From the NCBI GenBank assembly GCA_965219455.1, contig OZ244744.1, positions 2,464,001 to 2,528,000 of the forward strand: a stretch of 64,000 nucleotides of DNA. The letters run 5' to 3'. This DNA comes from Candidatus Latescibacterota bacterium (GTDB taxonomy: Bacteria > Latescibacterota > UBA2968 > GCA-2709665). Below the pieces are notes generated by a model. It did not search any database. It was given only the letters and a program-made list of their open reading frames with translations, and was not told where the DNA came from. The position numbers and the translations under genes are program-made. Below, in pieces: positions 1-64,000 of this stretch (its first letter is position 1; the number at the start of each line of letters is the position of its first letter).

Positions 1-1
1 C

Positions 2-187
2 TTTCACACTTGCTCATTGACCGGTCCACTTCCCCAGAGTCTGACCCGGCTAGAGCATCTTGACCTCTTGTTGTTTCACAGGACGGGCTTGTGCGCACCC
101 ACTAACGAAACCTTTCAGACCTGGCTCCGGGGCGTTGCCACCGCCCGCGGCCCGAATTGTGATTCCTCTGAAAGTAGTGAAGAGTAA
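2..187 (+). CDS. C-terminal end of a leucine-rich-repeat protein (truncated by window edge)
   Basis: Frame 2 reads FHTCSLTGPLPQSLTRLEHLDLLLFHRTGLCAPTNETFQTWLRGVATARGPNC...* (stop 185-187): an LtGpLPqsL LRR followed by the GLCAP..FQTWL cap. Not in the ORF track because it has no start codon. Confidence 0.75.
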   Translation, partial: FHTCSLTGPLPQSLTRLEHLDLLLFHRTGLCAPTNETFQTWLRGVATARGPNCDSSESSEE

Positions 188-423
188 CGAACACCTGAGG
201 GAAACTTTAAGAAAGCAGTTCCACTCCGTTACTCAAAACTGACCTTCCTTCGAAATTGACCTACCACAACTCAAACAACATCTGGACGACGGATGTGTTT
301 ACTGATAATACGTTGGTTCTAGACTCCAACTATTCACAAGCGGTCCAGATCCCGCAATGGCTGGGCAGCACACACGAATAGTATCTCCTGTACAAGGATG
401 TTTTTGACAGAGACGGGCGCGGG

Positions 424-623
424 GACCTCTCCCCCCGGACAGAGCTATCAGCTATTAGCCGTAAGCTGTCAGCTAAAAACGAAAAACCGATTCAGGTGAC
501 GCCAACGCCATTGTGTGGGCGACCGCGAAGGGCGCAGACCTCTCCCCCCGGCCCCCTCTCCTAAAGGAAAGGGGGAGACAAGCGTTGACTGTTCCCCCTT
601 CCGTCAGGAAGGGGGTAGGTCTC
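424..623 (+). repeat. Composite intergenic repeat: heptamer array + C-rich/G-rich hairpin pair (copy A)
   Basis: GCTATCA-type heptamers, then ACCTCTCCCCCCGGCCCCCTCTCCTAAAGGAAAGGGGGAG (538-577) and an inverted GTTCCCCCTTCC..GGAAGGGGG.TAGGTC; matches the reverse complement of 17339-17581 and 54540-54753. Confidence 0.85.
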
Positions 624-701
624 CTGTTTTTTCCGAAGCCCCCGGATTCCCACGTGGATTCGGGTTTTTTTTTGACGTCGGGTCACGCCCCGAATCGATG
701 A

Positions 702-901
702 GGCAGATATGGCAGAACAAATATGCAATTATGGCATATACGATTTACAGTAATGCCAAAATGGCATATACCCATCCCGGAATCGCGACCAAAATGCCAG
801 TTCTGTAGGTGTAATCATTCGATTTATGTCGATAAACTATTGATATATATGGCTATATGCGACTCCCGAGTCAGGCTCGACGTAATTGGCACGGCGCTTG
901 C
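702..901 (+). promoter_or_regulatory. Sigma-54 promoter of hsp20 with IHF site and candidate upstream activator sites
   Basis: TGGCACG-GCGC-TTGC at 887-901 is an exact -24/-12 consensus; TATCAATAGTTTA (minus, 833-845) matches IHF WATCAAN4TTR; repeated TGCCAAAATGGCA-like sites at 702-714, 724-736, 754-766. Confidence 0.75.
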
Positions 902-1003
902 GAAAAGATGTTGGCACAGGCTCGAGGGCGAACCGGCAGCTCTCGAGACCGGCAATAACAACAATTCGTCGGGAAAACCGTTAATCAAAAGGAGGATTCA
1001 ACC

Positions 1004-1438
1004 ATGACACTCACAAGGTGGCAACCCCGTCGGCGCTTTGGGCTCGTGCCCGAGATCGATCGTTTTTTCGACAGCTTCTGGAGAGGCCCGCAACACGAAC
1101 TCCCGATGCTGTCCACGTGGAGTCCGGCGACGGACGTGCAGGAGACCGATACGGATCTGCGGGTTCACGTGGAGCTTCCCGGCCTGTCCAAGAAGGACAT
1201 CAAGGTCAACATGGACAACGGCGTCCTGGCCATCCAGGGTGAGAAGCAGCACGCGGCCGAGGAAAAGGAGAACCGGTACCACGTGTCGGAGCGGACCTAC
1301 GGACGTTTCGCGCGGTCGTTCACGCTCCCGTCCGAAGTGGACGCGGAGAAGATCAAGGCGGGATTCGAGAACGGCGTGCTCACGCTGACCCTGCCGAAGG
1401 TGAAAGCGACCACGTCGAAGGCGATCGAGATTGCGTAG
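1004..1438 (+). CDS. Small heat shock protein (Hsp20/alpha-crystallin family)
   Basis: WSPATDVQET, ELPGLSKKDI, ERTYGRFARSFTLP, FENGVLTLTLPK motifs; AGGAGG RBS. Confidence 0.97.
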   Translation: MTLTRWQPRRRFGLVPEIDRFFDSFWRGPQHELPMLSTWSPATDVQETDTDLRVHVELPGLSKKDIKVNMDNGVLAIQGEKQHAAEEKENRYHVSERTYGRFARSFTLPSEVDAEKIKAGFENGVLTLTLPKVKATTSKAIEIA

Positions 1439-1445
1439 CAAAGCA

Positions 1446-1492
1446 CCCACAAAAAAAGACCGGCGGGAATACCGCCGGTCTTTTTTTGTGGG
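1446..1492. terminator. Bidirectional intrinsic terminator after hsp20
   Basis: CCCACAAAAAAAGACCGGCGG-GAATA-CCGCCGGTCTTTTTTTGTGGG perfect stem with A and T tracts, just after the stop codon. Confidence 0.9.
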
Positions 1493-1520
1493 CAGCGATC
1501 AGCAGTCAACAGTCAGATTG

Positions 1521-1870
1521 AAGCAAAAGGCAAAAACCAGATTCCAAATCCACATCTCCCCAAATTCCCTGCCTCCGGCGGAGGAAGGAAGGAAAAGGGA
1601 AAATCAAATTTAAAATCCATTTCTCCCCAGATTCCCTGCCTTCGGCGAGTTCCTTTTGAAGCGACCAAAAGGAACCAAAAGTCGCCGCTAGGCGCGGGGC
1701 CTGCCATATGCACAGCGCGAATTTCCTCACGGGATGCACCCGATCTGCTGCCCTACCAGCCACGGAGGAACATCGATCCAACGTGCTGAACGGAACAGCG
1801 CGCTCTGCTTTGACAGTCCTCCGGGGGATTATTGCTTTCGTAGCACGTTTGGCTTTCTGGTAAGGAGGGT
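1521..1870 (+). repeat. Structured dispersed element, copy 1 (core 1649-1821)
   Basis: Close match to 3111-3312 over ~200 bp; hairpin GTTCCTTTTG-AAGCGAC-CAAAAGGAAC; long-range stem 1696-1719/1799-1821. Confidence 0.85.
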
Positions 1871-1960
1871 GAAAACAGCAAGCAGGGGTTAGCCTCAATT
1901 CGGCCAGAGTCCGTTGCGATTTGGCCTGGCGAAGACCATTACCGATAACATCGCCCTCAC

Positions 1961-1988
1961 GCGGGCAACCACAAGGGTTGCCCCTACA
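1961..1988 (-). repeat. GTAG-type REP palindrome
   Basis: GGGCAACCACAAGGGTTGCCCCTAC; same or related copies near 6064, 9768, 9883, 12447, 19860, 20766, 21806. Confidence 0.85.
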
Positions 1989-2107
1989 AATGTAGCGACG
2001 GCGCCACGAGGGAAAGCCGTTTGCGGATAGAACGTATATCCTGCCCTGCCAGCGAAATCGGATATCGGGGTTCGGTGGGTGCGGATTCTGTGACGCCCCG
2101 AGTGAAC

Positions 2108-3082
2108 TCATCCCTTTACAACTGAACGCATGGCCCGGATGTGCTCCGGCCCCGTCGCACAGCAGCCCCCGATAATCTGCGCGCCCATGGCCTTCCATTC
2201 CCGAGCGAACGCGGCAAGCCGTTCGGGTGTGTTGTCGCCCCGCTGCAGAATTTCGGCCGTTTCATCCGGCGACGTTCCGGCTTCTCCGGATCCCAGAGGC
2301 GCCAGAGGACGGTACCCGATGTTGGGGTATGCGCCCACGCAGCCGTCGAAAGCCTCTTTCAGATACGGTAGTCCGGCCGAGACTTCCGCCGGCGGCGTGC
2401 ACATAATCAGGACGCCGTCGACTTTGTGGCCTGCCAGAGCCGCAGCAAGGTCCTCGAGCCGCTCGCCGTACTGCATTGCTCCGTCTTCCCGAATATGCCG
2501 GACGCCCAGAAACGCCGGCAGGCCGGTCCCGGCGCACGCGTCCGCGGCCGCTACGCAGTCGGCGATGTATCCGACGTATTCCACCCAGATCACATCTACG
2601 CCGACCTCGGCCAGCACCTTCGCATGGTCGCCAATCTCCCTCCGGTACGCTTCCTCACCCATAATGTCAACGTCGGATTGTCTACCCTCGGACTGCCTCT
2701 GTACACACGGAGGCGCGATGCCGCCCGCAACGTAAGCCTCGGGGTTAACGGCGTCGCGCGCCGCGATTGCGTTCTCCGCGGCTGCCCGGGCGTAAGCTTC
2801 CCATCGGCCGCCCAGTCCAATTGGCGCCATTCGCGTGGGGCTCGTCCAGAAGTTGTTGCTGATAATGATGTCGGCGCCCGCTCGCAGGTAGTCCCCGTGG
2901 ACCTCCCGGACCGCCTCCGGCGCTTCCATATTGGCCGTGGCCGACCAGGCCTGTAGCCCACCCTCGGCCGTGGCGCCCTTCAACACGTCGATTCCTCTTC
3001 TCTGCAGTTCAGACCCGGTTCCGCCATCCAGGAGCAGAGAGGCGCCAGATTCGAGTCGATCCAGAATATTCGTTGAAGGCAT
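2108..3082 (-). CDS. Homocysteine S-methyltransferase family protein
   Basis: LLDGGTGSEL, YLRAGADII, GAYPN and IIGGCCATGPEHI (Zn-binding GGCC) motifs. Confidence 0.92.
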   Translation of the reverse strand: MPSTNILDRLESGASLLLDGGTGSELQRRGIDVLKGATAEGGLQAWSATANMEAPEAVREVHGDYLRAGADIIISNNFWTSPTRMAPIGLGGRWEAYARAAAENAIAARDAVNPEAYVAGGIAPPCVQRQSEGRQSDVDIMGEEAYRREIGDHAKVLAEVGVDVIWVEYVGYIADCVAAADACAGTGLPAFLGVRHIREDGAMQYGERLEDLAAALAGHKVDGVLIMCTPPAEVSAGLPYLKEAFDGCVGAYPNIGYRPLAPLGSGEAGTSPDETAEILQRGDNTPERLAAFAREWKAMGAQIIGGCCATGPEHIRAMRSVVKG

Positions 3083-3110
3083 CGGATCCTCCTTAAACAG
3101 ATTCAGCGGT

Positions 3111-3460
3111 CAGCCAAAAGCGAAAACCAAATTCAACACCCACCTCTCCCCAAATTCCCTGCCTCTGGCGGAGGGAGGAAGGAAAAGGGAAAATCAGATT
3201 TAAAATCCACATCTCCCCATATTCCCTGCCTTCGGCGAGTTCCTTTTGACGCGACCAAAAGGAACCAAAAGTCGCCGCTAGGCGCGGGGCCTGCCATATG
3301 CACAGCGCGAATACCCACAAGGGACGCCCATGACCCTCTGCCCTGCCGGCGATAGCGAATTACAATGTTGAGAGATGGACGGAACCGCGCGCTCTGCTCT
3401 GGTAGTCCTCTCGAAAGGCATCGCGTCTGAAACCAGCAGGGTTTCCTGTAAGTGGGGAGC
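3111..3460 (+). repeat. Structured dispersed element, copy 2 (core 3239-3410)
   Basis: Direct repeat of copy 1 at an offset of 1590 bp; same hairpin and long stem, divergent loop. Confidence 0.85.
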
Positions 3461-3606
3461 AATCAGCGTAGAGTCGTCAGCTAAAGGCGAAAAGCAGCTC
3501 ACACGAAGACACAAAGAAAAAGGGCATAAATATATAAATAACAATATAATAGAGATAAATACCGTCAGTCCGGAACAAAACCCGTCATTCTTCTTTCCTT
3601 TCCGAA

Positions 3607-4851
3607 TCATGCCTCCGGCAGGGTGAACCGCACGCGGTCGAACCGCCGGGCCATCGCCATCGCGCGTTTACGGGCGCCCTCCGGATCCCGCTGGCTCATC
3701 ACATCCAGTATGCAGCCGGCGATCTCGGGGGCGTCCGCCTCCGTCATGCCGTATCGGGTCACTTCCTGCACGCCGATGCGAAGACCGTGCGTCCCCAGTT
3801 CTTCCGGAACGCCGGCCGCATTGACGAGAATATGGCACGCCTCCAACTGCCTGGCCAGCGTACTGCTCTCGCCGAACGCTTCAACAATCGGCAGCACGGT
3901 GTGAGATTCGGTGAATCCCCGTTCGGCGCCCACAACCGGCACCCCCTGTGCGTCGAACGCCCGGCCCAGCGCCCGGGCATTGCCGATAATCGCATCCGCA
4001 TGCGCCTCCCCGCACGCCATCCACTCCAGGAACGTGCCCGCAAGCGACGGCAGGCGGCTGAGGTGATGGTTGGCGATCATCAGAGGCACGGTTGCCTTTG
4101 CGATGCGCTCGGCAACGTCTCTGTTGTCGGTCAGAATCATTCCACCCTGCGGGCCTGCAAGCGTCTTATGGGTACTCGTAATGATCACATCGGCGCCTTC
4201 CTTAAGGGGAGACTGAAACCGCCCGCCAGCGATCAATCCCATCACATGGGCCGCATCGTAAACGAGGCAGGAACCGGGACTGTACCGATTCATCGCGTCT
4301 TTCAGTTCCCGCACCGGCTGGGGAAAGAGGAACAGCGCCGATCCGACGATCACCAGTCCGGGACGGTGCTCGCGAATCAGCGAGACCGTCCGATCCAGAT
4401 CTATATTGTACTGTTTCCAATCCCATGGAATCGGAATCGACTTCAGGTCCACTTTCAAGTCCGAGTTCGCCAGCTTGGCGGCATACATGTGCCCGTTACG
4501 CACCTCAAGTGCCGTATCTCCCGGACGACCCAGCCCAAACACGGCGATAATCCCTGCAATATTCCCCGAGAGCGGTCGCAGGTCGACATAGGCCGCCCCG
4601 AAGAGCCCCTTCGCCAGGTCCTGGGCCATCTCCTCAATCTGCATGAGGAACGCATTCCCGGGATACCCCCGGTTGCGCGGATCGATACCGGAATAGGACC
4701 CGTACCTGTGGTCCAGATCATCCACGATCAATCGCTCGACAAGCGGGCTGGGCCTGTTCTCCGACGCGATAAGGTTCAAACTGCTTTCCCGAAACGTCGT
4801 ATGCTTCTCGACCAGGGCATCGATTTCCCGGACTCTTTGGCCAAAATTCAT
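3607..4851 (-). CDS. Divergent serine hydroxymethyltransferase-fold PLP enzyme
   Basis: LNLIASEN, YDAAH, TSTHKTLAGPQGG (PLP lysine), GLRIG; lacks the KYAEG motif. Confidence 0.85.
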   Translation of the reverse strand: MNFGQRVREIDALVEKHTTFRESSLNLIASENRPSPLVERLIVDDLDHRYGSYSGIDPRNRGYPGNAFLMQIEEMAQDLAKGLFGAAYVDLRPLSGNIAGIIAVFGLGRPGDTALEVRNGHMYAAKLANSDLKVDLKSIPIPWDWKQYNIDLDRTVSLIREHRPGLVIVGSALFLFPQPVRELKDAMNRYSPGSCLVYDAAHVMGLIAGGRFQSPLKEGADVIITSTHKTLAGPQGGMILTDNRDVAERIAKATVPLMIANHHLSRLPSLAGTFLEWMACGEAHADAIIGNARALGRAFDAQGVPVVGAERGFTESHTVLPIVEAFGESSTLARQLEACHILVNAAGVPEELGTHGLRIGVQEVTRYGMTEADAPEIAGCILDVMSQRDPEGARKRAMAMARRFDRVRFTLPEA

Positions 4852-5912
4852 AGGGTTTTCCCTTTTCGCGTTAACGCATCGATCAGATCGACTTCGCTAT
4901 AAAGGAGCGCCCGTGCAAAAGCGCCTTCCCCCGCGTAGTCGGGCGCATTCCACGTTTTGGGCGCGCTGTAACAGGCCGTCACAAGCCGCTCGCCCAGCCT
5001 CACGGTCGAGGGGTACCCCAGATCGCTGTCCCCCAGATCATCGCACACGATCAGCCGGACACTCCAGGTGCGCCCCCCGTCTTTGCTCACGCGGGCCTGC
5101 ACGCCGAAAGGTTCGTGCCGCACGCCATGCACCATCAGAATCCAATCGTTGGACAGCAACGTCAGGTCGGCCGGGTGTTCCCGTTCGCCGGTCACCTCCA
5201 ACGGTGCGTCCCACGTGTACCCTCCGTCTGCGGAACGGCACACCGCGATCAAGCCCCCTCGATCAGCGGAACGCATCGCTGCCAGTAGCACACCATCGGA
5301 GGTGAGGAGCAAGGCCGTTTCGTTGTATCCTTCGGCAATCAGCGAAGGGCGATCCCACGTCCGGCCGCTGTCGTCAGAACGCAGAACATACGCGCAATCG
5401 CCCGTCTCGACACCGGAACGGATATTGTGGCCGTAGAGCGGCAGCAGCATCGTCCCTCCGGGAAGGGTGACAATCCGGCCGAACGCGGAGTGCAATTCCA
5501 TCTCGGTGAATCCGAGGGGCCGGTTGTCTTCCCAGCTTCTCCCCCCGTCGCGAGATCGGGTGACGCGCATCTGCACGCGTCGCAACTCCGGCATCCAGCT
5601 TCCGCCTTCGCCATAGGACCCCTGGGCGTGGTAGGCCAGTACGACCGTCCCATCGGGCGCCACGCCCACGGCCGGATTCCGGTCGTCCGCCTGGGTGTCC
5701 ACAATAACGACCGGCGGCTCCCACGTCCGCCCGCCGTCCGGCGAGCGAACCGCCTCCAGGCGGCCGGTAACGCCCACGTGACCCGCCCCGGCGCGCACCA
5801 CGGCCAGGATTTCCTCGCCGTGCACGTTGACGAGAACCGGAAAATAGCCGAAGTCACGGCAGAGATACACCTCGGTAGCTGAAGGAAACCTGCGACAATC
5901 GATCGTGTTCAT
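4848..5912 (-). CDS. BNR/Asp-box sialidase-family protein
   Basis: Repeated SxDGGxTW Asp boxes and DLGYPS motif; stop overlaps the start of the SHMT-like gene. Confidence 0.88.
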   Translation of the reverse strand: MNTIDCRRFPSATEVYLCRDFGYFPVLVNVHGEEILAVVRAGAGHVGVTGRLEAVRSPDGGRTWEPPVVIVDTQADDRNPAVGVAPDGTVVLAYHAQGSYGEGGSWMPELRRVQMRVTRSRDGGRSWEDNRPLGFTEMELHSAFGRIVTLPGGTMLLPLYGHNIRSGVETGDCAYVLRSDDSGRTWDRPSLIAEGYNETALLLTSDGVLLAAMRSADRGGLIAVCRSADGGYTWDAPLEVTGEREHPADLTLLSNDWILMVHGVRHEPFGVQARVSKDGGRTWSVRLIVCDDLGDSDLGYPSTVRLGERLVTACYSAPKTWNAPDYAGEGAFARALLYSEVDLIDALTRKGKTL

Positions 5913-5934
5913 CAAGAATTCCTTTTTGAAAATT

Positions 5935-6091
5935 CAGCTATCAGCTAAAACAGCGATCAGCGATCAGTTTACAGCCGTCAGCTTGAAGCAAAAGGCGAAA
6001 ACCAAATTCAACCTCTCCCCCCGGCCCCCTCTCCTAAAGGAAAGGGGGAGAAACACCGGCAAGGCGGGCAACCACAAGGGTTGCCCCTACA
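5935..6091 (+). repeat. Heptamer array + C-rich hairpin + REP (partial composite repeat)
   Basis: CAGCTATCAGCTA...GCCGTCAGC, ACCTCTCCCCCCGGCCCCCTCTCCTAAAGGAAAGGGGGAG, GGGCAACCACAAGGGTTGCCCCTAC. Confidence 0.8.
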
Positions 6092-6115
6092 AAAGCCAAC
6101 GTCGTCGCGGGAACT

Positions 6116-9100
6116 TCAACAGTGCCAGACGTCCGCTATCCGCCATGAATCTCCAGGCGCGACGTCGTATACGTAGAACGGTTTTCCCGAAAACGCCGCC
6201 GCCTCGCCGGTATCGGCCAGCATAAGCTTTCCCTTCTCCGCCGTTTTCAATCGAGGTCCGGTCTGCCCCCGCGTATGTGAAATGGTCTTGCCATCGAACA
6301 GGTCGCGCGCCACTTCCAGCTTCAGCATCGGCGTACCCGTCAGCAGCGTTGCGCCTTCCACCGCCTCAATCCGTCCCTCGCTCAACAGGAAGTCCATCTT
6401 GTCCAGTGATATCCTGTACCGGCCCTCACCCGCCGCCTCCACGCCCGCAACCTCGTAGGACGAATTACAGATGTAGCCGGGATGCGAGAGTACGACCGTC
6501 CGCCCGATCAGCGAACCATCCACCGGAAGCGGAACCGACGACGTCACGACGATCCGGCGGTCCTCGACGTCCACCGCGTCGACCCGTCCTCCCCATGCTC
6601 CCGGCCCTTCCATCTCGACCTCTCCGAATCGAAAGGCCTTTCCATTCACCACCTGCGCCCGGCGGATCGTATCGCCCTCGCGCTCCACAAACGCCCAGTC
6701 CCCGTCGAATCGAAACGGCAGGCTGTCCGCCTCGCCCTCCAGGAACCCATCCGTTCCGTCCACGATATAGTGGACACGCTTGCCGATCTCCACCCTCAAG
6801 CCCGCGGCCCGACCGCCTATACAAAGCGTCGCCACCTTGTCTATGCAAGTCGCCCCGGAAAACGGCTCCAGAACGCCCATGAACCGGTTTTCCTTCCCAT
6901 CCTGTCCTGACCGACGTACGATCACGGACCGGTCCCAGGGACTGTGGTCCTGCAGTCCCATCCCCTCGGCGAGCCCTGTAATCACCGTTGAACCCGCCTC
7001 GCCTGGCATGTGCAGCCGGATGCCTGCGCCCTCTTCTTCCGTCCGCCAGGTTGCCGTCAACCCGCCGTCCGTCCGGGCCCTCGCCACGTCCTTCACGAAC
7101 CCGTACCCGGGCGCCTCTCCGAACGGGACGTCGGGTCCGGCCAGCGTCCCCTCGTCCTGCGCCTCGAGGACCGCGTCCTCAGGCAGATCAATCTCGAACC
7201 GTTCCGCGTTCTCCCCGGCCCAACTGTGGAAACTGTAGTCGTGTTCCGCACCGCCCGCAATCCGGAACCAATCGACCACGTAGGCCCGCGTCTCATCCAC
7301 GGGAACCAGCGCCACCGCCCTGCGGTACAGGTTCGCGAGGTCCGGATAGGCCCGCTCGCCGGACGCATCGGCCATGTGCACCCACGGCCCGGGCACGAAA
7401 AGATTCAGACTGCCCGTTGCGAACACCTGGTTCTGGCCGTCGATGGCCGCTGTACAGTGACTGGCCGTATGCGTCTCCCATCCGGCTTTCTTCGGCGCCA
7501 CCCAGCTTGGCGGATATCCCAGGTCCGCGGACAGATCGTATCCGTAAGCGATGACATTCACCGCCAGCTTATCCATATGCCCGTGCCCGTGGTTCCCTTT
7601 CCCATAGTTCAACACGACATGCCGGCGGCTTGCCTGTTGGTCTCCCGCCCGCAGAATGCAGAACCCCGAATCGTGCAACACGTCGCTCTCGGGTGAAATG
7701 CCTCCGGCCTCCGCCGTCTCATTCCACGGTTCGCAATGGAACAACAGAAAGAGATCGCCGCCCTTGCGAGCGGCGTCCGGATCGCCGACGGCGGCCGCCA
7801 ACAAACGCCGCACATACAGATCCCGCGCCTCGGGCAGCCGCAGGAGACCGATCTCGTCTTCGAGGGAATATGGCGTGCGCAACACGGAGTTCCGGCCCCC
7901 GCCCGTATCCCCGATCATCGGCACGCGCCCGTCGCAGTCCACAGCGCGCGCGAATTCCATCATCTCGCGCAGTCGGAACCTTGGATCGTGATACAGGTCC
8001 ACGGGTGACGGGAAATGCGCTCCGTCATGAAACCCCAGGGTCCATTCGGCGGCATCCAGCGCCTCCCGAATGTTGCCAGTACTGTAAGAAATCGAGTCAT
8101 ACCAGAACTTCCCGTCCCGGAAGAAACTATTGGACATCACATTGTAAAGCCCCGTCGGCGCTTCCAGCGCCTGCCTGATCATCGCCCCGTTCTGCAGACA
8201 CGCCCCCACCTTGAGTAACGAGTAAAGCGATGACGTCAGGAAGTCGCCCCCGGCAATGGGCAACGTCCTGTCCAGAAACTCGTAGGCGTACGCGAACAGG
8301 TTCCGGTGGATGTTAAATATGATATCCTCCGATGTCACCCGCCCGTCCCCATCGAAATCCTCGCCCCCCCGTGCCCGGAAGAACCCGGCCACGTCCTCCT
8401 CTTCCAGCATTGCCTCGAAGATCAAATCGTACGTCACCGCCACGTGATTCAGAAAGAACTGCTCCCGCCCCGAAGCCTCCCCGACGTATCCGCGGATTGG
8501 ATCCTTGCTCCTGTCGTAGGCCTCGTATCCCTCCTTGATGCCCTGCAACCGCCCATACACCTCCGCCAGCCGGTTCAACAGGACCCCCGCCTTATGCGCG
8601 TACTTCCGCTCTCCCGTAAAGGCGTAAGCCAGCGCCAGGGCCTGGGACGCGGGCCGCCCCTGGTGTCCTGTTCCCGTCTGCGGGGCGTAGGGATTGGAAA
8701 ACAACCGGTAGAGGAGATAGCACCGGTACGCCCCCGTGAAATAATACGTGACACCCGCGTTCATGAACCCCTCCGGCGCCACCCACCCCGGTCCGTCGTC
8801 CACCACGCGGACCCGGGCGCCCGTGCCCGGGTTTTCGACTTCGATGCCCTGGTACCACCACTCTCCGCCGATATTGCACCGCCACTGATACGGATGTAAC
8901 AGGTCACTCTCGAGCGTGGACCGGTTGCCCCCGTGAATCGGACACCCGTCGTACTGGGCCACGGTCAACGCCATGGGATTCTGCGTTGGCACCATCGCAT
9001 ACAGCGTCTCATCGGAAAACCCCGTCCAGAAGTCGGCGTCCTTTACAATCTCGTCCACCATGTCCCGCGCCCACCCCAGGCGCTCCGCGTTCCGCCTTGC

Positions 9101-9304
9101 GCGGTCCAGGTCCTCCCGATTGTAGATCCCCACCATCCCCCGCCGTTTGCCAACGCCGATTACCTCTTCGTAGAATCCCGCCGCCCGCGCAAAGCGATCG
9201 GGTTCATGATCCGGCAGCGGTTCGCCCAGATGCAAACCCTCGTAAAGCGCGCGCAACGCCGATTCATCCGTTACGACTTCCCCGTTTACCGGCATCCTGA
9301 CCAT
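6116..9304 (-). CDS. Heparinase II/III-like polysaccharide lyase family protein
   Basis: GHGHMDKL, DLGYP, HTASHCT, YRRAVAL, YVVDWFRIAGG motifs; start placed at ATG 9304 after GGAAGGAG. Confidence 0.82.
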   Translation of the reverse strand: MVRMPVNGEVVTDESALRALYEGLHLGEPLPDHEPDRFARAAGFYEEVIGVGKRRGMVGIYNREDLDRARRNAERLGWARDMVDEIVKDADFWTGFSDETLYAMVPTQNPMALTVAQYDGCPIHGGNRSTLESDLLHPYQWRCNIGGEWWYQGIEVENPGTGARVRVVDDGPGWVAPEGFMNAGVTYYFTGAYRCYLLYRLFSNPYAPQTGTGHQGRPASQALALAYAFTGERKYAHKAGVLLNRLAEVYGRLQGIKEGYEAYDRSKDPIRGYVGEASGREQFFLNHVAVTYDLIFEAMLEEEDVAGFFRARGGEDFDGDGRVTSEDIIFNIHRNLFAYAYEFLDRTLPIAGGDFLTSSLYSLLKVGACLQNGAMIRQALEAPTGLYNVMSNSFFRDGKFWYDSISYSTGNIREALDAAEWTLGFHDGAHFPSPVDLYHDPRFRLREMMEFARAVDCDGRVPMIGDTGGGRNSVLRTPYSLEDEIGLLRLPEARDLYVRRLLAAAVGDPDAARKGGDLFLLFHCEPWNETAEAGGISPESDVLHDSGFCILRAGDQQASRRHVVLNYGKGNHGHGHMDKLAVNVIAYGYDLSADLGYPPSWVAPKKAGWETHTASHCTAAIDGQNQVFATGSLNLFVPGPWVHMADASGERAYPDLANLYRRAVALVPVDETRAYVVDWFRIAGGAEHDYSFHSWAGENAERFEIDLPEDAVLEAQDEGTLAGPDVPFGEAPGYGFVKDVARARTDGGLTATWRTEEEGAGIRLHMPGEAGSTVITGLAEGMGLQDHSPWDRSVIVRRSGQDGKENRFMGVLEPFSGATCIDKVATLCIGGRAAGLRVEIGKRVHYIVDGTDGFLEGEADSLPFRFDGDWAFVEREGDTIRRAQVVNGKAFRFGEVEMEGPGAWGGRVDAVDVEDRRIVVTSSVPLPVDGSLIGRTVVLSHPGYICNSSYEVAGVEAAGEGRYRISLDKMDFLLSEGRIEAVEGATLLTGTPMLKLEVARDLFDGKTISHTRGQTGPRLKTAEKGKLMLADTGEAAAFSGKPFYVYDVAPGDSWRIADVWHC

Positions 9305-9439
9305 ATCGTCTCTCCTTCCAATTGTCCGGGAAACCACCGGCCCGGACGGGATCCATTCCTTCAGGTACAACTTTCCGCCTGAAGCCACCCGGCGGACAAG
9401 TGCTGCATGGAACTGCGTTCCGGGCGGACACTGGCATCT

Positions 9440-9686
9440 ACTCTCACTTCAACTTTCTTTTTCTCTTCGTCCTTTTTCTTATTCGCAAGAAAAAGGACCA
9501 AAAAGAACCGCGCCGTTCGGCACCTGTCTGCGTACGGACACGCACAGGCAGGCGGGGCCGGTTTTTCCGCGAATCGCCTGACCGGTGAATACAGGCGCCT
9601 GTGCCCTACGTGCGAAAAAGGATACACCAAGCCGCGGTGCCGGACGGATAAACACGGAAAAACCCCCCACACCACAACCGTACGCA
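9440..9686 (+). repeat. Structured dispersed element, copy 3 (core 9469-9668) with inserted palindrome 9523-9552
   Basis: Hairpin GTCCTTTTTCTT-ATTCGC-AAGAAAAAGGAC then CAAAAAG; stem GGTTTTTCCG/CGGAAAAACC; anchors CGCGAAT, TGCCCTAC, ACGGA. Confidence 0.75.
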
Positions 9687-10106
9687 TTTGGGGCAAAATG
9701 CGCGATTGGGCGAGAAGACCCCTCTCTCCCACCGGCCGGGATAAAGGTAATCATGCGGGGCCGCAAGGCGGGCGGTTCGCGAACCGCCCCTACAAAAACC
9801 CGAATCCGTGATATTGATATCGCCGGGCCGTATGGATGACCGGCGTCCGTCGACCGCTGTTCGCCACCGGACGCACGGTATTTGCAGGGGCGAACCATGG
9901 GTCGCCCAAAAATTGGCGCTGACAGCGGCAAATCCCATCGCCAGGCCAGATCGCTATCTCCAGGACAGAACCCAAGAAAAGGCTTCAAATTCGAGACAAT
10001 TCCGGTTATTTTCTACGACCGTCGGGCCGGCGTCCCGAGGATCTCCAAAACCACCCACTCGAATTCACCCTTTTCCTACTGAACTTATCAGGAGCCTTGG
10101 CAAACC

Positions 10107-11183
10107 ATGCGCAAAACCCTGAAACTCGCGGTTGTCGGCGTGGGCCGCATCGGCGTCTTCCACGCCAGGCACGTCCAGGAACTGGGTGCAGAGGAAGGAA
10201 GGTGCGAACTGGCCGCCGTCGTGGATCGCCACGGCAGCACCGCGAAGGACGTTGCCCGGGCGCTTCAGAAAAATCAGGCGTCCGAAATCCGTGCCTTCAA
10301 GAGCACGTCCGACCTGGCGGACGCCCGTCTGGTCGACGCGGCCGTGGTGGCCTCCAGGACCGGAGACCACGAAGCCGATGCCCGGACGCTGATTGACGTC
10401 GGCTATCGCGTCATGCTGGAGAAACCCCTCACCCATTCGGTCGAGAGCGCTGCCCACTTCGTCAGATACCTGTCGCAAGATAATACGAAAAAGCACGCCC
10501 TCATGCAGGCCTTTATGAGACGCTTCGACGGCCCCCTGATCCATGCCAAAACGCTGCTGGACCGGAATACCATCGGCGCCCCGTTCAAAGTCGTGTCCGT
10601 CCTGGAGGACCCGCACCCTCCCCCGGTGGGCTACAGCAGCCCCGGCATCCTGCCGGACATGGCCGTGCACAACATCGATGAAGCGATCTGGCTTCTGGGC
10701 GCGAGGCCGGAACGGGCCAGCGCCATGGGCGCGAACCTGCACAATTTCAGAATAACGACCGTAGAAGAAGACTTCGACGACGCGTTCCTTCAGATGGCGT
10801 TTTCCGATAACGTGATCGCACAGGTGCAGGTGAGCAGAAACCACGTGGCCGGGTATCGCAACGAAACGTGGATCTACGGCCGGGACGGCCACGTCCACGT
10901 GGGCCACTTTCACGAAGATCCGCTGCGGGTGACAGTGGAAGCGTACAGGCGGGAGGGCGCCATTGGAAAGCAGGTCTTCCAAATGAGGGATTACGGCGGG
11001 GAAGTCCCCGTATTCATCGAACGCTTCGGTCCGGCCTATAAGCGGGAACTGGCGTATTTTGTCGACCGGTGCCTGAAAAACGAACCCTTCAGCGTCACCC
11101 AGGAGGACGGTCTCAATGCGATGCGTGTGGCCGAGGCAGGGGTCCGTTCACTACACGCAACCTCGCGGGCGGTAACCGTATGA
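10107..11183 (+). CDS. Gfo/Idh/MocA oxidoreductase (inositol 2-dehydrogenase-like)
   Basis: VVGVGRIG Rossmann motif, EKP, FMRRFD, DMAVHNID. Confidence 0.92.
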   Translation: MRKTLKLAVVGVGRIGVFHARHVQELGAEEGRCELAAVVDRHGSTAKDVARALQKNQASEIRAFKSTSDLADARLVDAAVVASRTGDHEADARTLIDVGYRVMLEKPLTHSVESAAHFVRYLSQDNTKKHALMQAFMRRFDGPLIHAKTLLDRNTIGAPFKVVSVLEDPHPPPVGYSSPGILPDMAVHNIDEAIWLLGARPERASAMGANLHNFRITTVEEDFDDAFLQMAFSDNVIAQVQVSRNHVAGYRNETWIYGRDGHVHVGHFHEDPLRVTVEAYRREGAIGKQVFQMRDYGGEVPVFIERFGPAYKRELAYFVDRCLKNEPFSVTQEDGLNAMRVAEAGVRSLHATSRAVTV

Positions 11184-11273
11184 ACGCACGGCAGAGACGC
11201 CGATACCCTGAGCCGAAGCCTTTGCGGGGCCGTACAGGTCCCGCATTAAACCCCACCAGCGCCACACCACCCC

Positions 11274-12332
11274 TCACGACGTGGGGAAATCGACCCGGCA
11301 ATTCCCGCCGTGGTGCGACTTCAGGATCCCCATCATAATCTCCACCGTCTTGCGCGCCTCGCGTGCAGGCGAGACCAGGTCGCCGCCCTCCTCCAGAATC
11401 CGGATCAGTTCCGCCACGGCCGCGGTTTGATTTTCCATCGCGTATTTCCCGGATAGAATGGGCGACGTCGTCGACTCGAAATGCGACCTGCCCCGGATCA
11501 GGGATGCGCCCTGGTCGGAAATCTCGATGCGCCCATCCTCGCACGTCAGGGCGAATCTTGATCCGGGGAAATTCACTTTATACGCATTGTAAAATGCTCG
11601 AACGCCGTTGTCGAAGCGGATGTATGCCGATGCGTGCGGATCCACGGCCGGATCCTTTCCTCCGTCCCCCTTGTATTCGGTGAAATGCTCGAACCCTTCC
11701 TCCAGTTCGGCCACCAGCCACTGCGGACTGGCCTCGGCATAGAAACAGACCATGTCCAGCAGGTGGGTGCCGTTCCTGAAGAGCATTGCCCGGCGGCTGA
11801 ACTGCTCGCACACAATCGTGCGCAGGGGCCCGATCTCTCCGCTTCGGATGATCTCACGCGCCCTCAGATAACTCGCATTCCAGCGCCTCGTGTGCTCGAT
11901 GGAAAGCAGCGCGCCGTTGGTTTCGGCAGCGGCGATCATCCGGTCTGCGTCTTCCAGCGAGGTGGCGATCGGCTTCTCGCACAAAATGGCGCGCACCCCG
12001 GCTTCGGCGGCGGCAACGGTCATATCGGCGTGAACATGATCGGAAGTCGCCACGCTCACCAGGTCGGGCTTCTCCGCCCGTAGCATCTCCCGGTAATCGG
12101 TATACGGCCGCACTTTGGGCCACACGTCTCCCCATTGCGTCCTGAAATCAGCCAGCGCCTCCTCCCGAAGGTCGCACACACCCACCACTTCGGTTCGCGG
12201 ATGCCGATCGTACGCCCCGGCGTGAGAGCCTGGCATGGGGCCGTACACCGGAAGGCGTTCATCTTCCTCGGGCCGCCTGGCTCCAATGCCGGACAGTCCG
12301 ATAATAACCGCGCGGTATTCTGGTTTTGACAT
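11274..12332 (-). CDS. Gfo/Idh/MocA oxidoreductase
   Basis: IIGLSGIG, LCEKPIA, NGTHLLD; start ATG 12332 after AAGGAGG. Confidence 0.92.
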   Translation of the reverse strand: MSKPEYRAVIIGLSGIGARRPEEDERLPVYGPMPGSHAGAYDRHPRTEVVGVCDLREEALADFRTQWGDVWPKVRPYTDYREMLRAEKPDLVSVATSDHVHADMTVAAAEAGVRAILCEKPIATSLEDADRMIAAAETNGALLSIEHTRRWNASYLRAREIIRSGEIGPLRTIVCEQFSRRAMLFRNGTHLLDMVCFYAEASPQWLVAELEEGFEHFTEYKGDGGKDPAVDPHASAYIRFDNGVRAFYNAYKVNFPGSRFALTCEDGRIEISDQGASLIRGRSHFESTTSPILSGKYAMENQTAAVAELIRILEEGGDLVSPAREARKTVEIMMGILKSHHGGNCRVDFPTS

Positions 12333-12556
12333 GGTCGGGCCCTCCTTACCCCTTCCCTCCCGGGGAATGGAAAAATGGTTTAGCCGCAAACAGGATCTCA
12401 ATATTCTATTTTTCTATCCACCACATCGTACCGGGCGGCCGACACCAGGGCGACCCCAAGGGTCGCCCCTGCAAATGGTAACGCTTCGGCACGCCGTTTC
12501 TACAAGATCTACACAAACACGACAGGCAATGACCACGTTTCGGGGCTGGCGACCCC

Positions 12557-13723
12557 TCAATCAACCGTAGTTTTCTCCAGTTTCTCCAGCGCTTCGCGCG
12601 CGCCCTTGTGCTTTTTGTCCAATTTCAGAACGGTTCCGAATGCGCTGCGCGCGAGGTCCCTTTCCCCCCGGCGTGCATGGATACGGCCGAGTCTGTAATG
12701 GCCCCATACCCTTGGCCAGCGCCATTTCTCCGGCAACTGGCGGAGGAGGGCCGTCAGCGATTCCAGGCCCAGATCCATCTTCATCCCGGTGAGGGCGGAG
12801 AACCTGCCGATTCCATAAAGGGCATCGAGCCGGTTCCGTTGGGCATCCAGCGCGTTCTCGAAGGATCGAACGGTCGGACTTGAATCGGCAGCCAGCGCTG
12901 CAATAGAATCCCTCGCGACTTCCAGGCTCCTCCGGGCGGCCTCGAACGCCTTTTCATTGTCCTTCTCCAGGCGATACAGGTTGCTCAATCGGTACAGGAT
13001 CGGGCCATGGTCGGAGTAGGACTGCAGATGCGTCTCGTAGACCCGGATCGCGTCAAGTCGCCGTTCGGCGCGTACGTAGAGCGCCGCCAGGGAAATAACC
13101 GGGCGGACGTCGCCATTCCCGGACTCGATGGCCGCGAGATAGGCGCTTTCCCTTTTGGCCTGCGCCTTTTCCTTTACATGGATAAGGGCCCACGCCAGGT
13201 GGCCTTCCGTCAAATCCCTGGACTTGATCTCGCCGGCCTGTTCAAGCGCTTTCTCCCTGCTGCCTCCCACAATCCCCGGCGCGCGAAGGTGATACTCCAC
13301 CAGCGCGGTCCGCGCGGCCAGGTGATCAGGATCCAACCGGACCGCTTTCTCAAACGCCTTGAGCGCGCCCCGGGCGTGTCCGGGTTTCCTGAAAATATTA
13401 GCTTCCTGCGCCTTCGCGCCATACATCTGTCCCAGCCGGTATTGGTAATCCGCCGATGCGGAATCGGCCTCAACGGCCTTCTCCAACCAATCGAATGCCG
13501 CCCCGGCGTCACCCTCCCAGGCATTGACGCGGCCCAGCAGATAACAAATTTGCCCCCGGTCGGCCCCGGGCTGCCCGAGCCGTGTCCTCAGACCGTCATC
13601 GGCGTCGTCATATCGACCGTCAATGAATGCCGCCAGCGCCTGATTGATCCCTGGCGTCGCCGCCGCGGCGGTCGTTGTTGCGAACAGCATGATGATGCCA
13701 ACCACGAACCCCTGTCTGATCAT
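12557..13723 (-). CDS. Secreted tetratricopeptide-repeat protein
   Basis: Signal-peptide-like N-terminus and several TPR-like helices (YLLGRV, YRLGQMY, YRLGRIH). Confidence 0.8.
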   Translation of the reverse strand: MIRQGFVVGIIMLFATTTAAAATPGINQALAAFIDGRYDDADDGLRTRLGQPGADRGQICYLLGRVNAWEGDAGAAFDWLEKAVEADSASADYQYRLGQMYGAKAQEANIFRKPGHARGALKAFEKAVRLDPDHLAARTALVEYHLRAPGIVGGSREKALEQAGEIKSRDLTEGHLAWALIHVKEKAQAKRESAYLAAIESGNGDVRPVISLAALYVRAERRLDAIRVYETHLQSYSDHGPILYRLSNLYRLEKDNEKAFEAARRSLEVARDSIAALAADSSPTVRSFENALDAQRNRLDALYGIGRFSALTGMKMDLGLESLTALLRQLPEKWRWPRVWGHYRLGRIHARRGERDLARSAFGTVLKLDKKHKGAREALEKLEKTTVD

Positions 13724-13781
13724 TCCTGCTTCCCTTATTTACATGGATAAAGGAACATTTCCTTACGCTCTGTTCCGTGTG

Positions 13782-15479
13782 TTACGCCTGTTGCCACAAC
13801 CCATGAAAATCGGCATATAACGCGTGTCGGTGCAACAGTTCTTCATGGCTGCCGACGTCGATACCGGCGCCGTCCATCACCAGCACCCTCCGCGCGCGCC
13901 GGGTGGCCGCCATGCGGTGTGCGACCACGATCAGCGTGCAGCCGAGCGCCATGAATGCCCGCTCGGCGCGTTCCTCGGCGACCGGATCCAGGTGACACGT
14001 GGCCTCGTCCAGTACGACAATGGGCGCCGCCGCCAGGTGCGCCCGTGCCAGGGTCACCAGTTGCCGCTCCCCTTCAGACAGGCCGGACTTTGCAAGGTTG
14101 ACCTCCGCGTCCAGGCCGCCGAGCCTGTGAATCACCCGTTCGAGCCCGACTGCCTCCGCGGACACCGCAATCTCTTCCTCGGCCGCGGAGGGCCGCAGGT
14201 AGGAAAGGTTCTCGCGTAGCGAACCCGCGAAGACATACGATTCCTGGGGGACCATCGTTACGAGCCGGGGGCGGTCCGGTCGCAGAAAGAAGGGCCTCCC
14301 GTCGACCGTGATCGCGCCGCTGTCCGGGCACAGTACCCCCGCCAGCAAGGCGCCCAGCGTAGACTTTCCGATCCCGCTCGGCCCCGCGATGGCCAGGTGA
14401 TCGCCGTTTGGGACGTCCAGGGAGAATCCGTGGACGATCGGCTCACCCGCGCCGTATGCAAACGTCAGATCCCGCACCGCCAATAACGGTTGTCCCGCCG
14501 GAGACGGCGCCCGCGCCTCGAGGCTTATCACCCGGCCCCCACCATCCCCTATTGACGCCAGCAGGCGCGCGTGGTGTACGCGCAATGTGACCACCCTGTA
14601 CAGCCCGTACGTCACGAACGCCGTCGCCGCCGTCAGGCCCGCAAGCAGGTAGGTGAATGACCCCACCACCTCACCCACGCTCAGAAGATCGCTGCGAACC
14701 AGGTACGGTACAAAGCCGAGAGCCGTCAGAGCGGGGAACGTGGTGGCGGTTGCGTTCACGACCCCGAATCCGACCGCCTGATGGTCGCCCTGGCGGAGCG
14801 ACGCCCGGATGGACCGCTGAATCCGATCTAAAACGCGTCCCATGGCGAAGCCCTTGGCGCCTGCCGCCACCAGATCCCGCACCGATTGGAGCGCGCGGGT
14901 CATCTCGCCATGGGACGCCTCCTCTGCGAGCATGGACGCGGTCTCGTCGCGGACCTTGAGGCGGACGACGACGACCTGCAGGAAAACGGCGAGAACGAGC
15001 CAGGGGAGTACGAGGACCAGCAGCGTCCAGGACAACGTCGCCAGTCCGACCGCGGAGCCGATGGCGAACAGGCCGGACGGGCCAAGGCGAAAGAGGTGCG
15101 CCAGCACATCGACGAGCGTGGGCACGTGGTGGGTGAGTTCGGCGCCGGAACGCAGGACCCGGTCGGTACGTACCGCATCCCCCAATGCGTGGCGAACGAC
15201 GTCACGGGTCAGGTCGGCCTGCACCCTCGCCGTCAGCATTGCTGTCCCTTGCGACAGGCGCAGCAGCGACCAGACGCCTACGGCGCCCGCGACCAGAAGC
15301 GCGCCGATCCATGCCAGGGCCGCCGTGAGGTCGCCTTCGCGCGCCGCGTCTATGGCGCTGGCGATGAGACGCCCGGAGAGCGCGGGCGCGAGCGTCACAC
15401 CGAGGCTCCACCCGGCGATGCGTAGCAGGCACCCGCGGTGCCGCCTCACGTAAGTAAAGAGGGACTGGATGGGCATCAT
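13782..15479 (-). CDS. ABC exporter (permease + ATPase), RamB/AmfA-like
   Basis: GPSGIGKST, LSEGERQLVTLARA, LDEATCHLDPVAEERAERAF; ATGA overlap with upstream gene. Confidence 0.9.
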   Translation of the reverse strand: MMPIQSLFTYVRRHRGCLLRIAGWSLGVTLAPALSGRLIASAIDAAREGDLTAALAWIGALLVAGAVGVWSLLRLSQGTAMLTARVQADLTRDVVRHALGDAVRTDRVLRSGAELTHHVPTLVDVLAHLFRLGPSGLFAIGSAVGLATLSWTLLVLVLPWLVLAVFLQVVVVRLKVRDETASMLAEEASHGEMTRALQSVRDLVAAGAKGFAMGRVLDRIQRSIRASLRQGDHQAVGFGVVNATATTFPALTALGFVPYLVRSDLLSVGEVVGSFTYLLAGLTAATAFVTYGLYRVVTLRVHHARLLASIGDGGGRVISLEARAPSPAGQPLLAVRDLTFAYGAGEPIVHGFSLDVPNGDHLAIAGPSGIGKSTLGALLAGVLCPDSGAITVDGRPFFLRPDRPRLVTMVPQESYVFAGSLRENLSYLRPSAAEEEIAVSAEAVGLERVIHRLGGLDAEVNLAKSGLSEGERQLVTLARAHLAAAPIVVLDEATCHLDPVAEERAERAFMALGCTLIVVAHRMAATRRARRVLVMDGAGIDVGSHEELLHRHALYADFHGLWQQA

Positions 15480-17266
15480 GAGGCTGACTCCTGAGCGGGG
15501 TCGCCCAGGAACGCGGCGCGGTAATCGGGGTCTCGCCATAGCTCGACATGCGGCGCCAGGCGCCGGACCTCACCCTTGAAAAGCCATGCCACGAGATCGG
15601 CTGCCGCGGCGGTACTCGCCCGGTGGGCGATAATCACTGTCGTCCGGGACCTCCCGAGTTCCCGCAGCGCCGCCATTACGCGCGCCTCGGTCGCCACGTC
15701 GAGGCTGCTGAGCGCATCGTCCAGAATCAGCACAGGCGTAGCCATGAGCGCTGCCCGCGCAAGTCCGAGCCGCTGGCGTTCGCCGCCGGACATCGGCGCT
15801 TCGTCGAGTGGCGTGGCGTATCCGAGCGGGAGGCGGCGGATGAACACGTCCGCCTCGACCCGCTCCGCGGCCGCCTGCACGGCTTCGTCGGTGGCGTCAG
15901 CGCCCAGCGCGATGACGTCACGAACGGTGTCGCCGATAAGCGCAGGCCGCTCGAATGCGTAGCCGACCCGGCGCGAGAGCACGCCGCGGGGCAGGTCCGT
16001 AACGGCCGTGCCGTCGATGCGCACGACACCCCGGTCCGGATCCTGGAGCCGGCCGATCAGCCCGGCGAGCGTGGTTTTACCGACGCCGGACTTGCCGACC
16101 AGTGCAACCGTCTTTCCAGCGGGAATGCGAAGATCCACGCGCCGGAGGATTTCCCTTTTGGAATCGCCCACGGATACGCCGTCGAACCGGACCTCGCCGG
16201 GCCCCTCCGCCTGGTCGGATGCGTCCGATCCGGGTTCCGGCACGGCGGCCGGAGATCGAAGAACGGCGATTACCCGGGCTGCGTGGGCGCGAAAGTAGGC
16301 GATCTGGAACCAGCCGTTGTCGAATACCCCGGCGACGCTTGCGTAAGTCATCTGCGCGTAGCGGATGGCAGCCATCAGCGCGCCAACAGTCAGACCGCCC
16401 GCGGCCAGCAGACACACGCCGGTGACAGCGGTCACTGTCAATACAACGTGATTGGCGCTGGTCACCGTTACGGCGCCGCGGCCGGCGTTTTCCATGATCT
16501 GGCGCGTTTTGTCGACCAGTTTCGGCAGCGGTTCCGTTATGCGCTCGACTTCCCGTTCGAGGGTGCCGGACGCGCGTATGGTGCGCCTTCCGGCAAGGGC
16601 GCCCGTGTACGCGTTCACCATGCGGCTGCTCAATTCGTCGTATCCGGTCTGTCCGGTGGTAAGCGCGCCCATCAGTCGACGCATGAGAACGGTGACGGAC
16701 CCGACACCCGCAAGCGCCACCACCACAAACACCCAGTGCACGTAATACAACGCGACGAGGCTGCCCGCCGCCGTCAAGATTCCCGTGCCGATCCTCAGCA
16801 GGGTCTCCGGGTAACGCGGCAGGTGCGTTGCCTCGGAGCGAATCCGGTTCTGCAGGTCTCCGTCGTCGAATGGCCGCCGGCCGGGCAGGCCGAGGTCCAG
16901 CGCATGATCGACGATTCCGCGCATCAGCCGGCCGTCGATGGCGGCGCGGAACCGGGCCCTTACGGGCTCCGCGGCCATGTCGATCAACACCGCCAGGACC
17001 ATCGCCACGGCCAGTCCCCGGAACCCCCAGCCAATTCGCCCGTCGACAGCCTCGTCAATGGCAAGGCCGGCCAGCGCCGGCGCGGCCAGACCCGCACCGA
17101 TCGACAGCATGCTGAGCAGGGCGTCCAGGGCGAACCAGTGCCATGCCCCGCGGGCGTAGGGCCGCAGGAACGCCATCACTTCCCGGATTCCGGGTAACGG
17201 CGGATCGGCGGTATTGCGATCTTCCGGATGTGACTCCCGGCCCGTAGCAGGATTCTCCTCAGCCAC
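15476..17266 (-). CDS. ABC exporter (permease + ATPase), RamA/AmfB-like
   Basis: GKSGVGKTT, VGYAFERPALIG, MSGGERQRLGLARA, LDDALSSLD, AHRASTAAAADLVAWL; GTG start chosen for RBS spacing (ORF runs to 17287). Confidence 0.9.
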   Translation of the reverse strand: MAEENPATGRESHPEDRNTADPPLPGIREVMAFLRPYARGAWHWFALDALLSMLSIGAGLAAPALAGLAIDEAVDGRIGWGFRGLAVAMVLAVLIDMAAEPVRARFRAAIDGRLMRGIVDHALDLGLPGRRPFDDGDLQNRIRSEATHLPRYPETLLRIGTGILTAAGSLVALYYVHWVFVVVALAGVGSVTVLMRRLMGALTTGQTGYDELSSRMVNAYTGALAGRRTIRASGTLEREVERITEPLPKLVDKTRQIMENAGRGAVTVTSANHVVLTVTAVTGVCLLAAGGLTVGALMAAIRYAQMTYASVAGVFDNGWFQIAYFRAHAARVIAVLRSPAAVPEPGSDASDQAEGPGEVRFDGVSVGDSKREILRRVDLRIPAGKTVALVGKSGVGKTTLAGLIGRLQDPDRGVVRIDGTAVTDLPRGVLSRRVGYAFERPALIGDTVRDVIALGADATDEAVQAAAERVEADVFIRRLPLGYATPLDEAPMSGGERQRLGLARAALMATPVLILDDALSSLDVATEARVMAALRELGRSRTTVIIAHRASTAAAADLVAWLFKGEVRRLAPHVELWRDPDYRAAFLGDPAQESAS

Positions 17267-17338
17267 AACAGTACCACCTTCTCTCAAGAAGCAAAATCAC
17301 CGGCATATTGCGGGACAGCGCCGCTCGGCGGGGGGCCG

Positions 17339-17581
17339 GACCTACCCCCTAACCCCCTTCCTGAAGGAAGGGGGAACGGTGATGGGTCGATGTACCGGGC
17401 TTGCGAACGCGCCGGGATGGCGTTTTCCTACGAATCAGAGCGTATACAAAACACCGGTAAGGCAACGCTCAGCTTACCTCCCCCTTTCCTTTAGGAGAGG
17501 GGGCCGGGGGGAGAGGTATTTCGTTTTTAGCTTACGGCTGAAAGCTGATAGCTCTGTCCGAGGAGGCCGGGGGGAGAGGTC
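17339..17581 (-). repeat. Composite intergenic repeat (copy B)
   Basis: CCTACCCCCTAACCCCCTTCCTGAAGGAAGGGGGAAC ... CTCCCCCTTTCCTTTAGGAGAGGGGGCCGGGGGGAGAGGT plus heptamers; reverse complement of 424-623. Confidence 0.85.
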
Positions 17582-17589
17582 GCTGTCCC

Positions 17590-18753
17590 TCAATACAGAT
17601 GAATAGACCCATCGGGTCCGACGTAGCGGCGCGGGGGCAGGGCCCGAAACGGCCGGGACCTCACCATCTCCATATCCAGTTCAACCCCCAGCCCGGGCCG
17701 CCGGCCCAGTTCTTCGACGTCCACGTAACCGCCCGAAATCGGCACCCGCAGCGCCTGCACGTCGTCGAACCACGGCCGCAGCCTGCAGTGCTCCAGGATC
17801 TCGAAATTCTGCATCGCGGCCGCCGCGTGAGCGGCAGCAGCCAGCGCCACGGGCCCGTACGGGTTGTGCGGCGCGATCCCGATCCCGTACACCTCCGCAA
17901 AATGAGCGATTTTCATCAGTTCGCTGATCCCGCCCGCGTGGCAGATATCCACCTGGCACACGTCCACCGCCTGTTTTTCGAACCACTCCCTGCAATCCCA
18001 TCGTGTGATCCACCGCTCACCCGCGGCAACCCGAACCCCCGGAAAGTCCCCCTTCAATCTCACGTACGGCGCCACCATGCTCTGCTCGATCGGCTCTTCC
18101 ACGAAGAACAGGTCCAGCGGCTGCAGTTCCCGCACGAGCCGATGCGCCGCCGGAGGCGAGAACACGCCGCCGCAGTCGATCATCAGCGCGACGTCCGGCC
18201 CCAGCGCCTCGCGCAACCGGGTCATCTCTTCAACCGCGACGTCCACCTGGGCGTCCACGTCGAACGGCCTGACCGCCGGGCCGTGTCCGTGCTTGAACGC
18301 ATCGAACCCCTCCTCCAGGGCCTGCGATGCGTGCGCCGCCAGCGAATCCAGCCCCAGGTCCGCACGTGCGTAACACCGCACCTTGCTGCGAACCTTACCG
18401 CCCAGCAGCTTGAACACGGGCTGTCCCGATGCCTTTCCCACGATGTCCCACAGCGCCATGTCGATCCCGCTGACCGCGCTGGTATGTACCACGCCCCGCT
18501 TCCACCAGAAGTCCCGGTACCCCAGTTGCCAGACCTGCTCCACGTCTCTTGGATCCATTCCCAGCAGTCTGGGTTTCAGCGCCGTTTCCACCTGCGCCGC
18601 AACCGCCATTTCGTGGTGCTCCGTGGTGGCCTCGCCGATCCCCGTGACGCCGGCGTCCGTTTCCACCTCCACGAATATCCAGTTCCGCCTGGGTGTCTCC
18701 CCGTCCGCCGCGGGGACGTTCATCACGTACGCCCTGATTTCCGTGATCTTCAT
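17590..18753 (-). CDS. Mandelate racemase family enzyme, galactonate dehydratase-like
   Basis: SGIDMALWDIVGK, FFVEEP, AAGER, HAGGISE, APHNPYGP. Confidence 0.9.
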   Translation of the reverse strand: MKITEIRAYVMNVPAADGETPRRNWIFVEVETDAGVTGIGEATTEHHEMAVAAQVETALKPRLLGMDPRDVEQVWQLGYRDFWWKRGVVHTSAVSGIDMALWDIVGKASGQPVFKLLGGKVRSKVRCYARADLGLDSLAAHASQALEEGFDAFKHGHGPAVRPFDVDAQVDVAVEEMTRLREALGPDVALMIDCGGVFSPPAAHRLVRELQPLDLFFVEEPIEQSMVAPYVRLKGDFPGVRVAAGERWITRWDCREWFEKQAVDVCQVDICHAGGISELMKIAHFAEVYGIGIAPHNPYGPVALAAAAHAAAAMQNFEILEHCRLRPWFDDVQALRVPISGGYVDVEELGRRPGLGVELDMEMVRSRPFRALPPRRYVGPDGSIHLY

Positions 18754-18858
18754 CCCTCAGTCCTCTTTCTCCATGAACGCCCCGTCCCGTTGGATACGGT
18801 CGGATTCGCCCGCCTGGTCCGACCCCTTTTCGCTCGCGCTCGGGAAGGCACCAGGAAT

Positions 18859-19764
18859 TTAAAGACAGCTTCTGAAGAATTCTCTCAGACCTTCCATCTC
18901 CTCGTCGTTTAACGAATAGTAGGGTTTCCGGCGCCATCGCTTCGCTACGCCGAAGATTTCCATCGCCCCGTGGAACCCCGCGTTCCACCCGCCGGTCAGC
19001 TTGCCGATATAGTCGAAAAAGGGCATGTCGTATTCGCGGATGATTTCCCGCGCCGCCTGGACGTCCGCTTTCCGGATCGCGCTCCAGTATCGACGGGCGA
19101 TCTCCGGTTTGAAGGTAATATACGTCGACATATACCCATCACATCCGTACGGCCACATATTGATGTGGTTCACCTTCTGCCCCCCGGCAAACACGGCCAC
19201 CCGTTCGTGCGCGACCAGGCACAGCCGGCGCGCGAAATCCCCGCACATATCGTCCTTGATGGCGACGACATTCTCGAAACTGTCGAGTGTTCTCTCCACC
19301 ACGTCCAATCCGAATTGCGGTCCGCGGGCGGAGAAAGCGCCCGTTACGATCATCACCGGCATCGTCTCCGACACCTCGCCGTAGTGCGCCACGAGCGTCT
19401 CCTCCGTACTCGAAGCCCCCCAGGCCGGCGGAAGCACCATCAGCACGTCGGCTCCCAGTCCTTTTGCGAACGATGCAAACGCAACCGACCGCCGCGTGTC
19501 GTAATACCGATCGGCCGCAACCACCATCCCCCGCCCGGCCGTATGCTCGCACGCGACCCGGGTCACCTCCGCGATTTCCGCCTCGGACATGCAGATATAA
19601 TGGCTGTCGCCCGCCGTCAGCAGCACGGTGCGGCTACCCCCCTCCAGCACGAAATCGATCTGGTGCCGCAACCCGTCGTAATCCACGCTCCCGTCCTCGT
19701 TGAACGGCGTGGCGATGGACGAAATGATCCCTGTCAGATGCGCCCTAACTTCGTCGCGATCCAT
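18859..19764 (-). CDS. DHDPS/N-acetylneuraminate lyase-family aldolase
   Basis: IATPFNEDGSVDYDGL N-terminus, GADVLMVLPP, VVAIKDD Schiff-base lysine. Confidence 0.87.
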   Translation of the reverse strand: MDRDEVRAHLTGIISSIATPFNEDGSVDYDGLRHQIDFVLEGGSRTVLLTAGDSHYICMSEAEIAEVTRVACEHTAGRGMVVAADRYYDTRRSVAFASFAKGLGADVLMVLPPAWGASSTEETLVAHYGEVSETMPVMIVTGAFSARGPQFGLDVVERTLDSFENVVAIKDDMCGDFARRLCLVAHERVAVFAGGQKVNHINMWPYGCDGYMSTYITFKPEIARRYWSAIRKADVQAAREIIREYDMPFFDYIGKLTGGWNAGFHGAMEIFGVAKRWRRKPYYSLNDEEMEGLREFFRSCL

Positions 19765-19782
19765 AAAAAGCTCCCAAAAAAG

Positions 19783-19889
19783 CAGCGGTCAGCTATCAGC
19801 CGTTAGCTGTCAGCTTACAAAAAAAACCAGACAATCGATGTCCGGCCCCCATCGGTATTTGTAGGGGCAACCCTTGTGGTTGCCCGCGT
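19783..19889. repeat. Heptamer array and REP
   Basis: CAGCGGTCAGCTATCAGCCGTTAGCTGTCAGC and TGTAGGGGCAACCCTTGTGGTTGCCCGCG. Confidence 0.8.
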
Positions 19890-19973
19890 CGCGGAAATTC
19901 AAACTCACGCAAAAACACGAAGACGCTATTGGCAAACCACACCAGGACCCTTCACCACACGGTTTTTCGGCAT

Positions 19974-20381
19974 CTACGGGATGACTTCAAACCCCATCTG
20001 CCGGAAATGATGATCCAGTGTCAACACCCGTTGAATTCGCAATTCCCGCATGAGAACAAAGCTGCAGCAGTCGGTATAGGAGAATTCCTTGTCCCGATAT
20101 CCGAAGAAGAGTGACCGCGCCCGTTCTCTTCGCGTTTCGTCGATGGACTCGATCCTCAGACGGGTTGAGCCGTTGATTTGCACCCACCAGGCCTCGGCGG
20201 CATCGAGACCAAGGCGGAACCGGATGGTCGTGAGCGTCTCGTCGATGACGTAGTCCGTCGTCGTGAGCAGGCCTCCGGACGACAGCCAGCGGTCCCTCGC
20301 TTCCCGCACAGCGGAGCCCTTCGAATCGCGGCTATCCGCCGCCGCAACCCATCCCGCGGTATCCACGAACATTTCTTTCAC
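19974..20381 (-). CDS. vapC: PIN-domain toxin
   Basis: FVDTAGW, TTDYVIDET, FSYTDCCSF, LTLDHHF. Confidence 0.93.
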   Translation of the reverse strand: MKEMFVDTAGWVAAADSRDSKGSAVREARDRWLSSGGLLTTTDYVIDETLTTIRFRLGLDAAEAWWVQINGSTRLRIESIDETRRERARSLFFGYRDKEFSYTDCCSFVLMRELRIQRVLTLDHHFRQMGFEVIP

Positions 20382-20623
20382 CGGTACAACACCTCGTCAT
20401 GCCGAGCGGCTACGTCTCCCGATTCCGATGCGCCTACGGGCGGGGCCTGGTAGAGTGAATCGGATTCGAGCGGCGTGTTACCCATCGTCGGACTGCCAAC
20501 GGGGACGATGTCGAAAGCCGGACGGCTGCGGTACAGCACCGTAAATCGCTCCCCGTGCCGCACCTTTGCGACGACCTCCTTCAGACGCGCTCGAAGCTGT
20601 TTGGCATTGATAATCTCTGGCAT
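20378..20623 (-). CDS. Phd/YefM-family antitoxin
   Basis: INAKQLRARLKEVVAKVRHGERFTVLYRSRP; overlaps the toxin start. Confidence 0.88.
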   Translation of the reverse strand: MPEIINAKQLRARLKEVVAKVRHGERFTVLYRSRPAFDIVPVGSPTMGNTPLESDSLYQAPPVGASESGDVAARHDEVLYR

Positions 20624-20639
20624 CACGGATCCTTTCTAT

Positions 20640-20659
20640 AGTTTAACTTAAGATAAACT
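20640..20659. promoter_or_regulatory. Candidate antitoxin operator
   Basis: Near-perfect palindrome AGTTTAACTTAAGATAAACT immediately upstream of the antitoxin RBS. Confidence 0.55.
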
Positions 20660-20879
20660 TATTCGATGGAGAGCGCAAGACGAGAGACGTCCGGTGGCCA
20701 CCCCGCGTCCACCGGACATCGATATGGCCTGGTGAAATCAATCGGCGAAATCCGCGCCACGGAGAGGGCAACCACAAGGGTTGCCCCTACAAATTCGACG
20801 ACGACGAGGGGCAAAGCATACAGCGACTGGCGGTACGACCGCAATTCCATGCTGCGGACCGTCCGGGTCTACCTCAGGC

Positions 20880-21100
20880 CCGCACGGTCCGGGTCGAGGG
20901 GACTCTTCCGCGTTGATCCGTTCAGCTATGTCACCTGGTGTATGTTCAGGCGTTCGCAGGGCAACGTCTCACGACTCTGCCACTAAGGCGATTCGCGGAA
21001 GAGCAGCCCCGCGGCGTCTGAGCGGCGCCGTTCTTTTTGGCCCTTTTTCTTTGGCGAGAAAGAAAAAGGGCGTAAAAAAAAAGAAATATGAGGTGAGGGG
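20880..21100 (-). repeat. Structured dispersed element, copy 4 (core 20898-21071)
   Basis: Minus strand: GCCCTTTTTCTTT-CTCGCC-AAAGAAAAAGGGC then CAAAAAG; stem CTCTTCCGCG/CGCGGAAGAG; anchors CGCGAAT, TGCCCTGC, ACGGA. Confidence 0.75.
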
Positions 21101-21156
21101 GGAAGGGGGGTGGCGAAATTCTACTATTCCCCTTCGTCACGCGTCTGCCGCTCGCT

Positions 21157-21678
21157 CTAATGGTGCCCTTCCTTACCCTCACCGTGCTCTTTCTCACCCT
21201 CACCGTGTTCTTCCTCGCGGGACCCGCCGATGCGCAGAATATGGCCATCCATGTCCGCAACCAGCATTTCCCGCGCTCCCCAGGACTGGTCAACGGGCTT
21301 CTGCCGTATGTCCGCCCCCGCCTTCACGTACTCCAGGTGCAGCTTGTCGACGTCACCGACGCTATAGTAGATCCACACGGGTCGGGCGCCCTGCCCATTC
21401 TCGGCAAGAAAGATATTCACCTCGCCATTGGATATAGAGGCAAAGGTCTTGTCCTCTGCCTCGGCAGGCCAGTCCCAGTCCTTTTTGAATCCGAGAACCG
21501 AGGTGTAGTGCTGGATGCTCGCTTCGACACTTCCCACGTTCAGGACCGGCGTGACAGCGGTGAATCGCGTGGATTCAGTACCGGAGTCCTTGTCGTGGTC
21601 CTCGTGGGCGACGGCGCCAAGACTGTGGCCGATGGCGATTCCTGCAGCGACTGCTGCTGCAATTCCGAGACTTTTCAT
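21157..21678 (-). CDS. VOC/glyoxalase-bleomycin resistance family protein with signal peptide and His/Glu-rich tail
   Basis: PVLNVGSVEASIQHYTSVLGF, DQSWGAREMLVADMDGHILRIG; tail EEEHGEGEKEHGEGKEGHH. Confidence 0.88.
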   Translation of the reverse strand: MKSLGIAAAVAAGIAIGHSLGAVAHEDHDKDSGTESTRFTAVTPVLNVGSVEASIQHYTSVLGFKKDWDWPAEAEDKTFASISNGEVNIFLAENGQGARPVWIYYSVGDVDKLHLEYVKAGADIRQKPVDQSWGAREMLVADMDGHILRIGGSREEEHGEGEKEHGEGKEGHH

Positions 21679-22181
21679 GGTTTTCCTCCCCTGGTGAGCA
21701 ATAAGCGGTCATGGAAAACAACTGTCAGCTATCGGCCGTCTGCTGTCAGGCAGAACCGGTTTGGGATAAGGCTTGGTGATTTCATTTCACCGATGCCTGT
21801 TCTTTGTAGGGGCGACCGGCCGGTCGCCCCTACAGTTACCGTGGGTCGGACAGGGAAGAGTGGCCACCTGACGGCGGTTTGCGATACGGACCGGCGATGT
21901 CAGCCAGCAATATCTGAATCGTGCCCCGCGCACAACCGGTCATTCGTTCTTTTTCTTAAACGCTCCTCCCGCCGGCGTCCCGTGTCGCAACACGCGTCCT
22001 ATGTTGCATATTGCCAAATATCCCCTGTTTTTCCGCGTGAATTTTCCGATAACTCCTTATGAAACCACCATTTATTTCCGCACACAACGTTCGGACGCCA
22101 GCCGCGGGACATCGTGGGAGATGCATTATGCGACACTTCGGCCGGCCGACTGGTTACCTTTTTTATATATAACTTATTTAT

Positions 22182-22226
22182 TTTCAACAGTTTGTCGTTA
22201 TCCCCGGCATCGGCACGGATTTTGCA
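22182..22226 (+). promoter_or_regulatory. Candidate sigma-54 promoter with IHF-like site
   Basis: CGGCACG-GATT-TTGCA (22211-22226) has correct GG-N10-GC spacing; TTTCAACAGTTTG (22182-22194) in an AT-rich tract. Confidence 0.6.
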
Positions 22227-22458
22227 CGTATTCAAGAGCCCTCCCTCCGGTGCACGATGCACGGTGTCGCGCCTTCAATGCCGGTAACGCCAGTCATTCG
22301 CCCACATACCAGGAACGGAATTGAAAATAACCACAGCGGCGATGGTGGCCGTGCGGCGGGCAGCCCGCAACTCTGCTGACCCCGTTTAGATGCCGATCCG
22401 TCCGTTAAGGAGCCACTATGAAATTCGATTTGTAATGAAGACGATAGGGAGGGAAACC

Positions 22459-23163
22459 ATGCGGTCTTCAGGAAACGGACTCGCACATCAGATCGCCAAG
22501 CTGTTCAGGGAACTGCTCGAACGAGAACTGCAAACCGCCAAACGGACTACGGAAGCACAAAAACGAGAACTGCTCGAAAAAATCATAGCGCGGGAGACGG
22601 AATTGAAAGACGACGGCGGATTGGATACTCTGTTCGAAAAATACATAGCCGGCCTGTCGGAAACCGAACGGCCGGAGAGTCGAGTGCAGGAACGTCGCCT
22701 GTACTACAACTGGGAAGGCAGACTCAGGTCAGAGCTGGGCAGCTGGAGAATGGCGTTGGCTGAACTGGAAACCCGGAACAACGACGCCGATGCGATACTA
22801 ACGAGCGCGCGAAACAAAGTCATGCGCCTGTTGCTGCGTGAGACACTGGTCGAGGTCAATCCGGGGTGTCACAATGGACCGAAACCAGACGCGAAAGATG
22901 CCGGCAGTCTTGAGGCGTGCCTGATTCCGGTTATTCAACACATGAGAAAGGGCAAAAGCCATTCGGAGGCTGTCCGGGTGGTTGCGGAAAAATTGGGCGT
23001 CCGCAAAACCAACGTTGCTGACCAATGTACCAACGGTCTGGATCTCACGACACCACAGTTTGTTGATCACGTCAGCAGCGGGCGAATTGTTCAGGTCGTG
23101 AAAAAAAAGTACCCCGAACAGATTGAACTGATAAGCCGCGAATTGGCGCCGCTGTATCCATAG
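22459..23163 (+). CDS. Hypothetical helical protein, possible C-terminal helix-turn-helix
   Basis: Open frame with protein-like composition; GGGAGGG RBS before ATG 22459; SHSEAVRVVAEKLGVRKTNVADQC segment. Confidence 0.7.
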   Translation: MRSSGNGLAHQIAKLFRELLERELQTAKRTTEAQKRELLEKIIARETELKDDGGLDTLFEKYIAGLSETERPESRVQERRLYYNWEGRLRSELGSWRMALAELETRNNDADAILTSARNKVMRLLLRETLVEVNPGCHNGPKPDAKDAGSLEACLIPVIQHMRKGKSHSEAVRVVAEKLGVRKTNVADQCTNGLDLTTPQFVDHVSSGRIVQVVKKKYPEQIELISRELAPLYP

Positions 23164-23424
23164 CGCTCGCAGATCAACAGGTGACGCGATTGAACGTCAG
23201 TTGGGTGCGGGGTCGTCCGGATCCGTCGGCACCGGGTCAGATTGCCGCATCTCGAGCGATTGCGACGGCCCGCCGCGGGCATAGCCGGACGTTACAGGGT
23301 CTCCATCCCGAACCGCTCGGCGGTATCCAGGGTTTCCCGCACGTCGTCAATTGTACGTAACCGTTTTTTGGATAGGAATCCTGGCCACGACACTCGAAAA
23401 GTTCATTTATTTGCACGAAATAAG

Positions 23425-23453
23425 TTGACATCTTCAGAGAAGATGGGCATATA
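23425..23453 (+). promoter_or_regulatory. hicAB sigma-70 promoter with palindromic operator
   Basis: TTGACA at 23425, AT-rich -10 region 17 bp later; CATCTTC-AGA-GAAGATG (23429-23445) in the spacer. Confidence 0.65.
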
Positions 23454-23474
23454 TATCACAAAAGAGACGCGGTA

Positions 23475-23663
23475 ATGCAAACCAAAACGGAACAAATCCG
23501 GCACCTGTTGGTAAAGGACGGATGGTTTCTTGCGCGCCACGGCTCCGGTCACGACATCTATCGACATCCAGGCATCCGGGGAATCATCACGCTCCCGAGA
23601 CACAGAACAGTATCTCCCGGTGTTGCCCGCTCCATCGCAAGAAAAGCGGGTTGGCTGGAATAA
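23475..23663 (+). CDS. hicA: HicA toxin
   Basis: KDGWFLARHGSGHDIYRHP, LPRH, ARSIARKAGW. Confidence 0.93.
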   Translation: MQTKTEQIRHLLVKDGWFLARHGSGHDIYRHPGIRGIITLPRHRTVSPGVARSIARKAGWLE

Positions 23664-23687
23664 ACGACCTCGAAGGAGGACCCGCGC

Positions 23688-24074
23688 ATGGCTCGCTATC
23701 CCGCGCTGATCGATGGCGAAGAAGGTGCCTATGGCGTTACGTTCCCCGATCTTCCCGGTATCGTCGCTATGGGAAACACCATTGACGCGGCGTTGATAAA
23801 CGCCGAAGAAGCACTTCGCGATTATACGATCGAGGCCGAGAAAGACGGTGAGACAATGACGCCGCCAGGCGCTCTGGAGGGGGTGGTGGTCCCGAACGGG
23901 CAGGCCCTCGTGTCCATCCCCTTAATTCGTACCTCGGGCCGGAACGTACGCGCCCATATGACGCTCGACGAAGGCGTCGCAGCCTTCATCGACAGCGAGG
24001 CTCGACGTCGTGGCATGACCCGTAAGGCGTATGTAGAATGGATGGCCCGGCGTATCGCGGAGATGGGCGGATAA
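23688..24074 (+). CDS. hicB: HicB antitoxin
   Basis: YGVTFPDLPGIVAMGNTIDAALINAEEAL and a C-terminal RHH-like segment. Confidence 0.93.
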   Translation: MARYPALIDGEEGAYGVTFPDLPGIVAMGNTIDAALINAEEALRDYTIEAEKDGETMTPPGALEGVVVPNGQALVSIPLIRTSGRNVRAHMTLDEGVAAFIDSEARRRGMTRKAYVEWMARRIAEMGG

Positions 24075-24119
24075 CAACTGCCGACGTGGGACCTCGCCCG
24101 GACGATGGCAAAACGGCTC

Positions 24120-24330
24120 TCATTTCACGAAGAGCAGCCTGCGGGTCAGCACGCCGCTCGAATGAATCAGCCGATAGAAGTATACGCCGCTGGACACTTC
24201 ACGACCCAGCATGTCCGTGCCGTCCCACTTCACCCGGTAAAGGCCTGCCGCGAGATTGTCCTGCACCAGAACGCGGACCTGCTGCCCCAGCGTATTGTAA
24301 ATCGCCAGGGTCACGTGGCCGGGGCCGGCC
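24120..24330 (-). pseudogene. Orphan FlgD-Ig / C-terminal sorting-domain fragment
   Basis: VTLAIYNTLGQQVRVLV...WDGTDMLGREVSSGVYFYRL...TRRLLFVK* with no upstream passenger domain. Confidence 0.75.
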
Positions 24331-24435
24331 TGGTCGCAGCCGATCCATTGTTGGGCCCTTTGCGAACGGGGGGCATCGATAAGCCCCAACCCGGTTCGAC
24401 CCGCGGAGTCTCCGATATAGGGGCAGGTTAGACCA

Positions 24436-26043
24436 TCAAGGCACGAAACGATAGACGACGGGCAACTGCGCTGGATCCGTGACGCTCGTGTCCGTGTGGT
24501 GGTAGATATTTATGCGTCCGGTGCCGCAGTCCCCGAATTCATCGGAGGAGAACGCGCCGATAAGACCCTCAAAGCCGGACGTTGCGTGGAGTTCCGTGCG
24601 CAGTGCGTTCCGGTTGACGATGAGCTTTCCACCATCCTGTATCGCCACGGACTCGATGGCGCTGAGCAGCAGCGTTGTGGCGTCGTAAGCGTGCGCCCAG
24701 TACGGCGTGCCGGGAAACCCGCCGTACGCGGCTTCATAGGCGGCCAGCACTTCATCCACGCTTTTTCCGGTTACGCCATTGACATTTGTTCCGAGATCCG
24801 CCTCCGGTCCGGCGGCGTAAACGCCTTCCGACTGCGGCAGGGCCAGGAACTCCGAACCGAGGAGGGCCGCGCCGGTGATGAGTGTGACGCCTTCCAGGCC
24901 GTCGAATTCCCGCGCCTGCCTGGCGAAGGGCGCGCCTGCCAAAAAGAACAGAGGGAAGAAGATGCCATCCGGTCCGGCCTCCGCGAATTCCGTGAGGACG
25001 GACGTCATATCACTTTGCCCTTTCTCAATCCCCGTGCTGACCGGTACTTCGCCGCCGACGGCGACGAACGCATCGCCAAACGCGCTGACGAGGGCCGTTG
25101 TGTACGGGTCGCCGTCGTGAAGCGCCACCATGCGCCTCAGGCCCAATTCATTGTACGCGAAATCGGCCACGGCCCGCGCCTGGTAGAGGTCGTTGATCGC
25201 AACCCTGAAATAGCCGGGATGATAGTCCGGACTTGCGTTGCCGGCCAGGTCGGACGTAAGTCTAGGCGACGTGTTGGACGGCGAGATCATTACGAGACCC
25301 GCTTCGCTGATCGCCGGCGAAGCCGCCACTGCCGCGCCCGAACAAGACGTACCGATAACGCCAAGCACCCGAGGATCCGCGACAATCTGCTCCGCGCCGG
25401 CGCGTCCGCCTTCCGGCCCGCACATGCCGTCGATCGGCTCGCCCAGTTCCACTTCGTGACCGTGGATCATTCCGTAGTCTTGAACTGCCAGTTCGACGGC
25501 GTTCCGCGACGGATCGCCAAGCCAGCCCTCTATCGCGTGCGTGAGCAGCGAACGGATGTGCACGGCCTCGCCCTCGCCAATCGTGACGACGCCTCGCGGG
25601 GATGAACCCGTCACGCGCGCACTTCCGCCAATGGGCAGGTCGAGCATTACATCGTAGCCGCCGTTAATGGGTATGCTCGACCACGAACCCACGACGCTTC
25701 CGTCCATCATTGCGCGCGCACGATAGTAACCGGTACCTTCAACTTCCACCCGCGCCCGGCCTTGCGCTTCGGTGGTGCCCGACCATTTGTAGTCGGCCGC
25801 CCGACCCGATACTGAAGGCGCGAACGCCACGGTGACGCCGCTTACCGGCGTCTCACCCTCCAGAACGCGGGCAAAGACCACGGCCTGCGACATATTCCCA
25901 TTGACAGCCAATTTGCCCAGCGGCTGTCCAATTCGTTCGTCTGCCTCCGGAATCTGCGACGTCGTCACGCGATCGCCTCCGCAACCCCAGGTTACGGCAG
26001 CGACAAGCGCCAACACAAACAAACTGCGAATAACGGATAACAC
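24436..26043 (-). CDS. Branched-chain amino acid-type substrate-binding lipoprotein with N-terminal beta-sandwich domain (paralog 1)
   Basis: TWGC lipobox, IGTSCSGA, MISPSNTSP, YWAHAYDATTLLL; GTG start after AGGGAGGG. Confidence 0.88.
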   Translation of the reverse strand: MLSVIRSLFVLALVAAVTWGCGGDRVTTSQIPEADERIGQPLGKLAVNGNMSQAVVFARVLEGETPVSGVTVAFAPSVSGRAADYKWSGTTEAQGRARVEVEGTGYYRARAMMDGSVVGSWSSIPINGGYDVMLDLPIGGSARVTGSSPRGVVTIGEGEAVHIRSLLTHAIEGWLGDPSRNAVELAVQDYGMIHGHEVELGEPIDGMCGPEGGRAGAEQIVADPRVLGVIGTSCSGAAVAASPAISEAGLVMISPSNTSPRLTSDLAGNASPDYHPGYFRVAINDLYQARAVADFAYNELGLRRMVALHDGDPYTTALVSAFGDAFVAVGGEVPVSTGIEKGQSDMTSVLTEFAEAGPDGIFFPLFFLAGAPFARQAREFDGLEGVTLITGAALLGSEFLALPQSEGVYAAGPEADLGTNVNGVTGKSVDEVLAAYEAAYGGFPGTPYWAHAYDATTLLLSAIESVAIQDGGKLIVNRNALRTELHATSGFEGLIGAFSSDEFGDCGTGRINIYHHTDTSVTDPAQLPVVYRFVP

Positions 26044-26177
26044 GGCAAAGCCCTCCCTTTTTGAATCTATCCACAAGACGACGTGGAAAAATGGGTCAAT
26101 CGTTTCCGGAGCCTATCTGGAATTTTCTAAACGACACCCAAGGTGCGCATAAAACTGCGAAAACGCAAGACCATCAT

Positions 26178-26395
26178 TCATTCGAAAATCTCGAATTTGC
26201 CATCTCGCACGATCAATACAATCGGATCGTAAACCGCGTCCCCGTCGGCGTTGAAAGAGAATTCGCCCAGAATCGCCCGCGCCCGATAATAACCGCCCGA
26301 CCCTTCGCCAGCAATCTCCACACGCGCATGTCCGCGCGGGTCGGTAGTGGCCGACCACTCGAAATCTGCGGCCCGACCCGATACGGAAACTCGTA
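26178..26395 (-). pseudogene. Internally deleted substrate-binding-protein paralog
   Basis: SVSGRAADFEWSATTD..GYYRARA (N-domain, as in neighbours) joined directly to ILGEFSFNADGDAVYDPIVLIVRDGKFEIFE* (LivJ/K-type C-terminus). Confidence 0.8.
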
Positions 26396-26492
26396 AACAT
26401 ACCGAATCCTTTAAATATCGGGGAATGCCAAAAAACGGGACGTCACAAACCAACGGCAGAGCAAGGGGCCCGGACACACCTTGTGCCAGACC

Positions 26493-26530
26493 CCAAAATG
26501 ACAGGCAGTGAAAACTGCCTGTCATTTTGG
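26493..26530. terminator. Strong hairpin / intrinsic terminator
   Basis: CCAAAATGACAGGCAG-TGAAAA-CTGCCTGTCATTTTGG, 16-bp perfect stem. Confidence 0.75.
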
Positions 26531-26568
26531 ATAAATACATCCGCCTGGCGGAGACTTCCGCAAAGCGA

Positions 26569-26664
26569 TCACTCAAATATCTGGAATTCACCGTACCTGT
26601 CAATCAGTACAATCGATTCGTAAACCGCGTCCCCCTTGGCATCGAAAGAAAACGAGCCCAGAAT
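26569..26664 (-). pseudogene. C-terminal remnant of another substrate-binding-protein paralog
   Basis: Minus strand reads ILGSFSFDAKGDAVYESIVLIDRYGEFQIFE*, homologous to the tail of 26178-26395. Confidence 0.75.
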
Positions 26665-26695
26665 CCCATCCGGATTCTGAGTGCCGGCCATCGTG

Positions 26696-28300
26696 TCATG
26701 GTCCGAACCGATAGGCGATGGTCAATTTCGAGGGATCGGTGATGCTCGTGTCCGTGTGATGGTATATGTTGATGCGTCCGGTGCCGCAGTCTCCGAATTC
26801 GTCGCAGGTGAGCGTACCGAGGAGGCCCTTGAAGTCGGACGTCGCGTGGAGTTCCGTACGCAGCGATTCGCGATCGACGGATACCTTCCCGCCATCTACG
26901 CTCGCGACAGACTCAATAGCGCTTAGCAGCAGCGTTGCGGCGTCGTAGGAATGCGCCCAGTAGACCGTGTTCGGAATCCCGCCGTACGCGGCTGCGTACG
27001 CGGCCAGCACCTCGTCGGCGCTCTTGCCGGTGGCCTCATTGACGTTTGAACCCTCCACGGGCTCCGGGCCGGCGAAGTAGATTCCTTCCGACTCCGGCAA
27101 TGGGAGAAACTTCGTCAGGAGGAGGGCAGAACTCGTGATGAGTGTTGCGTTTTCCAGACCTTCGTGTTCCTTCGCCTGGTCCGCGAAAGGCGCGCCAGCG
27201 ACAAAGAACAGAGGGAAGAAGATGCCGTCCGGCTCGGCCGCCGCGAATTCCGCGAGAACGGATGCCATGTCCGTCTGTTTCTTTTCTATTCGGGCACTGA
27301 CTGCAACTTCACCGCCGAGAGCGCTGAACGCATGGCCGAAGGCGACGGTGAGACCCATGGTGTACGGGTCGCCGTCGTCTATGGTGGCGAAGCGACGGAG
27401 GCCCAATTCAGTGTATGCGAAGTTGGCCACGGCGTTCGCCTCGTAGAGGTCGTTGTTGCAGGTGCGGAAGTAGCCGGGGTGGTAGTTGGGACTCGCGTTG
27501 CCGGTGAGGTCGGACGTGAGCGCGGGCGAGGTGTTTGACGGCGAGATCATGACCAGCCCCGCCTCGCTCAGCAGGGGTGAGGCCGCCACAGCCGAGCCTG
27601 AACAGCTGGTGCCGATGGCGCCGATGACTCGCAGATCGTTAAGAATCTGCTCCGCCCCCATGCGTCCGCCCTCCGGGCCGCACATGGCGTCGATCGGCGC
27701 GCCAAGGTCCACTTCGCGACTGTGGATCATTCCGTAGTCTTGAACTGCCAGTTCAGCAGCGTTTCGCGGCGGATCACCGAGCCACCCCTCGACCGTATGC
27801 GTGAGCAACGAACGGATATGCACGGCCTCGCCTTCGCCAATCGTGACGACGCCGCGTACGGATGAACTCGCCACGCGCGCACTTTCGCCAATGGGCAAGT
27901 CGAGCATTACATCGTAGTCACCGTTAATGGGTATGCTCGACCACGACCCCAAGACGCTTCCGTCCATCATTGCGCGCGCCCGATAGTAACCGGTACCCTC
28001 AACTTCCACCCGCGCCAGGCCTTGCGCATCGGTTGTGCCCGACCATTTGAAATCGGCCGCCCGACCCGATACCGAACGCGCGAACGCCACGGTGACGCCG
28101 CTTAAGGGCGTCTCACCCTCCAGGACGCGGGCAACGACCACGGCCTGCGACATATTCCCATTGACAGCCAGTTTGCCCAGCGGCTGTCCTATCGTATCCT
28201 CCTCCGGTACCATCGACGTCGTTATGCGTTCGCTGCCGCATCCCCAGGTCAAGCCTGCGGAAAGCGCCAACAAGAACACGTTGCGAAAACTTCCAAACAT
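26696..28300 (-). CDS. Branched-chain amino acid-type substrate-binding lipoprotein (paralog 2)
   Basis: TWGC lipobox; long near-identical blocks shared with 24436-26043; ATG 28300 after GGAGG. Confidence 0.88.
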   Translation of the reverse strand: MFGSFRNVFLLALSAGLTWGCGSERITTSMVPEEDTIGQPLGKLAVNGNMSQAVVVARVLEGETPLSGVTVAFARSVSGRAADFKWSGTTDAQGLARVEVEGTGYYRARAMMDGSVLGSWSSIPINGDYDVMLDLPIGESARVASSSVRGVVTIGEGEAVHIRSLLTHTVEGWLGDPPRNAAELAVQDYGMIHSREVDLGAPIDAMCGPEGGRMGAEQILNDLRVIGAIGTSCSGSAVAASPLLSEAGLVMISPSNTSPALTSDLTGNASPNYHPGYFRTCNNDLYEANAVANFAYTELGLRRFATIDDGDPYTMGLTVAFGHAFSALGGEVAVSARIEKKQTDMASVLAEFAAAEPDGIFFPLFFVAGAPFADQAKEHEGLENATLITSSALLLTKFLPLPESEGIYFAGPEPVEGSNVNEATGKSADEVLAAYAAAYGGIPNTVYWAHSYDAATLLLSAIESVASVDGGKVSVDRESLRTELHATSDFKGLLGTLTCDEFGDCGTGRINIYHHTDTSITDPSKLTIAYRFGP

Positions 28301-29217
28301 AGCGAACCCTCCCAATGTTTCGGATTCCCAGCGAAAAAGAACCAGAAAGCCGTGAGCAACGCGCGCAAAAAACGCGCCCGTCTCAATTGGCCCCTGACTC
28401 GTGAACATATATATAATGAAGACTACGAACTAAACAACGAACCTCCCGGCTTCAGCGTTCGAATGAGCCGACCTGCTTATACTTAATATAGAATATAAGT
28501 CCATTTTGCATGTACACAAGGGCATATCTGGATTTCTTTTCCAAAAAAAAACGACAATGTCCCGGGTGAATTCAAGTGCGCATGCGATTCATCGCGTTCC
28601 ATATCCGGGTATCGACCATTACCGCCTCGAAAATTCTCCCCGGCACCGGCATGTATACGTGCCATGAAGGTAATTTCCGGCCCCGCGACGGCTTATGAAG
28701 TACCGGGTAAAATGAAGCGGGTCTGGTGAGACCCTATAGGGTCTTCCTATATGGAAATTCAATCCAAAGCCTCTAAATAAGAGGACCAACTCGTTCCTGA
28801 TGAACGGGCAGGGCACAATGTGGGAGCCCGGCGGAGTTCTCGGAGATCAAGACCGGGTTGCAACATGCAAACCCGGTACGGAGAAAAAGCCCATGTGGAA
28901 GAAAATCTGCAACTACATATTTCTTAATATATTATAGGAAGGATCGTAATAAGTCAATGGTGGAATTTTGCCCAAATGTCGTATTTTGCTACATATAGAT
29001 TGGGCGACGACGTGAAACCGCCGCCACCCACAGTTGAATGGGGACCATATTTTCATCCTGAATTATAACTCGAACGGAATGGCAGGGCTTTGAGCCATCC
29101 AGCCGGCCGCACGGGGTCGACTACGTGTCGGTAACGCCACGATTAGCAGTCCGTCCCTCTCAGGCCAATATCGGATCGCGGTTGACTTCGTTTCGTGCTC
29201 ATGTACGAATTGTCACA

Positions 29218-32200
29218 ATGAAACGCCATTTGAAATCATCCACACTTGCGCTCGGTGTCGCCGGCCTGCTGTCCCTGGCGCTATTCATCTTCCCGTGGTC
29301 GCCATCCACGCAGCCCGGCGGCTTTTCCCTCGCCCTGGACCTGGATGATGCCGATGGCAACCAGGCCGTTTCCTCGCTCGACCTCTTACCCCATCAGCCT
29401 GTTTCCCTACAGATTTTCGCGAGGGATATTCAGAATGCCACCGGCATATCCATGCGCTTTGGATACGATACGACTCAGTTAATCCACGAGGGATTCGATC
29501 CCGGCGAGGTTCTGCCGAACGTCCATGCCATCGTACAACAGGATTCCACGTCCATCCGCATCGGGGTTTCGTCGTTGAGTGGATCGGCAACGGGAAACGC
29601 CGGCTGGGTTGGCACGGTACGTTTCCGCACCACCGGGTCGTTTTCAGACACGGAGATCTGGTTGGTGAGCGCGGAACTTTCCCTGGATGGACAGTCCGAG
29701 GTAATATCACCCGCTCTCGGGGTTGCGTTGCAGGTGGCCGCGCCCGCTTCCCCTGACTTCGACGGCAACGGGCTTGTGGGGTTTTCCGACTTTGTGGCCT
29801 TTGCAGGCGCCTTCGGGGCACAGCGGGGCGATGGGAAGTACGTGGAGGCGTACGATCTGAACAACGACGGCACGATCGCCTTCAACGATTTCGTGATCTT
29901 CGCCACGAGTTTTGGCGAAGCGGCCAACCGGGCGCCCGCGTTCACCGCCGCGTCTCCGGTCACGCGCTCTGTGGAAGAGAATACCTCGGCGGGCCAACCC
30001 ATCGGCGATCCCCTCACCGCTACCGACGCCGATGACGACTCCCTCACGTACCACCTGCGCGGCGTGTATGCAGACCGTTTTTCCATCGGCGCCAGTACGG
30101 GTCAGCTTGTCACAAAGGAGGGGATCGCCTACGACCACGAAGCCAGGGACGCGTATTCCGTCACCGTGCGGGTTACCGACGGGCAGGGGGGCCGCGCCAC
30201 CATTGTCCTTGGCATCGCCGTCACCGACGTGGACGAACCCCCTGGCGGGCCGCCTGCAGGCGTGGTGGTCGCGCCGCGCGACACCGCATTGACCGTGACC
30301 TGGAGTGCGGCGCCCGACGAGGCGGGCAAGCCCCCGGTGAGCGGGTATGAAGTGGCGCATCGGCCGGCGGATAGCGAGGAATGGCTGGAGGGACGCTTCC
30401 TTGGCAGCCGCGCGGACACCAGCGTCACGCTGACCGGCCTGGCCAACGAACAACCGTATCAGGTACGCGTGCGCACGCTCAACGACGAGGGCACAAGCGA
30501 TTGGTCGGAACCCGTTGTCGGCGCGCCCACGGTGGGGCCGAGAGCGTTAGGCATCATCGGCGATCAGTCGCTGATCCTGGGCCGCGACCTGCGGGTGAAC
30601 ATAGCCAGCCTGTTCACCCGGCCGGCGCTCGGGACGTTGACGTACGGCGCGGCGTCGTCCAATGAAGCCATCGCCGCGGTCACTGTGTCGGACTCGATGG
30701 CGACGGTGCACGCCGTGGCCCTGGGGCGCGCGACCATCACCGCCACCGCCAGCGACGTGTACGGCAACACCGCGCAGACGACCTTCCCCGTTGTCGTGAC
30801 CACGCCGCCACCGCCACCACCACCGCCCGGACCCGTCGGGCCCATTGGGCCATTCCGGCCGCCACCACCACCCCCGCCACCACCGCCGCCTGCCAACAAT
30901 CGCACGCCGTCCTTCGACGACGGGGCCAACACGTCGCGCACCGTGCCCGAGAATACCCCGGCGCGACAGCCCATTCAGCATCCGGTGCGCGCCACCGATC
31001 CGGACGGACACCGGCTGACGTACAATCTCACCGGACCGGACTCCGCCAGCTTTGCCGTGGACGTGGGCAGCGGGCAGTTGCGCACCCTGTCGGGCATCAC
31101 GTATGACTTTGAGGATAACGACCGTTATTCGGTTGAACTGGAAGCCGACGACCCCTACGGCGGCAACGCCACCATCGGTGTTGCCATCCACGTAGCAGAC
31201 GTGGACGAACCGCCCGACGTCCCCGACAGGCCGCAGGTACAGCCGGCATCGTCCACCAGCCTGACGGTGACCTGGACAGCGCCGACCAACACCGGCCCCT
31301 TCATATTCGATTACGACGTACAATATCGGACGGGCAGCGGCAACTTCGATCCATGGCCGCACGACAACACCGGCACGACCACGACGATAACGAACCTGGA
31401 GGTGAACAAGCGCTACGAGGTACAGGTGCGGGCGCACAACGACGAAGGCGAGAGCCTCTGGTCCCCTTCGGGCTTCGGGACCACCAGCGCCAATCTGCCG
31501 CCGGTGTTCGACGAGGGAGGAAGCACCACGCGCAGCCTCGGCGAGAACACACCGTCGGATCGAAACATCGGCGGCCCCGTCACGGCAACCGATCCTGAGG
31601 GTAGCGAAGTGAGTTACCGCTTCGACAGCGGGGATACGGAGGGTTTTGCCATCGACCCAAACACCGGTCAACTGAAGACCAGGACGGGTGTCACCTACGA
31701 TTTCGAAACAAAGGATCGTTATACGGTGAGGGTAGAGGCGCAGGACGAACAGGGAGGACGCTCAACCATCTCCGTGTCCATTGAAGTCACCGACGACGAC
31801 AACGAACGGCCGGAGACGCCCGACAAGCCGACGGTCACCGCCTCCACGTTGAACAGCCTTTCCATTCGATGGACGGCGCCGGCAAACGCCGGGCCCAACA
31901 TCAACGACTACGACGTGCAGTACAGTGAGGACGGCGGCGCCTTCACAGGCTGGCCGCACACGGGTCCAGGCACGACCACCACCATCACCGGGTTGAAGGC
32001 CAACACGCCCTACCAGGTTCAGGTGCTGGCGCGCAGCGACGAAGGCGAGAGCCTCTGGTCCGAGTCCGTTGACGTGAGAACTGTCGCCAACCGGGCGCCG
32101 ACGTTCAACGAGGGCACGCGAACAACGCGCAGTCTTGACGAGAATACCACGGGCACACACGACGTCGGCAACCCGATAACCGCAAGGGATACCGACGGTG

Positions 32201-35200
32201 GGACATTGAGCTACGACCTTGAAGGCACGGATCAGGCCTCTTTCGATCTCGACGGCAACCAGCTTCAGACCCAATCGGGCGAGACCTACGACTTTGAGGA
32301 GAAGCCCGGCTACGACGTGACGGTTCGCGTCGAGGACGGACAGGGCGGCAGCAACACCATTGAGGTCACGATCAATCTGACGGACCAGCAGGAAAAACCC
32401 GGGATCCCGGACGCGCCCGGCGTCTCGGCGGCCTCGTCCACAAGCCTTACTGCGACCTGGGATGGGCCCGCAAACACCGGCCCCGACGTCAACGACTACG
32501 ACGTGCAGTACCGGGAGGGCGACAGCGGCGGCTTCAGCTCGTGGACGCACAACGGCGCGGACCGCACCGCAACCATCACGGATCGGACGCCGGGCACGAC
32601 CCACCAGGTGCAGGTACTCGCGCGCAGTCCCGAGGGCACAAGCGATTGGTCCGAATCGGGCACGGGAAGCACCAGCCCCAATCAGCTGCCGATATTCACC
32701 GATGGATCCGGCGCCACGCGTGAATTGGCCGAGAACACCACCGGCGTAAAGGACGTCGGCGATCCGGTGGGCGCCACGGACTCCGAGAAGACCACGCTGA
32801 CCTACGCGCTTGAAGGCACCCACGCGGATACCTTTTCTATCGACGCGCGCAGCGGGCAGATCCGCACCAGGACGGGGAAGACCTACGACTACGAGGCCAC
32901 GCCACGATTTTCCGTGGACGTAAGGGCAACCGACGGCCACGGCGGCGACAACAGCCTCCCCGTGTCCATCGACCTTACCGATCTGAACGAAGTTCCCGTA
33001 TTTCCCGGCGAGGCGACGCTCGAGGCAGCGGAGAACCAGTCCTTCGCAGGAACGGTCACCGCCGAGGACCTGGATCGCGACGACGCCATCACGAATTACA
33101 CCATTACCGGAGGCAGCGACCGGGACCTGCTGGAGATAAGTAGCGGAGGCGCGTTGACCTTCAAGGATGACCCCGACTTCGAGAGTCCCACCGACGCCGG
33201 AAGGAACAACGGCTACGTCGTCGAGGTCACCGTAACCGGTGGATCCGGAGGCCGCGCGCTGACCGCCGAGCAGCACTTTACCGTCACCGTCACGGACGAA
33301 AACGAACCGCCCCGTTTCACCAGTGTGGATACATTCGCGGTCAAGGAAAATGAGCTGCTGGCAGGCCGATTGGCCGCACAGGACGTGGACAGAGACGACG
33401 GGATCACGGGCTACGAGGTCAATGCCGGGCGTGACGGAGATCGGTTCGAGATCGAGAACACCAGGGAGTTGCACTTCAAGGATAAACCTGACTTCGAGCG
33501 GCCGGCGGATTCCGGAGGGAACAACGAATACATCGTTGTGGTCGAGGTGACGGGCGGCGCGGACACCCGGGAGCGAAATGCAACGCAGACCATAACCGTC
33601 ACGGTGGAGGACGACGTCGAGCCGCCGGGCGAACCGGACCCGCCCACGGTGAGCGACGAGACCGAAAGCAGCCTGACGGTGAGTTGGGACGAACCGGACA
33701 ACCCCGGTCCCGCCATTACGAACTATTTTGTGCAATACCGCGAGAGCGGCGCGTTCATCGACTCGCCGGACAGTGGACTGACCCGGACGCGCACGATCAC
33801 CGGCCTGCGCTCGGGCCGAACCTACCAGATTCAGGTGCAGGCGAAGAACGATGAAGGCAAGGGACCGTGGTCCGGACGGGCGAACGGAACGACGCTCACC
33901 GCGCCCACCGTTTCAAGCGCCGCGTTCACCTCCACACCGGCCTCAGGACAGAACGGCGCCTACAAGAAGGACGACGTCATCGACGTGACCGCGACTTTCA
34001 ACGAAGCGGTGACCGTCACCGGCGCGCCCCAGATCGACCTGACGATCGGTTCCACCCTGCGCAAGGCCGACTATAAAAGCGGCTCGACCACAACCCAGCT
34101 TCTCTTCCAATATGCGGTGGCGGACACCGACGAGGACAAGGATGGCGCGACCATCAACGAAAACGGCCTGAAGCTGAACAACGGCCGCATCTACATCCTC
34201 GTGAACAGCACCACCGTCAACGCCGACCTGGCGCACGCGGCGCGCGCCAACCGGTCCAGCCACAAGGTGGATGGCGTCCCACCGGGGCTCACCGACACGG
34301 AGGTGAAAAGCGACGAGTTGGTGCTTACTTTCGGCGAGAGCCTCGACCGCGATCCCAGGCCGGCAACGGGCGACTTTTCGGTGACGGCGGACGACTCGAC
34401 ACTTGGCGTCACGGCAGTTACGATGCGCACCAGCGACGTGGCGCTCACCATCGACCCGGCCGTAACCCCCGGACAGACGGTCTCGCTGGCCTACACGCCG
34501 GGGACCAACCCGATCCGGGACCAGGCGCAGAACCCCGCCATCGCGCTCACAAACCTGACGGTTAGAAACAACACTCAGGACCAGACCTTGAACGTCTGCG
34601 TCCGCACCCGGCAGGTGCGCGACGCGATTACGGATGCGGCAGGGGTAAGCACGTGCGGCGAGGTAACCGGGGACCATTTGTCGGCAATCACCCGGCTCTC
34701 GCTGAGCGAGAAGAACATCTCAACGCTGAAGGCCAATGACTTTGCAGGGCTGACGGCTCTGGAGACACTCTTTTTGAGAGACAACCAGATCAGCAGTCTG
34801 CCGCAGGACCTCTTCTCCGCGCTGTCAGCGCTGGAAACGCTTTCCCTCCGTGACAACGATTTCGCAAGCCTCAACGCGAGTCTCTTTTCGAGTCTGTCAG
34901 ACCTGAGAATCCTTTTGCTGGACGGCAACCAACTCGACAGCCTGCATACAGATCTGTTCTCCGAACTCTCGGCGCTGGAAGCCCTCGATCTGAATGGCAA
35001 CGGACTCAGCAGTCTGCCGCAGAGTGTCTTCTCCAACCTTTCGGCGCTGAGAATCCTCGATCTGGACGGTAATAAACTCAGCAGCCTTGATGCGAGTGTC
35101 TTCTCCAGCCTCTCGGCGCTGGAAGGCCTCGATCTGGACGGCAACGAGCTCAGCAGTCTGGATGCGAGTGTCTTCTCCAACCTTTCGGCGCTGAGAATCC

Positions 35201-38200
35201 TCGACCTGAACGGCAACAAACTCAGCAGCCTGAATACAAATATCTTCTCCAGCCTCTCGGCGCTGGAAAGCCTCGACCTGGACGGCAACGGACTCAGCAG
35301 CCTGGATGCGAGTACCTTCTCCAACCTCTCGGCGCTGCAAGCGCTCGACCTGAGCAAGAACCAACTCAGCAGCCTGCCTCAGAACATCTTTTCCGGTCTG
35401 TCATCGCTGCAGGCGCTCTATCTCAACGAACAGGAATCCGGTCACGAACTCGGCAGCCTGGACGCTGATATATTCTCCGGCCTCACCGCGTTGACAACAC
35501 TCCGGCTGGAACAAAACGATATCGGCAGCCTGGACGCGGGACTCTTCACCGGGTTGACCGACATGGAAACGCTCAGGCTGGACAATAACAGCCTCAGCAG
35601 CCTGCCAGATGGAATCTTCTCCGGGCTTACTTCGCTGACTACGCTCAACCTTGAGGGCAACACGGTCGACCCCCTTCCCATTAACGTGTCCCTGGAACGG
35701 GTCGCGTTGGGTCAATTCAGGGCCAAAGCGAACACCGGCGCGCCCTTTGACATGGTTTTGGCCCTGCTGGTGACCAACGGCTCCATCGACGGCGGCGGGA
35801 GCAGCATCGAAATCCCCCAGGGTGACGCGCAAAGCAGCACATATACGGTAACCCGCACGACCGGCATGTCCGCGGCGGTTACAGTCGACATAGGCACGTT
35901 TCCCGACCTTCCCGGAACCGACAACGGCTACGCGCTGGTCAAGTCCGACGACCTGCCGCTCGAAGTCATCCCGGGGCTGCCGGATGTGAATATATACCCG
36001 ACGGCGCTATCCGTGGCCGTGGGCGACAGCAATACCTACACAATGGCCCTTAACTCCATGCCGACGATGGATGTCACGGTCACGGTGGACGTGCCGTCGG
36101 GTTCCGACGTTTCGGTGAACCCGATGGAACGCATGTTTGCTGCCGACACCTATGACATGTCGCAGACCGTGACGGTGATCGCAGATACTGCCGCAGTGGC
36201 AGATGCCATGGTCACGTTGAGCCACATGGTCAGCGGTGGCGACTATCAGAACGTCTCGGCAGACGACGTCGCCGTGACGATCATCGGCGCTACCACTGGC
36301 AACCAGTTGCCAACCTTCGTCAGCGACAGCAGGTACGACGTCAAGGAAAACGAAACCTCGGTGGCCACGGTCGCAGCCACGGACGGGGACGCGAGAGACT
36401 ACGTCACCGGCTACGAGATTACCGGCGGCGCCCAGCAGGCGCAGTTCGAAATCACCGGCGATGGTGTATTGACCTTCGTGACCGCCCCCGACTTTGAGCG
36501 TCCCGCCGTGAGCAGCAATTCGTATGTCGTCACGGTCACAGCCACGAGCGGAATCGAAGACAGAGAGCGGACCGCCCGACAGACGATCGTTGTCTCCGTA
36601 ACGGACGATGACGAACCGCCGGGGCAGCCGCCCGCGCCCATATTGGATCTCTCATACGCGTCTTACCGCACGATCGGGGTGAGCCCCGGCCGGAGACCGC
36701 CCGCGAACACCGGCCCGGAAATCACCGCCTGGGATATCCAGTATCGTATCAGGAATACCGGCGATTTCAAAATCCACGATCCGGATCCGGAGCCGGACTG
36801 GACGCAACCGGACTGGGAAACGGCAATCACGCGTCTGGACAGGGGCGCGACCTACGAGGTACAGGTGCGTGCGAAGAACGACGAAGGGGAGAGCGAGTGG
36901 TCTCCGTCGGCCGAAGCGCCGATTCCCAATCAGTCCCCGGTCGCGGACGGCTCCTTCGACGACCTGACGCTTCCGGTGGGAGGCGCCGTTGAGATCGTGT
37001 CCGCGGACGACGTGTTCGACGATCCCGACGATATCAGGTTGACGTATACGGCGGCGTCCAGCAACACGGCTGCGGCGTCGGTGAAGGTGATCGATACCGA
37101 AGGCCTGGTCGATCCCCTGTCGTCGGGCGGTGCGACGATTACGGTTACGGCGACCGATCCGTGGGGCGCAACCGTGTCGGAGTCGTTCAGCGTTATTGTC
37201 CGGACACCGACCCTGTCCGCGCCCACCCTGAGCATCAGCGGCAACCTGTTCACACTTGAATTCACGAACGACTTCGCCGCCAACGAAACCAGGGCCTACG
37301 AGGTCAGAATCCGGCAGAAGGAGCCGATCGGCAATTGGGCCAGGGGGTGTTTCACGATAACCAACGACGAGAATACCGCCAGGTCCGTTACGGTAACGGT
37401 TCAGGACCTGGTTTCCGATTTCTTCGTGCCCGGCAACACCTACGAGGCGGACTACGGATACCTCGGGACGGCCTGCGGCGGCAGCCTGGCGGACGTACGC
37501 TCCGCGGCTGCCGAGGCGTCCGTTCCCGGAACCCCCGCCTTCAATATCGACCTCATCTACGCCGGCGGCACACCGGCCCGGAGGGTTCAGCTGGCTCTTG
37601 ACAATGCCGTGGCGCGTTGGGAGCGGATCATCGCCCAGGACATCCCCAACCACCGTCTGTCGGCCAACCGCCGCAATTTGCTGGAGAGGCTTTTTCCGGG
37701 AACCACCTCCCCCGAGGTTGTGGATGACCTGGTGGTCTACGTGGAAGTCGTTGAAATCGACGGACAAAGCGGCACGCTCGGACAGGCGGGGCGTCTCGTT
37801 TGGCGCGTCCCGTCCTCCCTCCCGATCGCAGCCTTCATCGAACTCGACCGGGACGACCTGAGGACCATGTCTGACAATAAGTTGACACCTCTCGTTCTGC
37901 ACGAGATAGGCCACACGTTGGGATTCGGTCTCGCACCGTGGACGGATCACAACCTTTTGAAGAACCCCTCTCTCGATCAGAACGACGACCCCATTGTTCC
38001 CGCCCCGGATACGCATTTCTCGGGTGCGAACGCGATTGCCGCGTTCAACGCCGCGGGCGGGTCCGGCTATACGGGCGCGAAAGTGCCCGTGGAAAACACG
38101 TGGGGCGGATCGGGCAGCCAGGACAGCCACTGGCGGGAATCCGTAATGCAGAGCGAACTGATGACGCCCAGGGTGGGCGAAGCCGTTACGCATCCCCTCA

Positions 38201-38409
38201 GCGCCATCACGATCCAGTCCCTGGCCGACATCGGATACACCGTGGATGCCACGCAGGCCGACGCCTACACCCTGCCAACGACGTCCAAAATTGCGATGGG
38301 ATCCGAGGAGTTGATTCTGCTCAACTGTGTTATCACGCACCCCGAGGCCGGACCCGATAGGCCCGAGCCCATCGTCCTGAATCTGCGCAGAATCCTGGAG
38401 AGCGAATGA
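29218..38409 (+). CDS. Giant surface protein: cohesin-like + EF-hand/dockerin-like + cadherin/FN3 repeats + Ig-like + LRR + M8 (leishmanolysin-like) metallopeptidase
   Basis: DFDGNGLVGFSDFVAFAGAFG/YDLNNDGTIAFNDF; YDFE..Y.V.V.A.D and TDVDEPP cadherin motifs; SLTVTW..YDVQYR..YEVQVRA.N.EG.S.WS FN3; poly-Pro; 24-aa LRRs; HEIGH..SHWRES..ELMTP. Confidence 0.9.
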   Translation: MKRHLKSSTLALGVAGLLSLALFIFPWSPSTQPGGFSLALDLDDADGNQAVSSLDLLPHQPVSLQIFARDIQNATGISMRFGYDTTQLIHEGFDPGEVLPNVHAIVQQDSTSIRIGVSSLSGSATGNAGWVGTVRFRTTGSFSDTEIWLVSAELSLDGQSEVISPALGVALQVAAPASPDFDGNGLVGFSDFVAFAGAFGAQRGDGKYVEAYDLNNDGTIAFNDFVIFATSFGEAANRAPAFTAASPVTRSVEENTSAGQPIGDPLTATDADDDSLTYHLRGVYADRFSIGASTGQLVTKEGIAYDHEARDAYSVTVRVTDGQGGRATIVLGIAVTDVDEPPGGPPAGVVVAPRDTALTVTWSAAPDEAGKPPVSGYEVAHRPADSEEWLEGRFLGSRADTSVTLTGLANEQPYQVRVRTLNDEGTSDWSEPVVGAPTVGPRALGIIGDQSLILGRDLRVNIASLFTRPALGTLTYGAASSNEAIAAVTVSDSMATVHAVALGRATITATASDVYGNTAQTTFPVVVTTPPPPPPPPGPVGPIGPFRPPPPPPPPPPPANNRTPSFDDGANTSRTVPENTPARQPIQHPVRATDPDGHRLTYNLTGPDSASFAVDVGSGQLRTLSGITYDFEDNDRYSVELEADDPYGGNATIGVAIHVADVDEPPDVPDRPQVQPASSTSLTVTWTAPTNTGPFIFDYDVQYRTGSGNFDPWPHDNTGTTTTITNLEVNKRYEVQVRAHNDEGESLWSPSGFGTTSANLPPVFDEGGSTTRSLGENTPSDRNIGGPVTATDPEGSEVSYRFDSGDTEGFAIDPNTGQLKTRTGVTYDFETKDRYTVRVEAQDEQGGRSTISVSIEVTDDDNERPETPDKPTVTASTLNSLSIRWTAPANAGPNINDYDVQYSEDGGAFTGWPHTGPGTTTTITGLKANTPYQVQVLARSDEGESLWSESVDVRTVANRAPTFNEGTRTTRSLDENTTGTHDVGNPITARDTDGGTLSYDLEGTDQASFDLDGNQLQTQSGETYDFEEKPGYDVTVRVEDGQGGSNTIEVTINLTDQQEKPGIPDAPGVSAASSTSLTATWDGPANTGPDVNDYDVQYREGDSGGFSSWTHNGADRTATITDRTPGTTHQVQVLARSPEGTSDWSESGTGSTSPNQLPIFTDGSGATRELAENTTGVKDVGDPVGATDSEKTTLTYALEGTHADTFSIDARSGQIRTRTGKTYDYEATPRFSVDVRATDGHGGDNSLPVSIDLTDLNEVPVFPGEATLEAAENQSFAGTVTAEDLDRDDAITNYTITGGSDRDLLEISSGGALTFKDDPDFESPTDAGRNNGYVVEVTVTGGSGGRALTAEQHFTVTVTDENEPPRFTSVDTFAVKENELLAGRLAAQDVDRDDGITGYEVNAGRDGDRFEIENTRELHFKDKPDFERPADSGGNNEYIVVVEVTGGADTRERNATQTITVTVEDDVEPPGEPDPPTVSDETESSLTVSWDEPDNPGPAITNYFVQYRESGAFIDSPDSGLTRTRTITGLRSGRTYQIQVQAKNDEGKGPWSGRANGTTLTAPTVSSAAFTSTPASGQNGAYKKDDVIDVTATFNEAVTVTGAPQIDLTIGSTLRKADYKSGSTTTQLLFQYAVADTDEDKDGATINENGLKLNNGRIYILVNSTTVNADLAHAARANRSSHKVDGVPPGLTDTEVKSDELVLTFGESLDRDPRPATGDFSVTADDSTLGVTAVTMRTSDVALTIDPAVTPGQTVSLAYTPGTNPIRDQAQNPAIALTNLTVRNNTQDQTLNVCVRTRQVRDAITDAAGVSTCGEVTGDHLSAITRLSLSEKNISTLKANDFAGLTALETLFLRDNQISSLPQDLFSALSALETLSLRDNDFASLNASLFSSLSDLRILLLDGNQLDSLHTDLFSELSALEALDLNGNGLSSLPQSVFSNLSALRILDLDGNKLSSLDASVFSSLSALEGLDLDGNELSSLDASVFSNLSALRILDLNGNKLSSLNTNIFSSLSALESLDLDGNGLSSLDASTFSNLSALQALDLSKNQLSSLPQNIFSGLSSLQALYLNEQESGHELGSLDADIFSGLTALTTLRLEQNDIGSLDAGLFTGLTDMETLRLDNNSLSSLPDGIFSGLTSLTTLNLEGNTVDPLPINVSLERVALGQFRAKANTGAPFDMVLALLVTNGSIDGGGSSIEIPQGDAQSSTYTVTRTTGMSAAVTVDIGTFPDLPGTDNGYALVKSDDLPLEVIPGLPDVNIYPTALSVAVGDSNTYTMALNSMPTMDVTVTVDVPSGSDVSVNPMERMFAADTYDMSQTVTVIADTAAVADAMVTLSHMVSGGDYQNVSADDVAVTIIGATTGNQLPTFVSDSRYDVKENETSVATVAATDGDARDYVTGYEITGGAQQAQFEITGDGVLTFVTAPDFERPAVSSNSYVVTVTATSGIEDRERTARQTIVVSVTDDDEPPGQPPAPILDLSYASYRTIGVSPGRRPPANTGPEITAWDIQYRIRNTGDFKIHDPDPEPDWTQPDWETAITRLDRGATYEVQVRAKNDEGESEWSPSAEAPIPNQSPVADGSFDDLTLPVGGAVEIVSADDVFDDPDDIRLTYTAASSNTAAASVKVIDTEGLVDPLSSGGATITVTATDPWGATVSESFSVIVRTPTLSAPTLSISGNLFTLEFTNDFAANETRAYEVRIRQKEPIGNWARGCFTITNDENTARSVTVTVQDLVSDFFVPGNTYEADYGYLGTACGGSLADVRSAAAEASVPGTPAFNIDLIYAGGTPARRVQLALDNAVARWERIIAQDIPNHRLSANRRNLLERLFPGTTSPEVVDDLVVYVEVVEIDGQSGTLGQAGRLVWRVPSSLPIAAFIELDRDDLRTMSDNKLTPLVLHEIGHTLGFGLAPWTDHNLLKNPSLDQNDDPIVPAPDTHFSGANAIAAFNAAGGSGYTGAKVPVENTWGGSGSQDSHWRESVMQSELMTPRVGEAVTHPLSAITIQSLADIGYTVDATQADAYTLPTTSKIAMGSEELILLNCVITHPEAGPDRPEPIVLNLRRILESE
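34690..35660 (+). repeat. 72-bp coding tandem repeat (24-aa LRR array)
   Basis: Repeated LSALExLDLDGNxLSSLDASVFSN units, near-identical at DNA level. Confidence 0.9.
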
Positions 38410-39041
38410 ATAGGCTGAATATGAGCGTCGTAGTACCAATGGCCTTCCTGGCGATGTATACCTTATGCTCGCCTTCCGAGCGGCCGCGGAAAGAAGCACA
38501 TCCCGGACCGCCGCCGCAAACACGTGTCTGCGAACCCCCGTCCGGTCGCCTCAATGTCCGGGCGACATTGGCCGGCCGGGAAGGGCACTATGACCTTGCG
38601 CTTGTGCAGGTGGTAAACGGCGTCGACACGCGACGCGCACGGGGCGCGCTCATCCTGCGCAGGCAGCCGCCGGGGCTGGATTCGCTGGGAGAGGCCGCCA
38701 CCCCTCTGTACGGATATATTGACATCGACCTGCGTGCGGTGGGCGCGCACCGGGTCGGTGATCCCGGCAGCACGGATCCGGAGGCCCCTGGCGTGCTCGT
38801 TCTTGAAAGCCTCCACGACGGCAAGCGCCGCATTCTGGTCCGCCTCGGCGCGGACGCCAATCGGCGGGATTCAATGCTCTTCGACGGGGCCTTTACCGTG
38901 CTAGAAGTACATGCGATCTACAGAGGCGGTTTCGCCGGGAGTTGGCGCAGCGGCCTGCGATCATTGCGCACCGGCGGCTACTTCTGCGCATGGCGCATGG
39001 ATAAAAAAACCGGGACGCGTGGCACGCCCCGTCCTGACTGA
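38406..39041 (+). CDS. Hypothetical exported protein coupled to the giant gene
   Basis: ATGA overlap with the giant gene stop; hydrophobic N-terminus with Cys; beta-rich body ending GYFCAWR. Confidence 0.7.
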   Translation: MNRLNMSVVVPMAFLAMYTLCSPSERPRKEAHPGPPPQTRVCEPPSGRLNVRATLAGREGHYDLALVQVVNGVDTRRARGALILRRQPPGLDSLGEAATPLYGYIDIDLRAVGAHRVGDPGSTDPEAPGVLVLESLHDGKRRILVRLGADANRRDSMLFDGAFTVLEVHAIYRGGFAGSWRSGLRSLRTGGYFCAWRMDKKTGTRGTPRPD

Positions 39042-39116
39042 ATATCGATTGTCTGCGCCGACGGATCGTAGTCACGGAAGTTCCCGTTAGCGATTCCCAA
39101 AATGCATTGCTTCGTC

Positions 39117-40396
39117 TTATACGCCAAGGATCCCTCTTGCGGCCTGTCGTGCGTCATCGAGTGTTTCGACAATGCGATGCTTCGGAACATGCTGCAGGAT
39201 GCCGAGTGTATTTAGCGTTCTCGCCGTCAGACCGGACAGTCCCATCACGATACATTCGGTCTGTTCGCTTTCGGCGAGATCCATGAGTTGCCCTATTACC
39301 ATGGCCGCGCTGTCATCGAGATAGGTGGCTTCGGAGAAATCGATGATGACAACCTCGTGATCCTTAATGTCCGCGCCGATCACGCCGACCAGCTTGTGGG
39401 AGGATGCGACGGTGAGGCTTCCCCTGAGCGCTACAAGTCCCACGCGAGCCGAGTACGGACTGAGTGCGGCCACATCCAGGTCCTCCTCCTCGGAAAAGAA
39501 CGTCCGGTCCAGCAGCGGCACGGAGACCACGCTGTCGAGTTCCAGGCGTTCCAGTTGCCGTGCGTGCACCATTCCCGCGGCAATCAGGCCGATCGCTACG
39601 GCGGTCACGAGATCGACAAACACCGTAAGACCCAGGGTAATCATCATCACCAGAAGGTGTTCCCGGCGCAGCCGGTGAACGCGCGTGAGAAGACGCCAGT
39701 CGACGATTTCCCAGCCGACCTTCATCAGAATACCGGCAAGCCGATCGGTATGTGGCCGATTACCGGGACGTCGCTCAGCCACAGTACGCCGAGCAACGTC
39801 CCGGCGATCAGTGCCAGGAGGGGGCCCGGCAGGTATCTGCTCCAACTGCGCGGCCAGATCGCACCGACAGCGAGAGCAACGGCAGCGATAGCCAGCGCGT
39901 TGTAATTGACATTGTCAACCGCATCGGACACCGCGCGGATCGTTCCGACGACACCGCCCGGCGCCGGGGCTGTCCCCAGGAACGGAAGAATGTGAATCAC
40001 CATGATGATGATGCCGATCCCGGACATGAATCCGGAGATGACCACATGGGGCGTATAGGCCACGAAGCGGCCGATCCTCGACATGCCCAGCAACACCTGC
40101 AGTAAACCGGCCATAACAACCACGGTGAGCGCTTCGGTCAGGTTGGTGGTGTAGCTGGAGACAATGACCACGAGGGCGACGGTCATCGGCGCAGTGGGGC
40201 CCGATATCTGGGTCCGCGTGCCGCCGAACACAGCAGCGAAAAGGCCCACCGCGATCGCGCCGTACATCCCGGCTGCCGCGCCCATGCCCGACGCGACCCC
40301 CAGGGCCAGCGCGACCGGCAGCGCCACCACGGTTGCCGTGATGCCTCCAAAGACGTCGCCACGGAGCGCGCGGTTATCATAATTCGATGGGATCAT
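39117..40396 (-). pseudogene. SulP/BicA-family anion transporter with STAS domain, internally deleted and frameshifted
   Basis: 5' part (GDVFGGITATVVALPVALA, QISGPTAPM, GFMSGIG) stops at 39725; 3' part (LAGILMKVGWEIVDW, STAS DFSEATYLDDSA) is in another frame; the central membrane segments are missing. Confidence 0.85.
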
Positions 40397-40593
40397 ATCC
40401 TTAAAAAACAAATAGATGCCTCCGATTCTCAGTGGCGTTGGGACACATAAAGGAACTGACGAGCGGTGCAGGTGAATTCCGGGACGCGAGGCCCCTCCCG
40501 GTTTTCATCCAACCGGTTCATGTCTATGCTCACCCATGGCGGGGTGCAATGACTTCGCGCCGCTTTCCTGTTGCCGCAAAACGGCAGCCGGGC

Positions 40594-40621
40594 TTGACAG
40601 AAGCCGAACATACCGTATCAT
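40594..40621 (+). promoter_or_regulatory. Candidate sigma-70 promoter of the GPP34 gene
   Basis: TTGACA-16 bp-TATCAT about 30 bp upstream of the ATG. Confidence 0.5.
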
Positions 40622-40653
40622 AATATTAGATTCCAACACGAAAGGAAAGTGCA

Positions 40654-41298
40654 ATGCTGAGATTCGCCGAAGAACTCATGCTCCTCCTTCTCGACGACGA
40701 AAACGGGAGATTCGCCCGCGTGCCGGAGCAGTCCCTGCGCTATGCGCTTGCCGGCGGGGTGCTGATGGAGAACCGTATCGACACCGATCCGAAGCAGCTT
40801 GTCCTCGTGGATTCGACACCCGTTCAGGACAACCTTCTCGATCCGACGCTTGCCGACATATCGCGGGCAACCGAAACGCACGACGCGCGTTTCTGGGTGG
40901 AACGCACCGCCATTCGCAGCGCCGCGGGCATTCGCGAAGGATCGCTCGACCGGCTGGTAGAGCGAGGCGTCCTTGAACGTCGGGACGACCGGTTCATGTG
41001 GGTTTTCCGGACGAGGCGCTATCCCGTCATCGACGACCAGGCTGAACGGGAGGTCAAGCTCAGGATTATGGAAATCCTGTTCAGCGATGAGATACCCGAC
41101 CCGCGCGACGTGGTGATCATCAGTCTGGCGCACGCCTGTAACCTGTTCAACCAGATCCTGTCTTCCCGCGAACTCGCGCGCGTTGCCCCGCGAATTAACC
41201 AGGTGCGGCGGCTCGACCTGATCGGCCAGGCTACGTTCCGGGCAATCACGGAAATCGAACTTTCGCTCGCCCTGGCCGTCCAGATGAGGCCTTACTAG
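40654..41298 (+). CDS. GPP34 (Golgi phosphoprotein 3-like) family protein
   Basis: LRFAEELMLLLLDDENG, LAGGVL, LVERGVL, RRYP, PDPRDVVIISLAHAC. Confidence 0.85.
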   Translation: MLRFAEELMLLLLDDENGRFARVPEQSLRYALAGGVLMENRIDTDPKQLVLVDSTPVQDNLLDPTLADISRATETHDARFWVERTAIRSAAGIREGSLDRLVERGVLERRDDRFMWVFRTRRYPVIDDQAEREVKLRIMEILFSDEIPDPRDVVIISLAHACNLFNQILSSRELARVAPRINQVRRLDLIGQATFRAITEIELSLALAVQMRPY

Positions 41299-41377
41299 GG
41301 TTGTCGAATCGCGCCGGCTTCACACGTTGATCCTCGGCCGGCGATTGACAAAATGCCTGTCCCTGCCAGGCGTTCAA

Positions 41378-43120
41378 CTACGACGTACCCTCGACCCGCA
41401 CCGTGATAATGTCCATATCGTGATACTTCTGGTGGCGCACCGACGAAGCGTAATGGCGCAACAGGCGAAACGAGATTTCGTGTTCGTCCATTAACTCGGG
41501 CTGTTCACTCAGATACGCCAGCCTGTCCTCGAGGTTTTCTCCCGCCGGAGCGGCCAGAAACTCCAGTTCTGTCGTCCCTTCCATAAGCCGTGCGGTGAGG
41601 ACCAGTAGCCGTCCGCCCTCCGGCGCACTCTCCTGCGCCTGTTGTATCAGAATCGCCAGGGTCTCTTCCCCCGCGGCGCACAGCCGCCCGGTTTCCGGGT
41701 CGTTCCAGCCGTTACCTGCCGCAAACTTGCGGAGGAACTCGTCGATCCCGAGCAGCGAGGCGGTAGCCAACTCGACCTCCAGACGCTTCCGCCGTCGGGC
41801 CGTCAGTACCATGAACGCGGTCAGAAGGATTGCTGCAAGACCGCCTGCGGTCATCCCGTTGCCGAGCAACATGCCCCACGTCCCGCCAAGCAAGTCGGGG
41901 AAGATCACCTGACTCTGAAAACCCACACCCAGCCAGAATGACAGCCCCACCACTGTGGCCTTCCGGTGATCGATGCCATCCTCCACAATCAGCTTCATCC
42001 CCTGCACAAACAACAGACCGATCAAGACGGTAACATAGGCCGCGCCCACAGGATTGGGAATGGCAATCACGAGGGCCGTTACCTTGGGGGACAGGGCCAG
42101 CAATACAAATAGGATCCCGATATATACCCCGACGCGGCGCGCCGCGACCCCGGTGAGTTCGGCAAGCGATATGCTGGTGGAATAGGTCGTATTGGGGGGC
42201 GTCCCGAAAAGACCGGAAAGGAGGTTGCCCATCCCGTCGGCGTTGAGGGCGCCCTGCACCAGGCGGAAGTCGGTTGCCCGCGGCCGGCGGCGCGAGACCC
42301 GTTGAATGGCAACACCATCGCCAACGGTCTCGATCGCCCCGACGATCGTAACCACCACAAATGCCGGCAGCAACGCCCAGAACTCAGCGCTGAAAGTGAG
42401 ATCCAATCCCGGCCAGCCGTAATTGGGAAGACCGATCCAGGAAGCCTCCAAAACGGGACGAATGTCGTACAGCCCGAAGGCCGCGGACACCGCGCAACCC
42501 ACCACAATCCCGATCAGCGGCGCCCACAGCCGCCAGGCTGCAGGAGCGCGTAACGCCAGCACGACAAGGGTAACAAACGTCGCGCCGGCCGCGGCCGGCG
42601 GCGCGGCCACAGGCGTTCCCTCCGGCACATCCGTCAACAATCCGAAAACAATCGGCATCACGGTAACGGCGATCAGCATAATCACCGTTCCGGAAACGAC
42701 CGGCGTGATAATCCTGCGCAGAAGTGAAAGCCGCGCGGCCAGCGCGAACTGAAACAGCGAGGAAACAACGATCAGGCTCGCCATCAGGGCCGGCCCACCC
42801 TTCACCAGGGCCGTGATGCACACCGCGATGAAGGCGCCCGAGGTGCCCATGATGAGTACGTGCCCGGCCCCTATACGTCCAACCCTGGCCGCTTGCAGAA
42901 CCGTACTCACACCACTGACCACCAGTGCCGCGAAGGCGATCCAGTTCAGATAGCTTTCCGGTTGATGGGCCGCCCGGCCAATAATCACCGCGCTGAGCAC
43001 CACCGGCGCCAGGACCACAACGGCGGCCTGAAAGCCGACCGCAGCGGCGACTGAGTGGGGGGGCCGCTCGTCCGGCTCGTACCGGATGGTTTCGTTTGTA
43101 CGGGTTTTTTCCGAAGGCAT
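41378..43120 (-). CDS. NCS2 xanthine/uracil permease fused to a degenerate HATPase (RsbW-like) domain
   Basis: MGTSGAF, ITPVVSGTVI, IETVGD, PNTTYSTS, LTGVAARRVG; ~135-aa soluble C-terminal extension. Confidence 0.85.
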   Translation of the reverse strand: MPSEKTRTNETIRYEPDERPPHSVAAAVGFQAAVVVLAPVVLSAVIIGRAAHQPESYLNWIAFAALVVSGVSTVLQAARVGRIGAGHVLIMGTSGAFIAVCITALVKGGPALMASLIVVSSLFQFALAARLSLLRRIITPVVSGTVIMLIAVTVMPIVFGLLTDVPEGTPVAAPPAAAGATFVTLVVLALRAPAAWRLWAPLIGIVVGCAVSAAFGLYDIRPVLEASWIGLPNYGWPGLDLTFSAEFWALLPAFVVVTIVGAIETVGDGVAIQRVSRRRPRATDFRLVQGALNADGMGNLLSGLFGTPPNTTYSTSISLAELTGVAARRVGVYIGILFVLLALSPKVTALVIAIPNPVGAAYVTVLIGLLFVQGMKLIVEDGIDHRKATVVGLSFWLGVGFQSQVIFPDLLGGTWGMLLGNGMTAGGLAAILLTAFMVLTARRRKRLEVELATASLLGIDEFLRKFAAGNGWNDPETGRLCAAGEETLAILIQQAQESAPEGGRLLVLTARLMEGTTELEFLAAPAGENLEDRLAYLSEQPELMDEHEISFRLLRHYASSVRHQKYHDMDIITVRVEGTS

Positions 43121-43356
43121 TTATCTCTCCCGGTCGATCCGCGTAACAACCCGACTACAGGCGCCAGACCAACAGCAATATCTGGTCCGGGTGATACGCA
43201 CGAAAGGTCGTTGGCATCGATAGCTCCCTCCGTTGACACAACGCACAACCACTTTACTGCTTGACATTTCTGAACGACACGACCCATTATACCTACCATT
43301 ACCTGTCCATTGAAATGAATTTTCCTGCGGCGCAGACTCCTAGAGAACGCAAAAAC

Positions 43357-44139
43357 ATGACAGTTATCAAACCTACCATCTTGATGTGTATAGTGTGTAT
43401 TTTGATGATTGCATGTTCAGAGCCGGAGGATTCGCAATCCCGATTGGATAAGGTTGCGTGGGGGTACAATGCCGAGAACGGACCGGACCTCTGGGGCCGG
43501 CTGAGCCGGAAATATGCGCTTTGCGCCGAAGGGTCGGGCCAATCCCCCATTGACCTCCGGAACCCGACGCCGGCAAGACTTCCTGCCATCGTCTTCAACT
43601 ACCGGCCAACCGCCCTGAATATCCGCAATAACGGCCACACCATAGAAATGGCATTCACCGGGGAGAACCGGATCGAGGTTGCGGGTAACAAATACAACCT
43701 GCTACAGTGCCATTTCCATGCGCCGTCCGAACATACGATGGACGGCAAGTCATTTGACATGGAGATGCACCTCGTTCACCGAAACGAGGAAGGCGCGTTG
43801 CGCGTAATTGGTGTGTTGATCGAGCGGGGAAGCCACCACATCGCATTCAATCTTGTATCGGAGCGTTTACCGCACGTGCCGGGCGAAATGAAACACATCG
43901 AAGGTGTCTCCGTTAACCCCGGCGATTGGCTTCCGCGGGACGGGCGCGCCTATCGATATGAGGGTTCCCTGACGACCCCACCCTGCTCTGAGGGGGTCAG
44001 GTGGTTCGTGCTGGCATCGCCCGTTGAAATCTCAGAGGCGCAGATTGCCGCATTCGAAGCAATTGTTCACAAAAATAACCGGCCGGTCCAGGCGCCGAAC
44101 GGCCGCGAGATTCTTGTTGCTAACGGAGAGGAAAAATAA
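43357..44139 (+). CDS. cah: Alpha-carbonic anhydrase, probable lipoprotein
   Basis: QSPIDL, NNGHT, QCHFHAPSEH, EMHLVH, YEGSLTTPPCSEGV, NNRPVQ; IACS lipobox. Confidence 0.95.
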   Translation: MTVIKPTILMCIVCILMIACSEPEDSQSRLDKVAWGYNAENGPDLWGRLSRKYALCAEGSGQSPIDLRNPTPARLPAIVFNYRPTALNIRNNGHTIEMAFTGENRIEVAGNKYNLLQCHFHAPSEHTMDGKSFDMEMHLVHRNEEGALRVIGVLIERGSHHIAFNLVSERLPHVPGEMKHIEGVSVNPGDWLPRDGRAYRYEGSLTTPPCSEGVRWFVLASPVEISEAQIAAFEAIVHKNNRPVQAPNGREILVANGEEK

Positions 44140-44339
44140 CGCGGGAAATTGGGAGGCTGAAGATTCACAGGGAGAAATTCTGCAGCTCTAATTTCAAGTC
44201 TTTGAGTCTCGGACCGTATAGATTCAACCTGAGTGAAATCGATCCTTCCACACGACGGCTGTGTCGTCCGCTTTGATAAGACCCTTTGCATCAACGACGT
44301 GTCGTCGTACTGCAATACGACGTCGCCCAGGGTGCGCCT

Positions 44340-45644
44340 TCAAGTCTTACCCGTCACTGGAATCCCGTACCGGTGTAACGTGCTCGCCAGCGTGGGACGC
44401 CCCAGGCGAATTCTGCCATCGTTCAGCAGATAGGAGAACAGATACCCGGCGCCAAGCATGAGGATCCCGATGAGGAAACAATACATGACCGCTCTGTCGG
44501 GGTATACATCCTTGAGATACCCGACGTACAGGGGACCGGAGATCCCGGCGGCGGCCCAGGCCGTCAGGACGGCGCCATATATTGTGGACATCTTTTGGGT
44601 GCCGAAAACGTCAAGAACGAACGGCGGCATGGTTGCAAATCCACCGCCGAAGCAGAGCAGGACGTAGCAGACCAGCGCCGAGAAAATCCATGGATTGGTC
44701 TCCGTCATCAGAATGCCGAAGACGACCATCTGGCTGGCAAGAAGAACCCTGAAAATGGTGACCCGGCCGAACCGGTCCGAAAGCAATCCCCAGAACAGAC
44801 GCCCCAATCCGTTGCAGATCGAACTCGCGGCAATGAGCGTGGCGCCGTATTCCGCGAGTGTGGTCGGCTCGATCGAGGTGTCGGCCAGGCCCCAGATCTC
44901 CTGAAGGATTTCCGATTGGAAGCTGATCACGGAGATCCCCGCGGCAATATTAAAGAAAAAGACAATCCACATGATGATGAACTGGGTGGTGCGAAGGTAC
45001 GTGCCGGCGGATTCCGGTTCCCCGTATTCCAGCGCCTCATCGGCTATGCGGCCTGCGGGGGAAGCGGACGCAGGCGGATCGCTCAGGGCAAGGCTGCACG
45101 GAATCAGAATGCAGCCGAATATGACGCCAAGCCAGATGAAGACAAGCGGCAGGGTGCCGGCCGTACTCACAATCAAGAATGGCGCCAGACCCTTGCTCAG
45201 GAGAAAGGCGCCGACGCCGAAGCCCATGACCACGATTCCGGTGGCCAGGCCCTTACGGTCGGGGAACCACTTCGCCACGGTCGCGACCGGCGTCACGTAT
45301 CCCAGCCCGATTCCCGCGCCGCCGATCACGCCGTAACCCAGATAAAACAGCGGAATGGAATCCAGGTGAAGCGCGGCGCCGGAGATGACGTACCCGCATG
45401 AAAACAGGATGCTGCCAGTCACCGCAAGAAACCTCGGTCCCAACCTGGAGAGCATGTTTCCCGCCCAGGCCGCCGATACCCCCAGTGTAAAGATAGCGAT
45501 GCTGAAAGCCCACGCCGTTTCGGTATGCGTCCAACCCCCCTGGTGCACGAGTATCGTCTGGAAAAAGCTCCAGGCGTAAACCGTGCCGAAGCATACCTGC
45601 AGAACGGTGCAGAAGACCGCAATAGCACTTCGTGGAATGTGCAA
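44340..45644 (-). CDS. OFA-family (oxalate/formate antiporter-like) MFS transporter
   Basis: GTVYAWSFF, GIGLGYVTPVATVAKWFPDRKGLATG, NGLGRLFWG, FGGGFATMP. Confidence 0.92.
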   Translation of the reverse strand: MHIPRSAIAVFCTVLQVCFGTVYAWSFFQTILVHQGGWTHTETAWAFSIAIFTLGVSAAWAGNMLSRLGPRFLAVTGSILFSCGYVISGAALHLDSIPLFYLGYGVIGGAGIGLGYVTPVATVAKWFPDRKGLATGIVVMGFGVGAFLLSKGLAPFLIVSTAGTLPLVFIWLGVIFGCILIPCSLALSDPPASASPAGRIADEALEYGEPESAGTYLRTTQFIIMWIVFFFNIAAGISVISFQSEILQEIWGLADTSIEPTTLAEYGATLIAASSICNGLGRLFWGLLSDRFGRVTIFRVLLASQMVVFGILMTETNPWIFSALVCYVLLCFGGGFATMPPFVLDVFGTQKMSTIYGAVLTAWAAAGISGPLYVGYLKDVYPDRAVMYCFLIGILMLGAGYLFSYLLNDGRIRLGRPTLASTLHRYGIPVTGKT

Positions 45645-45658
45645 CGCCGATCCTCCCT

Positions 45659-46402
45659 CTACCCGGTCTTATCCGCCACCGGGCCGGATCCCCCCGAACC
45701 GGACGATTTTTCAGAGACGTGCCTGAAGAGACGAGCCAGATCTCCTACTTCATCATCACGCTCCAGAAGTTCTTCGCTCGAGGGCTTTTCCTCGCTTCGA
45801 TCGTCAGCCAGTTGCACGGCGTAGGCAAGAAGCCCTCCGAGAGGCTTTGCCGCAAGGTTGACCAGCCAGATCGAAGCCAGGACGCCGACAACGAGAAAAA
45901 TGCTGATCAGGATGACCTGCTGTCCGATGGCGCGCTGAATCTTGAGCGCAACAATGTCCAGGTCCATACCCACGTGCACCGTGCCGGCCACCCCAGCCAG
46001 GATCGGACTGCCGACTTCCAGGAAATCGCCCAGGCCCGGGATGCTTCGTTCAACCGGTTCGGTGCTGGACGGATCGCTCGCGAGGATTTCTTCGGGGATG
46101 CCCGGCACAAAGGTATGCGCCAGGTACTCGCCCTTCTCGTTGGTAATATAGATGTAACGGATGCCCTGAATCTCGACGAACTGATCGATCAGCGACTGCA
46201 GTGTCGCAAGATTCCTGTTCAGAAGGATGTCCACGCTGGCGTTGGCGATGGTCTTCGCAATGTCTTTGCTGTTGGTCGCGTACTCCGCCGACAACTGGGT
46301 GTCTACCGTGTAGATGCACAGGATAGACGTCGACAGCACGATCATCCCGAAGAGCGCGAAGATGCCGAACCGGGTCTTCTGAAAGAGCTTTTGTATCTTC
46401 AT
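45659..46402 (-). CDS. Two-TM sensor with HAMP domain and no output domain
   Basis: TM - periplasmic domain - TM - KPLGGL...ERDDEVGDLARLF HAMP, then a short Gly/Ser tail. Confidence 0.82.
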   Translation of the reverse strand: MKIQKLFQKTRFGIFALFGMIVLSTSILCIYTVDTQLSAEYATNSKDIAKTIANASVDILLNRNLATLQSLIDQFVEIQGIRYIYITNEKGEYLAHTFVPGIPEEILASDPSSTEPVERSIPGLGDFLEVGSPILAGVAGTVHVGMDLDIVALKIQRAIGQQVILISIFLVVGVLASIWLVNLAAKPLGGLLAYAVQLADDRSEEKPSSEELLERDDEVGDLARLFRHVSEKSSGSGGSGPVADKTG

Positions 46403-46403
46403 T

Positions 46404-47771
46404 TTACGAAAGCCAGCTTTCCCAGTCGCTCAGGGTGACAAAACGGCCGTCCTGTACGACGGTATAGTAGACTGTCTGGAGTCCCTGTCGACGGTCCGGA
46501 CCGAAAGAGACCTTTTCGCCGATACCAAGGTCGAAATCCCGTACCGAGAAGACCGCTTCCTCAAGCCCGGCCCTGTTCGGATTCTCTCCCAGACGCCCGA
46601 GAATCTCGGTCATCAGTTTGGCGTCGAGAAAGCCCTCCAGGCTTACGAAGCTATGCGCGAACGGGCTGTAGGGCTCCTTGACAAGCTCCTCCGGCACTGC
46701 GGGGTTGTAGCGCGCCATCAACTCGCGATATTCCCTGACCGCCGGTATGGAAGTGTCTTCATAGCTGGGCACGACCTGAGAGTTGACAAGATACCGGGTG
46801 TATGTCTCAGGGTCGTCCCGGCCCTCGCTCAGCAGTTGGAGAAGATTCTCGCTTCCGACGAAGGAGAGATTGGCTATGGGAACCTTAAGCCCAAGGTCGA
46901 TAGCGTCGCGGGCGAAGGCGGCGCAGGCGGCGTATGATCCAATGCAGATGACGGCGTCCGGAGAAGCGCCCTGCAGGATTTCAACCTGACTCCTCATGCT
47001 TCCGGTGAACCTCTGGCCGCGGTGGTAGGTCGCCTCGCCGGCAAGTTGCTCGCCGTGCGCATCCAGTGCGGCCCTCACTCCAGCCCATCCGCTACGGCCG
47101 TAGGCGTCGGCCTGATAGAACACGGCAATCCGCTTTCTGCCTGTCCCGATGAAATTATCCACGAGGCCGGCGGTCTCCTGGCGATAGGACGCCCGAAGGT
47201 TGAATGCGAAATCCCCGTACGGCGGCTCCCTCTGCGGCTGGGCGCCGGTAAACGGGAAAAACAGATAGACCCGCTCGTCCTGGAACTTCTTCAACAGGGG
47301 AAGCGCGCGAGTCACGGTTGGCGTACCAACGTACCCGAAGAGCAGGAACACGCGATCTTCCAGCATGAGTTTCATGGTGTTCTTGACGCACGGATCCGGC
47401 TGGTAACCGTCGTCGTAAAGCCTGAAGACAACCTGACGGCCGCCAATGCCTCCATTATCATTGACGTGGCTGAAGTAGGACTTCGCTCCCCGATAGAGTT
47501 CGCTGCCCAGCCCTCGCGACGGTCCGGAAAACGCGGCCGACATGCCCAGGACGATTTCGCCGCTGGCCACGCCTTCCGAGCCTTCGCCACTGCTCGGATT
47601 GTCTGCTGAAACCCTGTCTGATCCTCCTGTTTCGGCTCCGACGTTCCTCCAACTTCCCCAGGTTATCGCCAGAAGCCCGATAAGGCCTCGGCCGAGCAGC
47701 GACCTGCGCGTCAGGACCCGTGCCGGTCCTTTCTGCAAGGGGTCTCCGTCGGCACAATTAAGAATGTTCAT
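46404..47771 (-). CDS. Type I periplasmic ligand-binding protein with Tat signal
   Basis: TRRSLL Tat motif, LGMSAAFSGP, DDGYQP, GYVGTPT, NLRASYRQE, SQVVP, SLEGF. Confidence 0.9.
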   Translation of the reverse strand: MNILNCADGDPLQKGPARVLTRRSLLGRGLIGLLAITWGSWRNVGAETGGSDRVSADNPSSGEGSEGVASGEIVLGMSAAFSGPSRGLGSELYRGAKSYFSHVNDNGGIGGRQVVFRLYDDGYQPDPCVKNTMKLMLEDRVFLLFGYVGTPTVTRALPLLKKFQDERVYLFFPFTGAQPQREPPYGDFAFNLRASYRQETAGLVDNFIGTGRKRIAVFYQADAYGRSGWAGVRAALDAHGEQLAGEATYHRGQRFTGSMRSQVEILQGASPDAVICIGSYAACAAFARDAIDLGLKVPIANLSFVGSENLLQLLSEGRDDPETYTRYLVNSQVVPSYEDTSIPAVREYRELMARYNPAVPEELVKEPYSPFAHSFVSLEGFLDAKLMTEILGRLGENPNRAGLEEAVFSVRDFDLGIGEKVSFGPDRRQGLQTVYYTVVQDGRFVTLSDWESWLS

Positions 47772-47852
47772 TCCGTTCCTCGCCAGCTGAAATACGATCT
47801 TGCTTGAATCCCCGCGGCTTCCGCGTCAATTCGAACGCGGGCCGATAGATCC

Positions 47853-48974
47853 TTAAAAATTATAGGTAAAATGGATGTCCAGCCGGTTGGCGATCCCGTC
47901 GTTCGGCCCCTTGTAGGTGGTTTTCCAATAAAGGTATTCAACCGCCACCTGGAATGGCTTCCACGGCCGGTAACGGCCCACCGCGTAGTAAGCACCGTTT
48001 CTGGTGCGCCCACCATCGGGCACTGCCTCCTTATCCGGCTGCTCCATCGTCGCCCCGGCGTACAGCTTCCATTGGGCATTGGGAATGACAACGATCTGGG
48101 CCCAACCCCCGGTGGACGCGATCTCCTCGCCAGTCGAAGTGTTGACCCCCTGGCCGATGCCGCCGCGAATATCGGTAAGATTCCTGCCTGTCCAGGCCTC
48201 GCCCTGAATAGCAAGTTGATCGGTCAGGGAGACCGATGCGTCAACGCCCACCGCGACCGAGGTAAAACGGGTCTTGTTGTCTCCGCCTACCGGGGAGCCT
48301 GTCGCCTCCGTACCCCAATGGGCCCAGGCGCCGGCCTTGAATTTTGGTTGCTCCAGCCCCAACCGCCCCTGCAGAAAGGGCCGCGCGGCATCCCAACCGT
48401 CCAGAATGCCATTCTTGTCCAGGTCTTTCTTGTCCACCGCCCCTGTCTGGCCTGCCGCCACCGCAAGGGAAACGCCGCCTTCCGGTTTGAACGTGAGCCG
48501 CACCTGGGGATGCCGGTCGCCCAGGTTGCCCGCGTGCCACATCAGGCCATCATTATTGGCGATCGGAAAGATCGGCGAAATCACGTCCCAGGCCTGGCCG
48601 GCGAGTAAGTGCCAATCCCCCCTTTGCAGATTGAAATAGGCCTGCCGGAGGCGCAGAATCTGGCGCGATTCGCTGCCGCCGTTCTGGAAATCCACCTCGA
48701 CGAGGCCACTTATGGTGGAAACTTCGTCCAATTTCACAGGCTTGAACCTGACCCCCAGGCGGGTGAGACGCGGGTACATGGTCAAATTGCCATCGTCTTC
48801 GGCGTCAGGCGGCTCCGGCTTTACCCAGAAACCGAACTGGTGACTTTGCATCCTGGAATCGTCGATAACGGCGTCGAAACGGACGAATCCGTAGATCGTG
48901 AATTCTCCGGCAAGAGCCTGATCCACAACACCCAGCAGGCAGCCCAGTACAGCTGCGGCAACTACCTTCTTCAA
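47853..48974 (-). CDS. DcaP-like outer-membrane porin
   Basis: Signal peptide, IYGFVRFD, TRLGV, EVDF, RLRQAY, AGQAW, C-terminal YNF; TTG start after AAGGAG. Confidence 0.8.
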   Translation of the reverse strand: MKKVVAAAVLGCLLGVVDQALAGEFTIYGFVRFDAVIDDSRMQSHQFGFWVKPEPPDAEDDGNLTMYPRLTRLGVRFKPVKLDEVSTISGLVEVDFQNGGSESRQILRLRQAYFNLQRGDWHLLAGQAWDVISPIFPIANNDGLMWHAGNLGDRHPQVRLTFKPEGGVSLAVAAGQTGAVDKKDLDKNGILDGWDAARPFLQGRLGLEQPKFKAGAWAHWGTEATGSPVGGDNKTRFTSVAVGVDASVSLTDQLAIQGEAWTGRNLTDIRGGIGQGVNTSTGEEIASTGGWAQIVVIPNAQWKLYAGATMEQPDKEAVPDGGRTRNGAYYAVGRYRPWKPFQVAVEYLYWKTTYKGPNDGIANRLDIHFTYNF

Positions 48975-49130
48975 GTATCGCTCCTTAACAAATAACGTTC
49001 CTGTGCTGAGACGGACCTTATGCGCTCCGAGCGTCGAATTCCTCCTGGCGAGAAGGGAGAGGAATGGTCGGACGCCAGCAACGAAATGCCGGCATTACCT
49101 GAAATTCCTTTCGACTCCTGCCCAAAGGGT

Positions 49131-49364
49131 CTATTCTTCTGTGGCCTCTTCCGCCCCGTCGTCGTCTTGAACGGGGGTTCGTTCAACGTATGATCGGCCC
49201 TTTTTGACGGCCTTATCGACACTGCGGCGAACGGATTCGCGGGATTCGACGCCGCTCCGGGGCGCCAGCAAAACGCCGGCTGTCAGTCCAAGGACGATGC
49301 CTGCCAACACGCCGGCGCCGAATACACTAAGACAAAGTCCTGCAGTATCTGCATTGCGATCCAT
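49131..49364 (-). CDS. YtxH-domain small membrane protein
   Basis: GVLAGIVLGLTAGVLLAPRSGVESR; GAGGAGG RBS. Confidence 0.85.
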   Translation of the reverse strand: MDRNADTAGLCLSVFGAGVLAGIVLGLTAGVLLAPRSGVESRESVRRSVDKAVKKGRSYVERTPVQDDDGAEEATEE

Positions 49365-49640
49365 GGAAGCCTCCTCGTCGGTTCATGGTGAATATTGATT
49401 CACGGTGAGTGATCGTGGCTATCGTACAGCCCGGAAATATCAGACCGGACGCCAGTGGCGAGACCCGGTCGTTTTTAACTCATGATTTTCAGGGGGCCAA
49501 TGACGAATGAATACCTGGGAATTCGCGGCGGTGTCGTGTGTTCGCATTCCTCCCAAGGCGAGATTTGCAAACAAAAACGGGCACTTGTGGCAGATCCCCA
49601 CAAAATCGCCTTTGGGTCGGAATCTCCCAAGAACCCCTAA

Positions 49641-49669
49641 TTTATAATGCAAAGCATCAGTTTAGTCAA
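49641..49669 (-). promoter_or_regulatory. Sigma-70 promoter upstream of the ytxH-like gene and porin operon
   Basis: Minus strand TTGACT-17 bp-TATAAA; ATGCAAAGCAT inverted repeat in the spacer. Confidence 0.6.
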
Positions 49670-49877
49670 TGCATTTGGCTAAATTTGCTGCGAAAAGGCA
49701 CGGGTAGTTCAAGATAACGAAGAAGAAATGCCCGCAGGTCTCATTGATGTTACCATTTCTGCAGAAATCTTCCGATCCGTTTATTCTTGAGGACGCAAAA
49801 CCCCTGCCGACGTGAACCATGGATGTCGCAGGCTGTCGTTCCAGTGCACGCTTCCGTGCCTTGTGGCCGGCGAACTT

Positions 49878-50010
49878 CTATAGCCCGCCTTCGACGTGTA
49901 CCGTAATAATGTCAATGCCGTGATATTTCCGGTGGCGCACCGAAGACGCGTAATGCCGCAGCAGGCGAAGCGGATGTTCTCATTTTCGCGTGTCAACTCA
50001 GAGGCCATCT
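49878..50010 (-). pseudogene. Remnant of a second NCS2-HATPase C-terminus
   Basis: Minus strand reads LRLLRHYASSVRHRKYHGIDIITVHVEGGL*, matching FRLLRHYASSVRHQKYHDMDIITVRVEGTS* of 41378-43120; frameshifted upstream. Confidence 0.85.
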
Positions 50011-50216
50011 GTCCCTCGCGGTCGGCCCGGCTGTGACCCATTGCCGTTCAATAGTCCCACGGAATCCGATACGGATGCGTAAACTCTCCCGGTTCGTCCA
50101 GCGCGATTTCGTATGCCGCCAGGTTCTCCGTTCGCACCCCTGGATAGGCGCCCCTCTCCGGCGTGCCGTTAGAGCGGCGCCGACGTTCCGGATCGTGTAT
50201 GGGCATCGGACCCCTC

Positions 50217-51488
50217 TCAACGACCGTAAAACCAATCCAGCGGATAAACGCGCAACACCAGTTCCCCGGGTTTTCTGGCCGTACGCTTCCGTTCTCCGAG
50301 TGTCACGGCCTCACCTGTATCCTCATCCGCCTCCACCCAACTCCGATGATACATCAGCAGCACCCGGTCGCCGTGAAACCACACGTTTGCGTAATCGAAG
50401 GTCGCGAAATCCTCGGGCAGCGTCCCCAGCTCCGGGAGCGCAACGACGGGGCTGACCGGATACTGAGGCGAAACCCGTGCCACGTCTTCCATCCCGCCGC
50501 TGAGTTCGATCGTCCTGAAGTGAGACCAACTGGCCCCGCTATCGCTCGAAACCGCCGCCGACAATCTTCCCCGCCGATACCCTCTCAAGATCTCCTCTCG
50601 GGACGTCTGGTTCCAGACGCACAACAAATCCCCAGTACCCGGAATCCGCCTGAGCCTGGGCGGCGAATACGAAGCGGCAAGATCGCCTGGCATCACGGGC
50701 GTCCAGGTCTCACCACCGTCCTCGCTGTAACTCTGCACCAGCCGCCCCACCGTGGACCTCGCCATCATCATCAACCGTCCGTCGGGACACACCGCCACGC
50801 CCGGCTCATCCACCGCTGTAATGCCTCCACGACCGTTCGGAATGCCCTCGGCGTCGAACCACCCCATCAACTGGCCCCGGCATATCTTCCATGTGCGGCC
50901 TTCGTCGTCAGAATAACTCACCGAGGCAATATCCACCTCCGGGTAATGGTAGTGTCCACTCACCTGGATGCGCCGGCCTTTCCAATACCCGTAGCTGCTC
51001 ACCCGCTCGTATTCCAACCCGGCGTGATGGTTGTTGCTGTGGCAGATCCGGCTCGGCATTACCATCCGCCCGTTCGGCATCTGAATCATCGTATCGTAAT
51101 ACGGCCCCCCGAGCAGATTCATCGGCCACTCTCCGGACCAGGACCTGCCTTCGTCGTCCGACACCGACAGAAAAAACGGATTCCAGTTGAACATCTCGGA
51201 CCCACGATGCCTATTTCTGCTCCCGAGGTGCGCGAGGGCAAGCCGGCCCGACTGCAACCGGATGCACGACAGGCAGGACGTTTCTCCAAGCGAATCCCAA
51301 TCGGGCGCTTCCGCCTTGTCCCAGGTCAACCCCGAATCTCCGGACCCGTAACATCTGCGTCCCGCAATCATCAACAGCCCGTTCCCCACTTCCACAACCG
51401 CAGTCGCACTACCTGCGCCCACCCCGATATGTTCTATAACGCCTTCAGGCAAAGGCTTCCGAAATATCGGCTTTTTTGGATCGGTCAT
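50217..51488 (-). CDS. BNR/Asp-box sialidase-family protein
   Basis: SGDSGLTW, SDDEGRSW, SDDEGRTW, SEDGGETW, SSDSGASW boxes; DEP; FDYAN. Confidence 0.88.
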   Translation of the reverse strand: MTDPKKPIFRKPLPEGVIEHIGVGAGSATAVVEVGNGLLMIAGRRCYGSGDSGLTWDKAEAPDWDSLGETSCLSCIRLQSGRLALAHLGSRNRHRGSEMFNWNPFFLSVSDDEGRSWSGEWPMNLLGGPYYDTMIQMPNGRMVMPSRICHSNNHHAGLEYERVSSYGYWKGRRIQVSGHYHYPEVDIASVSYSDDEGRTWKICRGQLMGWFDAEGIPNGRGGITAVDEPGVAVCPDGRLMMMARSTVGRLVQSYSEDGGETWTPVMPGDLAASYSPPRLRRIPGTGDLLCVWNQTSREEILRGYRRGRLSAAVSSDSGASWSHFRTIELSGGMEDVARVSPQYPVSPVVALPELGTLPEDFATFDYANVWFHGDRVLLMYHRSWVEADEDTGEAVTLGERKRTARKPGELVLRVYPLDWFYGR

Positions 51489-51663
51489 GCTTATGTCCTC
51501 CAGGTCTCGCGGCGTTGCTTGCGCTGAGCTTGTCGAAGTGCCTTCGCTCGCCGAACTTACCCAGGTCGCCTGCGTTCAGGCGTCTTGCGAGACGGGCGAC
51601 TCGACGGCCGAATTTTGGCAACTTATTTCCGGGACAGAACACCAGGGGCGCAAGTACCATCCG

Positions 51664-53046
51664 CTACCGGAAGCGTATGGCGTAGAGGTCGGCCTCCTTC
51701 ATCGCCACGCGAAGACGCACCGGCCTTCCGGCCAGCGCAGACACGTCGGAGCCGCTGTCCCAGCTGACCGCCCGCACAATCTCGTCTCCAAAGATCTCGG
51801 CGCTTTCGGAGAGCGTGTGGCCCTCGATGGGGCTGCCCTGTTCGTCCTGCATCTCGAACCGGATTTCGCCGGCCACCGAGGTCGAGTAGTTGATAACCAG
51901 CTCACTGCCAGCGAAGGTGAAGGGCTTGGTTACGAACTCGCCGCCGCCGAAGGGTGCGTTGACGGAGACGAAACCGTCGGTCCGAAGGACGCCTCGACGG
52001 AGCCGGCACGTCGGGTTCCGGTAGTTCTCTACGTAGTAGATCGAGATCTCCTCGGCCCCGGTGGGCACAACGCCGACGCCGGCGGCCATATTCCGCTCAT
52101 TCCAGTTCCTCGAGTCAAGGCCTGGACGGATGAACGGACCCATAAACCGGCGATCCCACCGGACGCCGTCCCGGCTGGTCATCAAGACCCCCTCGGACAG
52201 GCCGTCGGACACCCAGTCCTTGTGGAACTTCCGGCCAAGCCTAAGCCGCTTGGGGAACATCAGGTAGACGTGGGGAGCGCGGAAGTATAGGGTCGCTGCG
52301 TTGGTGTACAGGTGCTCCTTCTGCCTTCCGCCCATGTCGATCAGCTCCGGCACGGTCCAGTCCAGGAAGTCGTCCGACTCGGCCCTCCGAATCGACCGGT
52401 ATACGCCACCCTGAGCGGGGTCTCCGCTACGATCGCAATCGGGCGTGAAACCCCTCAAGTAGCTGACGTACTTGCGAATATTGACGTCCCAGAAGGCCAC
52501 GTTGGGTGAGTCGAAGCTGGTGTGGTCGTCGGGTGGCGCATGTAGGATCGGCCCGTCCTGGATCAGCTCCCAATGGATGCCGTCGGGCGAACCATAGCCG
52601 TAAATCGTGGCGCGCTCGTCCAGCTTTTCGCCCCTCAGGAAGCCCTTGTACCGCTGTGAGTCCGGCGCGGCCGGATTGGGATCCTTGAAGACGCAGGCGT
52701 TCCAGTGCGCGGCCCCCATGACGATGTTGTTCTCCTTCGAGCCCTCGAACTCGTGCAGCCCGAGGGTTGGACGCTCGAAGTGGATGCCGTCGGGGCTTTC
52801 GGCGTAACAGGTCGTCCGGTTCGTTCCCTCAGGGCCGGTGGCGCGGTACCAGAGGCGGTAGCGCCCGTCGTCGAGGATGACGTTGGCGACCCACGACGTC
52901 TGCCCTTCCCAGGGTTGGTCGAAATCGAGGACGACCTCAGCCGGCACCGGAGGATGGAGCTTGAGGCTTGTGTCCGTCATTGTGTCGATCAGCCAGTCGT
53001 CGACGAATAGCTCAAGCCTGGAGCGTATGTCTCTGGTGCCGGCCAT
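51664..53046 (-). CDS. Putative beta-propeller glycoside hydrolase
   Basis: ELFVDDWLI, YRLWY, CYAESPDGIHF, FDSPN, TSRDGVRW, LRTDGFVS, ADLYAIRF. Confidence 0.75.
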   Translation of the reverse strand: MAGTRDIRSRLELFVDDWLIDTMTDTSLKLHPPVPAEVVLDFDQPWEGQTSWVANVILDDGRYRLWYRATGPEGTNRTTCYAESPDGIHFERPTLGLHEFEGSKENNIVMGAAHWNACVFKDPNPAAPDSQRYKGFLRGEKLDERATIYGYGSPDGIHWELIQDGPILHAPPDDHTSFDSPNVAFWDVNIRKYVSYLRGFTPDCDRSGDPAQGGVYRSIRRAESDDFLDWTVPELIDMGGRQKEHLYTNAATLYFRAPHVYLMFPKRLRLGRKFHKDWVSDGLSEGVLMTSRDGVRWDRRFMGPFIRPGLDSRNWNERNMAAGVGVVPTGAEEISIYYVENYRNPTCRLRRGVLRTDGFVSVNAPFGGGEFVTKPFTFAGSELVINYSTSVAGEIRFEMQDEQGSPIEGHTLSESAEIFGDEIVRAVSWDSGSDVSALAGRPVRLRVAMKEADLYAIRFR

Positions 53047-53269
53047 GGATCATCCTCCTGTCACGCCGCTGATGGCTCATTATGATACACGCCGATGCCT
53101 TAACTTCCGGCGGATCGGCGGTCAAGTCCCCCGCGGCGGCCACGGACATCCGGCCGTCTATCACACAGACGGGGTCCTTCCCAAACTCACATCCGGTCGC
53201 CCAAATCACTACCGTGAGTGTCGATCTCGCAAGACGACCATGTATTGCGGCGTCCCGACGACTTGCCGG

Positions 53270-54493
53270 CTAATTCCAATCGACCGGTGACTTCAGCACA
53301 CCCAACACCGCCCTCCTCACCCGATCCAGACCCTGAATCGCGTTCCAGCGTCGAACCAGGTCAGAATCATCGAATCGTCGCCCCTGCTCATCCGTCTTCT
53401 GATCTCCGGGCCCACGCACCGCAATAACTGTGGATTTCCCGTTGCAAGGGCCGATCATCGCCAGCCCAACGCCGCCTTCAGGCGCGACCCTCGCCGCCAG
53501 CAGTCCCGCCAGCGTCGGGTCGTCGATCACTTGTGACAAGTCCGTGCGCGCGGCCGCCAGCGCCTGCTCGGCGTCGCGCCCATTAAGGTCCGCCAAAACC
53601 ACGCTTCCGAACCCAGCTTCGTTCAACTCCCGGCAGATTTGTCCCCCGGTAAGCGTATCCACCACCCCCAGCTTCAGATCCCGTTGCGCCAGCAGCCTGC
53701 CCACAACCTCGGCCACCGTTTCTTTCTCCTCACCATAGACCGCCACACCCAACCGATTCCGGAGTTCGAGTTCCATACCGGCAATCAGCGCATCCGCTTC
53801 CGCCTCCGATTCGGCTCTGGCTGTCACGCGAACGTCCGTCTGCCCCGCATGCGCGGCCAGACCTACCGACGGGTTCGACGACGCCATCAGGTCCCCGATC
53901 CCCCGGTCGATATTGCTCTCCCCTACCGCGCAGGTCCGGAGTACCCGCACCCGGATGACCTTCACACCGCCCATTCGATACACCAGTATCGGGACGACGG
54001 TATGCTCCATCATATGCGCCAATTCCCGGGGAACACCGGGCAGGCAGACAATGAATCCCCGCCCCTTCGTGTCTTCGCTCAGAAAACACGGCGCCGTTCC
54101 GACGGGATTCTCCAGCGGCAGCGCTCCCGCAGGAAGATACGCCTGCCGCTTGTTATTCGCGGCCATCTTCCGCCCGAAACTGCGGAACCGGGCGGCAATC
54201 TGCCCCTCCAGTTCCTCGCTGTATATCAGCTTCCGCCCCGTCGCACGCGCGATCGCCTGCCGGGTCACGTCATCCACTGTCGGCCCGATGCCCCCCGACG
54301 TAATCACCACGTTCGACCGATCCAACGCAAGGTTGAGTACCTGCGTTATGCGATTCTCGTTGTCTCCGACGGTGGTCTTGTAATAAAGGTCCATACCGAT
54401 GTTCCGGAGCGCCACGGCCAGCAGATTCGCATTCGTATCGACAATCTCTCCCAGAAGAAGCTCGGTTCCAATCATGACGATCTCTGCACGCAC
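53270..54493 (-). CDS. cinA: CinA-family protein (MoCF-like domain + degenerate PncC domain)
   Basis: IGTELLLGEIVDTN, TVGDN, GGIGPTVDDVT, NPVGTAP, LPGVPRE, GESNID. Confidence 0.9.
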   Translation of the reverse strand: MRAEIVMIGTELLLGEIVDTNANLLAVALRNIGMDLYYKTTVGDNENRITQVLNLALDRSNVVITSGGIGPTVDDVTRQAIARATGRKLIYSEELEGQIAARFRSFGRKMAANNKRQAYLPAGALPLENPVGTAPCFLSEDTKGRGFIVCLPGVPRELAHMMEHTVVPILVYRMGGVKVIRVRVLRTCAVGESNIDRGIGDLMASSNPSVGLAAHAGQTDVRVTARAESEAEADALIAGMELELRNRLGVAVYGEEKETVAEVVGRLLAQRDLKLGVVDTLTGGQICRELNEAGFGSVVLADLNGRDAEQALAAARTDLSQVIDDPTLAGLLAARVAPEGGVGLAMIGPCNGKSTVIAVRGPGDQKTDEQGRRFDDSDLVRRWNAIQGLDRVRRAVLGVLKSPVDWN

Positions 54494-54539
54494 ATCTCCC
54501 CCTTGGGTGACCTTTCATCGTCTTGCGTCTTCCCGAACG

Positions 54540-54753
54540 AGACCTACCCCCTAACCCCCTTCCTGAAGGAAGGGGGAACGGTGATTGGCCAATTTATCGG
54601 CGAGGCGACTCCTGGTTTACCTCCCCCTTTCCTTTAGGAGAGGGGGCCGGGGGGAGAGGTCCGCCATTCGCGGTCGCCCACGTAACGGCGTTGACGTCAC
54701 CTGATACGGTTTTTGCTTTTAGCTGACTGCTGAGAGCTGAAAGCTGACGGCTG
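54540..54753 (-). repeat. Composite intergenic repeat (copy C)
   Basis: Reverse complement shares heptamers, TCAGGTGACGYCAACGCC..GTGGGCGACCGCGAA and both hairpins with 441-623. Confidence 0.85.
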
Positions 54754-54757
54754 CATT

Positions 54758-56347
54758 TCATCGAAACATGGGCGCCGCCGCCGGTTCAATCGCCACGTTC
54801 ACGCACGCGGGAAGGCCGGACGCCACCGCATCGTTCAGCGCGGCAGGGAGATCCTCCGCCCTGTCCACAAATGCGCCGTACCCGCCCAGGGCCTCAGCCA
54901 CCAGATCGTATCTTGTTTCCAGCAGATCGCACCCGACGGTCCGATCCGGCCCGTAGGTTGTGACCTGGAGTTGATGCTCCGCGTTCCACCTTGCGTCGTT
55001 TCCGACAATTGCGACAACCGGCAGCCCATAACGCAGCGCCGTATCCAATTCCATCGCATGATAACCAAACGTCCCATCCCCCAGCAACACGAATACCGCC
55101 CTGTCCGGATGCGCCAGCTTTGCCGCCAGACCCATCGGCAGCGCGCTTCCGATTGCGCCCGATGGCCCGTTGATCAACCTGGTCTCCGCCGTCAGTCCCG
55201 CCTGCGCCCACTGCCCGAACTCCCCGCCATCGCTCACAAAAATCCCACCGGCGTCCAGGAAAGGCTGTACCGCCTCGCATACCCCCAGCGGATGCACGGG
55301 GCCACCGATTCCGCGCCGCATCGCGTCCCAGTCCGAAGGCGTAGCCCCTCGCAAACCCTCTACCTCCAACCGCCACGTTCCGTAATTCCACGACCGCGCA
55401 GGCGCCTTGTCCGCAAGCCGCAAAGTCGCTTCCGACGGATCCGCCAACAGGCGCAGCGCCACACAGGCGTCGGCGCGCAACTCACCGTGTTCCGCGTCGA
55501 TCTGAATGAACCTGCGCTGCTCGGAAAAAAAAGGCGGCTGGCCAAAGCGCAGCGAAAAATCAAGTTTTTTCCCCAGAAGCAGCACCACGTCGGCGCTCGC
55601 CAGACAAGTGACCGCCCGGCGCAACGCCGGATCGTTCACCCCACGCGGGCTTTCCATCGGCAGCGCCGGAATCCCGGTTGCCTCCCCCAGCCTCTCCACG
55701 GCAAGCCAGCGCCCGGACCGCCCCATCGCGGGCCCTGCCAGGATCAGCGGCCGCTCCGCCTGGCTCAACAGAGCAAGCACGGCATCCAGATCGGCGTCCA
55801 TCAGGTCGTCCGCACGTTTCGAATGCACACCGCGCGAACGTGTCGCGGATGCCTCCAACACATCGGCCGGTAAACTCAAATGCACCGGGCCGGGCCGGCC
55901 GGATACCGCCATTTCCAGTGCGCTGGACAGGTCAGCTTCAAGATCTTCGCATTTCGCCACCCGCCGGGATGCCTTGGCCACCGGACGCGCCGCGGCCACC
56001 TGATCCACTTCCTGAAACGCACCTTTCCCGATCTGCGCCTCCGGGCAATGGCCGCTCAGCATCAACAAAGGTGACTCCGCCATCAACGCCACGTAAAGCG
56101 CCCCCAGCCCATTGCAGTGACCGGGCCCCGCCGTCAGCAGCGCCACACCAGGTTCCTCCGTCAACCTCCCCCAACCATCCGCCATATGGACGGCCGCGGC
56201 TTCGTGGCGGGTGTGGATCAGCCCGATATCCCGCCCGATCGTCGCATCGTAGACCGGGAGGATCTGATTGCCCGACAGCGAAAACAGATGCTTCACCCCG
56301 GCAGACATCAGCCCGTCAACGAGCACCTCCGCACCGGTCATTGACAT
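54758..56347 (-). CDS. Thiamine-pyrophosphate enzyme (acetolactate synthase / 2-hydroxyacyl-CoA lyase-like)
   Basis: TRHEAAAVHMADG, TAGPG, GRPGPVHL, GDGTFG...GND TPP-binding motif. Confidence 0.92.
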   Translation of the reverse strand: MSMTGAEVLVDGLMSAGVKHLFSLSGNQILPVYDATIGRDIGLIHTRHEAAAVHMADGWGRLTEEPGVALLTAGPGHCNGLGALYVALMAESPLLMLSGHCPEAQIGKGAFQEVDQVAAARPVAKASRRVAKCEDLEADLSSALEMAVSGRPGPVHLSLPADVLEASATRSRGVHSKRADDLMDADLDAVLALLSQAERPLILAGPAMGRSGRWLAVERLGEATGIPALPMESPRGVNDPALRRAVTCLASADVVLLLGKKLDFSLRFGQPPFFSEQRRFIQIDAEHGELRADACVALRLLADPSEATLRLADKAPARSWNYGTWRLEVEGLRGATPSDWDAMRRGIGGPVHPLGVCEAVQPFLDAGGIFVSDGGEFGQWAQAGLTAETRLINGPSGAIGSALPMGLAAKLAHPDRAVFVLLGDGTFGYHAMELDTALRYGLPVVAIVGNDARWNAEHQLQVTTYGPDRTVGCDLLETRYDLVAEALGGYGAFVDRAEDLPAALNDAVASGLPACVNVAIEPAAAPMFR

Positions 56348-56402
56348 GAAACGCGTCCTTCCTGAATCTCCAACGTTGGCGTATGACCCGATTGAACCGC
56401 GT

Positions 56403-57620
56403 CTACGGACCCGGGCCTGGCTTGTCGAACCTGCCCCTCACCAGCGCATTCATCTCGCGCGCCCTGCGCAATGTCTCCGCGACCTCCTCTTTAAGGTCCC
56501 CCGGCCGGTACACCTTCCCCTTGCGAACGGTCAGTACGGGCTCTATCATTCGCGAGCCCACCTCCAGGTTGTCACCCACGTCCCGGAACTCGAACGCACC
56601 CTCCTGTACTTCGAACGCCGCCAGGTCCGCCACGGTGCCCACCTTCAACGTTCCGAGTTCATCGTCCCGCCCGATCGCCGCCGCCGGCGCGGCCGTCGTC
56701 TGGTAGACGACTTCCGGCAATTCCATTCCCAGGTTCAGTAGTTTGGAGGCCGTCTCCGGCAAACTGTAGACCGGGTCGTTTAAACAATGTACATGCAGAT
56801 CGGTGCTGATCACATCCGAGGGGAACCCCTGAGCCAGGGCTTTTTTTGCGACTTCGAACAGGAAACTGCCGCCTCCGTGGCCGAGGTCGAATAAAACTCC
56901 CCGCTCCCGTGCCGCCCACACCTCCGGAATAACCGTTTCCGCGCCGCCAAGGATCGTATCCCCACCGCCATGATAGCAGTGGGTGACGATATCGCCCGGT
57001 CGGACCTCGCCCAGGACGTCCGGAAGCGGAACGCCTGCGCCTGCATGCACCATCACCTTTGAATCCGAGAGTTCGGCGGCCTCTACCGCCAGCCTGAGGG
57101 GCGCAACACCGTTGTCGCCCACCTGGTGTCTGCCCTCACGCACCTTCACGCCCACACAGAGTTCCGGCCACCTCCGAATCACATATGCCGTGCGTTCCGG
57201 ATCCGCATACCTCAAATCGTGCATCTCACCCACGGGCCCATACGTCAACCCGATGCCGCTGATATGCACAAACGTCAACACCTGCGTCCGCGCCGGCGCC
57301 GCCACGTAGTCCCGGAACCCCATGAAGTTCGCCCATCCCGGACTGCCCGCGTCCACAACGGTAGTCACCCCCGTTGCGAGGCAGAGCGCATCCGCCTGAA
57401 TTCCCCACGTAGTAGCCCCGGCATAGATGTGTGTGTGAATGTCGACCCAGCCAGGCGTGAGAAATCTGCCGGAAAGGTCCACCGTCTCGTTCGCAGGCTC
57501 GGCGATCTCCTTCTCCACGGCGGCGATCGTCTCTCCGCGAACCGCGACGTCATATATCCCGTTCAATCCCTGCGCACCGTCGATCACGGTGCCCCCCTTC
57601 AGCACCAGGTCATAGGTCAT
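56403..57620 (-). CDS. Amidohydrolase/deacetylase family metallohydrolase (dihydroorotase-like)
   Basis: PGWVDIHTH, GVTTVVDAGS, GVKVR, MVH, THCYH, DLGHGGGSF, ISTDLH. Confidence 0.9.
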   Translation of the reverse strand: MTYDLVLKGGTVIDGAQGLNGIYDVAVRGETIAAVEKEIAEPANETVDLSGRFLTPGWVDIHTHIYAGATTWGIQADALCLATGVTTVVDAGSPGWANFMGFRDYVAAPARTQVLTFVHISGIGLTYGPVGEMHDLRYADPERTAYVIRRWPELCVGVKVREGRHQVGDNGVAPLRLAVEAAELSDSKVMVHAGAGVPLPDVLGEVRPGDIVTHCYHGGGDTILGGAETVIPEVWAARERGVLFDLGHGGGSFLFEVAKKALAQGFPSDVISTDLHVHCLNDPVYSLPETASKLLNLGMELPEVVYQTTAAPAAAIGRDDELGTLKVGTVADLAAFEVQEGAFEFRDVGDNLEVGSRMIEPVLTVRKGKVYRPGDLKEEVAETLRRAREMNALVRGRFDKPGPGP

Positions 57621-57681
57621 TCTTTGTATCCCTTTCGCAACATGCCCGTTTACCGGCATCACTTTTGGACCCGGCCGGCCC

Positions 57682-58410
57682 TCACCGGTGCATAACCGTA
57701 TGAAACCGTTTGAGCAGCAGCACCGCCGCCAGGGCGTTTACCGCCAGTCCCCCGAGTCCGTACAATACGTACCCTTCGCCGGATGCAACCTGCCAGAGCA
57801 TCTTCATCGGCCAGTACACGGGCACCATCCCGGCAACGACCTGCCAGTCTGACGAAACGAAAAAAGCGACCACCGGAATCATGTTGATCGCGTTCAGAAG
57901 CTTTACGAAGGCAAACCCGGTTACCTTGTTCGCCGTGAATCCCGCCAACGCGAGGGCCGTGATCGGCCCGTTGAAGGAAGCCAGGAACGCCACCGCCATC
58001 AGGTCCGGCAAGGGAACCGGCGTCAGGCCGGTGAGCCGGTAACCGAGAATCGTAATGATGAAACCGAAAACCAGGGGAATCGTTATTCTATAAGCGAGAT
58101 ATCCCGACGACGACAACGGCGTCACCAGCAGCGCCGTCAGCATCCGATCATCCCTTTCGTCCAGAAGCAGAAAACCGATCACCGTGCCGATCATGCCCGG
58201 CGCCGTCATCACGTAAAAGCTCATCAGCAGCGGGTAATATCGCCTCAGATCAAACGTGTAGCCCTCCAGCAACCAATCGGCCAGCGGCGGCAGGCCGAAA
58301 CGGTACAGGGCAGCGATCATCAGGGGCATGGCCACCATCCACGCCAATAGCCTGTCACGCTTCACGTTCTTGAAATCAACCCAACCCAGGGATCGATAGA
58401 CAGCCGGCAT
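57682..58410 (-). CDS. ABC permease, Rv2686c-like fluoroquinolone-export family
   Basis: GFLLLDERDDRMLTALLVTPL, ANKVTGFA, PVYWP. Confidence 0.82.
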   Translation of the reverse strand: MPAVYRSLGWVDFKNVKRDRLLAWMVAMPLMIAALYRFGLPPLADWLLEGYTFDLRRYYPLLMSFYVMTAPGMIGTVIGFLLLDERDDRMLTALLVTPLSSSGYLAYRITIPLVFGFIITILGYRLTGLTPVPLPDLMAVAFLASFNGPITALALAGFTANKVTGFAFVKLLNAINMIPVVAFFVSSDWQVVAGMVPVYWPMKMLWQVASGEGYVLYGLGGLAVNALAAVLLLKRFHTVMHR

Positions 58411-58431
58411 CTCCAAGGATCGATGCTCCCG

Positions 58432-59142
58432 CTATACGCCCGCTTCGCGGACAACGAATCTGTAGAACCGCCGCCGTGCTACAATAAAGCCGATAACGAC
58501 CCATCCGAGACCCGCCGCCACCGCGTAAACCATCTCCCAGACGCCCTTCGGCATGTACGCCGCGCGCATCAACGCCATGGCCGGCTCCGCGGGATGAAGG
58601 TAGAAAACCGTTCTGTCTGCGAGCCCAAAATGAGGCAGCAAAGGAAGCAGCAGCGCCGTCACGTAGAGGACGGACGGAATCAGGAATGAATTGATCGAAT
58701 CGTACCGAACAACCACGATAAATCCAGCCAGCACGAAGAGCGCCCCCAACAGGAACGCGCCCGACAGCAGCGGCGCCCACTTCCCTCCTGCGCCGAGAAC
58801 CGCAAGGACGATCAACAGGCTCTCGACAAGGGCGAGCAGTGTCAGTGAAACGACCTTGGAGAGCAGATATTCCACGTCTCGAAGCGGCGTTGTCGCCAAC
58901 ATCGTCAGGACGCCTTCGCTCTTCTCGAACAACACGAGGCCGCTGATGAAATAGAACGTGGTCGCGTACAGATTGACGACGAAAAAAGCCGGCACCACGA
59001 TGCCGGCGTCCACGCGCCCGATACCGGGTATCAGGCTGAACAGCGCTCCCCAGAACAACACCATGCCAACGCCTACCGCGAGGAATTTGTACCTGTACTG
59101 CAACGTCACGTCCCAACGGAGAACCGACAACAGGCGTTTCAT
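58432..59142 (-). CDS. ABC permease, Rv2687c-like
   Basis: WDVTLQYRY, LVLFEKSEGVL..L.TTPL..EYLLSK. Confidence 0.82.
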   Translation of the reverse strand: MKRLLSVLRWDVTLQYRYKFLAVGVGMVLFWGALFSLIPGIGRVDAGIVVPAFFVVNLYATTFYFISGLVLFEKSEGVLTMLATTPLRDVEYLLSKVVSLTLLALVESLLIVLAVLGAGGKWAPLLSGAFLLGALFVLAGFIVVVRYDSINSFLIPSVLYVTALLLPLLPHFGLADRTVFYLHPAEPAMALMRAAYMPKGVWEMVYAVAAGLGWVVIGFIVARRRFYRFVVREAGV

Positions 59143-59993
59143 GTCAACGCCCTCCCCGTCACCTGAACGAAGATGTCTTCCAGCGTGGTCTCCTGGGTAT
59201 GCATCGTCTGAATGGACGCGGCGCGCAGGATTTCCAGGAACGCCACATGTTCCCCCAGACCGTCCAGCGGAAAATCCTTCCGGTTGAGGCTGCCGTCGGC
59301 AACGTACTCGACGCGCAGCGTTCGCTGGCCGAAACGCAACTTCAACGCCCGCGGCGCGTCCACAAGCCGAATACCGCCATCCACGATAAAGGCCACGCGA
59401 TCGCAGAGTTCATCGGCCACGGCCATATTGTGGGTTGTCAGGAAGACCGTGGCGCCCGCCTCGCGCTGCTCCCGTATCAGATCCCGGATCCGACGGCTGC
59501 TGACGGGGTCCAGACCCGCCGTGGGTTCATCCAGAAAAAGAAGCTCCGGTTTGTTCAAAAGCGCCCTCGCGACGCTCAACCTTGCGCGCATACCCCTGGA
59601 GAACTGTCCGACACGTTTGTCACCGTCCTCCTCAAGCCCCACCAGATCCAGCAGACGTCGCGGCGCTTCCGTCTCTCCGGCATAGAGCGTTCGGAAATAT
59701 CGGAGATTCTCAAGCGCCGTCAGCTTCAGATAGTGGTTGGGAACCTCGAACGAGACCCCGATCCTCTCGTAGTAGCTGTTTTCCCATGTCCTGAGATCCC
59801 GCTCGAACACCAGTACCCGGCCGGCATATTCCCGCAGCAGCCCGATCAGCACCTTCTGCGCTGTACTCTTTCCCGCGCCGTTGGGCCCGAGAAAACCGAA
59901 GATCTCCCCCTTCTCAACCTTGAAGTCGACCGACCGCACCGCCGGATCTTCCGCGCGCGGATAGACGTAGGTCAAACCTTCGGCTTCAATCAT
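59139..59993 (-). CDS. ABC ATP-binding protein, Rv2688c-like
   Basis: GPNGAGKST, IGVSFEVPNHYLKLT, FSRGM, LDEPTAGLDP, TTHNM. Confidence 0.93.
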   Translation of the reverse strand: MIEAEGLTYVYPRAEDPAVRSVDFKVEKGEIFGFLGPNGAGKSTAQKVLIGLLREYAGRVLVFERDLRTWENSYYERIGVSFEVPNHYLKLTALENLRYFRTLYAGETEAPRRLLDLVGLEEDGDKRVGQFSRGMRARLSVARALLNKPELLFLDEPTAGLDPVSSRRIRDLIREQREAGATVFLTTHNMAVADELCDRVAFIVDGGIRLVDAPRALKLRFGQRTLRVEYVADGSLNRKDFPLDGLGEHVAFLEILRAASIQTMHTQETTLEDIFVQVTGRALT

Positions 59994-60559
59994 GGTCCAC
60001 CCGCGCTGCCCGTTGCCTGATCAACCTCGATGCGCTCTCTGACGGGCGCTACCCGCGTCAGATACTTCTGAAAGAACGCCTGCGGCGACATCCCGGATTC
60101 CTGGAATATCCGGTGCAGATCTCCCGGGCTGACATCGGCTTCCCATGGCCAGATTCGATCCTGCAGGCAGGCCATTCCACTGACCCCGTCGAGGGTGTCC
60201 CGGATCCACCGCCGATGCCACCAGACTAAGGGCTCGGGCGGTTGAACAGGCGAAAAGAAACCGGCTTCGATGACTTCCTCCGGTTGCGGCGTAATCGCCT
60301 GGCTGCGAGACACGGATGCAAAGAGAATCGTGTGATTGCCGCCTGCATGCCATCGGGGGCTGGAATAAACGCCCACCAACCGAGTCAACTCGATGTCGAT
60401 ACCTGTTTCTTCCCGGACTTCGCGGATGGCCGTATCCGCCACGGTTTCTCCAGCCTCAACCTTTCCGCCCGGCACCGCCCACGCTTCACAGTCCCTTCTC
60501 TTGATCAGCAGCACCTCTCCCGACGAAATGACAACCGCGCTCGCTCCAATTGTCGGCAT
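59990..60559 (-). CDS. NUDIX hydrolase
   Basis: GGKVEAGETVADTAIREVREETG Nudix box. Confidence 0.93.
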   Translation of the reverse strand: MPTIGASAVVISSGEVLLIKRRDCEAWAVPGGKVEAGETVADTAIREVREETGIDIELTRLVGVYSSPRWHAGGNHTILFASVSRSQAITPQPEEVIEAGFFSPVQPPEPLVWWHRRWIRDTLDGVSGMACLQDRIWPWEADVSPGDLHRIFQESGMSPQAFFQKYLTRVAPVRERIEVDQATGSAGGP

Positions 60560-60677
60560 CACGCTTCCTTAAAATTCGTCTGTCCTGCGCCTGTCGAGCC
60601 ATTGAGGAAGCGTGTGTGAAGGTGGGGTAGACATTCCTGTCTGCCCTTCTCCTGTTTACGCAACACTTCATTCGACT

Positions 60678-60717
60678 CCCCCTCTCCTCGCAGGAGAGGG
60701 GGCCGGGGGGAGAGGTC
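60678..60717 (-). repeat. C-rich/G-rich hairpin repeat
   Basis: CCCCCTCTCCTCGCAGGAGAGGGGGCCGGGGGGAGAGGT, same family as 538-577. Confidence 0.8.
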
Positions 60718-60760
60718 CTTCTCCCGGACTTCTGACAGGTGAGACGAACTCACAACAGTT

Positions 60761-61546
60761 TTACCGCATATGCGCCTGCTCCATCACCGCCCGCTCCGCA
60801 TCCGTCATGTCCATAATGTAGTCCGGATACGTTACCGTATGCGCGCCCGTCCCGTACGCCTGGAATCTGGGACTGAACTTGTAAAGCAGCGCCCGCCGCT
60901 GGTGTTCGGCCTCCCACGGCAACGTCCCATGGGTCAATGTCTCCGTGAAGATCACCGCGTCTCCGGCCCGTCCGTTCACCTCCACCACGTGTTCCCGGTA
61001 CTTCTCGCCCCGGTTCATCTCGCGCGGACACGCCAGGTTTGCCTTGTGACTGCCGGGCACCACAGCCACGCCCCCGTCTCCCGACCCCTCGTCCGCCAGC
61101 AGGTATTCCACAACGGTCAATCCGCAATAGATGCGACCGTTCTTGAAGAAGTACGCCTCTGACAGATCCGGGCGCTCCACGCCACCCCCGTGCAACGTGC
61201 CGCCTTCGCACCCCTTGTCCATGGCAATCAAACCGGGCCCGTGATCCAGCCGATATCCTTTGCCCAGAATCACGTACAGATAAGGCATCACACGGGGATG
61301 CACGAGCATCGCCCTGAAGGGTTCACACCACGGCCGCTCCCATGCCAGCATTCCGCCCAGATCCTTCCTGTTCGACGTACCCCCAAGCACCGGCGCGCCA
61401 ATCGTGAGCGACCCCTCCCTCTCCTTGAGCTGATCGTCATGGCGATCGATCGCCTCGTTGCAGCGGTCGACTTCCTCCGATGTCAGAACATCTTTGAGTA
61501 CCAGGTACCCATTCAAATCGAAGAGATATTTCTCGTCGTCCGTCAT
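60761..61546 (-). CDS. PhyH-family Fe(II)/2-oxoglutarate enzyme with non-canonical HxG motif
   Basis: FDLNGYLVL, LHGGG, VVPGSHK, AGDAVIFTETLTHGT, RRALLY. Confidence 0.87.
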   Translation of the reverse strand: MTDDEKYLFDLNGYLVLKDVLTSEEVDRCNEAIDRHDDQLKEREGSLTIGAPVLGGTSNRKDLGGMLAWERPWCEPFRAMLVHPRVMPYLYVILGKGYRLDHGPGLIAMDKGCEGGTLHGGGVERPDLSEAYFFKNGRIYCGLTVVEYLLADEGSGDGGVAVVPGSHKANLACPREMNRGEKYREHVVEVNGRAGDAVIFTETLTHGTLPWEAEHQRRALLYKFSPRFQAYGTGAHTVTYPDYIMDMTDAERAVMEQAHMR

Positions 61547-61637
61547 GTCATCCCTCCTTAGGATTTTTCAGTAAGACTTCAACGCAAAATGCGTGGATGT
61601 TTATTCACGCAACCTGCATATCGTTTTGCCTTATACC

Positions 61638-62687
61638 TCACCGTGCTACGACGTTCTGGCGATAATCGCCGTGGGCAATGAGCTCGGGCGAATAGGCGAA
61701 CAGCGCGGGATTCCCGCCTGTATGCACGTACACCACCGTGGATCCTTCCGGAATTTCTCCCGTCCGGATTCTATCGATCACGCCGGACATCGCCTTGCTT
61801 GTATACACCGGGTCCAATAAAATCCCCTCCTTCCGAGCCAGAAGATGCAATGCGTCGAGGCCGGCTTCGGTCACAATTCCGTAGTTTTCGCCCACGTAGG
61901 CATCCGTATTCTCCATTTCCGCGGCCGTCATTCGCACACCCAGTTCCATGAGCGTCGACGCTTCGTTGGCGACTTCCGCAAGTTGCTCCTTCCGTCGCGC
62001 TTCGTCTCCCCTGCTCGGCGAAAACCCCTGGGCGCGCACCGGCAGTCCCAGCGCTTTTACGCCCAATGCCAGCCCCGCGTGCGTTCCATGCCCGGACGCC
62101 GTACAGATGAAATCCGTCCGTGTGTCCATGGCCTCGAGTTGCGCTGCAATCTCCAGCGCGCAGCCGACGTACGCCACCGTACCCAGCACCACTGCCCGCC
62201 GCCCGATGAGATAGGGCTTTTCCCCCTGCGCACGCAATTCTTCCAATACCCTGTTCTTCACCTCTTCCTGGTTTACGCCATCGGCTACCAGCCTGACGTC
62301 CGCGCCGAAGATATTGTCAAGGAGTTGATTTCCCTGGATACCCATCAGGCTTCGCTGATCGTGCCGGTTCACCAGCACGCATTTCATCCCCAGCTTCGCG
62401 GCCGCAGCAGCCGCCTGCCGCGCGTGGTTCGACTGGGAGGCCGCGCCCGTCACCACGGCCGTAGCCCCCTGCGCCAGCGCGTCTCCCAGGGCGAGATCGA
62501 ACTTGCGCGTCTTGTTCCCTCCGAATGCCAGACCTGTCAAATCATCTCGCTTCACCATCACCCGCACCTGACCTCCCAACGCTTCCGAGAAACGCGGGCA
62601 ATCGTGGAGCGGCGTGGGAAGTTCGGCCAGAGACGTCCTCGGAAACCGTTCGATGGCAGCCTGTAAATCCTGAGCAGTAACAGCCAT
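61638..62687 (-). CDS. D-cysteine desulfhydrase / ACC deaminase family PLP enzyme
   Basis: KRDDLTGLAFGGNKTRK, QSNHARQ, SGHGTHAG, EGILLDPVYTSK, HTGG. Confidence 0.92.
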   Translation of the reverse strand: MAVTAQDLQAAIERFPRTSLAELPTPLHDCPRFSEALGGQVRVMVKRDDLTGLAFGGNKTRKFDLALGDALAQGATAVVTGAASQSNHARQAAAAAAKLGMKCVLVNRHDQRSLMGIQGNQLLDNIFGADVRLVADGVNQEEVKNRVLEELRAQGEKPYLIGRRAVVLGTVAYVGCALEIAAQLEAMDTRTDFICTASGHGTHAGLALGVKALGLPVRAQGFSPSRGDEARRKEQLAEVANEASTLMELGVRMTAAEMENTDAYVGENYGIVTEAGLDALHLLARKEGILLDPVYTSKAMSGVIDRIRTGEIPEGSTVVYVHTGGNPALFAYSPELIAHGDYRQNVVAR

Positions 62688-62909
62688 GGATTCCTCCATC
62701 TGGAATGTGGACCCGGGTGTCGCGGATCAACGCCGTTTGCCGATCTTTCAGCATTCCGGCCCCGCGACGCGCGGGAACAATGGCATGATGGCACAGTTTC
62801 CCCCGGAAGTCAAAGAAAAATGGCGTTGTGCGCCTCCCTTCAAATCAATTGTCTGCGCACTGGCAGATCCCTATATTTTTCGCCAGACCACACAATTGAG
62901 GAGATCCCG

Positions 62910-63734
62910 ATGCATACCCGAGACAGCAGCGTTATCCTAAAAAACGCGCAGCCCTTCGACGAAGAAACCACACGGAAAATCGTGGAACAGTTCAATCGGG
63001 ACGGCTATTGTTTCCTGGAAAACGCGCTTACCCCCGAGGAAGTGGACGCGCTCAGGGAGGGCATGGAACGCAAGTGGAACGACCCCCGGATTCAGACGGA
63101 CGAGGCGGGCGATCACATCCGGGGAATCAGCATGATGCGCATGTACGAGTATGACCGCAACTACCGGGACCTTATCGAACGCGAACCCATCGCCAGCCTG
63201 GCGGAAGCCATCCTTGGCGAGGATTGCCACATGATGTCTCAGAACGCCCTGCGTTACGAACCCGGGCAGGGCGGCGGCTGGCACCTGGACGACAAGATCC
63301 ACTTCCCGCTTCCCGATGGCGTCCCGCGCCACAATCCGGATATCCCCATCCCCTGTTTCGTGATCAACGTGATGATCCCGCTCAGCAGGGCCGATTCCAT
63401 CGAATACGGCGTTACCCAGGTCATTCCGGGCAGCCACTTCGCCGGCAGAAACCCGAACGACCGCGAAAATCCGACCTTCGAAGGCCGGCAACCGGTGTCC
63501 CTTGTCGCGAAACCGGGCGATGTCTACATGTTCCACAACCAGGTCTGGCACCGCGGGTCCCGAAACAACTCCGACGAGGTCCGGTACGTGGGTTCCGTCG
63601 TCTACAGCCAGCGGATGATCGCCCAGCGCCTTTATCCGTTCATCGACTACCGCATGCCCGACTACGTCTGGGAAGACGCCAGCCCCCGCCTTCAGCGCCT
63701 CATGGGCCGACACGAAAAAGGCGCGTACGGGTAG
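62910..63734 (+). CDS. PhyH-family Fe(II)/2-oxoglutarate dioxygenase
   Basis: FNRDGY, WHLDD (HxD), IPGSH, PGDVYMF, WHRGS; ATG 62910 after GAGGAG. Confidence 0.92.
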   Translation: MHTRDSSVILKNAQPFDEETTRKIVEQFNRDGYCFLENALTPEEVDALREGMERKWNDPRIQTDEAGDHIRGISMMRMYEYDRNYRDLIEREPIASLAEAILGEDCHMMSQNALRYEPGQGGGWHLDDKIHFPLPDGVPRHNPDIPIPCFVINVMIPLSRADSIEYGVTQVIPGSHFAGRNPNDRENPTFEGRQPVSLVAKPGDVYMFHNQVWHRGSRNNSDEVRYVGSVVYSQRMIAQRLYPFIDYRMPDYVWEDASPRLQRLMGRHEKGAYG

Positions 63735-63735
63735 T

Positions 63736-63974
63736 GATCAGCTAAAAGCCATCAGCCGTCAGCAGTCAGCTTGAACCGGTTAGAGATACGGACTTGCGAT
63801 GTCCCTTCACAATATCCGCGCTATTATGTGGGCGCCTCTTGGCTGCAAATTCAACGGCTGCGCGGAACTCTCCCCCCGGCCCCAAGGCCCTCACCCCCCA
63901 ACCCCCTCTCCCAGCGGGAGAGGGGGAGCAAAAGCAGGAAAAGCGGCCTCGCACGGAGACACGAAGACACAAAG
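63736..63974 (+). repeat. Heptamer array, C-rich hairpin and nonamer repeats
   Basis: TCAGCTA..GCCATCAGCCGTCAGCAGTCAGC; CCCTCACCCCCCAACCCCCTCTCCCAGCGGGAGAGGGGGAG; CACGGAGAC-ACGAAGAC-ACAAAG (related units near 3500 and 19910). Confidence 0.78.
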
Positions 63975-64000
63975 GGCAAGACAGCGATGAGCGATCTGCA

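Follow-up and report, generated by a model that had tools for sequence, protein, structure and literature searches.

ERIC/IRU elements of Enterobacteriaceae and Vibrio are high-copy, structured, intergenic repeats that also occur within operons, lie in either orientation and are conserved across a family or order, ERIC being a single 127-bp imperfect palindrome. They have no known mobilising enzyme, are not known to have copied in a recent burst, and are presumably transcribed by read-through. REP/BIME units are GTAG-headed palindromes of 20–40 nt in genomes that carry a RAYT (Y1) gene, and MITEs, for example the Correia elements, have terminal inverted repeats, target-site duplications and, after recent transposition, near-identical copies. 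The bridge RNA of IS110 and the seekRNA of IS1111 lie in the non-coding end of the element beside the DEDD recombinase gene, and the loops of the IS110 bridge RNA pair with the target site as well as with the donor, the ends of the element. The omega RNA of TnpB and IscB has a 3'-end guide derived from the flank, with its nuclease encoded nearby or in the genome; TIGR arrays are tandem head-to-tail repeat-spacer units; and integron attC sites are single imperfect hairpins with R''/R' core sites (RYYYAAC / GTTRRRY) that form same-orientation arrays next to intI.

The window analysed here is a stretch of 64,000 nucleotides from a 5.84-Mb genome (G000) of Candidatus Latescibacterota bacterium. 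It contains four copies of an element that are best read as members of a non-coding, structured, high-copy intergenic repeat family, while the guide-RNA reading put forward in a first-pass annotation is unsupported. At gathering thresholds none of the Rfam 15 covariance models matched anywhere in the 64-kb window, nor did any match the element in positions 1400–3700 at E up to 10, and literature searches on Latescibacter sponge repeats, Latescibacter RNA motifs and sponge-symbiont miniature inverted-repeats turned up nothing on it, so that the family appears from these searches to be previously undescribed. A tRNA or tmRNA identity was rejected with ARAGORN, which found none in positions 1–22000, and a coding identity was rejected because no frame through the loop is open in all copies and the second loop segment alternates between 33 and 34 nt.

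Architecture of the element

All four intergenic copies lie at the positions and on the strands given in the first-pass annotation. Their anchor layout, CGCGAAT-N-TGCCCTRC-N-ACGGA, is matched four times in the window, where 0.01 matches are expected and 0 of 100 shuffles reach four. The segment lengths (26/26/27/27 and 33/32/34/34 nt) were also quoted correctly, as were the hairpins P1 and the long-range stem arms in all three of their versions. The extent assigned to the element, on the other hand, was too short, since with its upstream and downstream modules it spans ~300 nt. The proposed order of modules is a heptamer run, a module U with a small palindrome, an AT-rich hairpin P1, a hairpin P2, a stem P3 closing a ~78-nt loop, a tail and often a REP hairpin. 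The features in the window are as follows.

1493..1516, + strand: CAGCNNT-like heptamer run at the 5' edge of copy 1 (sequence; 31-copy A consensus)
1518..1584, + strand: additional upstream U module standing alone, with the 13-nt palindrome CCTCCGGCGGAGG at its end (1572-1584) (sequence; nhmmer partial match, contig 2465524-2465580)
1585..1648, + strand: module U of copy 1, with the strictly covarying pair T1642:A1648 within CTTCGGCGAG (92-copy A alignment)
1649..1675, + strand: hairpin P1 of copy 1 (subfamily A), GTTCCTTTTG / CAAAAGGAAC (sequence, folding)
1676..1719, + strand: A-rich linker of copy 1, GTCGCCGCTAGGCGCGGGG segment and P3 5' arm GCACAGCGCG at 1710-1719 (sequence, pairing analysis)
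1720..1794, + strand: loop of copy 1, comprising AAT, 26-nt segment 1, TGCCCT at 1749-1754, 33-nt segment 2 and ACGGA at 1790-1794
1795..1861, + strand: P3 3' arm of copy 1, CGCGCTCTGC at 1799-1808, and conserved 3' tail until TTTGGCTTTCTGG
1963..1987, + strand: REP-like hairpin GGGCAACCACAAGGGTTGCCCCTAC, 3' of copy 1
3103..3238, + strand: two U modules upstream of copy 2, the first standing alone and ending in CCTCTGGCGGAGG at 3162-3174, the second joined to the core
3239..3450, + strand: copy 2 (subfamily A), with P1 at 3239-3265, loop at 3310-3383, P3 3' arm at 3388-3397, and tail
3339-3344 and 3379-3383, + strand: loop anchors TGCCCT and ACGGA of copy 2
3514..3526, + strand: AAAGAAAAAGGGC, P1 hairpin remnant of an inverted B copy (alignment with L091)
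9469..9508, + strand: P1 of copy 3 (subfamily B), GTCCTTTTTCTT / AAGAAAAAGGAC at 9469-9498, and linker CAAAAAGAAC (sequence)
9509..9571, + strand: P2 region of copy 3 with optional inserted hairpin CCTGTCTGCGT..ACGCACAGGCAGG, and P3 5' arm GGGGCCGGTTTTTCCGCG at 9554-9571
9572..9648, + strand: loop of copy 3, comprising AAT, 27 nt, TGCCCT at 9602-9607, 34 nt and ACGGA at 9644-9648 (anchor pattern)
9649..9720, + strand: P3 3' arm of copy 3, CACGGAAAAACCCC at 9653-9666, and B-type 3' extension
9768..9793, + strand: REP-like hairpin GCGGGCGGTTCGCGAACCGCCCCTAC, 3' of copy 3
20829..21071, - strand: copy 4 (subfamily B), with P1 at 21071-21040, P2 at 21029-21011 and P3 5' arm at 21010-20994
20993-20917, - strand: loop of copy 4, with TGCCCT at 20963-20958 and ACGGA at 20921-20917
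20912-20898, - strand: P3 3' arm of copy 4, followed by a 3' extension ending in hairpin GCGGTCGTACCGC
20766..20790, - strand: REP-like hairpin GTAGGGGCAACCCTTGTGGTTGCCC, 3' of copy 4

Heptamer runs like that at 1493..1516 border subfamily A copies on either side in the 31-copy consensus, and the remnant at 3514..3526 survives as a longer part in the closest relative (L091 alignment).

Mixed A and B sequences in RNAalifold, and full A cores in MAFFT, aligned poorly, and for this reason an anchor-based alignment was used instead. On both strands, copies 1 and 4 give better folds than their shuffles (z -3.7 to -4.7; 0 of 200 as good). Larger sets bear out the covariation claimed for the closing stem: the 11 pairs of P3 are 98.2% paired in 41 B copies, with both-side changes at 4 pairs in 32 cells that 0 of 500 shuffles equal, and in 33 copies from other genera P3 is 98.5% paired, with both-side changes at 3 pairs. 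The equivalent of T1642:A1648 in the U module is a Watson-Crick pair in all 92 A copies and occurs as four pair types. The original proposal is supported as regards the scaffold, its helices being maintained through compensatory change. Across more than 100 copies, drawn from 13 genomes, the scaffold is near-invariant: two copies differ on average by 9% in the scaffold and by 38% in the loop. The earlier layout needs one correction, in that GCGGGG of subfamily A can pair equally well with an upstream CCCTGCC. An assignment of strand from wobble pairs was abandoned as inconsistent: A:C against G:T exceptions in G000 number 11 to 1 in A and about 14 to 8 in B, the alifold-based count is even (174 to 152), and the G:U pairs of other genera fall on the given strand.

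The loop keeps its length and anchors throughout. Of the 103 A copies parsed (13 genomes), 98 have a first segment of 26 nt and 99 a second segment of 33 or 34 nt, in keeping with the near-fixed length first described. Conservation across the order extends to the initial ~13 nt of segment 1 (..CCYTCAGNGG) and to the TGCTGG preceding ACGGA, and therefore the truly variable stretches measure only ~13–15 nt and 23–27 nt. These stretches are distinct in 28–31 of the 31 A copies and in 47 of 48 B copies. Folding tests agree with a loop that is variable, fixed in size and unstructured: a mean pair probability of at least 0.3 is reached at P3 pairs only, which disposes of internal hairpins in the variable segments, neither segment, nor the loop as a whole, differs from shuffles in folding energy, and the segment 1–segment 2 duplex energy is the same within as between copies. 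In six syntenic copy pairs of G000 and G011 the loops show 0–3 differences over 60 variable positions, and one copy is identical across three species with flanks that are 88–95% identical, which suggests a sequence-specific function in some copies. Some orthologous loops are identical between species with 78–89% identity at four-fold sites.

Genomic context, distribution and turnover

G000 contains 81 near-full copies (nhmmer; 31 of subfamily A and 50 of subfamily B) plus 24 fragments, the family making up about 0.4% of this genome, and the copies are dispersed over 0.01–5.48 Mb on both strands with no tandem array. The best within-genome match of copy 1 is 88% identical and paralogues reach at most about 88%, so there has been no recent burst of copying; no near-identical copies were found within G000, and the closest A pairs differ at 5–8 of 60 loop positions.

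All 81 near-full copies are intergenic, with orientation classes of 30/21/19/11 relative to their neighbours, and there is a weak bias in orientation relative to replication (51 against 29). Even the S6-S18-L9 operon holds an A/B composite, in the spacer that separates rpsR from rplI, and a second composite lies upstream of rpsF. Adjacent opposite-strand pairs join A with B in 12 of 12 cases, 11 of them convergent. REP heads (GTAG-headed hairpins) occur within 400 nt downstream of 31 of the 81 copies against about 1.4 expected, and REP hairpins sit between convergent A and B copies. The presence of solo U modules and partial matches points to a mosaic. As the first-pass annotation had reported, no partner protein gene is visible in the window, and no recurrent neighbouring protein family was found in the annotated regions. 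The idea that U is a promoter came from four consecutive genes in a cluster at 2.39–2.40 Mb. As the outward promoter of a divergent gene U was rejected, given that 22 of 44 U cores genome-wide face such a gene and 22 do not, and the U motif GAATTTGG is not enriched upstream of genes genome-wide.

Within the same family every genome searched was positive with the covariance model (18 of 18; 10–109 matches per genome within the genus), as were 10 of 30 in the sister family, and 102 genomes from 12 other families of the phylum gave no match; on this sampling the repeat appears limited to one order of sponge-associated Latescibacterota. The element motifs persist in the two families, and individual copies have been gained and lost between sister species. 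The closest relative is without copy 1 and has a B copy on the opposite side of the shared REP. In its copy 2, P2 is interrupted by 164 nt of foreign sequence and the 3' part has been replaced by an inverted B fragment, with rearrangement junctions that fall in shared element sequence. Copies 3 and 4 give no alignment in G011, G009 and G012, and in G013 they are 81% and 88% identical, against 90% for the flanks.

Nature of the element

We tentatively favour, at somewhat under an even chance, a mosaic, non-coding, non-autonomous intergenic repeat that behaves like ERIC/IRU and REP/BIME. Such a repeat would have spread at the DNA level into intergenic spacers, partly at least as convergent A-then-inverted-B composites, and would now be inherited mainly vertically, with frequent loss, truncation and rearrangement. 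Its hairpins would form in read-through RNA or in single-stranded DNA; read-through transcription is probable because copies sit between and inside transcription units, and an effect on neighbouring genes may follow. The scaffold and loop anchors (CGAAU, CCYUCAGNGG, UGSCCU, UGCUGGACGGAAU) would most simply be where a single conserved protein docks, whether from the host or specific to the element, with the variable stretches as spacers and not guides. The copy number, the purely intergenic context in every orientation class, the turnover at syntenic loci, the mosaic make-up with its A/B pairs and REP neighbours, compensatory change with few wobble intermediates, equally good folding of both strands, the lack of a canonical promoter, the lack of target-like loop matches and the metatranscriptome contigs over conserved scaffold parts all count for this reading.

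In behaviour, with no relation in sequence expected, the element falls with ERIC as that family is described: it has no known mobilising enzyme and is high-copy, structured, only intergenic, in either orientation, inside operons and other transcription units, conserved across related genera of an order and without a recent burst, its transcription being only suggested by RNA-library contigs. It differs in being ~300 nt long and modular, with a closed ~78-nt anchored loop that holds fixed-length variable stretches, and in having two convergently pairing subfamilies. With REP/BIME it shares a mosaic of short modules, common inverted pairs and positions between convergent or co-directional genes, although its core is a multi-hairpin unit to which REPs are only neighbours. 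Canonical Y1 transposases were not found in 8 of the 14 genomes of the genus, all of which carry the element, and the other 6 have weak partial Y1_Tnp matches only; RAYT was rejected as the mobiliser because its distribution does not track the element. Like MITEs the element is non-coding, multicopy and non-autonomous, is polymorphic in presence among close relatives and hosts insertions of other elements, but its conserved part is internal instead of terminal and its paralogues are old. Neither terminal inverted repeats nor target-site duplication are evident in 31 A and 50 B copies aligned with their flanks, or in one comparison of a filled with a different, not exactly empty, site, and no transposase was found. 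These absences, the lack of a recent burst, a near-invariant scaffold with motifs kept in two families, which is unusual for selfish DNA, and the loops that stay nearly or wholly identical at some syntenic loci weigh against our reading. A non-autonomous mobile element had also been offered as an alternative in the first-pass annotation, and such a putatively mobile element fits the context data better than the guide analogy does.

A family of stand-alone small RNAs is an unlikely but appreciable alternative. Every copy would then be a separate gene in which U supplies the promoter region and the REP or 3' hairpin stabilises the 3' end, and the scaffold would bind a common protein while the variable single-stranded stretches seed-pair with different RNA targets. 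A conserved scaffold around a variable, unstructured, fixed-length loop suits such a design, as do the orthologous loops that stay identical across species, the persistence of the family across an order and the position of REP between convergent A and B copies, where a shared two-way terminator would lie. Metatranscriptome contigs from three studies cover conserved parts of the scaffold at a summed depth above that of neighbouring genes, although such contigs cannot reveal strand, ends or transcript independence and their gaps and depth are uninformative on expression boundaries. Set against this, no canonical sigma-70-like promoter was found in or before the element, though the genome uses that type (upstream k-mers carry TTGACA and TATATT signals), and no intrinsic terminator follows it. 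Bacteroidetes-type TAnnTTTG promoters were discarded for lack of enrichment (84 sense against 74 antisense), and a CsrA sponge, suggested by the ACGGA/GGA motifs, was discarded because the genome has no CsrA gene. Sister species have lost other copies or carry diverged versions of them, the comparison with G013 shows copies 3 and 4 to be conserved no better than the flanking DNA, and the exclusive pairing of A with B, the fragments and the solo modules resemble products of DNA rearrangement.

About as unlikely is a DNA-level site, in which single-stranded or cruciform DNA would adopt the hairpins and the strictly Watson-Crick palindrome as the recombination or transposition substrate of a hairpin-recognising enzyme, or as the binding site of a chromosome-organising protein. 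The near absence of G:U intermediates (N:N' pair Watson-Crick in 92 of 92; one G:U in 738 cells of the B set), the similar folding of both strands, the weak replication-direction bias and the rearrangement junctions at shared element sequence are consistent with it. G:U pairs are present in the distal stem of other genera, however, and no canonical Y1/HUH transposase co-occurs in the genus. Integron attC sites fit poorly, since the P1 arms GTTCCTTTTG/CAAAAGGAAC do not match those core sites and the copies are dispersed and not arrayed.

A programmable guide, in which each copy encodes a guide RNA or DNA for an RNA-guided recombinase, nuclease or modifier and the two variable stretches form a split guide, is very improbable: an open loop with two fixed-length, nearly always copy-specific stretches between invariant anchors on an invariant scaffold has that look, but G000 has 0 matches to the IS110 DEDD domain PF01548 (control genomes positive) and 0 to the TnpB/Cas12f-like domain PF07282, the copies are dispersed and have no recurrent protein neighbour in the annotated regions, and the loops show no target-like matches. 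Best matches of the variable segments in masked G000 (guides of at least about 12 nt) equal those of shuffled controls. Own flanks match no better than those of other copies (longest loop match 8.05 on the same strand and 7.91 on the reverse complement, against 8.03 and 8.06), and there is neither complementarity nor identity to the partner copy. Compared with IS110 bridge RNA and IS1111 seekRNA, the element has a similarly sized, RNA-like structured scaffold with variable stretches in its loop, but adjoins no recombinase gene and has one large loop instead of two internal ones, unrelated to its flanks; it differs from omega RNA in that its variable part is internal and not terminal, and from TIGR arrays in that copies are dispersed on both strands. 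It is equally improbable that the ~80 copies per genome are a dispersed library of programmable split-guide RNAs for one effector protein restricted to the order, for which the open, copy-specific loop of fixed geometry, at some loci identical across species despite diverged flanks, may be cited.

Whichever of these applies, the repeat adds to an uncultured sponge-associated lineage a large, order-wide, structured non-coding family that has no Rfam entry and reaches roughly 10–110 copies per genome, and a specific protein partner is suggested by the invariance of its scaffold, the strict covariation of certain pairs and the open, anchored loop of fixed size. If expressed as discrete RNAs, it would rank with the largest families of paralogous RNAs that bacteria are known to have; if selfish DNA, it would show invasion of even ribosomal-protein operons and long persistence there. 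Either way, gene callers and comparative analyses of such genomes should account for the family.

The four window copies and the extent of the family

All four copies of the element were found at the positions and with the layout described in the first-pass annotation: two hairpins (P1 and P2) are followed by a long-range stem (P3) that closes a loop of about 78 nt, in which two variable stretches (segments 1 and 2) are set between the anchors CGCGAAT, TGCCCT and ACGGA.

1649–1821 (+), copy 1
3239–3410 (+), copy 2
9469–9668 (+), copy 3
20898–21071 (-), copy 4

The anchor pattern CGCGAAT-N(20-34)-TGCCCTRC-N(25-42)-ACGGA occurs four times in the window against 0.01 expected, a number reached by 0 of 100 shuffles, and the lengths proposed for the two segments of copies 1–4, 26/26/27/27 and 33/32/34/34, were reproduced. 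Relative to dinucleotide shuffles, copy 1 folds with z = -3.74 and -4.60 on the two strands and copy 4 with z = -4.71 and -4.33, with 0 of 200 shuffles as good in each case. The genome containing the window is a single contig of 5,844,228 bases with 58.3% G+C. A loose form of the anchor pattern was located at 42 places in it, one of which was a false positive by alignment, and a profile made from the remaining 41 gave 105 matches (E ≤ 0.001), of which 81 cover 170 or more of the profile's 267 positions. These 81 near-full copies split into two subfamilies.

Subfamily A: 31 copies, P1 of GTTCCTTTTG/CAAAAGGAAC, including window copies 1 and 2
Subfamily B: 50 copies, P1 of the type CCTTTTTCTT/AAGAAAAAGG, including window copies 3 and 4

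The unit as first delimited proved too short, since the conserved sequence extends beyond its ends. Subfamily A has an A-rich module (U) of about 60 nt upstream with a small palindrome at its end, runs of the heptamer CAGCNNT on either flank and a tail of about 60 nt, and subfamily B continues for about 100 nt further 3', closing in the small hairpin GCGGTnnnACCGC. U modules are also found solo or doubled, for example at window positions 1518–1584 and 3103–3174. Short tandem runs of CAGCNNT bracket the A copies in all genomes (in the window at 1493–1516, 3105–3118 and 3459–3480), and a relative without copy 1 has one such run at the equivalent site. In some B copies an optional extra hairpin, CCTGTCTGCGT..ACGCACAGGCAGG, is inserted in the P2 region (window 9522–9552; loci L040, L048 and L054).

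Rfam 15 gave zero matches in the whole window at gathering thresholds and none on the element up to E = 10, ARAGORN returned nothing over window 1–22000, and no such element was found in the accessible portion of the full-text literature. Subfamily A was detected by DNA search in all 14 other genomes of the genus. A covariance model of 142 positions, for which 41 B cores were aligned and P2 and P3 supplied the structure, gave 88 matches in the window genome, 10–109 per genome across the genus, and matches in four of the five genera of the family. The search of related genomes proposed in the first pass was carried out with this model on 151 evenly chosen genomes of the phylum, and matches were obtained in all 18 genomes sampled from the same family, in 10 of 30 from the sister family of the same order, and in 0 of 102 from 12 other families. 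In the sister family the element is carried by genera g7 and g10, and genomes without it belong to g6, g8 and g9; the order as a whole gives about 1000 model matches. Matches in distant genera are near-constant in length (138–153 nt over the full model) and have in common P2, P3 and the single-stranded motifs AAU, ..CCYUCAGNGG, UGSCCUG and UUGCUGGACGGAAU. In one genome of another genus (G031) all eight model matches lie on one strand within 225 kb (4.81–5.04 Mb); elsewhere they are scattered.

Closing stem, palindrome and variable loop

The P3 closing stem is well supported. The covariation claimed for its arms was recovered in the 41 B copies, where its 11 pairs are 98.2% paired and four of them change on both sides (32 cells; 0 of 500 shuffles), and a further 33 copies, drawn from four other genera, give 98.5% pairing and both-side changes at three pairs in an alignment that, being fitted to the model, favours the structure. 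In the A copies that align without gaps, 92 from 13 genomes, alignment positions 110/200 of P3 pair as A:T in 63 cases and as G:C in 21, and covariation is strongest in the U module. There, CGGCG in CCTNCGGCGN'G (window 1640–1649 and 3230–3239) is enclosed by two bases that form a Watson-Crick pair in every one of the 92 copies and never a wobble, with four pair types represented (AT 42, CG 32, TA 15, GC 3), and together with the core these bases form a 7-bp palindrome, NCG-G-CGN', which in solo U modules is lengthened to 13 nt, as in CCTCCGGCGGAGG at window 1572–1584. The linker that follows P1 forms base pairs with the leader that precedes it, the sequences involved differing between A and B.

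The loop could be parsed in 103 A copies, while 8 of 111 failed to parse. Segment 1 measures 26 nt in 98 of the 103, and for segment 2 the main lengths are 34 nt (59 copies) and 33 nt (40 copies); the anchors read CGCGAAT in 82, TGCCCT in 68 or TGGCCT in 22, and GACGGA in 75 or AACGGA in 21. Over 2142 pairs the mean pairwise difference is 38% in the loop versus 9.3% in the scaffold, a fourfold excess. No conserved pairing was found inside the loop, a mean pair probability of 0.3 being reached only at nine P3 pairs on either strand. Each segment, and the loop as a whole, folds with the energy of shuffled sequence, the two segments pair within a copy no better than between copies, and no reading frame is open across all copies. 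Because the loop is unstructured, constant in length and variable, the earlier picture of an open loop of fixed size was right, but about a third of it consists of conserved motif.

Genomic setting and turnover between species

By our own rough codon-usage gene caller (4164 genes, 84% coding), all 81 copies in the window genome are intergenic: 30 lie antisense and 21 sense between co-directional genes, 19 between divergent genes and 11 between convergent genes. By Pfam, an element-rich stretch at 2.388–2.410 Mb carries the core genes for ribosomal proteins S6, S18, L9 and L25 together with genes for an H+-pyrophosphatase, peptidyl-tRNA hydrolase and a GHMP kinase. In the region 2395520–2398600 of the genome (8520–11600 of locus L302), the S6-S18-L9 operon is split between rpsR and rplI by an A/B composite of about 1.1 kb, and a second A/B composite lies upstream of rpsF. 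Adjacent opposite-strand pairs join A with B in 12 of 12 cases, never A with A or B with B, and 11 are convergent and one divergent. GTAG-headed, REP-like hairpins, which fall into at least three stem types across the genome (GGGCAACC..GGTTGCCC, GGGCGGTTCGCGAACCGCCC and GGGCGACCGGCCGGTCGCCC), occur within 400 nt downstream of 31 of the 81 copies and upstream of 8, compared with an expectation of about 1.4 from the 255 heads in the genome. Those in the window are the following.

1963–1987 (+), REP-like hairpin
9768–9793 (+), REP-like hairpin
20766–20790 (-), REP-like hairpin

No canonical RAYT gene was found in 8 of the 14 genomes of the genus. The window genome has two weak Y1 matches and 16 reverse-transcriptase matches, of which about a dozen are near-equal RVT_1 matches (E about 1e-36) in open frames of 458–466 aa, putative group II intron copies. 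Three of these are no more than about 1.1 kb away from a copy of the element, no clear excess over chance for intergenic features. Examples of the RVT_1 matches are the following.

1947481–1948146 (-), RVT_1 match
4793776–4794441 (+), RVT_1 match
571544–572209 (-), RVT_1 match

A partial Y1-transposase-like domain is present at 1912863–1913093 (-) of the genome within an open frame of about 1200–1440 aa; this large frame, which differs from standard IS200 and RAYT genes, recurs in G011, G009, G016 and other genomes of the phylum.

No sigma-70-type promoter was predicted around copies 1 and 2; gene-upstream regions of the genome are enriched in TTGACAA, TATATTT and AGGAG. We considered U as a general outward promoter and rejected this because the gene that a U module faces is divergent in only 22 of 44 cases. 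The HSP20 gene is followed directly, upstream of copy 1, by a strong intrinsic terminator, a hairpin with a T-run at window 1458–1487 (+). Copies are concentrated at 0.8–3.4 Mb of the genome. Over the whole genome, the cumulative GC skew is lowest at about 3.52 Mb and the skew reverses sign once more near 5.5 Mb, so that the replichores are very unequal.

Three window genes, compared with the corresponding locus of the closest relative (L091), have identities of 78%, 89% and 84% at four-fold degenerate sites. Copy 1 is absent there, and a reverse-oriented B copy lies instead on the far side of the shared REP. Copy 2 is present with 93% identity, its P2 loop carrying a 164-nt insertion between GTCGCCG and CTAGGCG with terminal inverted repeats GTGTTCTGTCCCGGAAATA / TATTTCCGGGACGGGACAC, which is a different small non-autonomous element nested in the family copy. 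The 3' part of this copy 2 is swapped for the inverted 5' part of a B copy, of which the window retains a 13-nt remnant only. Copies 3 and 4 are unaligned in G011, G009 and G012; in the comparison with G013, identity is 81% and 88% over their alignable parts and 90% for the rest.

Six syntenic pairs between the window genome and G011 show 0, 0, 0, 0, 0 and 3 differences in 60 variable loop positions, and one copy is identical across three species with flanks 88–95% identical. In seven syntenic pairs, identity is 97.6% for the elements, 88.8% for third codon positions and 92.5% for other alignable intergenic DNA, these pairs being few, partly selected and chosen as nearest neighbours, so that diverged orthologues would be missed. 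One syntenic block is 98.8% identical throughout and may represent a recent exchange. Paralogues within the genome are old, with at most 88% identity to copy 1.

Readings of the element

The best fit, which we put forward tentatively, is a mosaic structured intergenic repeat, a class known from the ERIC/IRU, REP/BIME, BOX and Correia elements. It is favoured because the copies are strictly intergenic and in any orientation, even within a ribosomal-protein operon; because modules occur solo, doubled, truncated and recombined; because convergent A/B composites enclose REP and copies are gained and lost between sister species; and because promoter, coding capacity and target were all not found.

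That the copies are stand-alone small RNAs of a very large family is the strongest of the alternatives, and we regard it as rather unlikely. Four metatranscriptome runs, from three studies, contain contigs with at least 90% likeness to conserved parts of the scaffold, to the HSP20 gene and to REP, and in two runs the summed scaffold depth is above that of neighbouring genes (for example X2, 244.7 versus 35.8). These contigs mix many paralogues and relatives, do not reveal strand, ends or independence, and may include DNA carry-over, so that they speak only weakly for the presence of the element in RNA.

A site acting at the DNA level ranks next and is likewise judged unlikely.

As to the functional strand, the two strands of copies 1 and 4 fold equally well. 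Exceptions in otherwise Watson-Crick pairs of the window genome are mainly A:C on the given strand, equivalent to G:U on the opposite one: subfamily A has 11 A:C exceptions to 1 of G:U type, and subfamily B about 14 to 8. But in other genera G:U pairs are found on the given strand in the distal stem. Orientation relative to replication direction, taken from GC skew, is 51 to 29.

The proposal that the loops are guides fared worst. Neither a DEDD_Tnp_IS110 nor a TnpB/Cas12f-type domain was found in the window genome, whereas control genomes match both. In searches reaching the host genome and flanks for guides of about 12 nt upward, loops against the element-masked genome had a mean best score of 29.9 bits versus 29.2–29.5 for shuffles, which is no gain, and a maximum of 36.2 versus 34.2–40.1, and the longest matches of a loop to its own 1.4-kb flanks equal those to the flanks of other copies. 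The loops of A/B partner copies have nothing in common. We consider a guide library very improbable, with lower odds than a small-RNA family.

Within the mosaic-repeat reading, three features are atypical of the class. They are a scaffold nearly invariant across two families of bacteria, a strictly Watson-Crick palindrome, and an open, fixed-size loop whose anchors are invariant and whose copy-specific stretches are frozen across species at some loci. These features keep the small-RNA and guide readings alive, and they point to a specific protein partner of the element.
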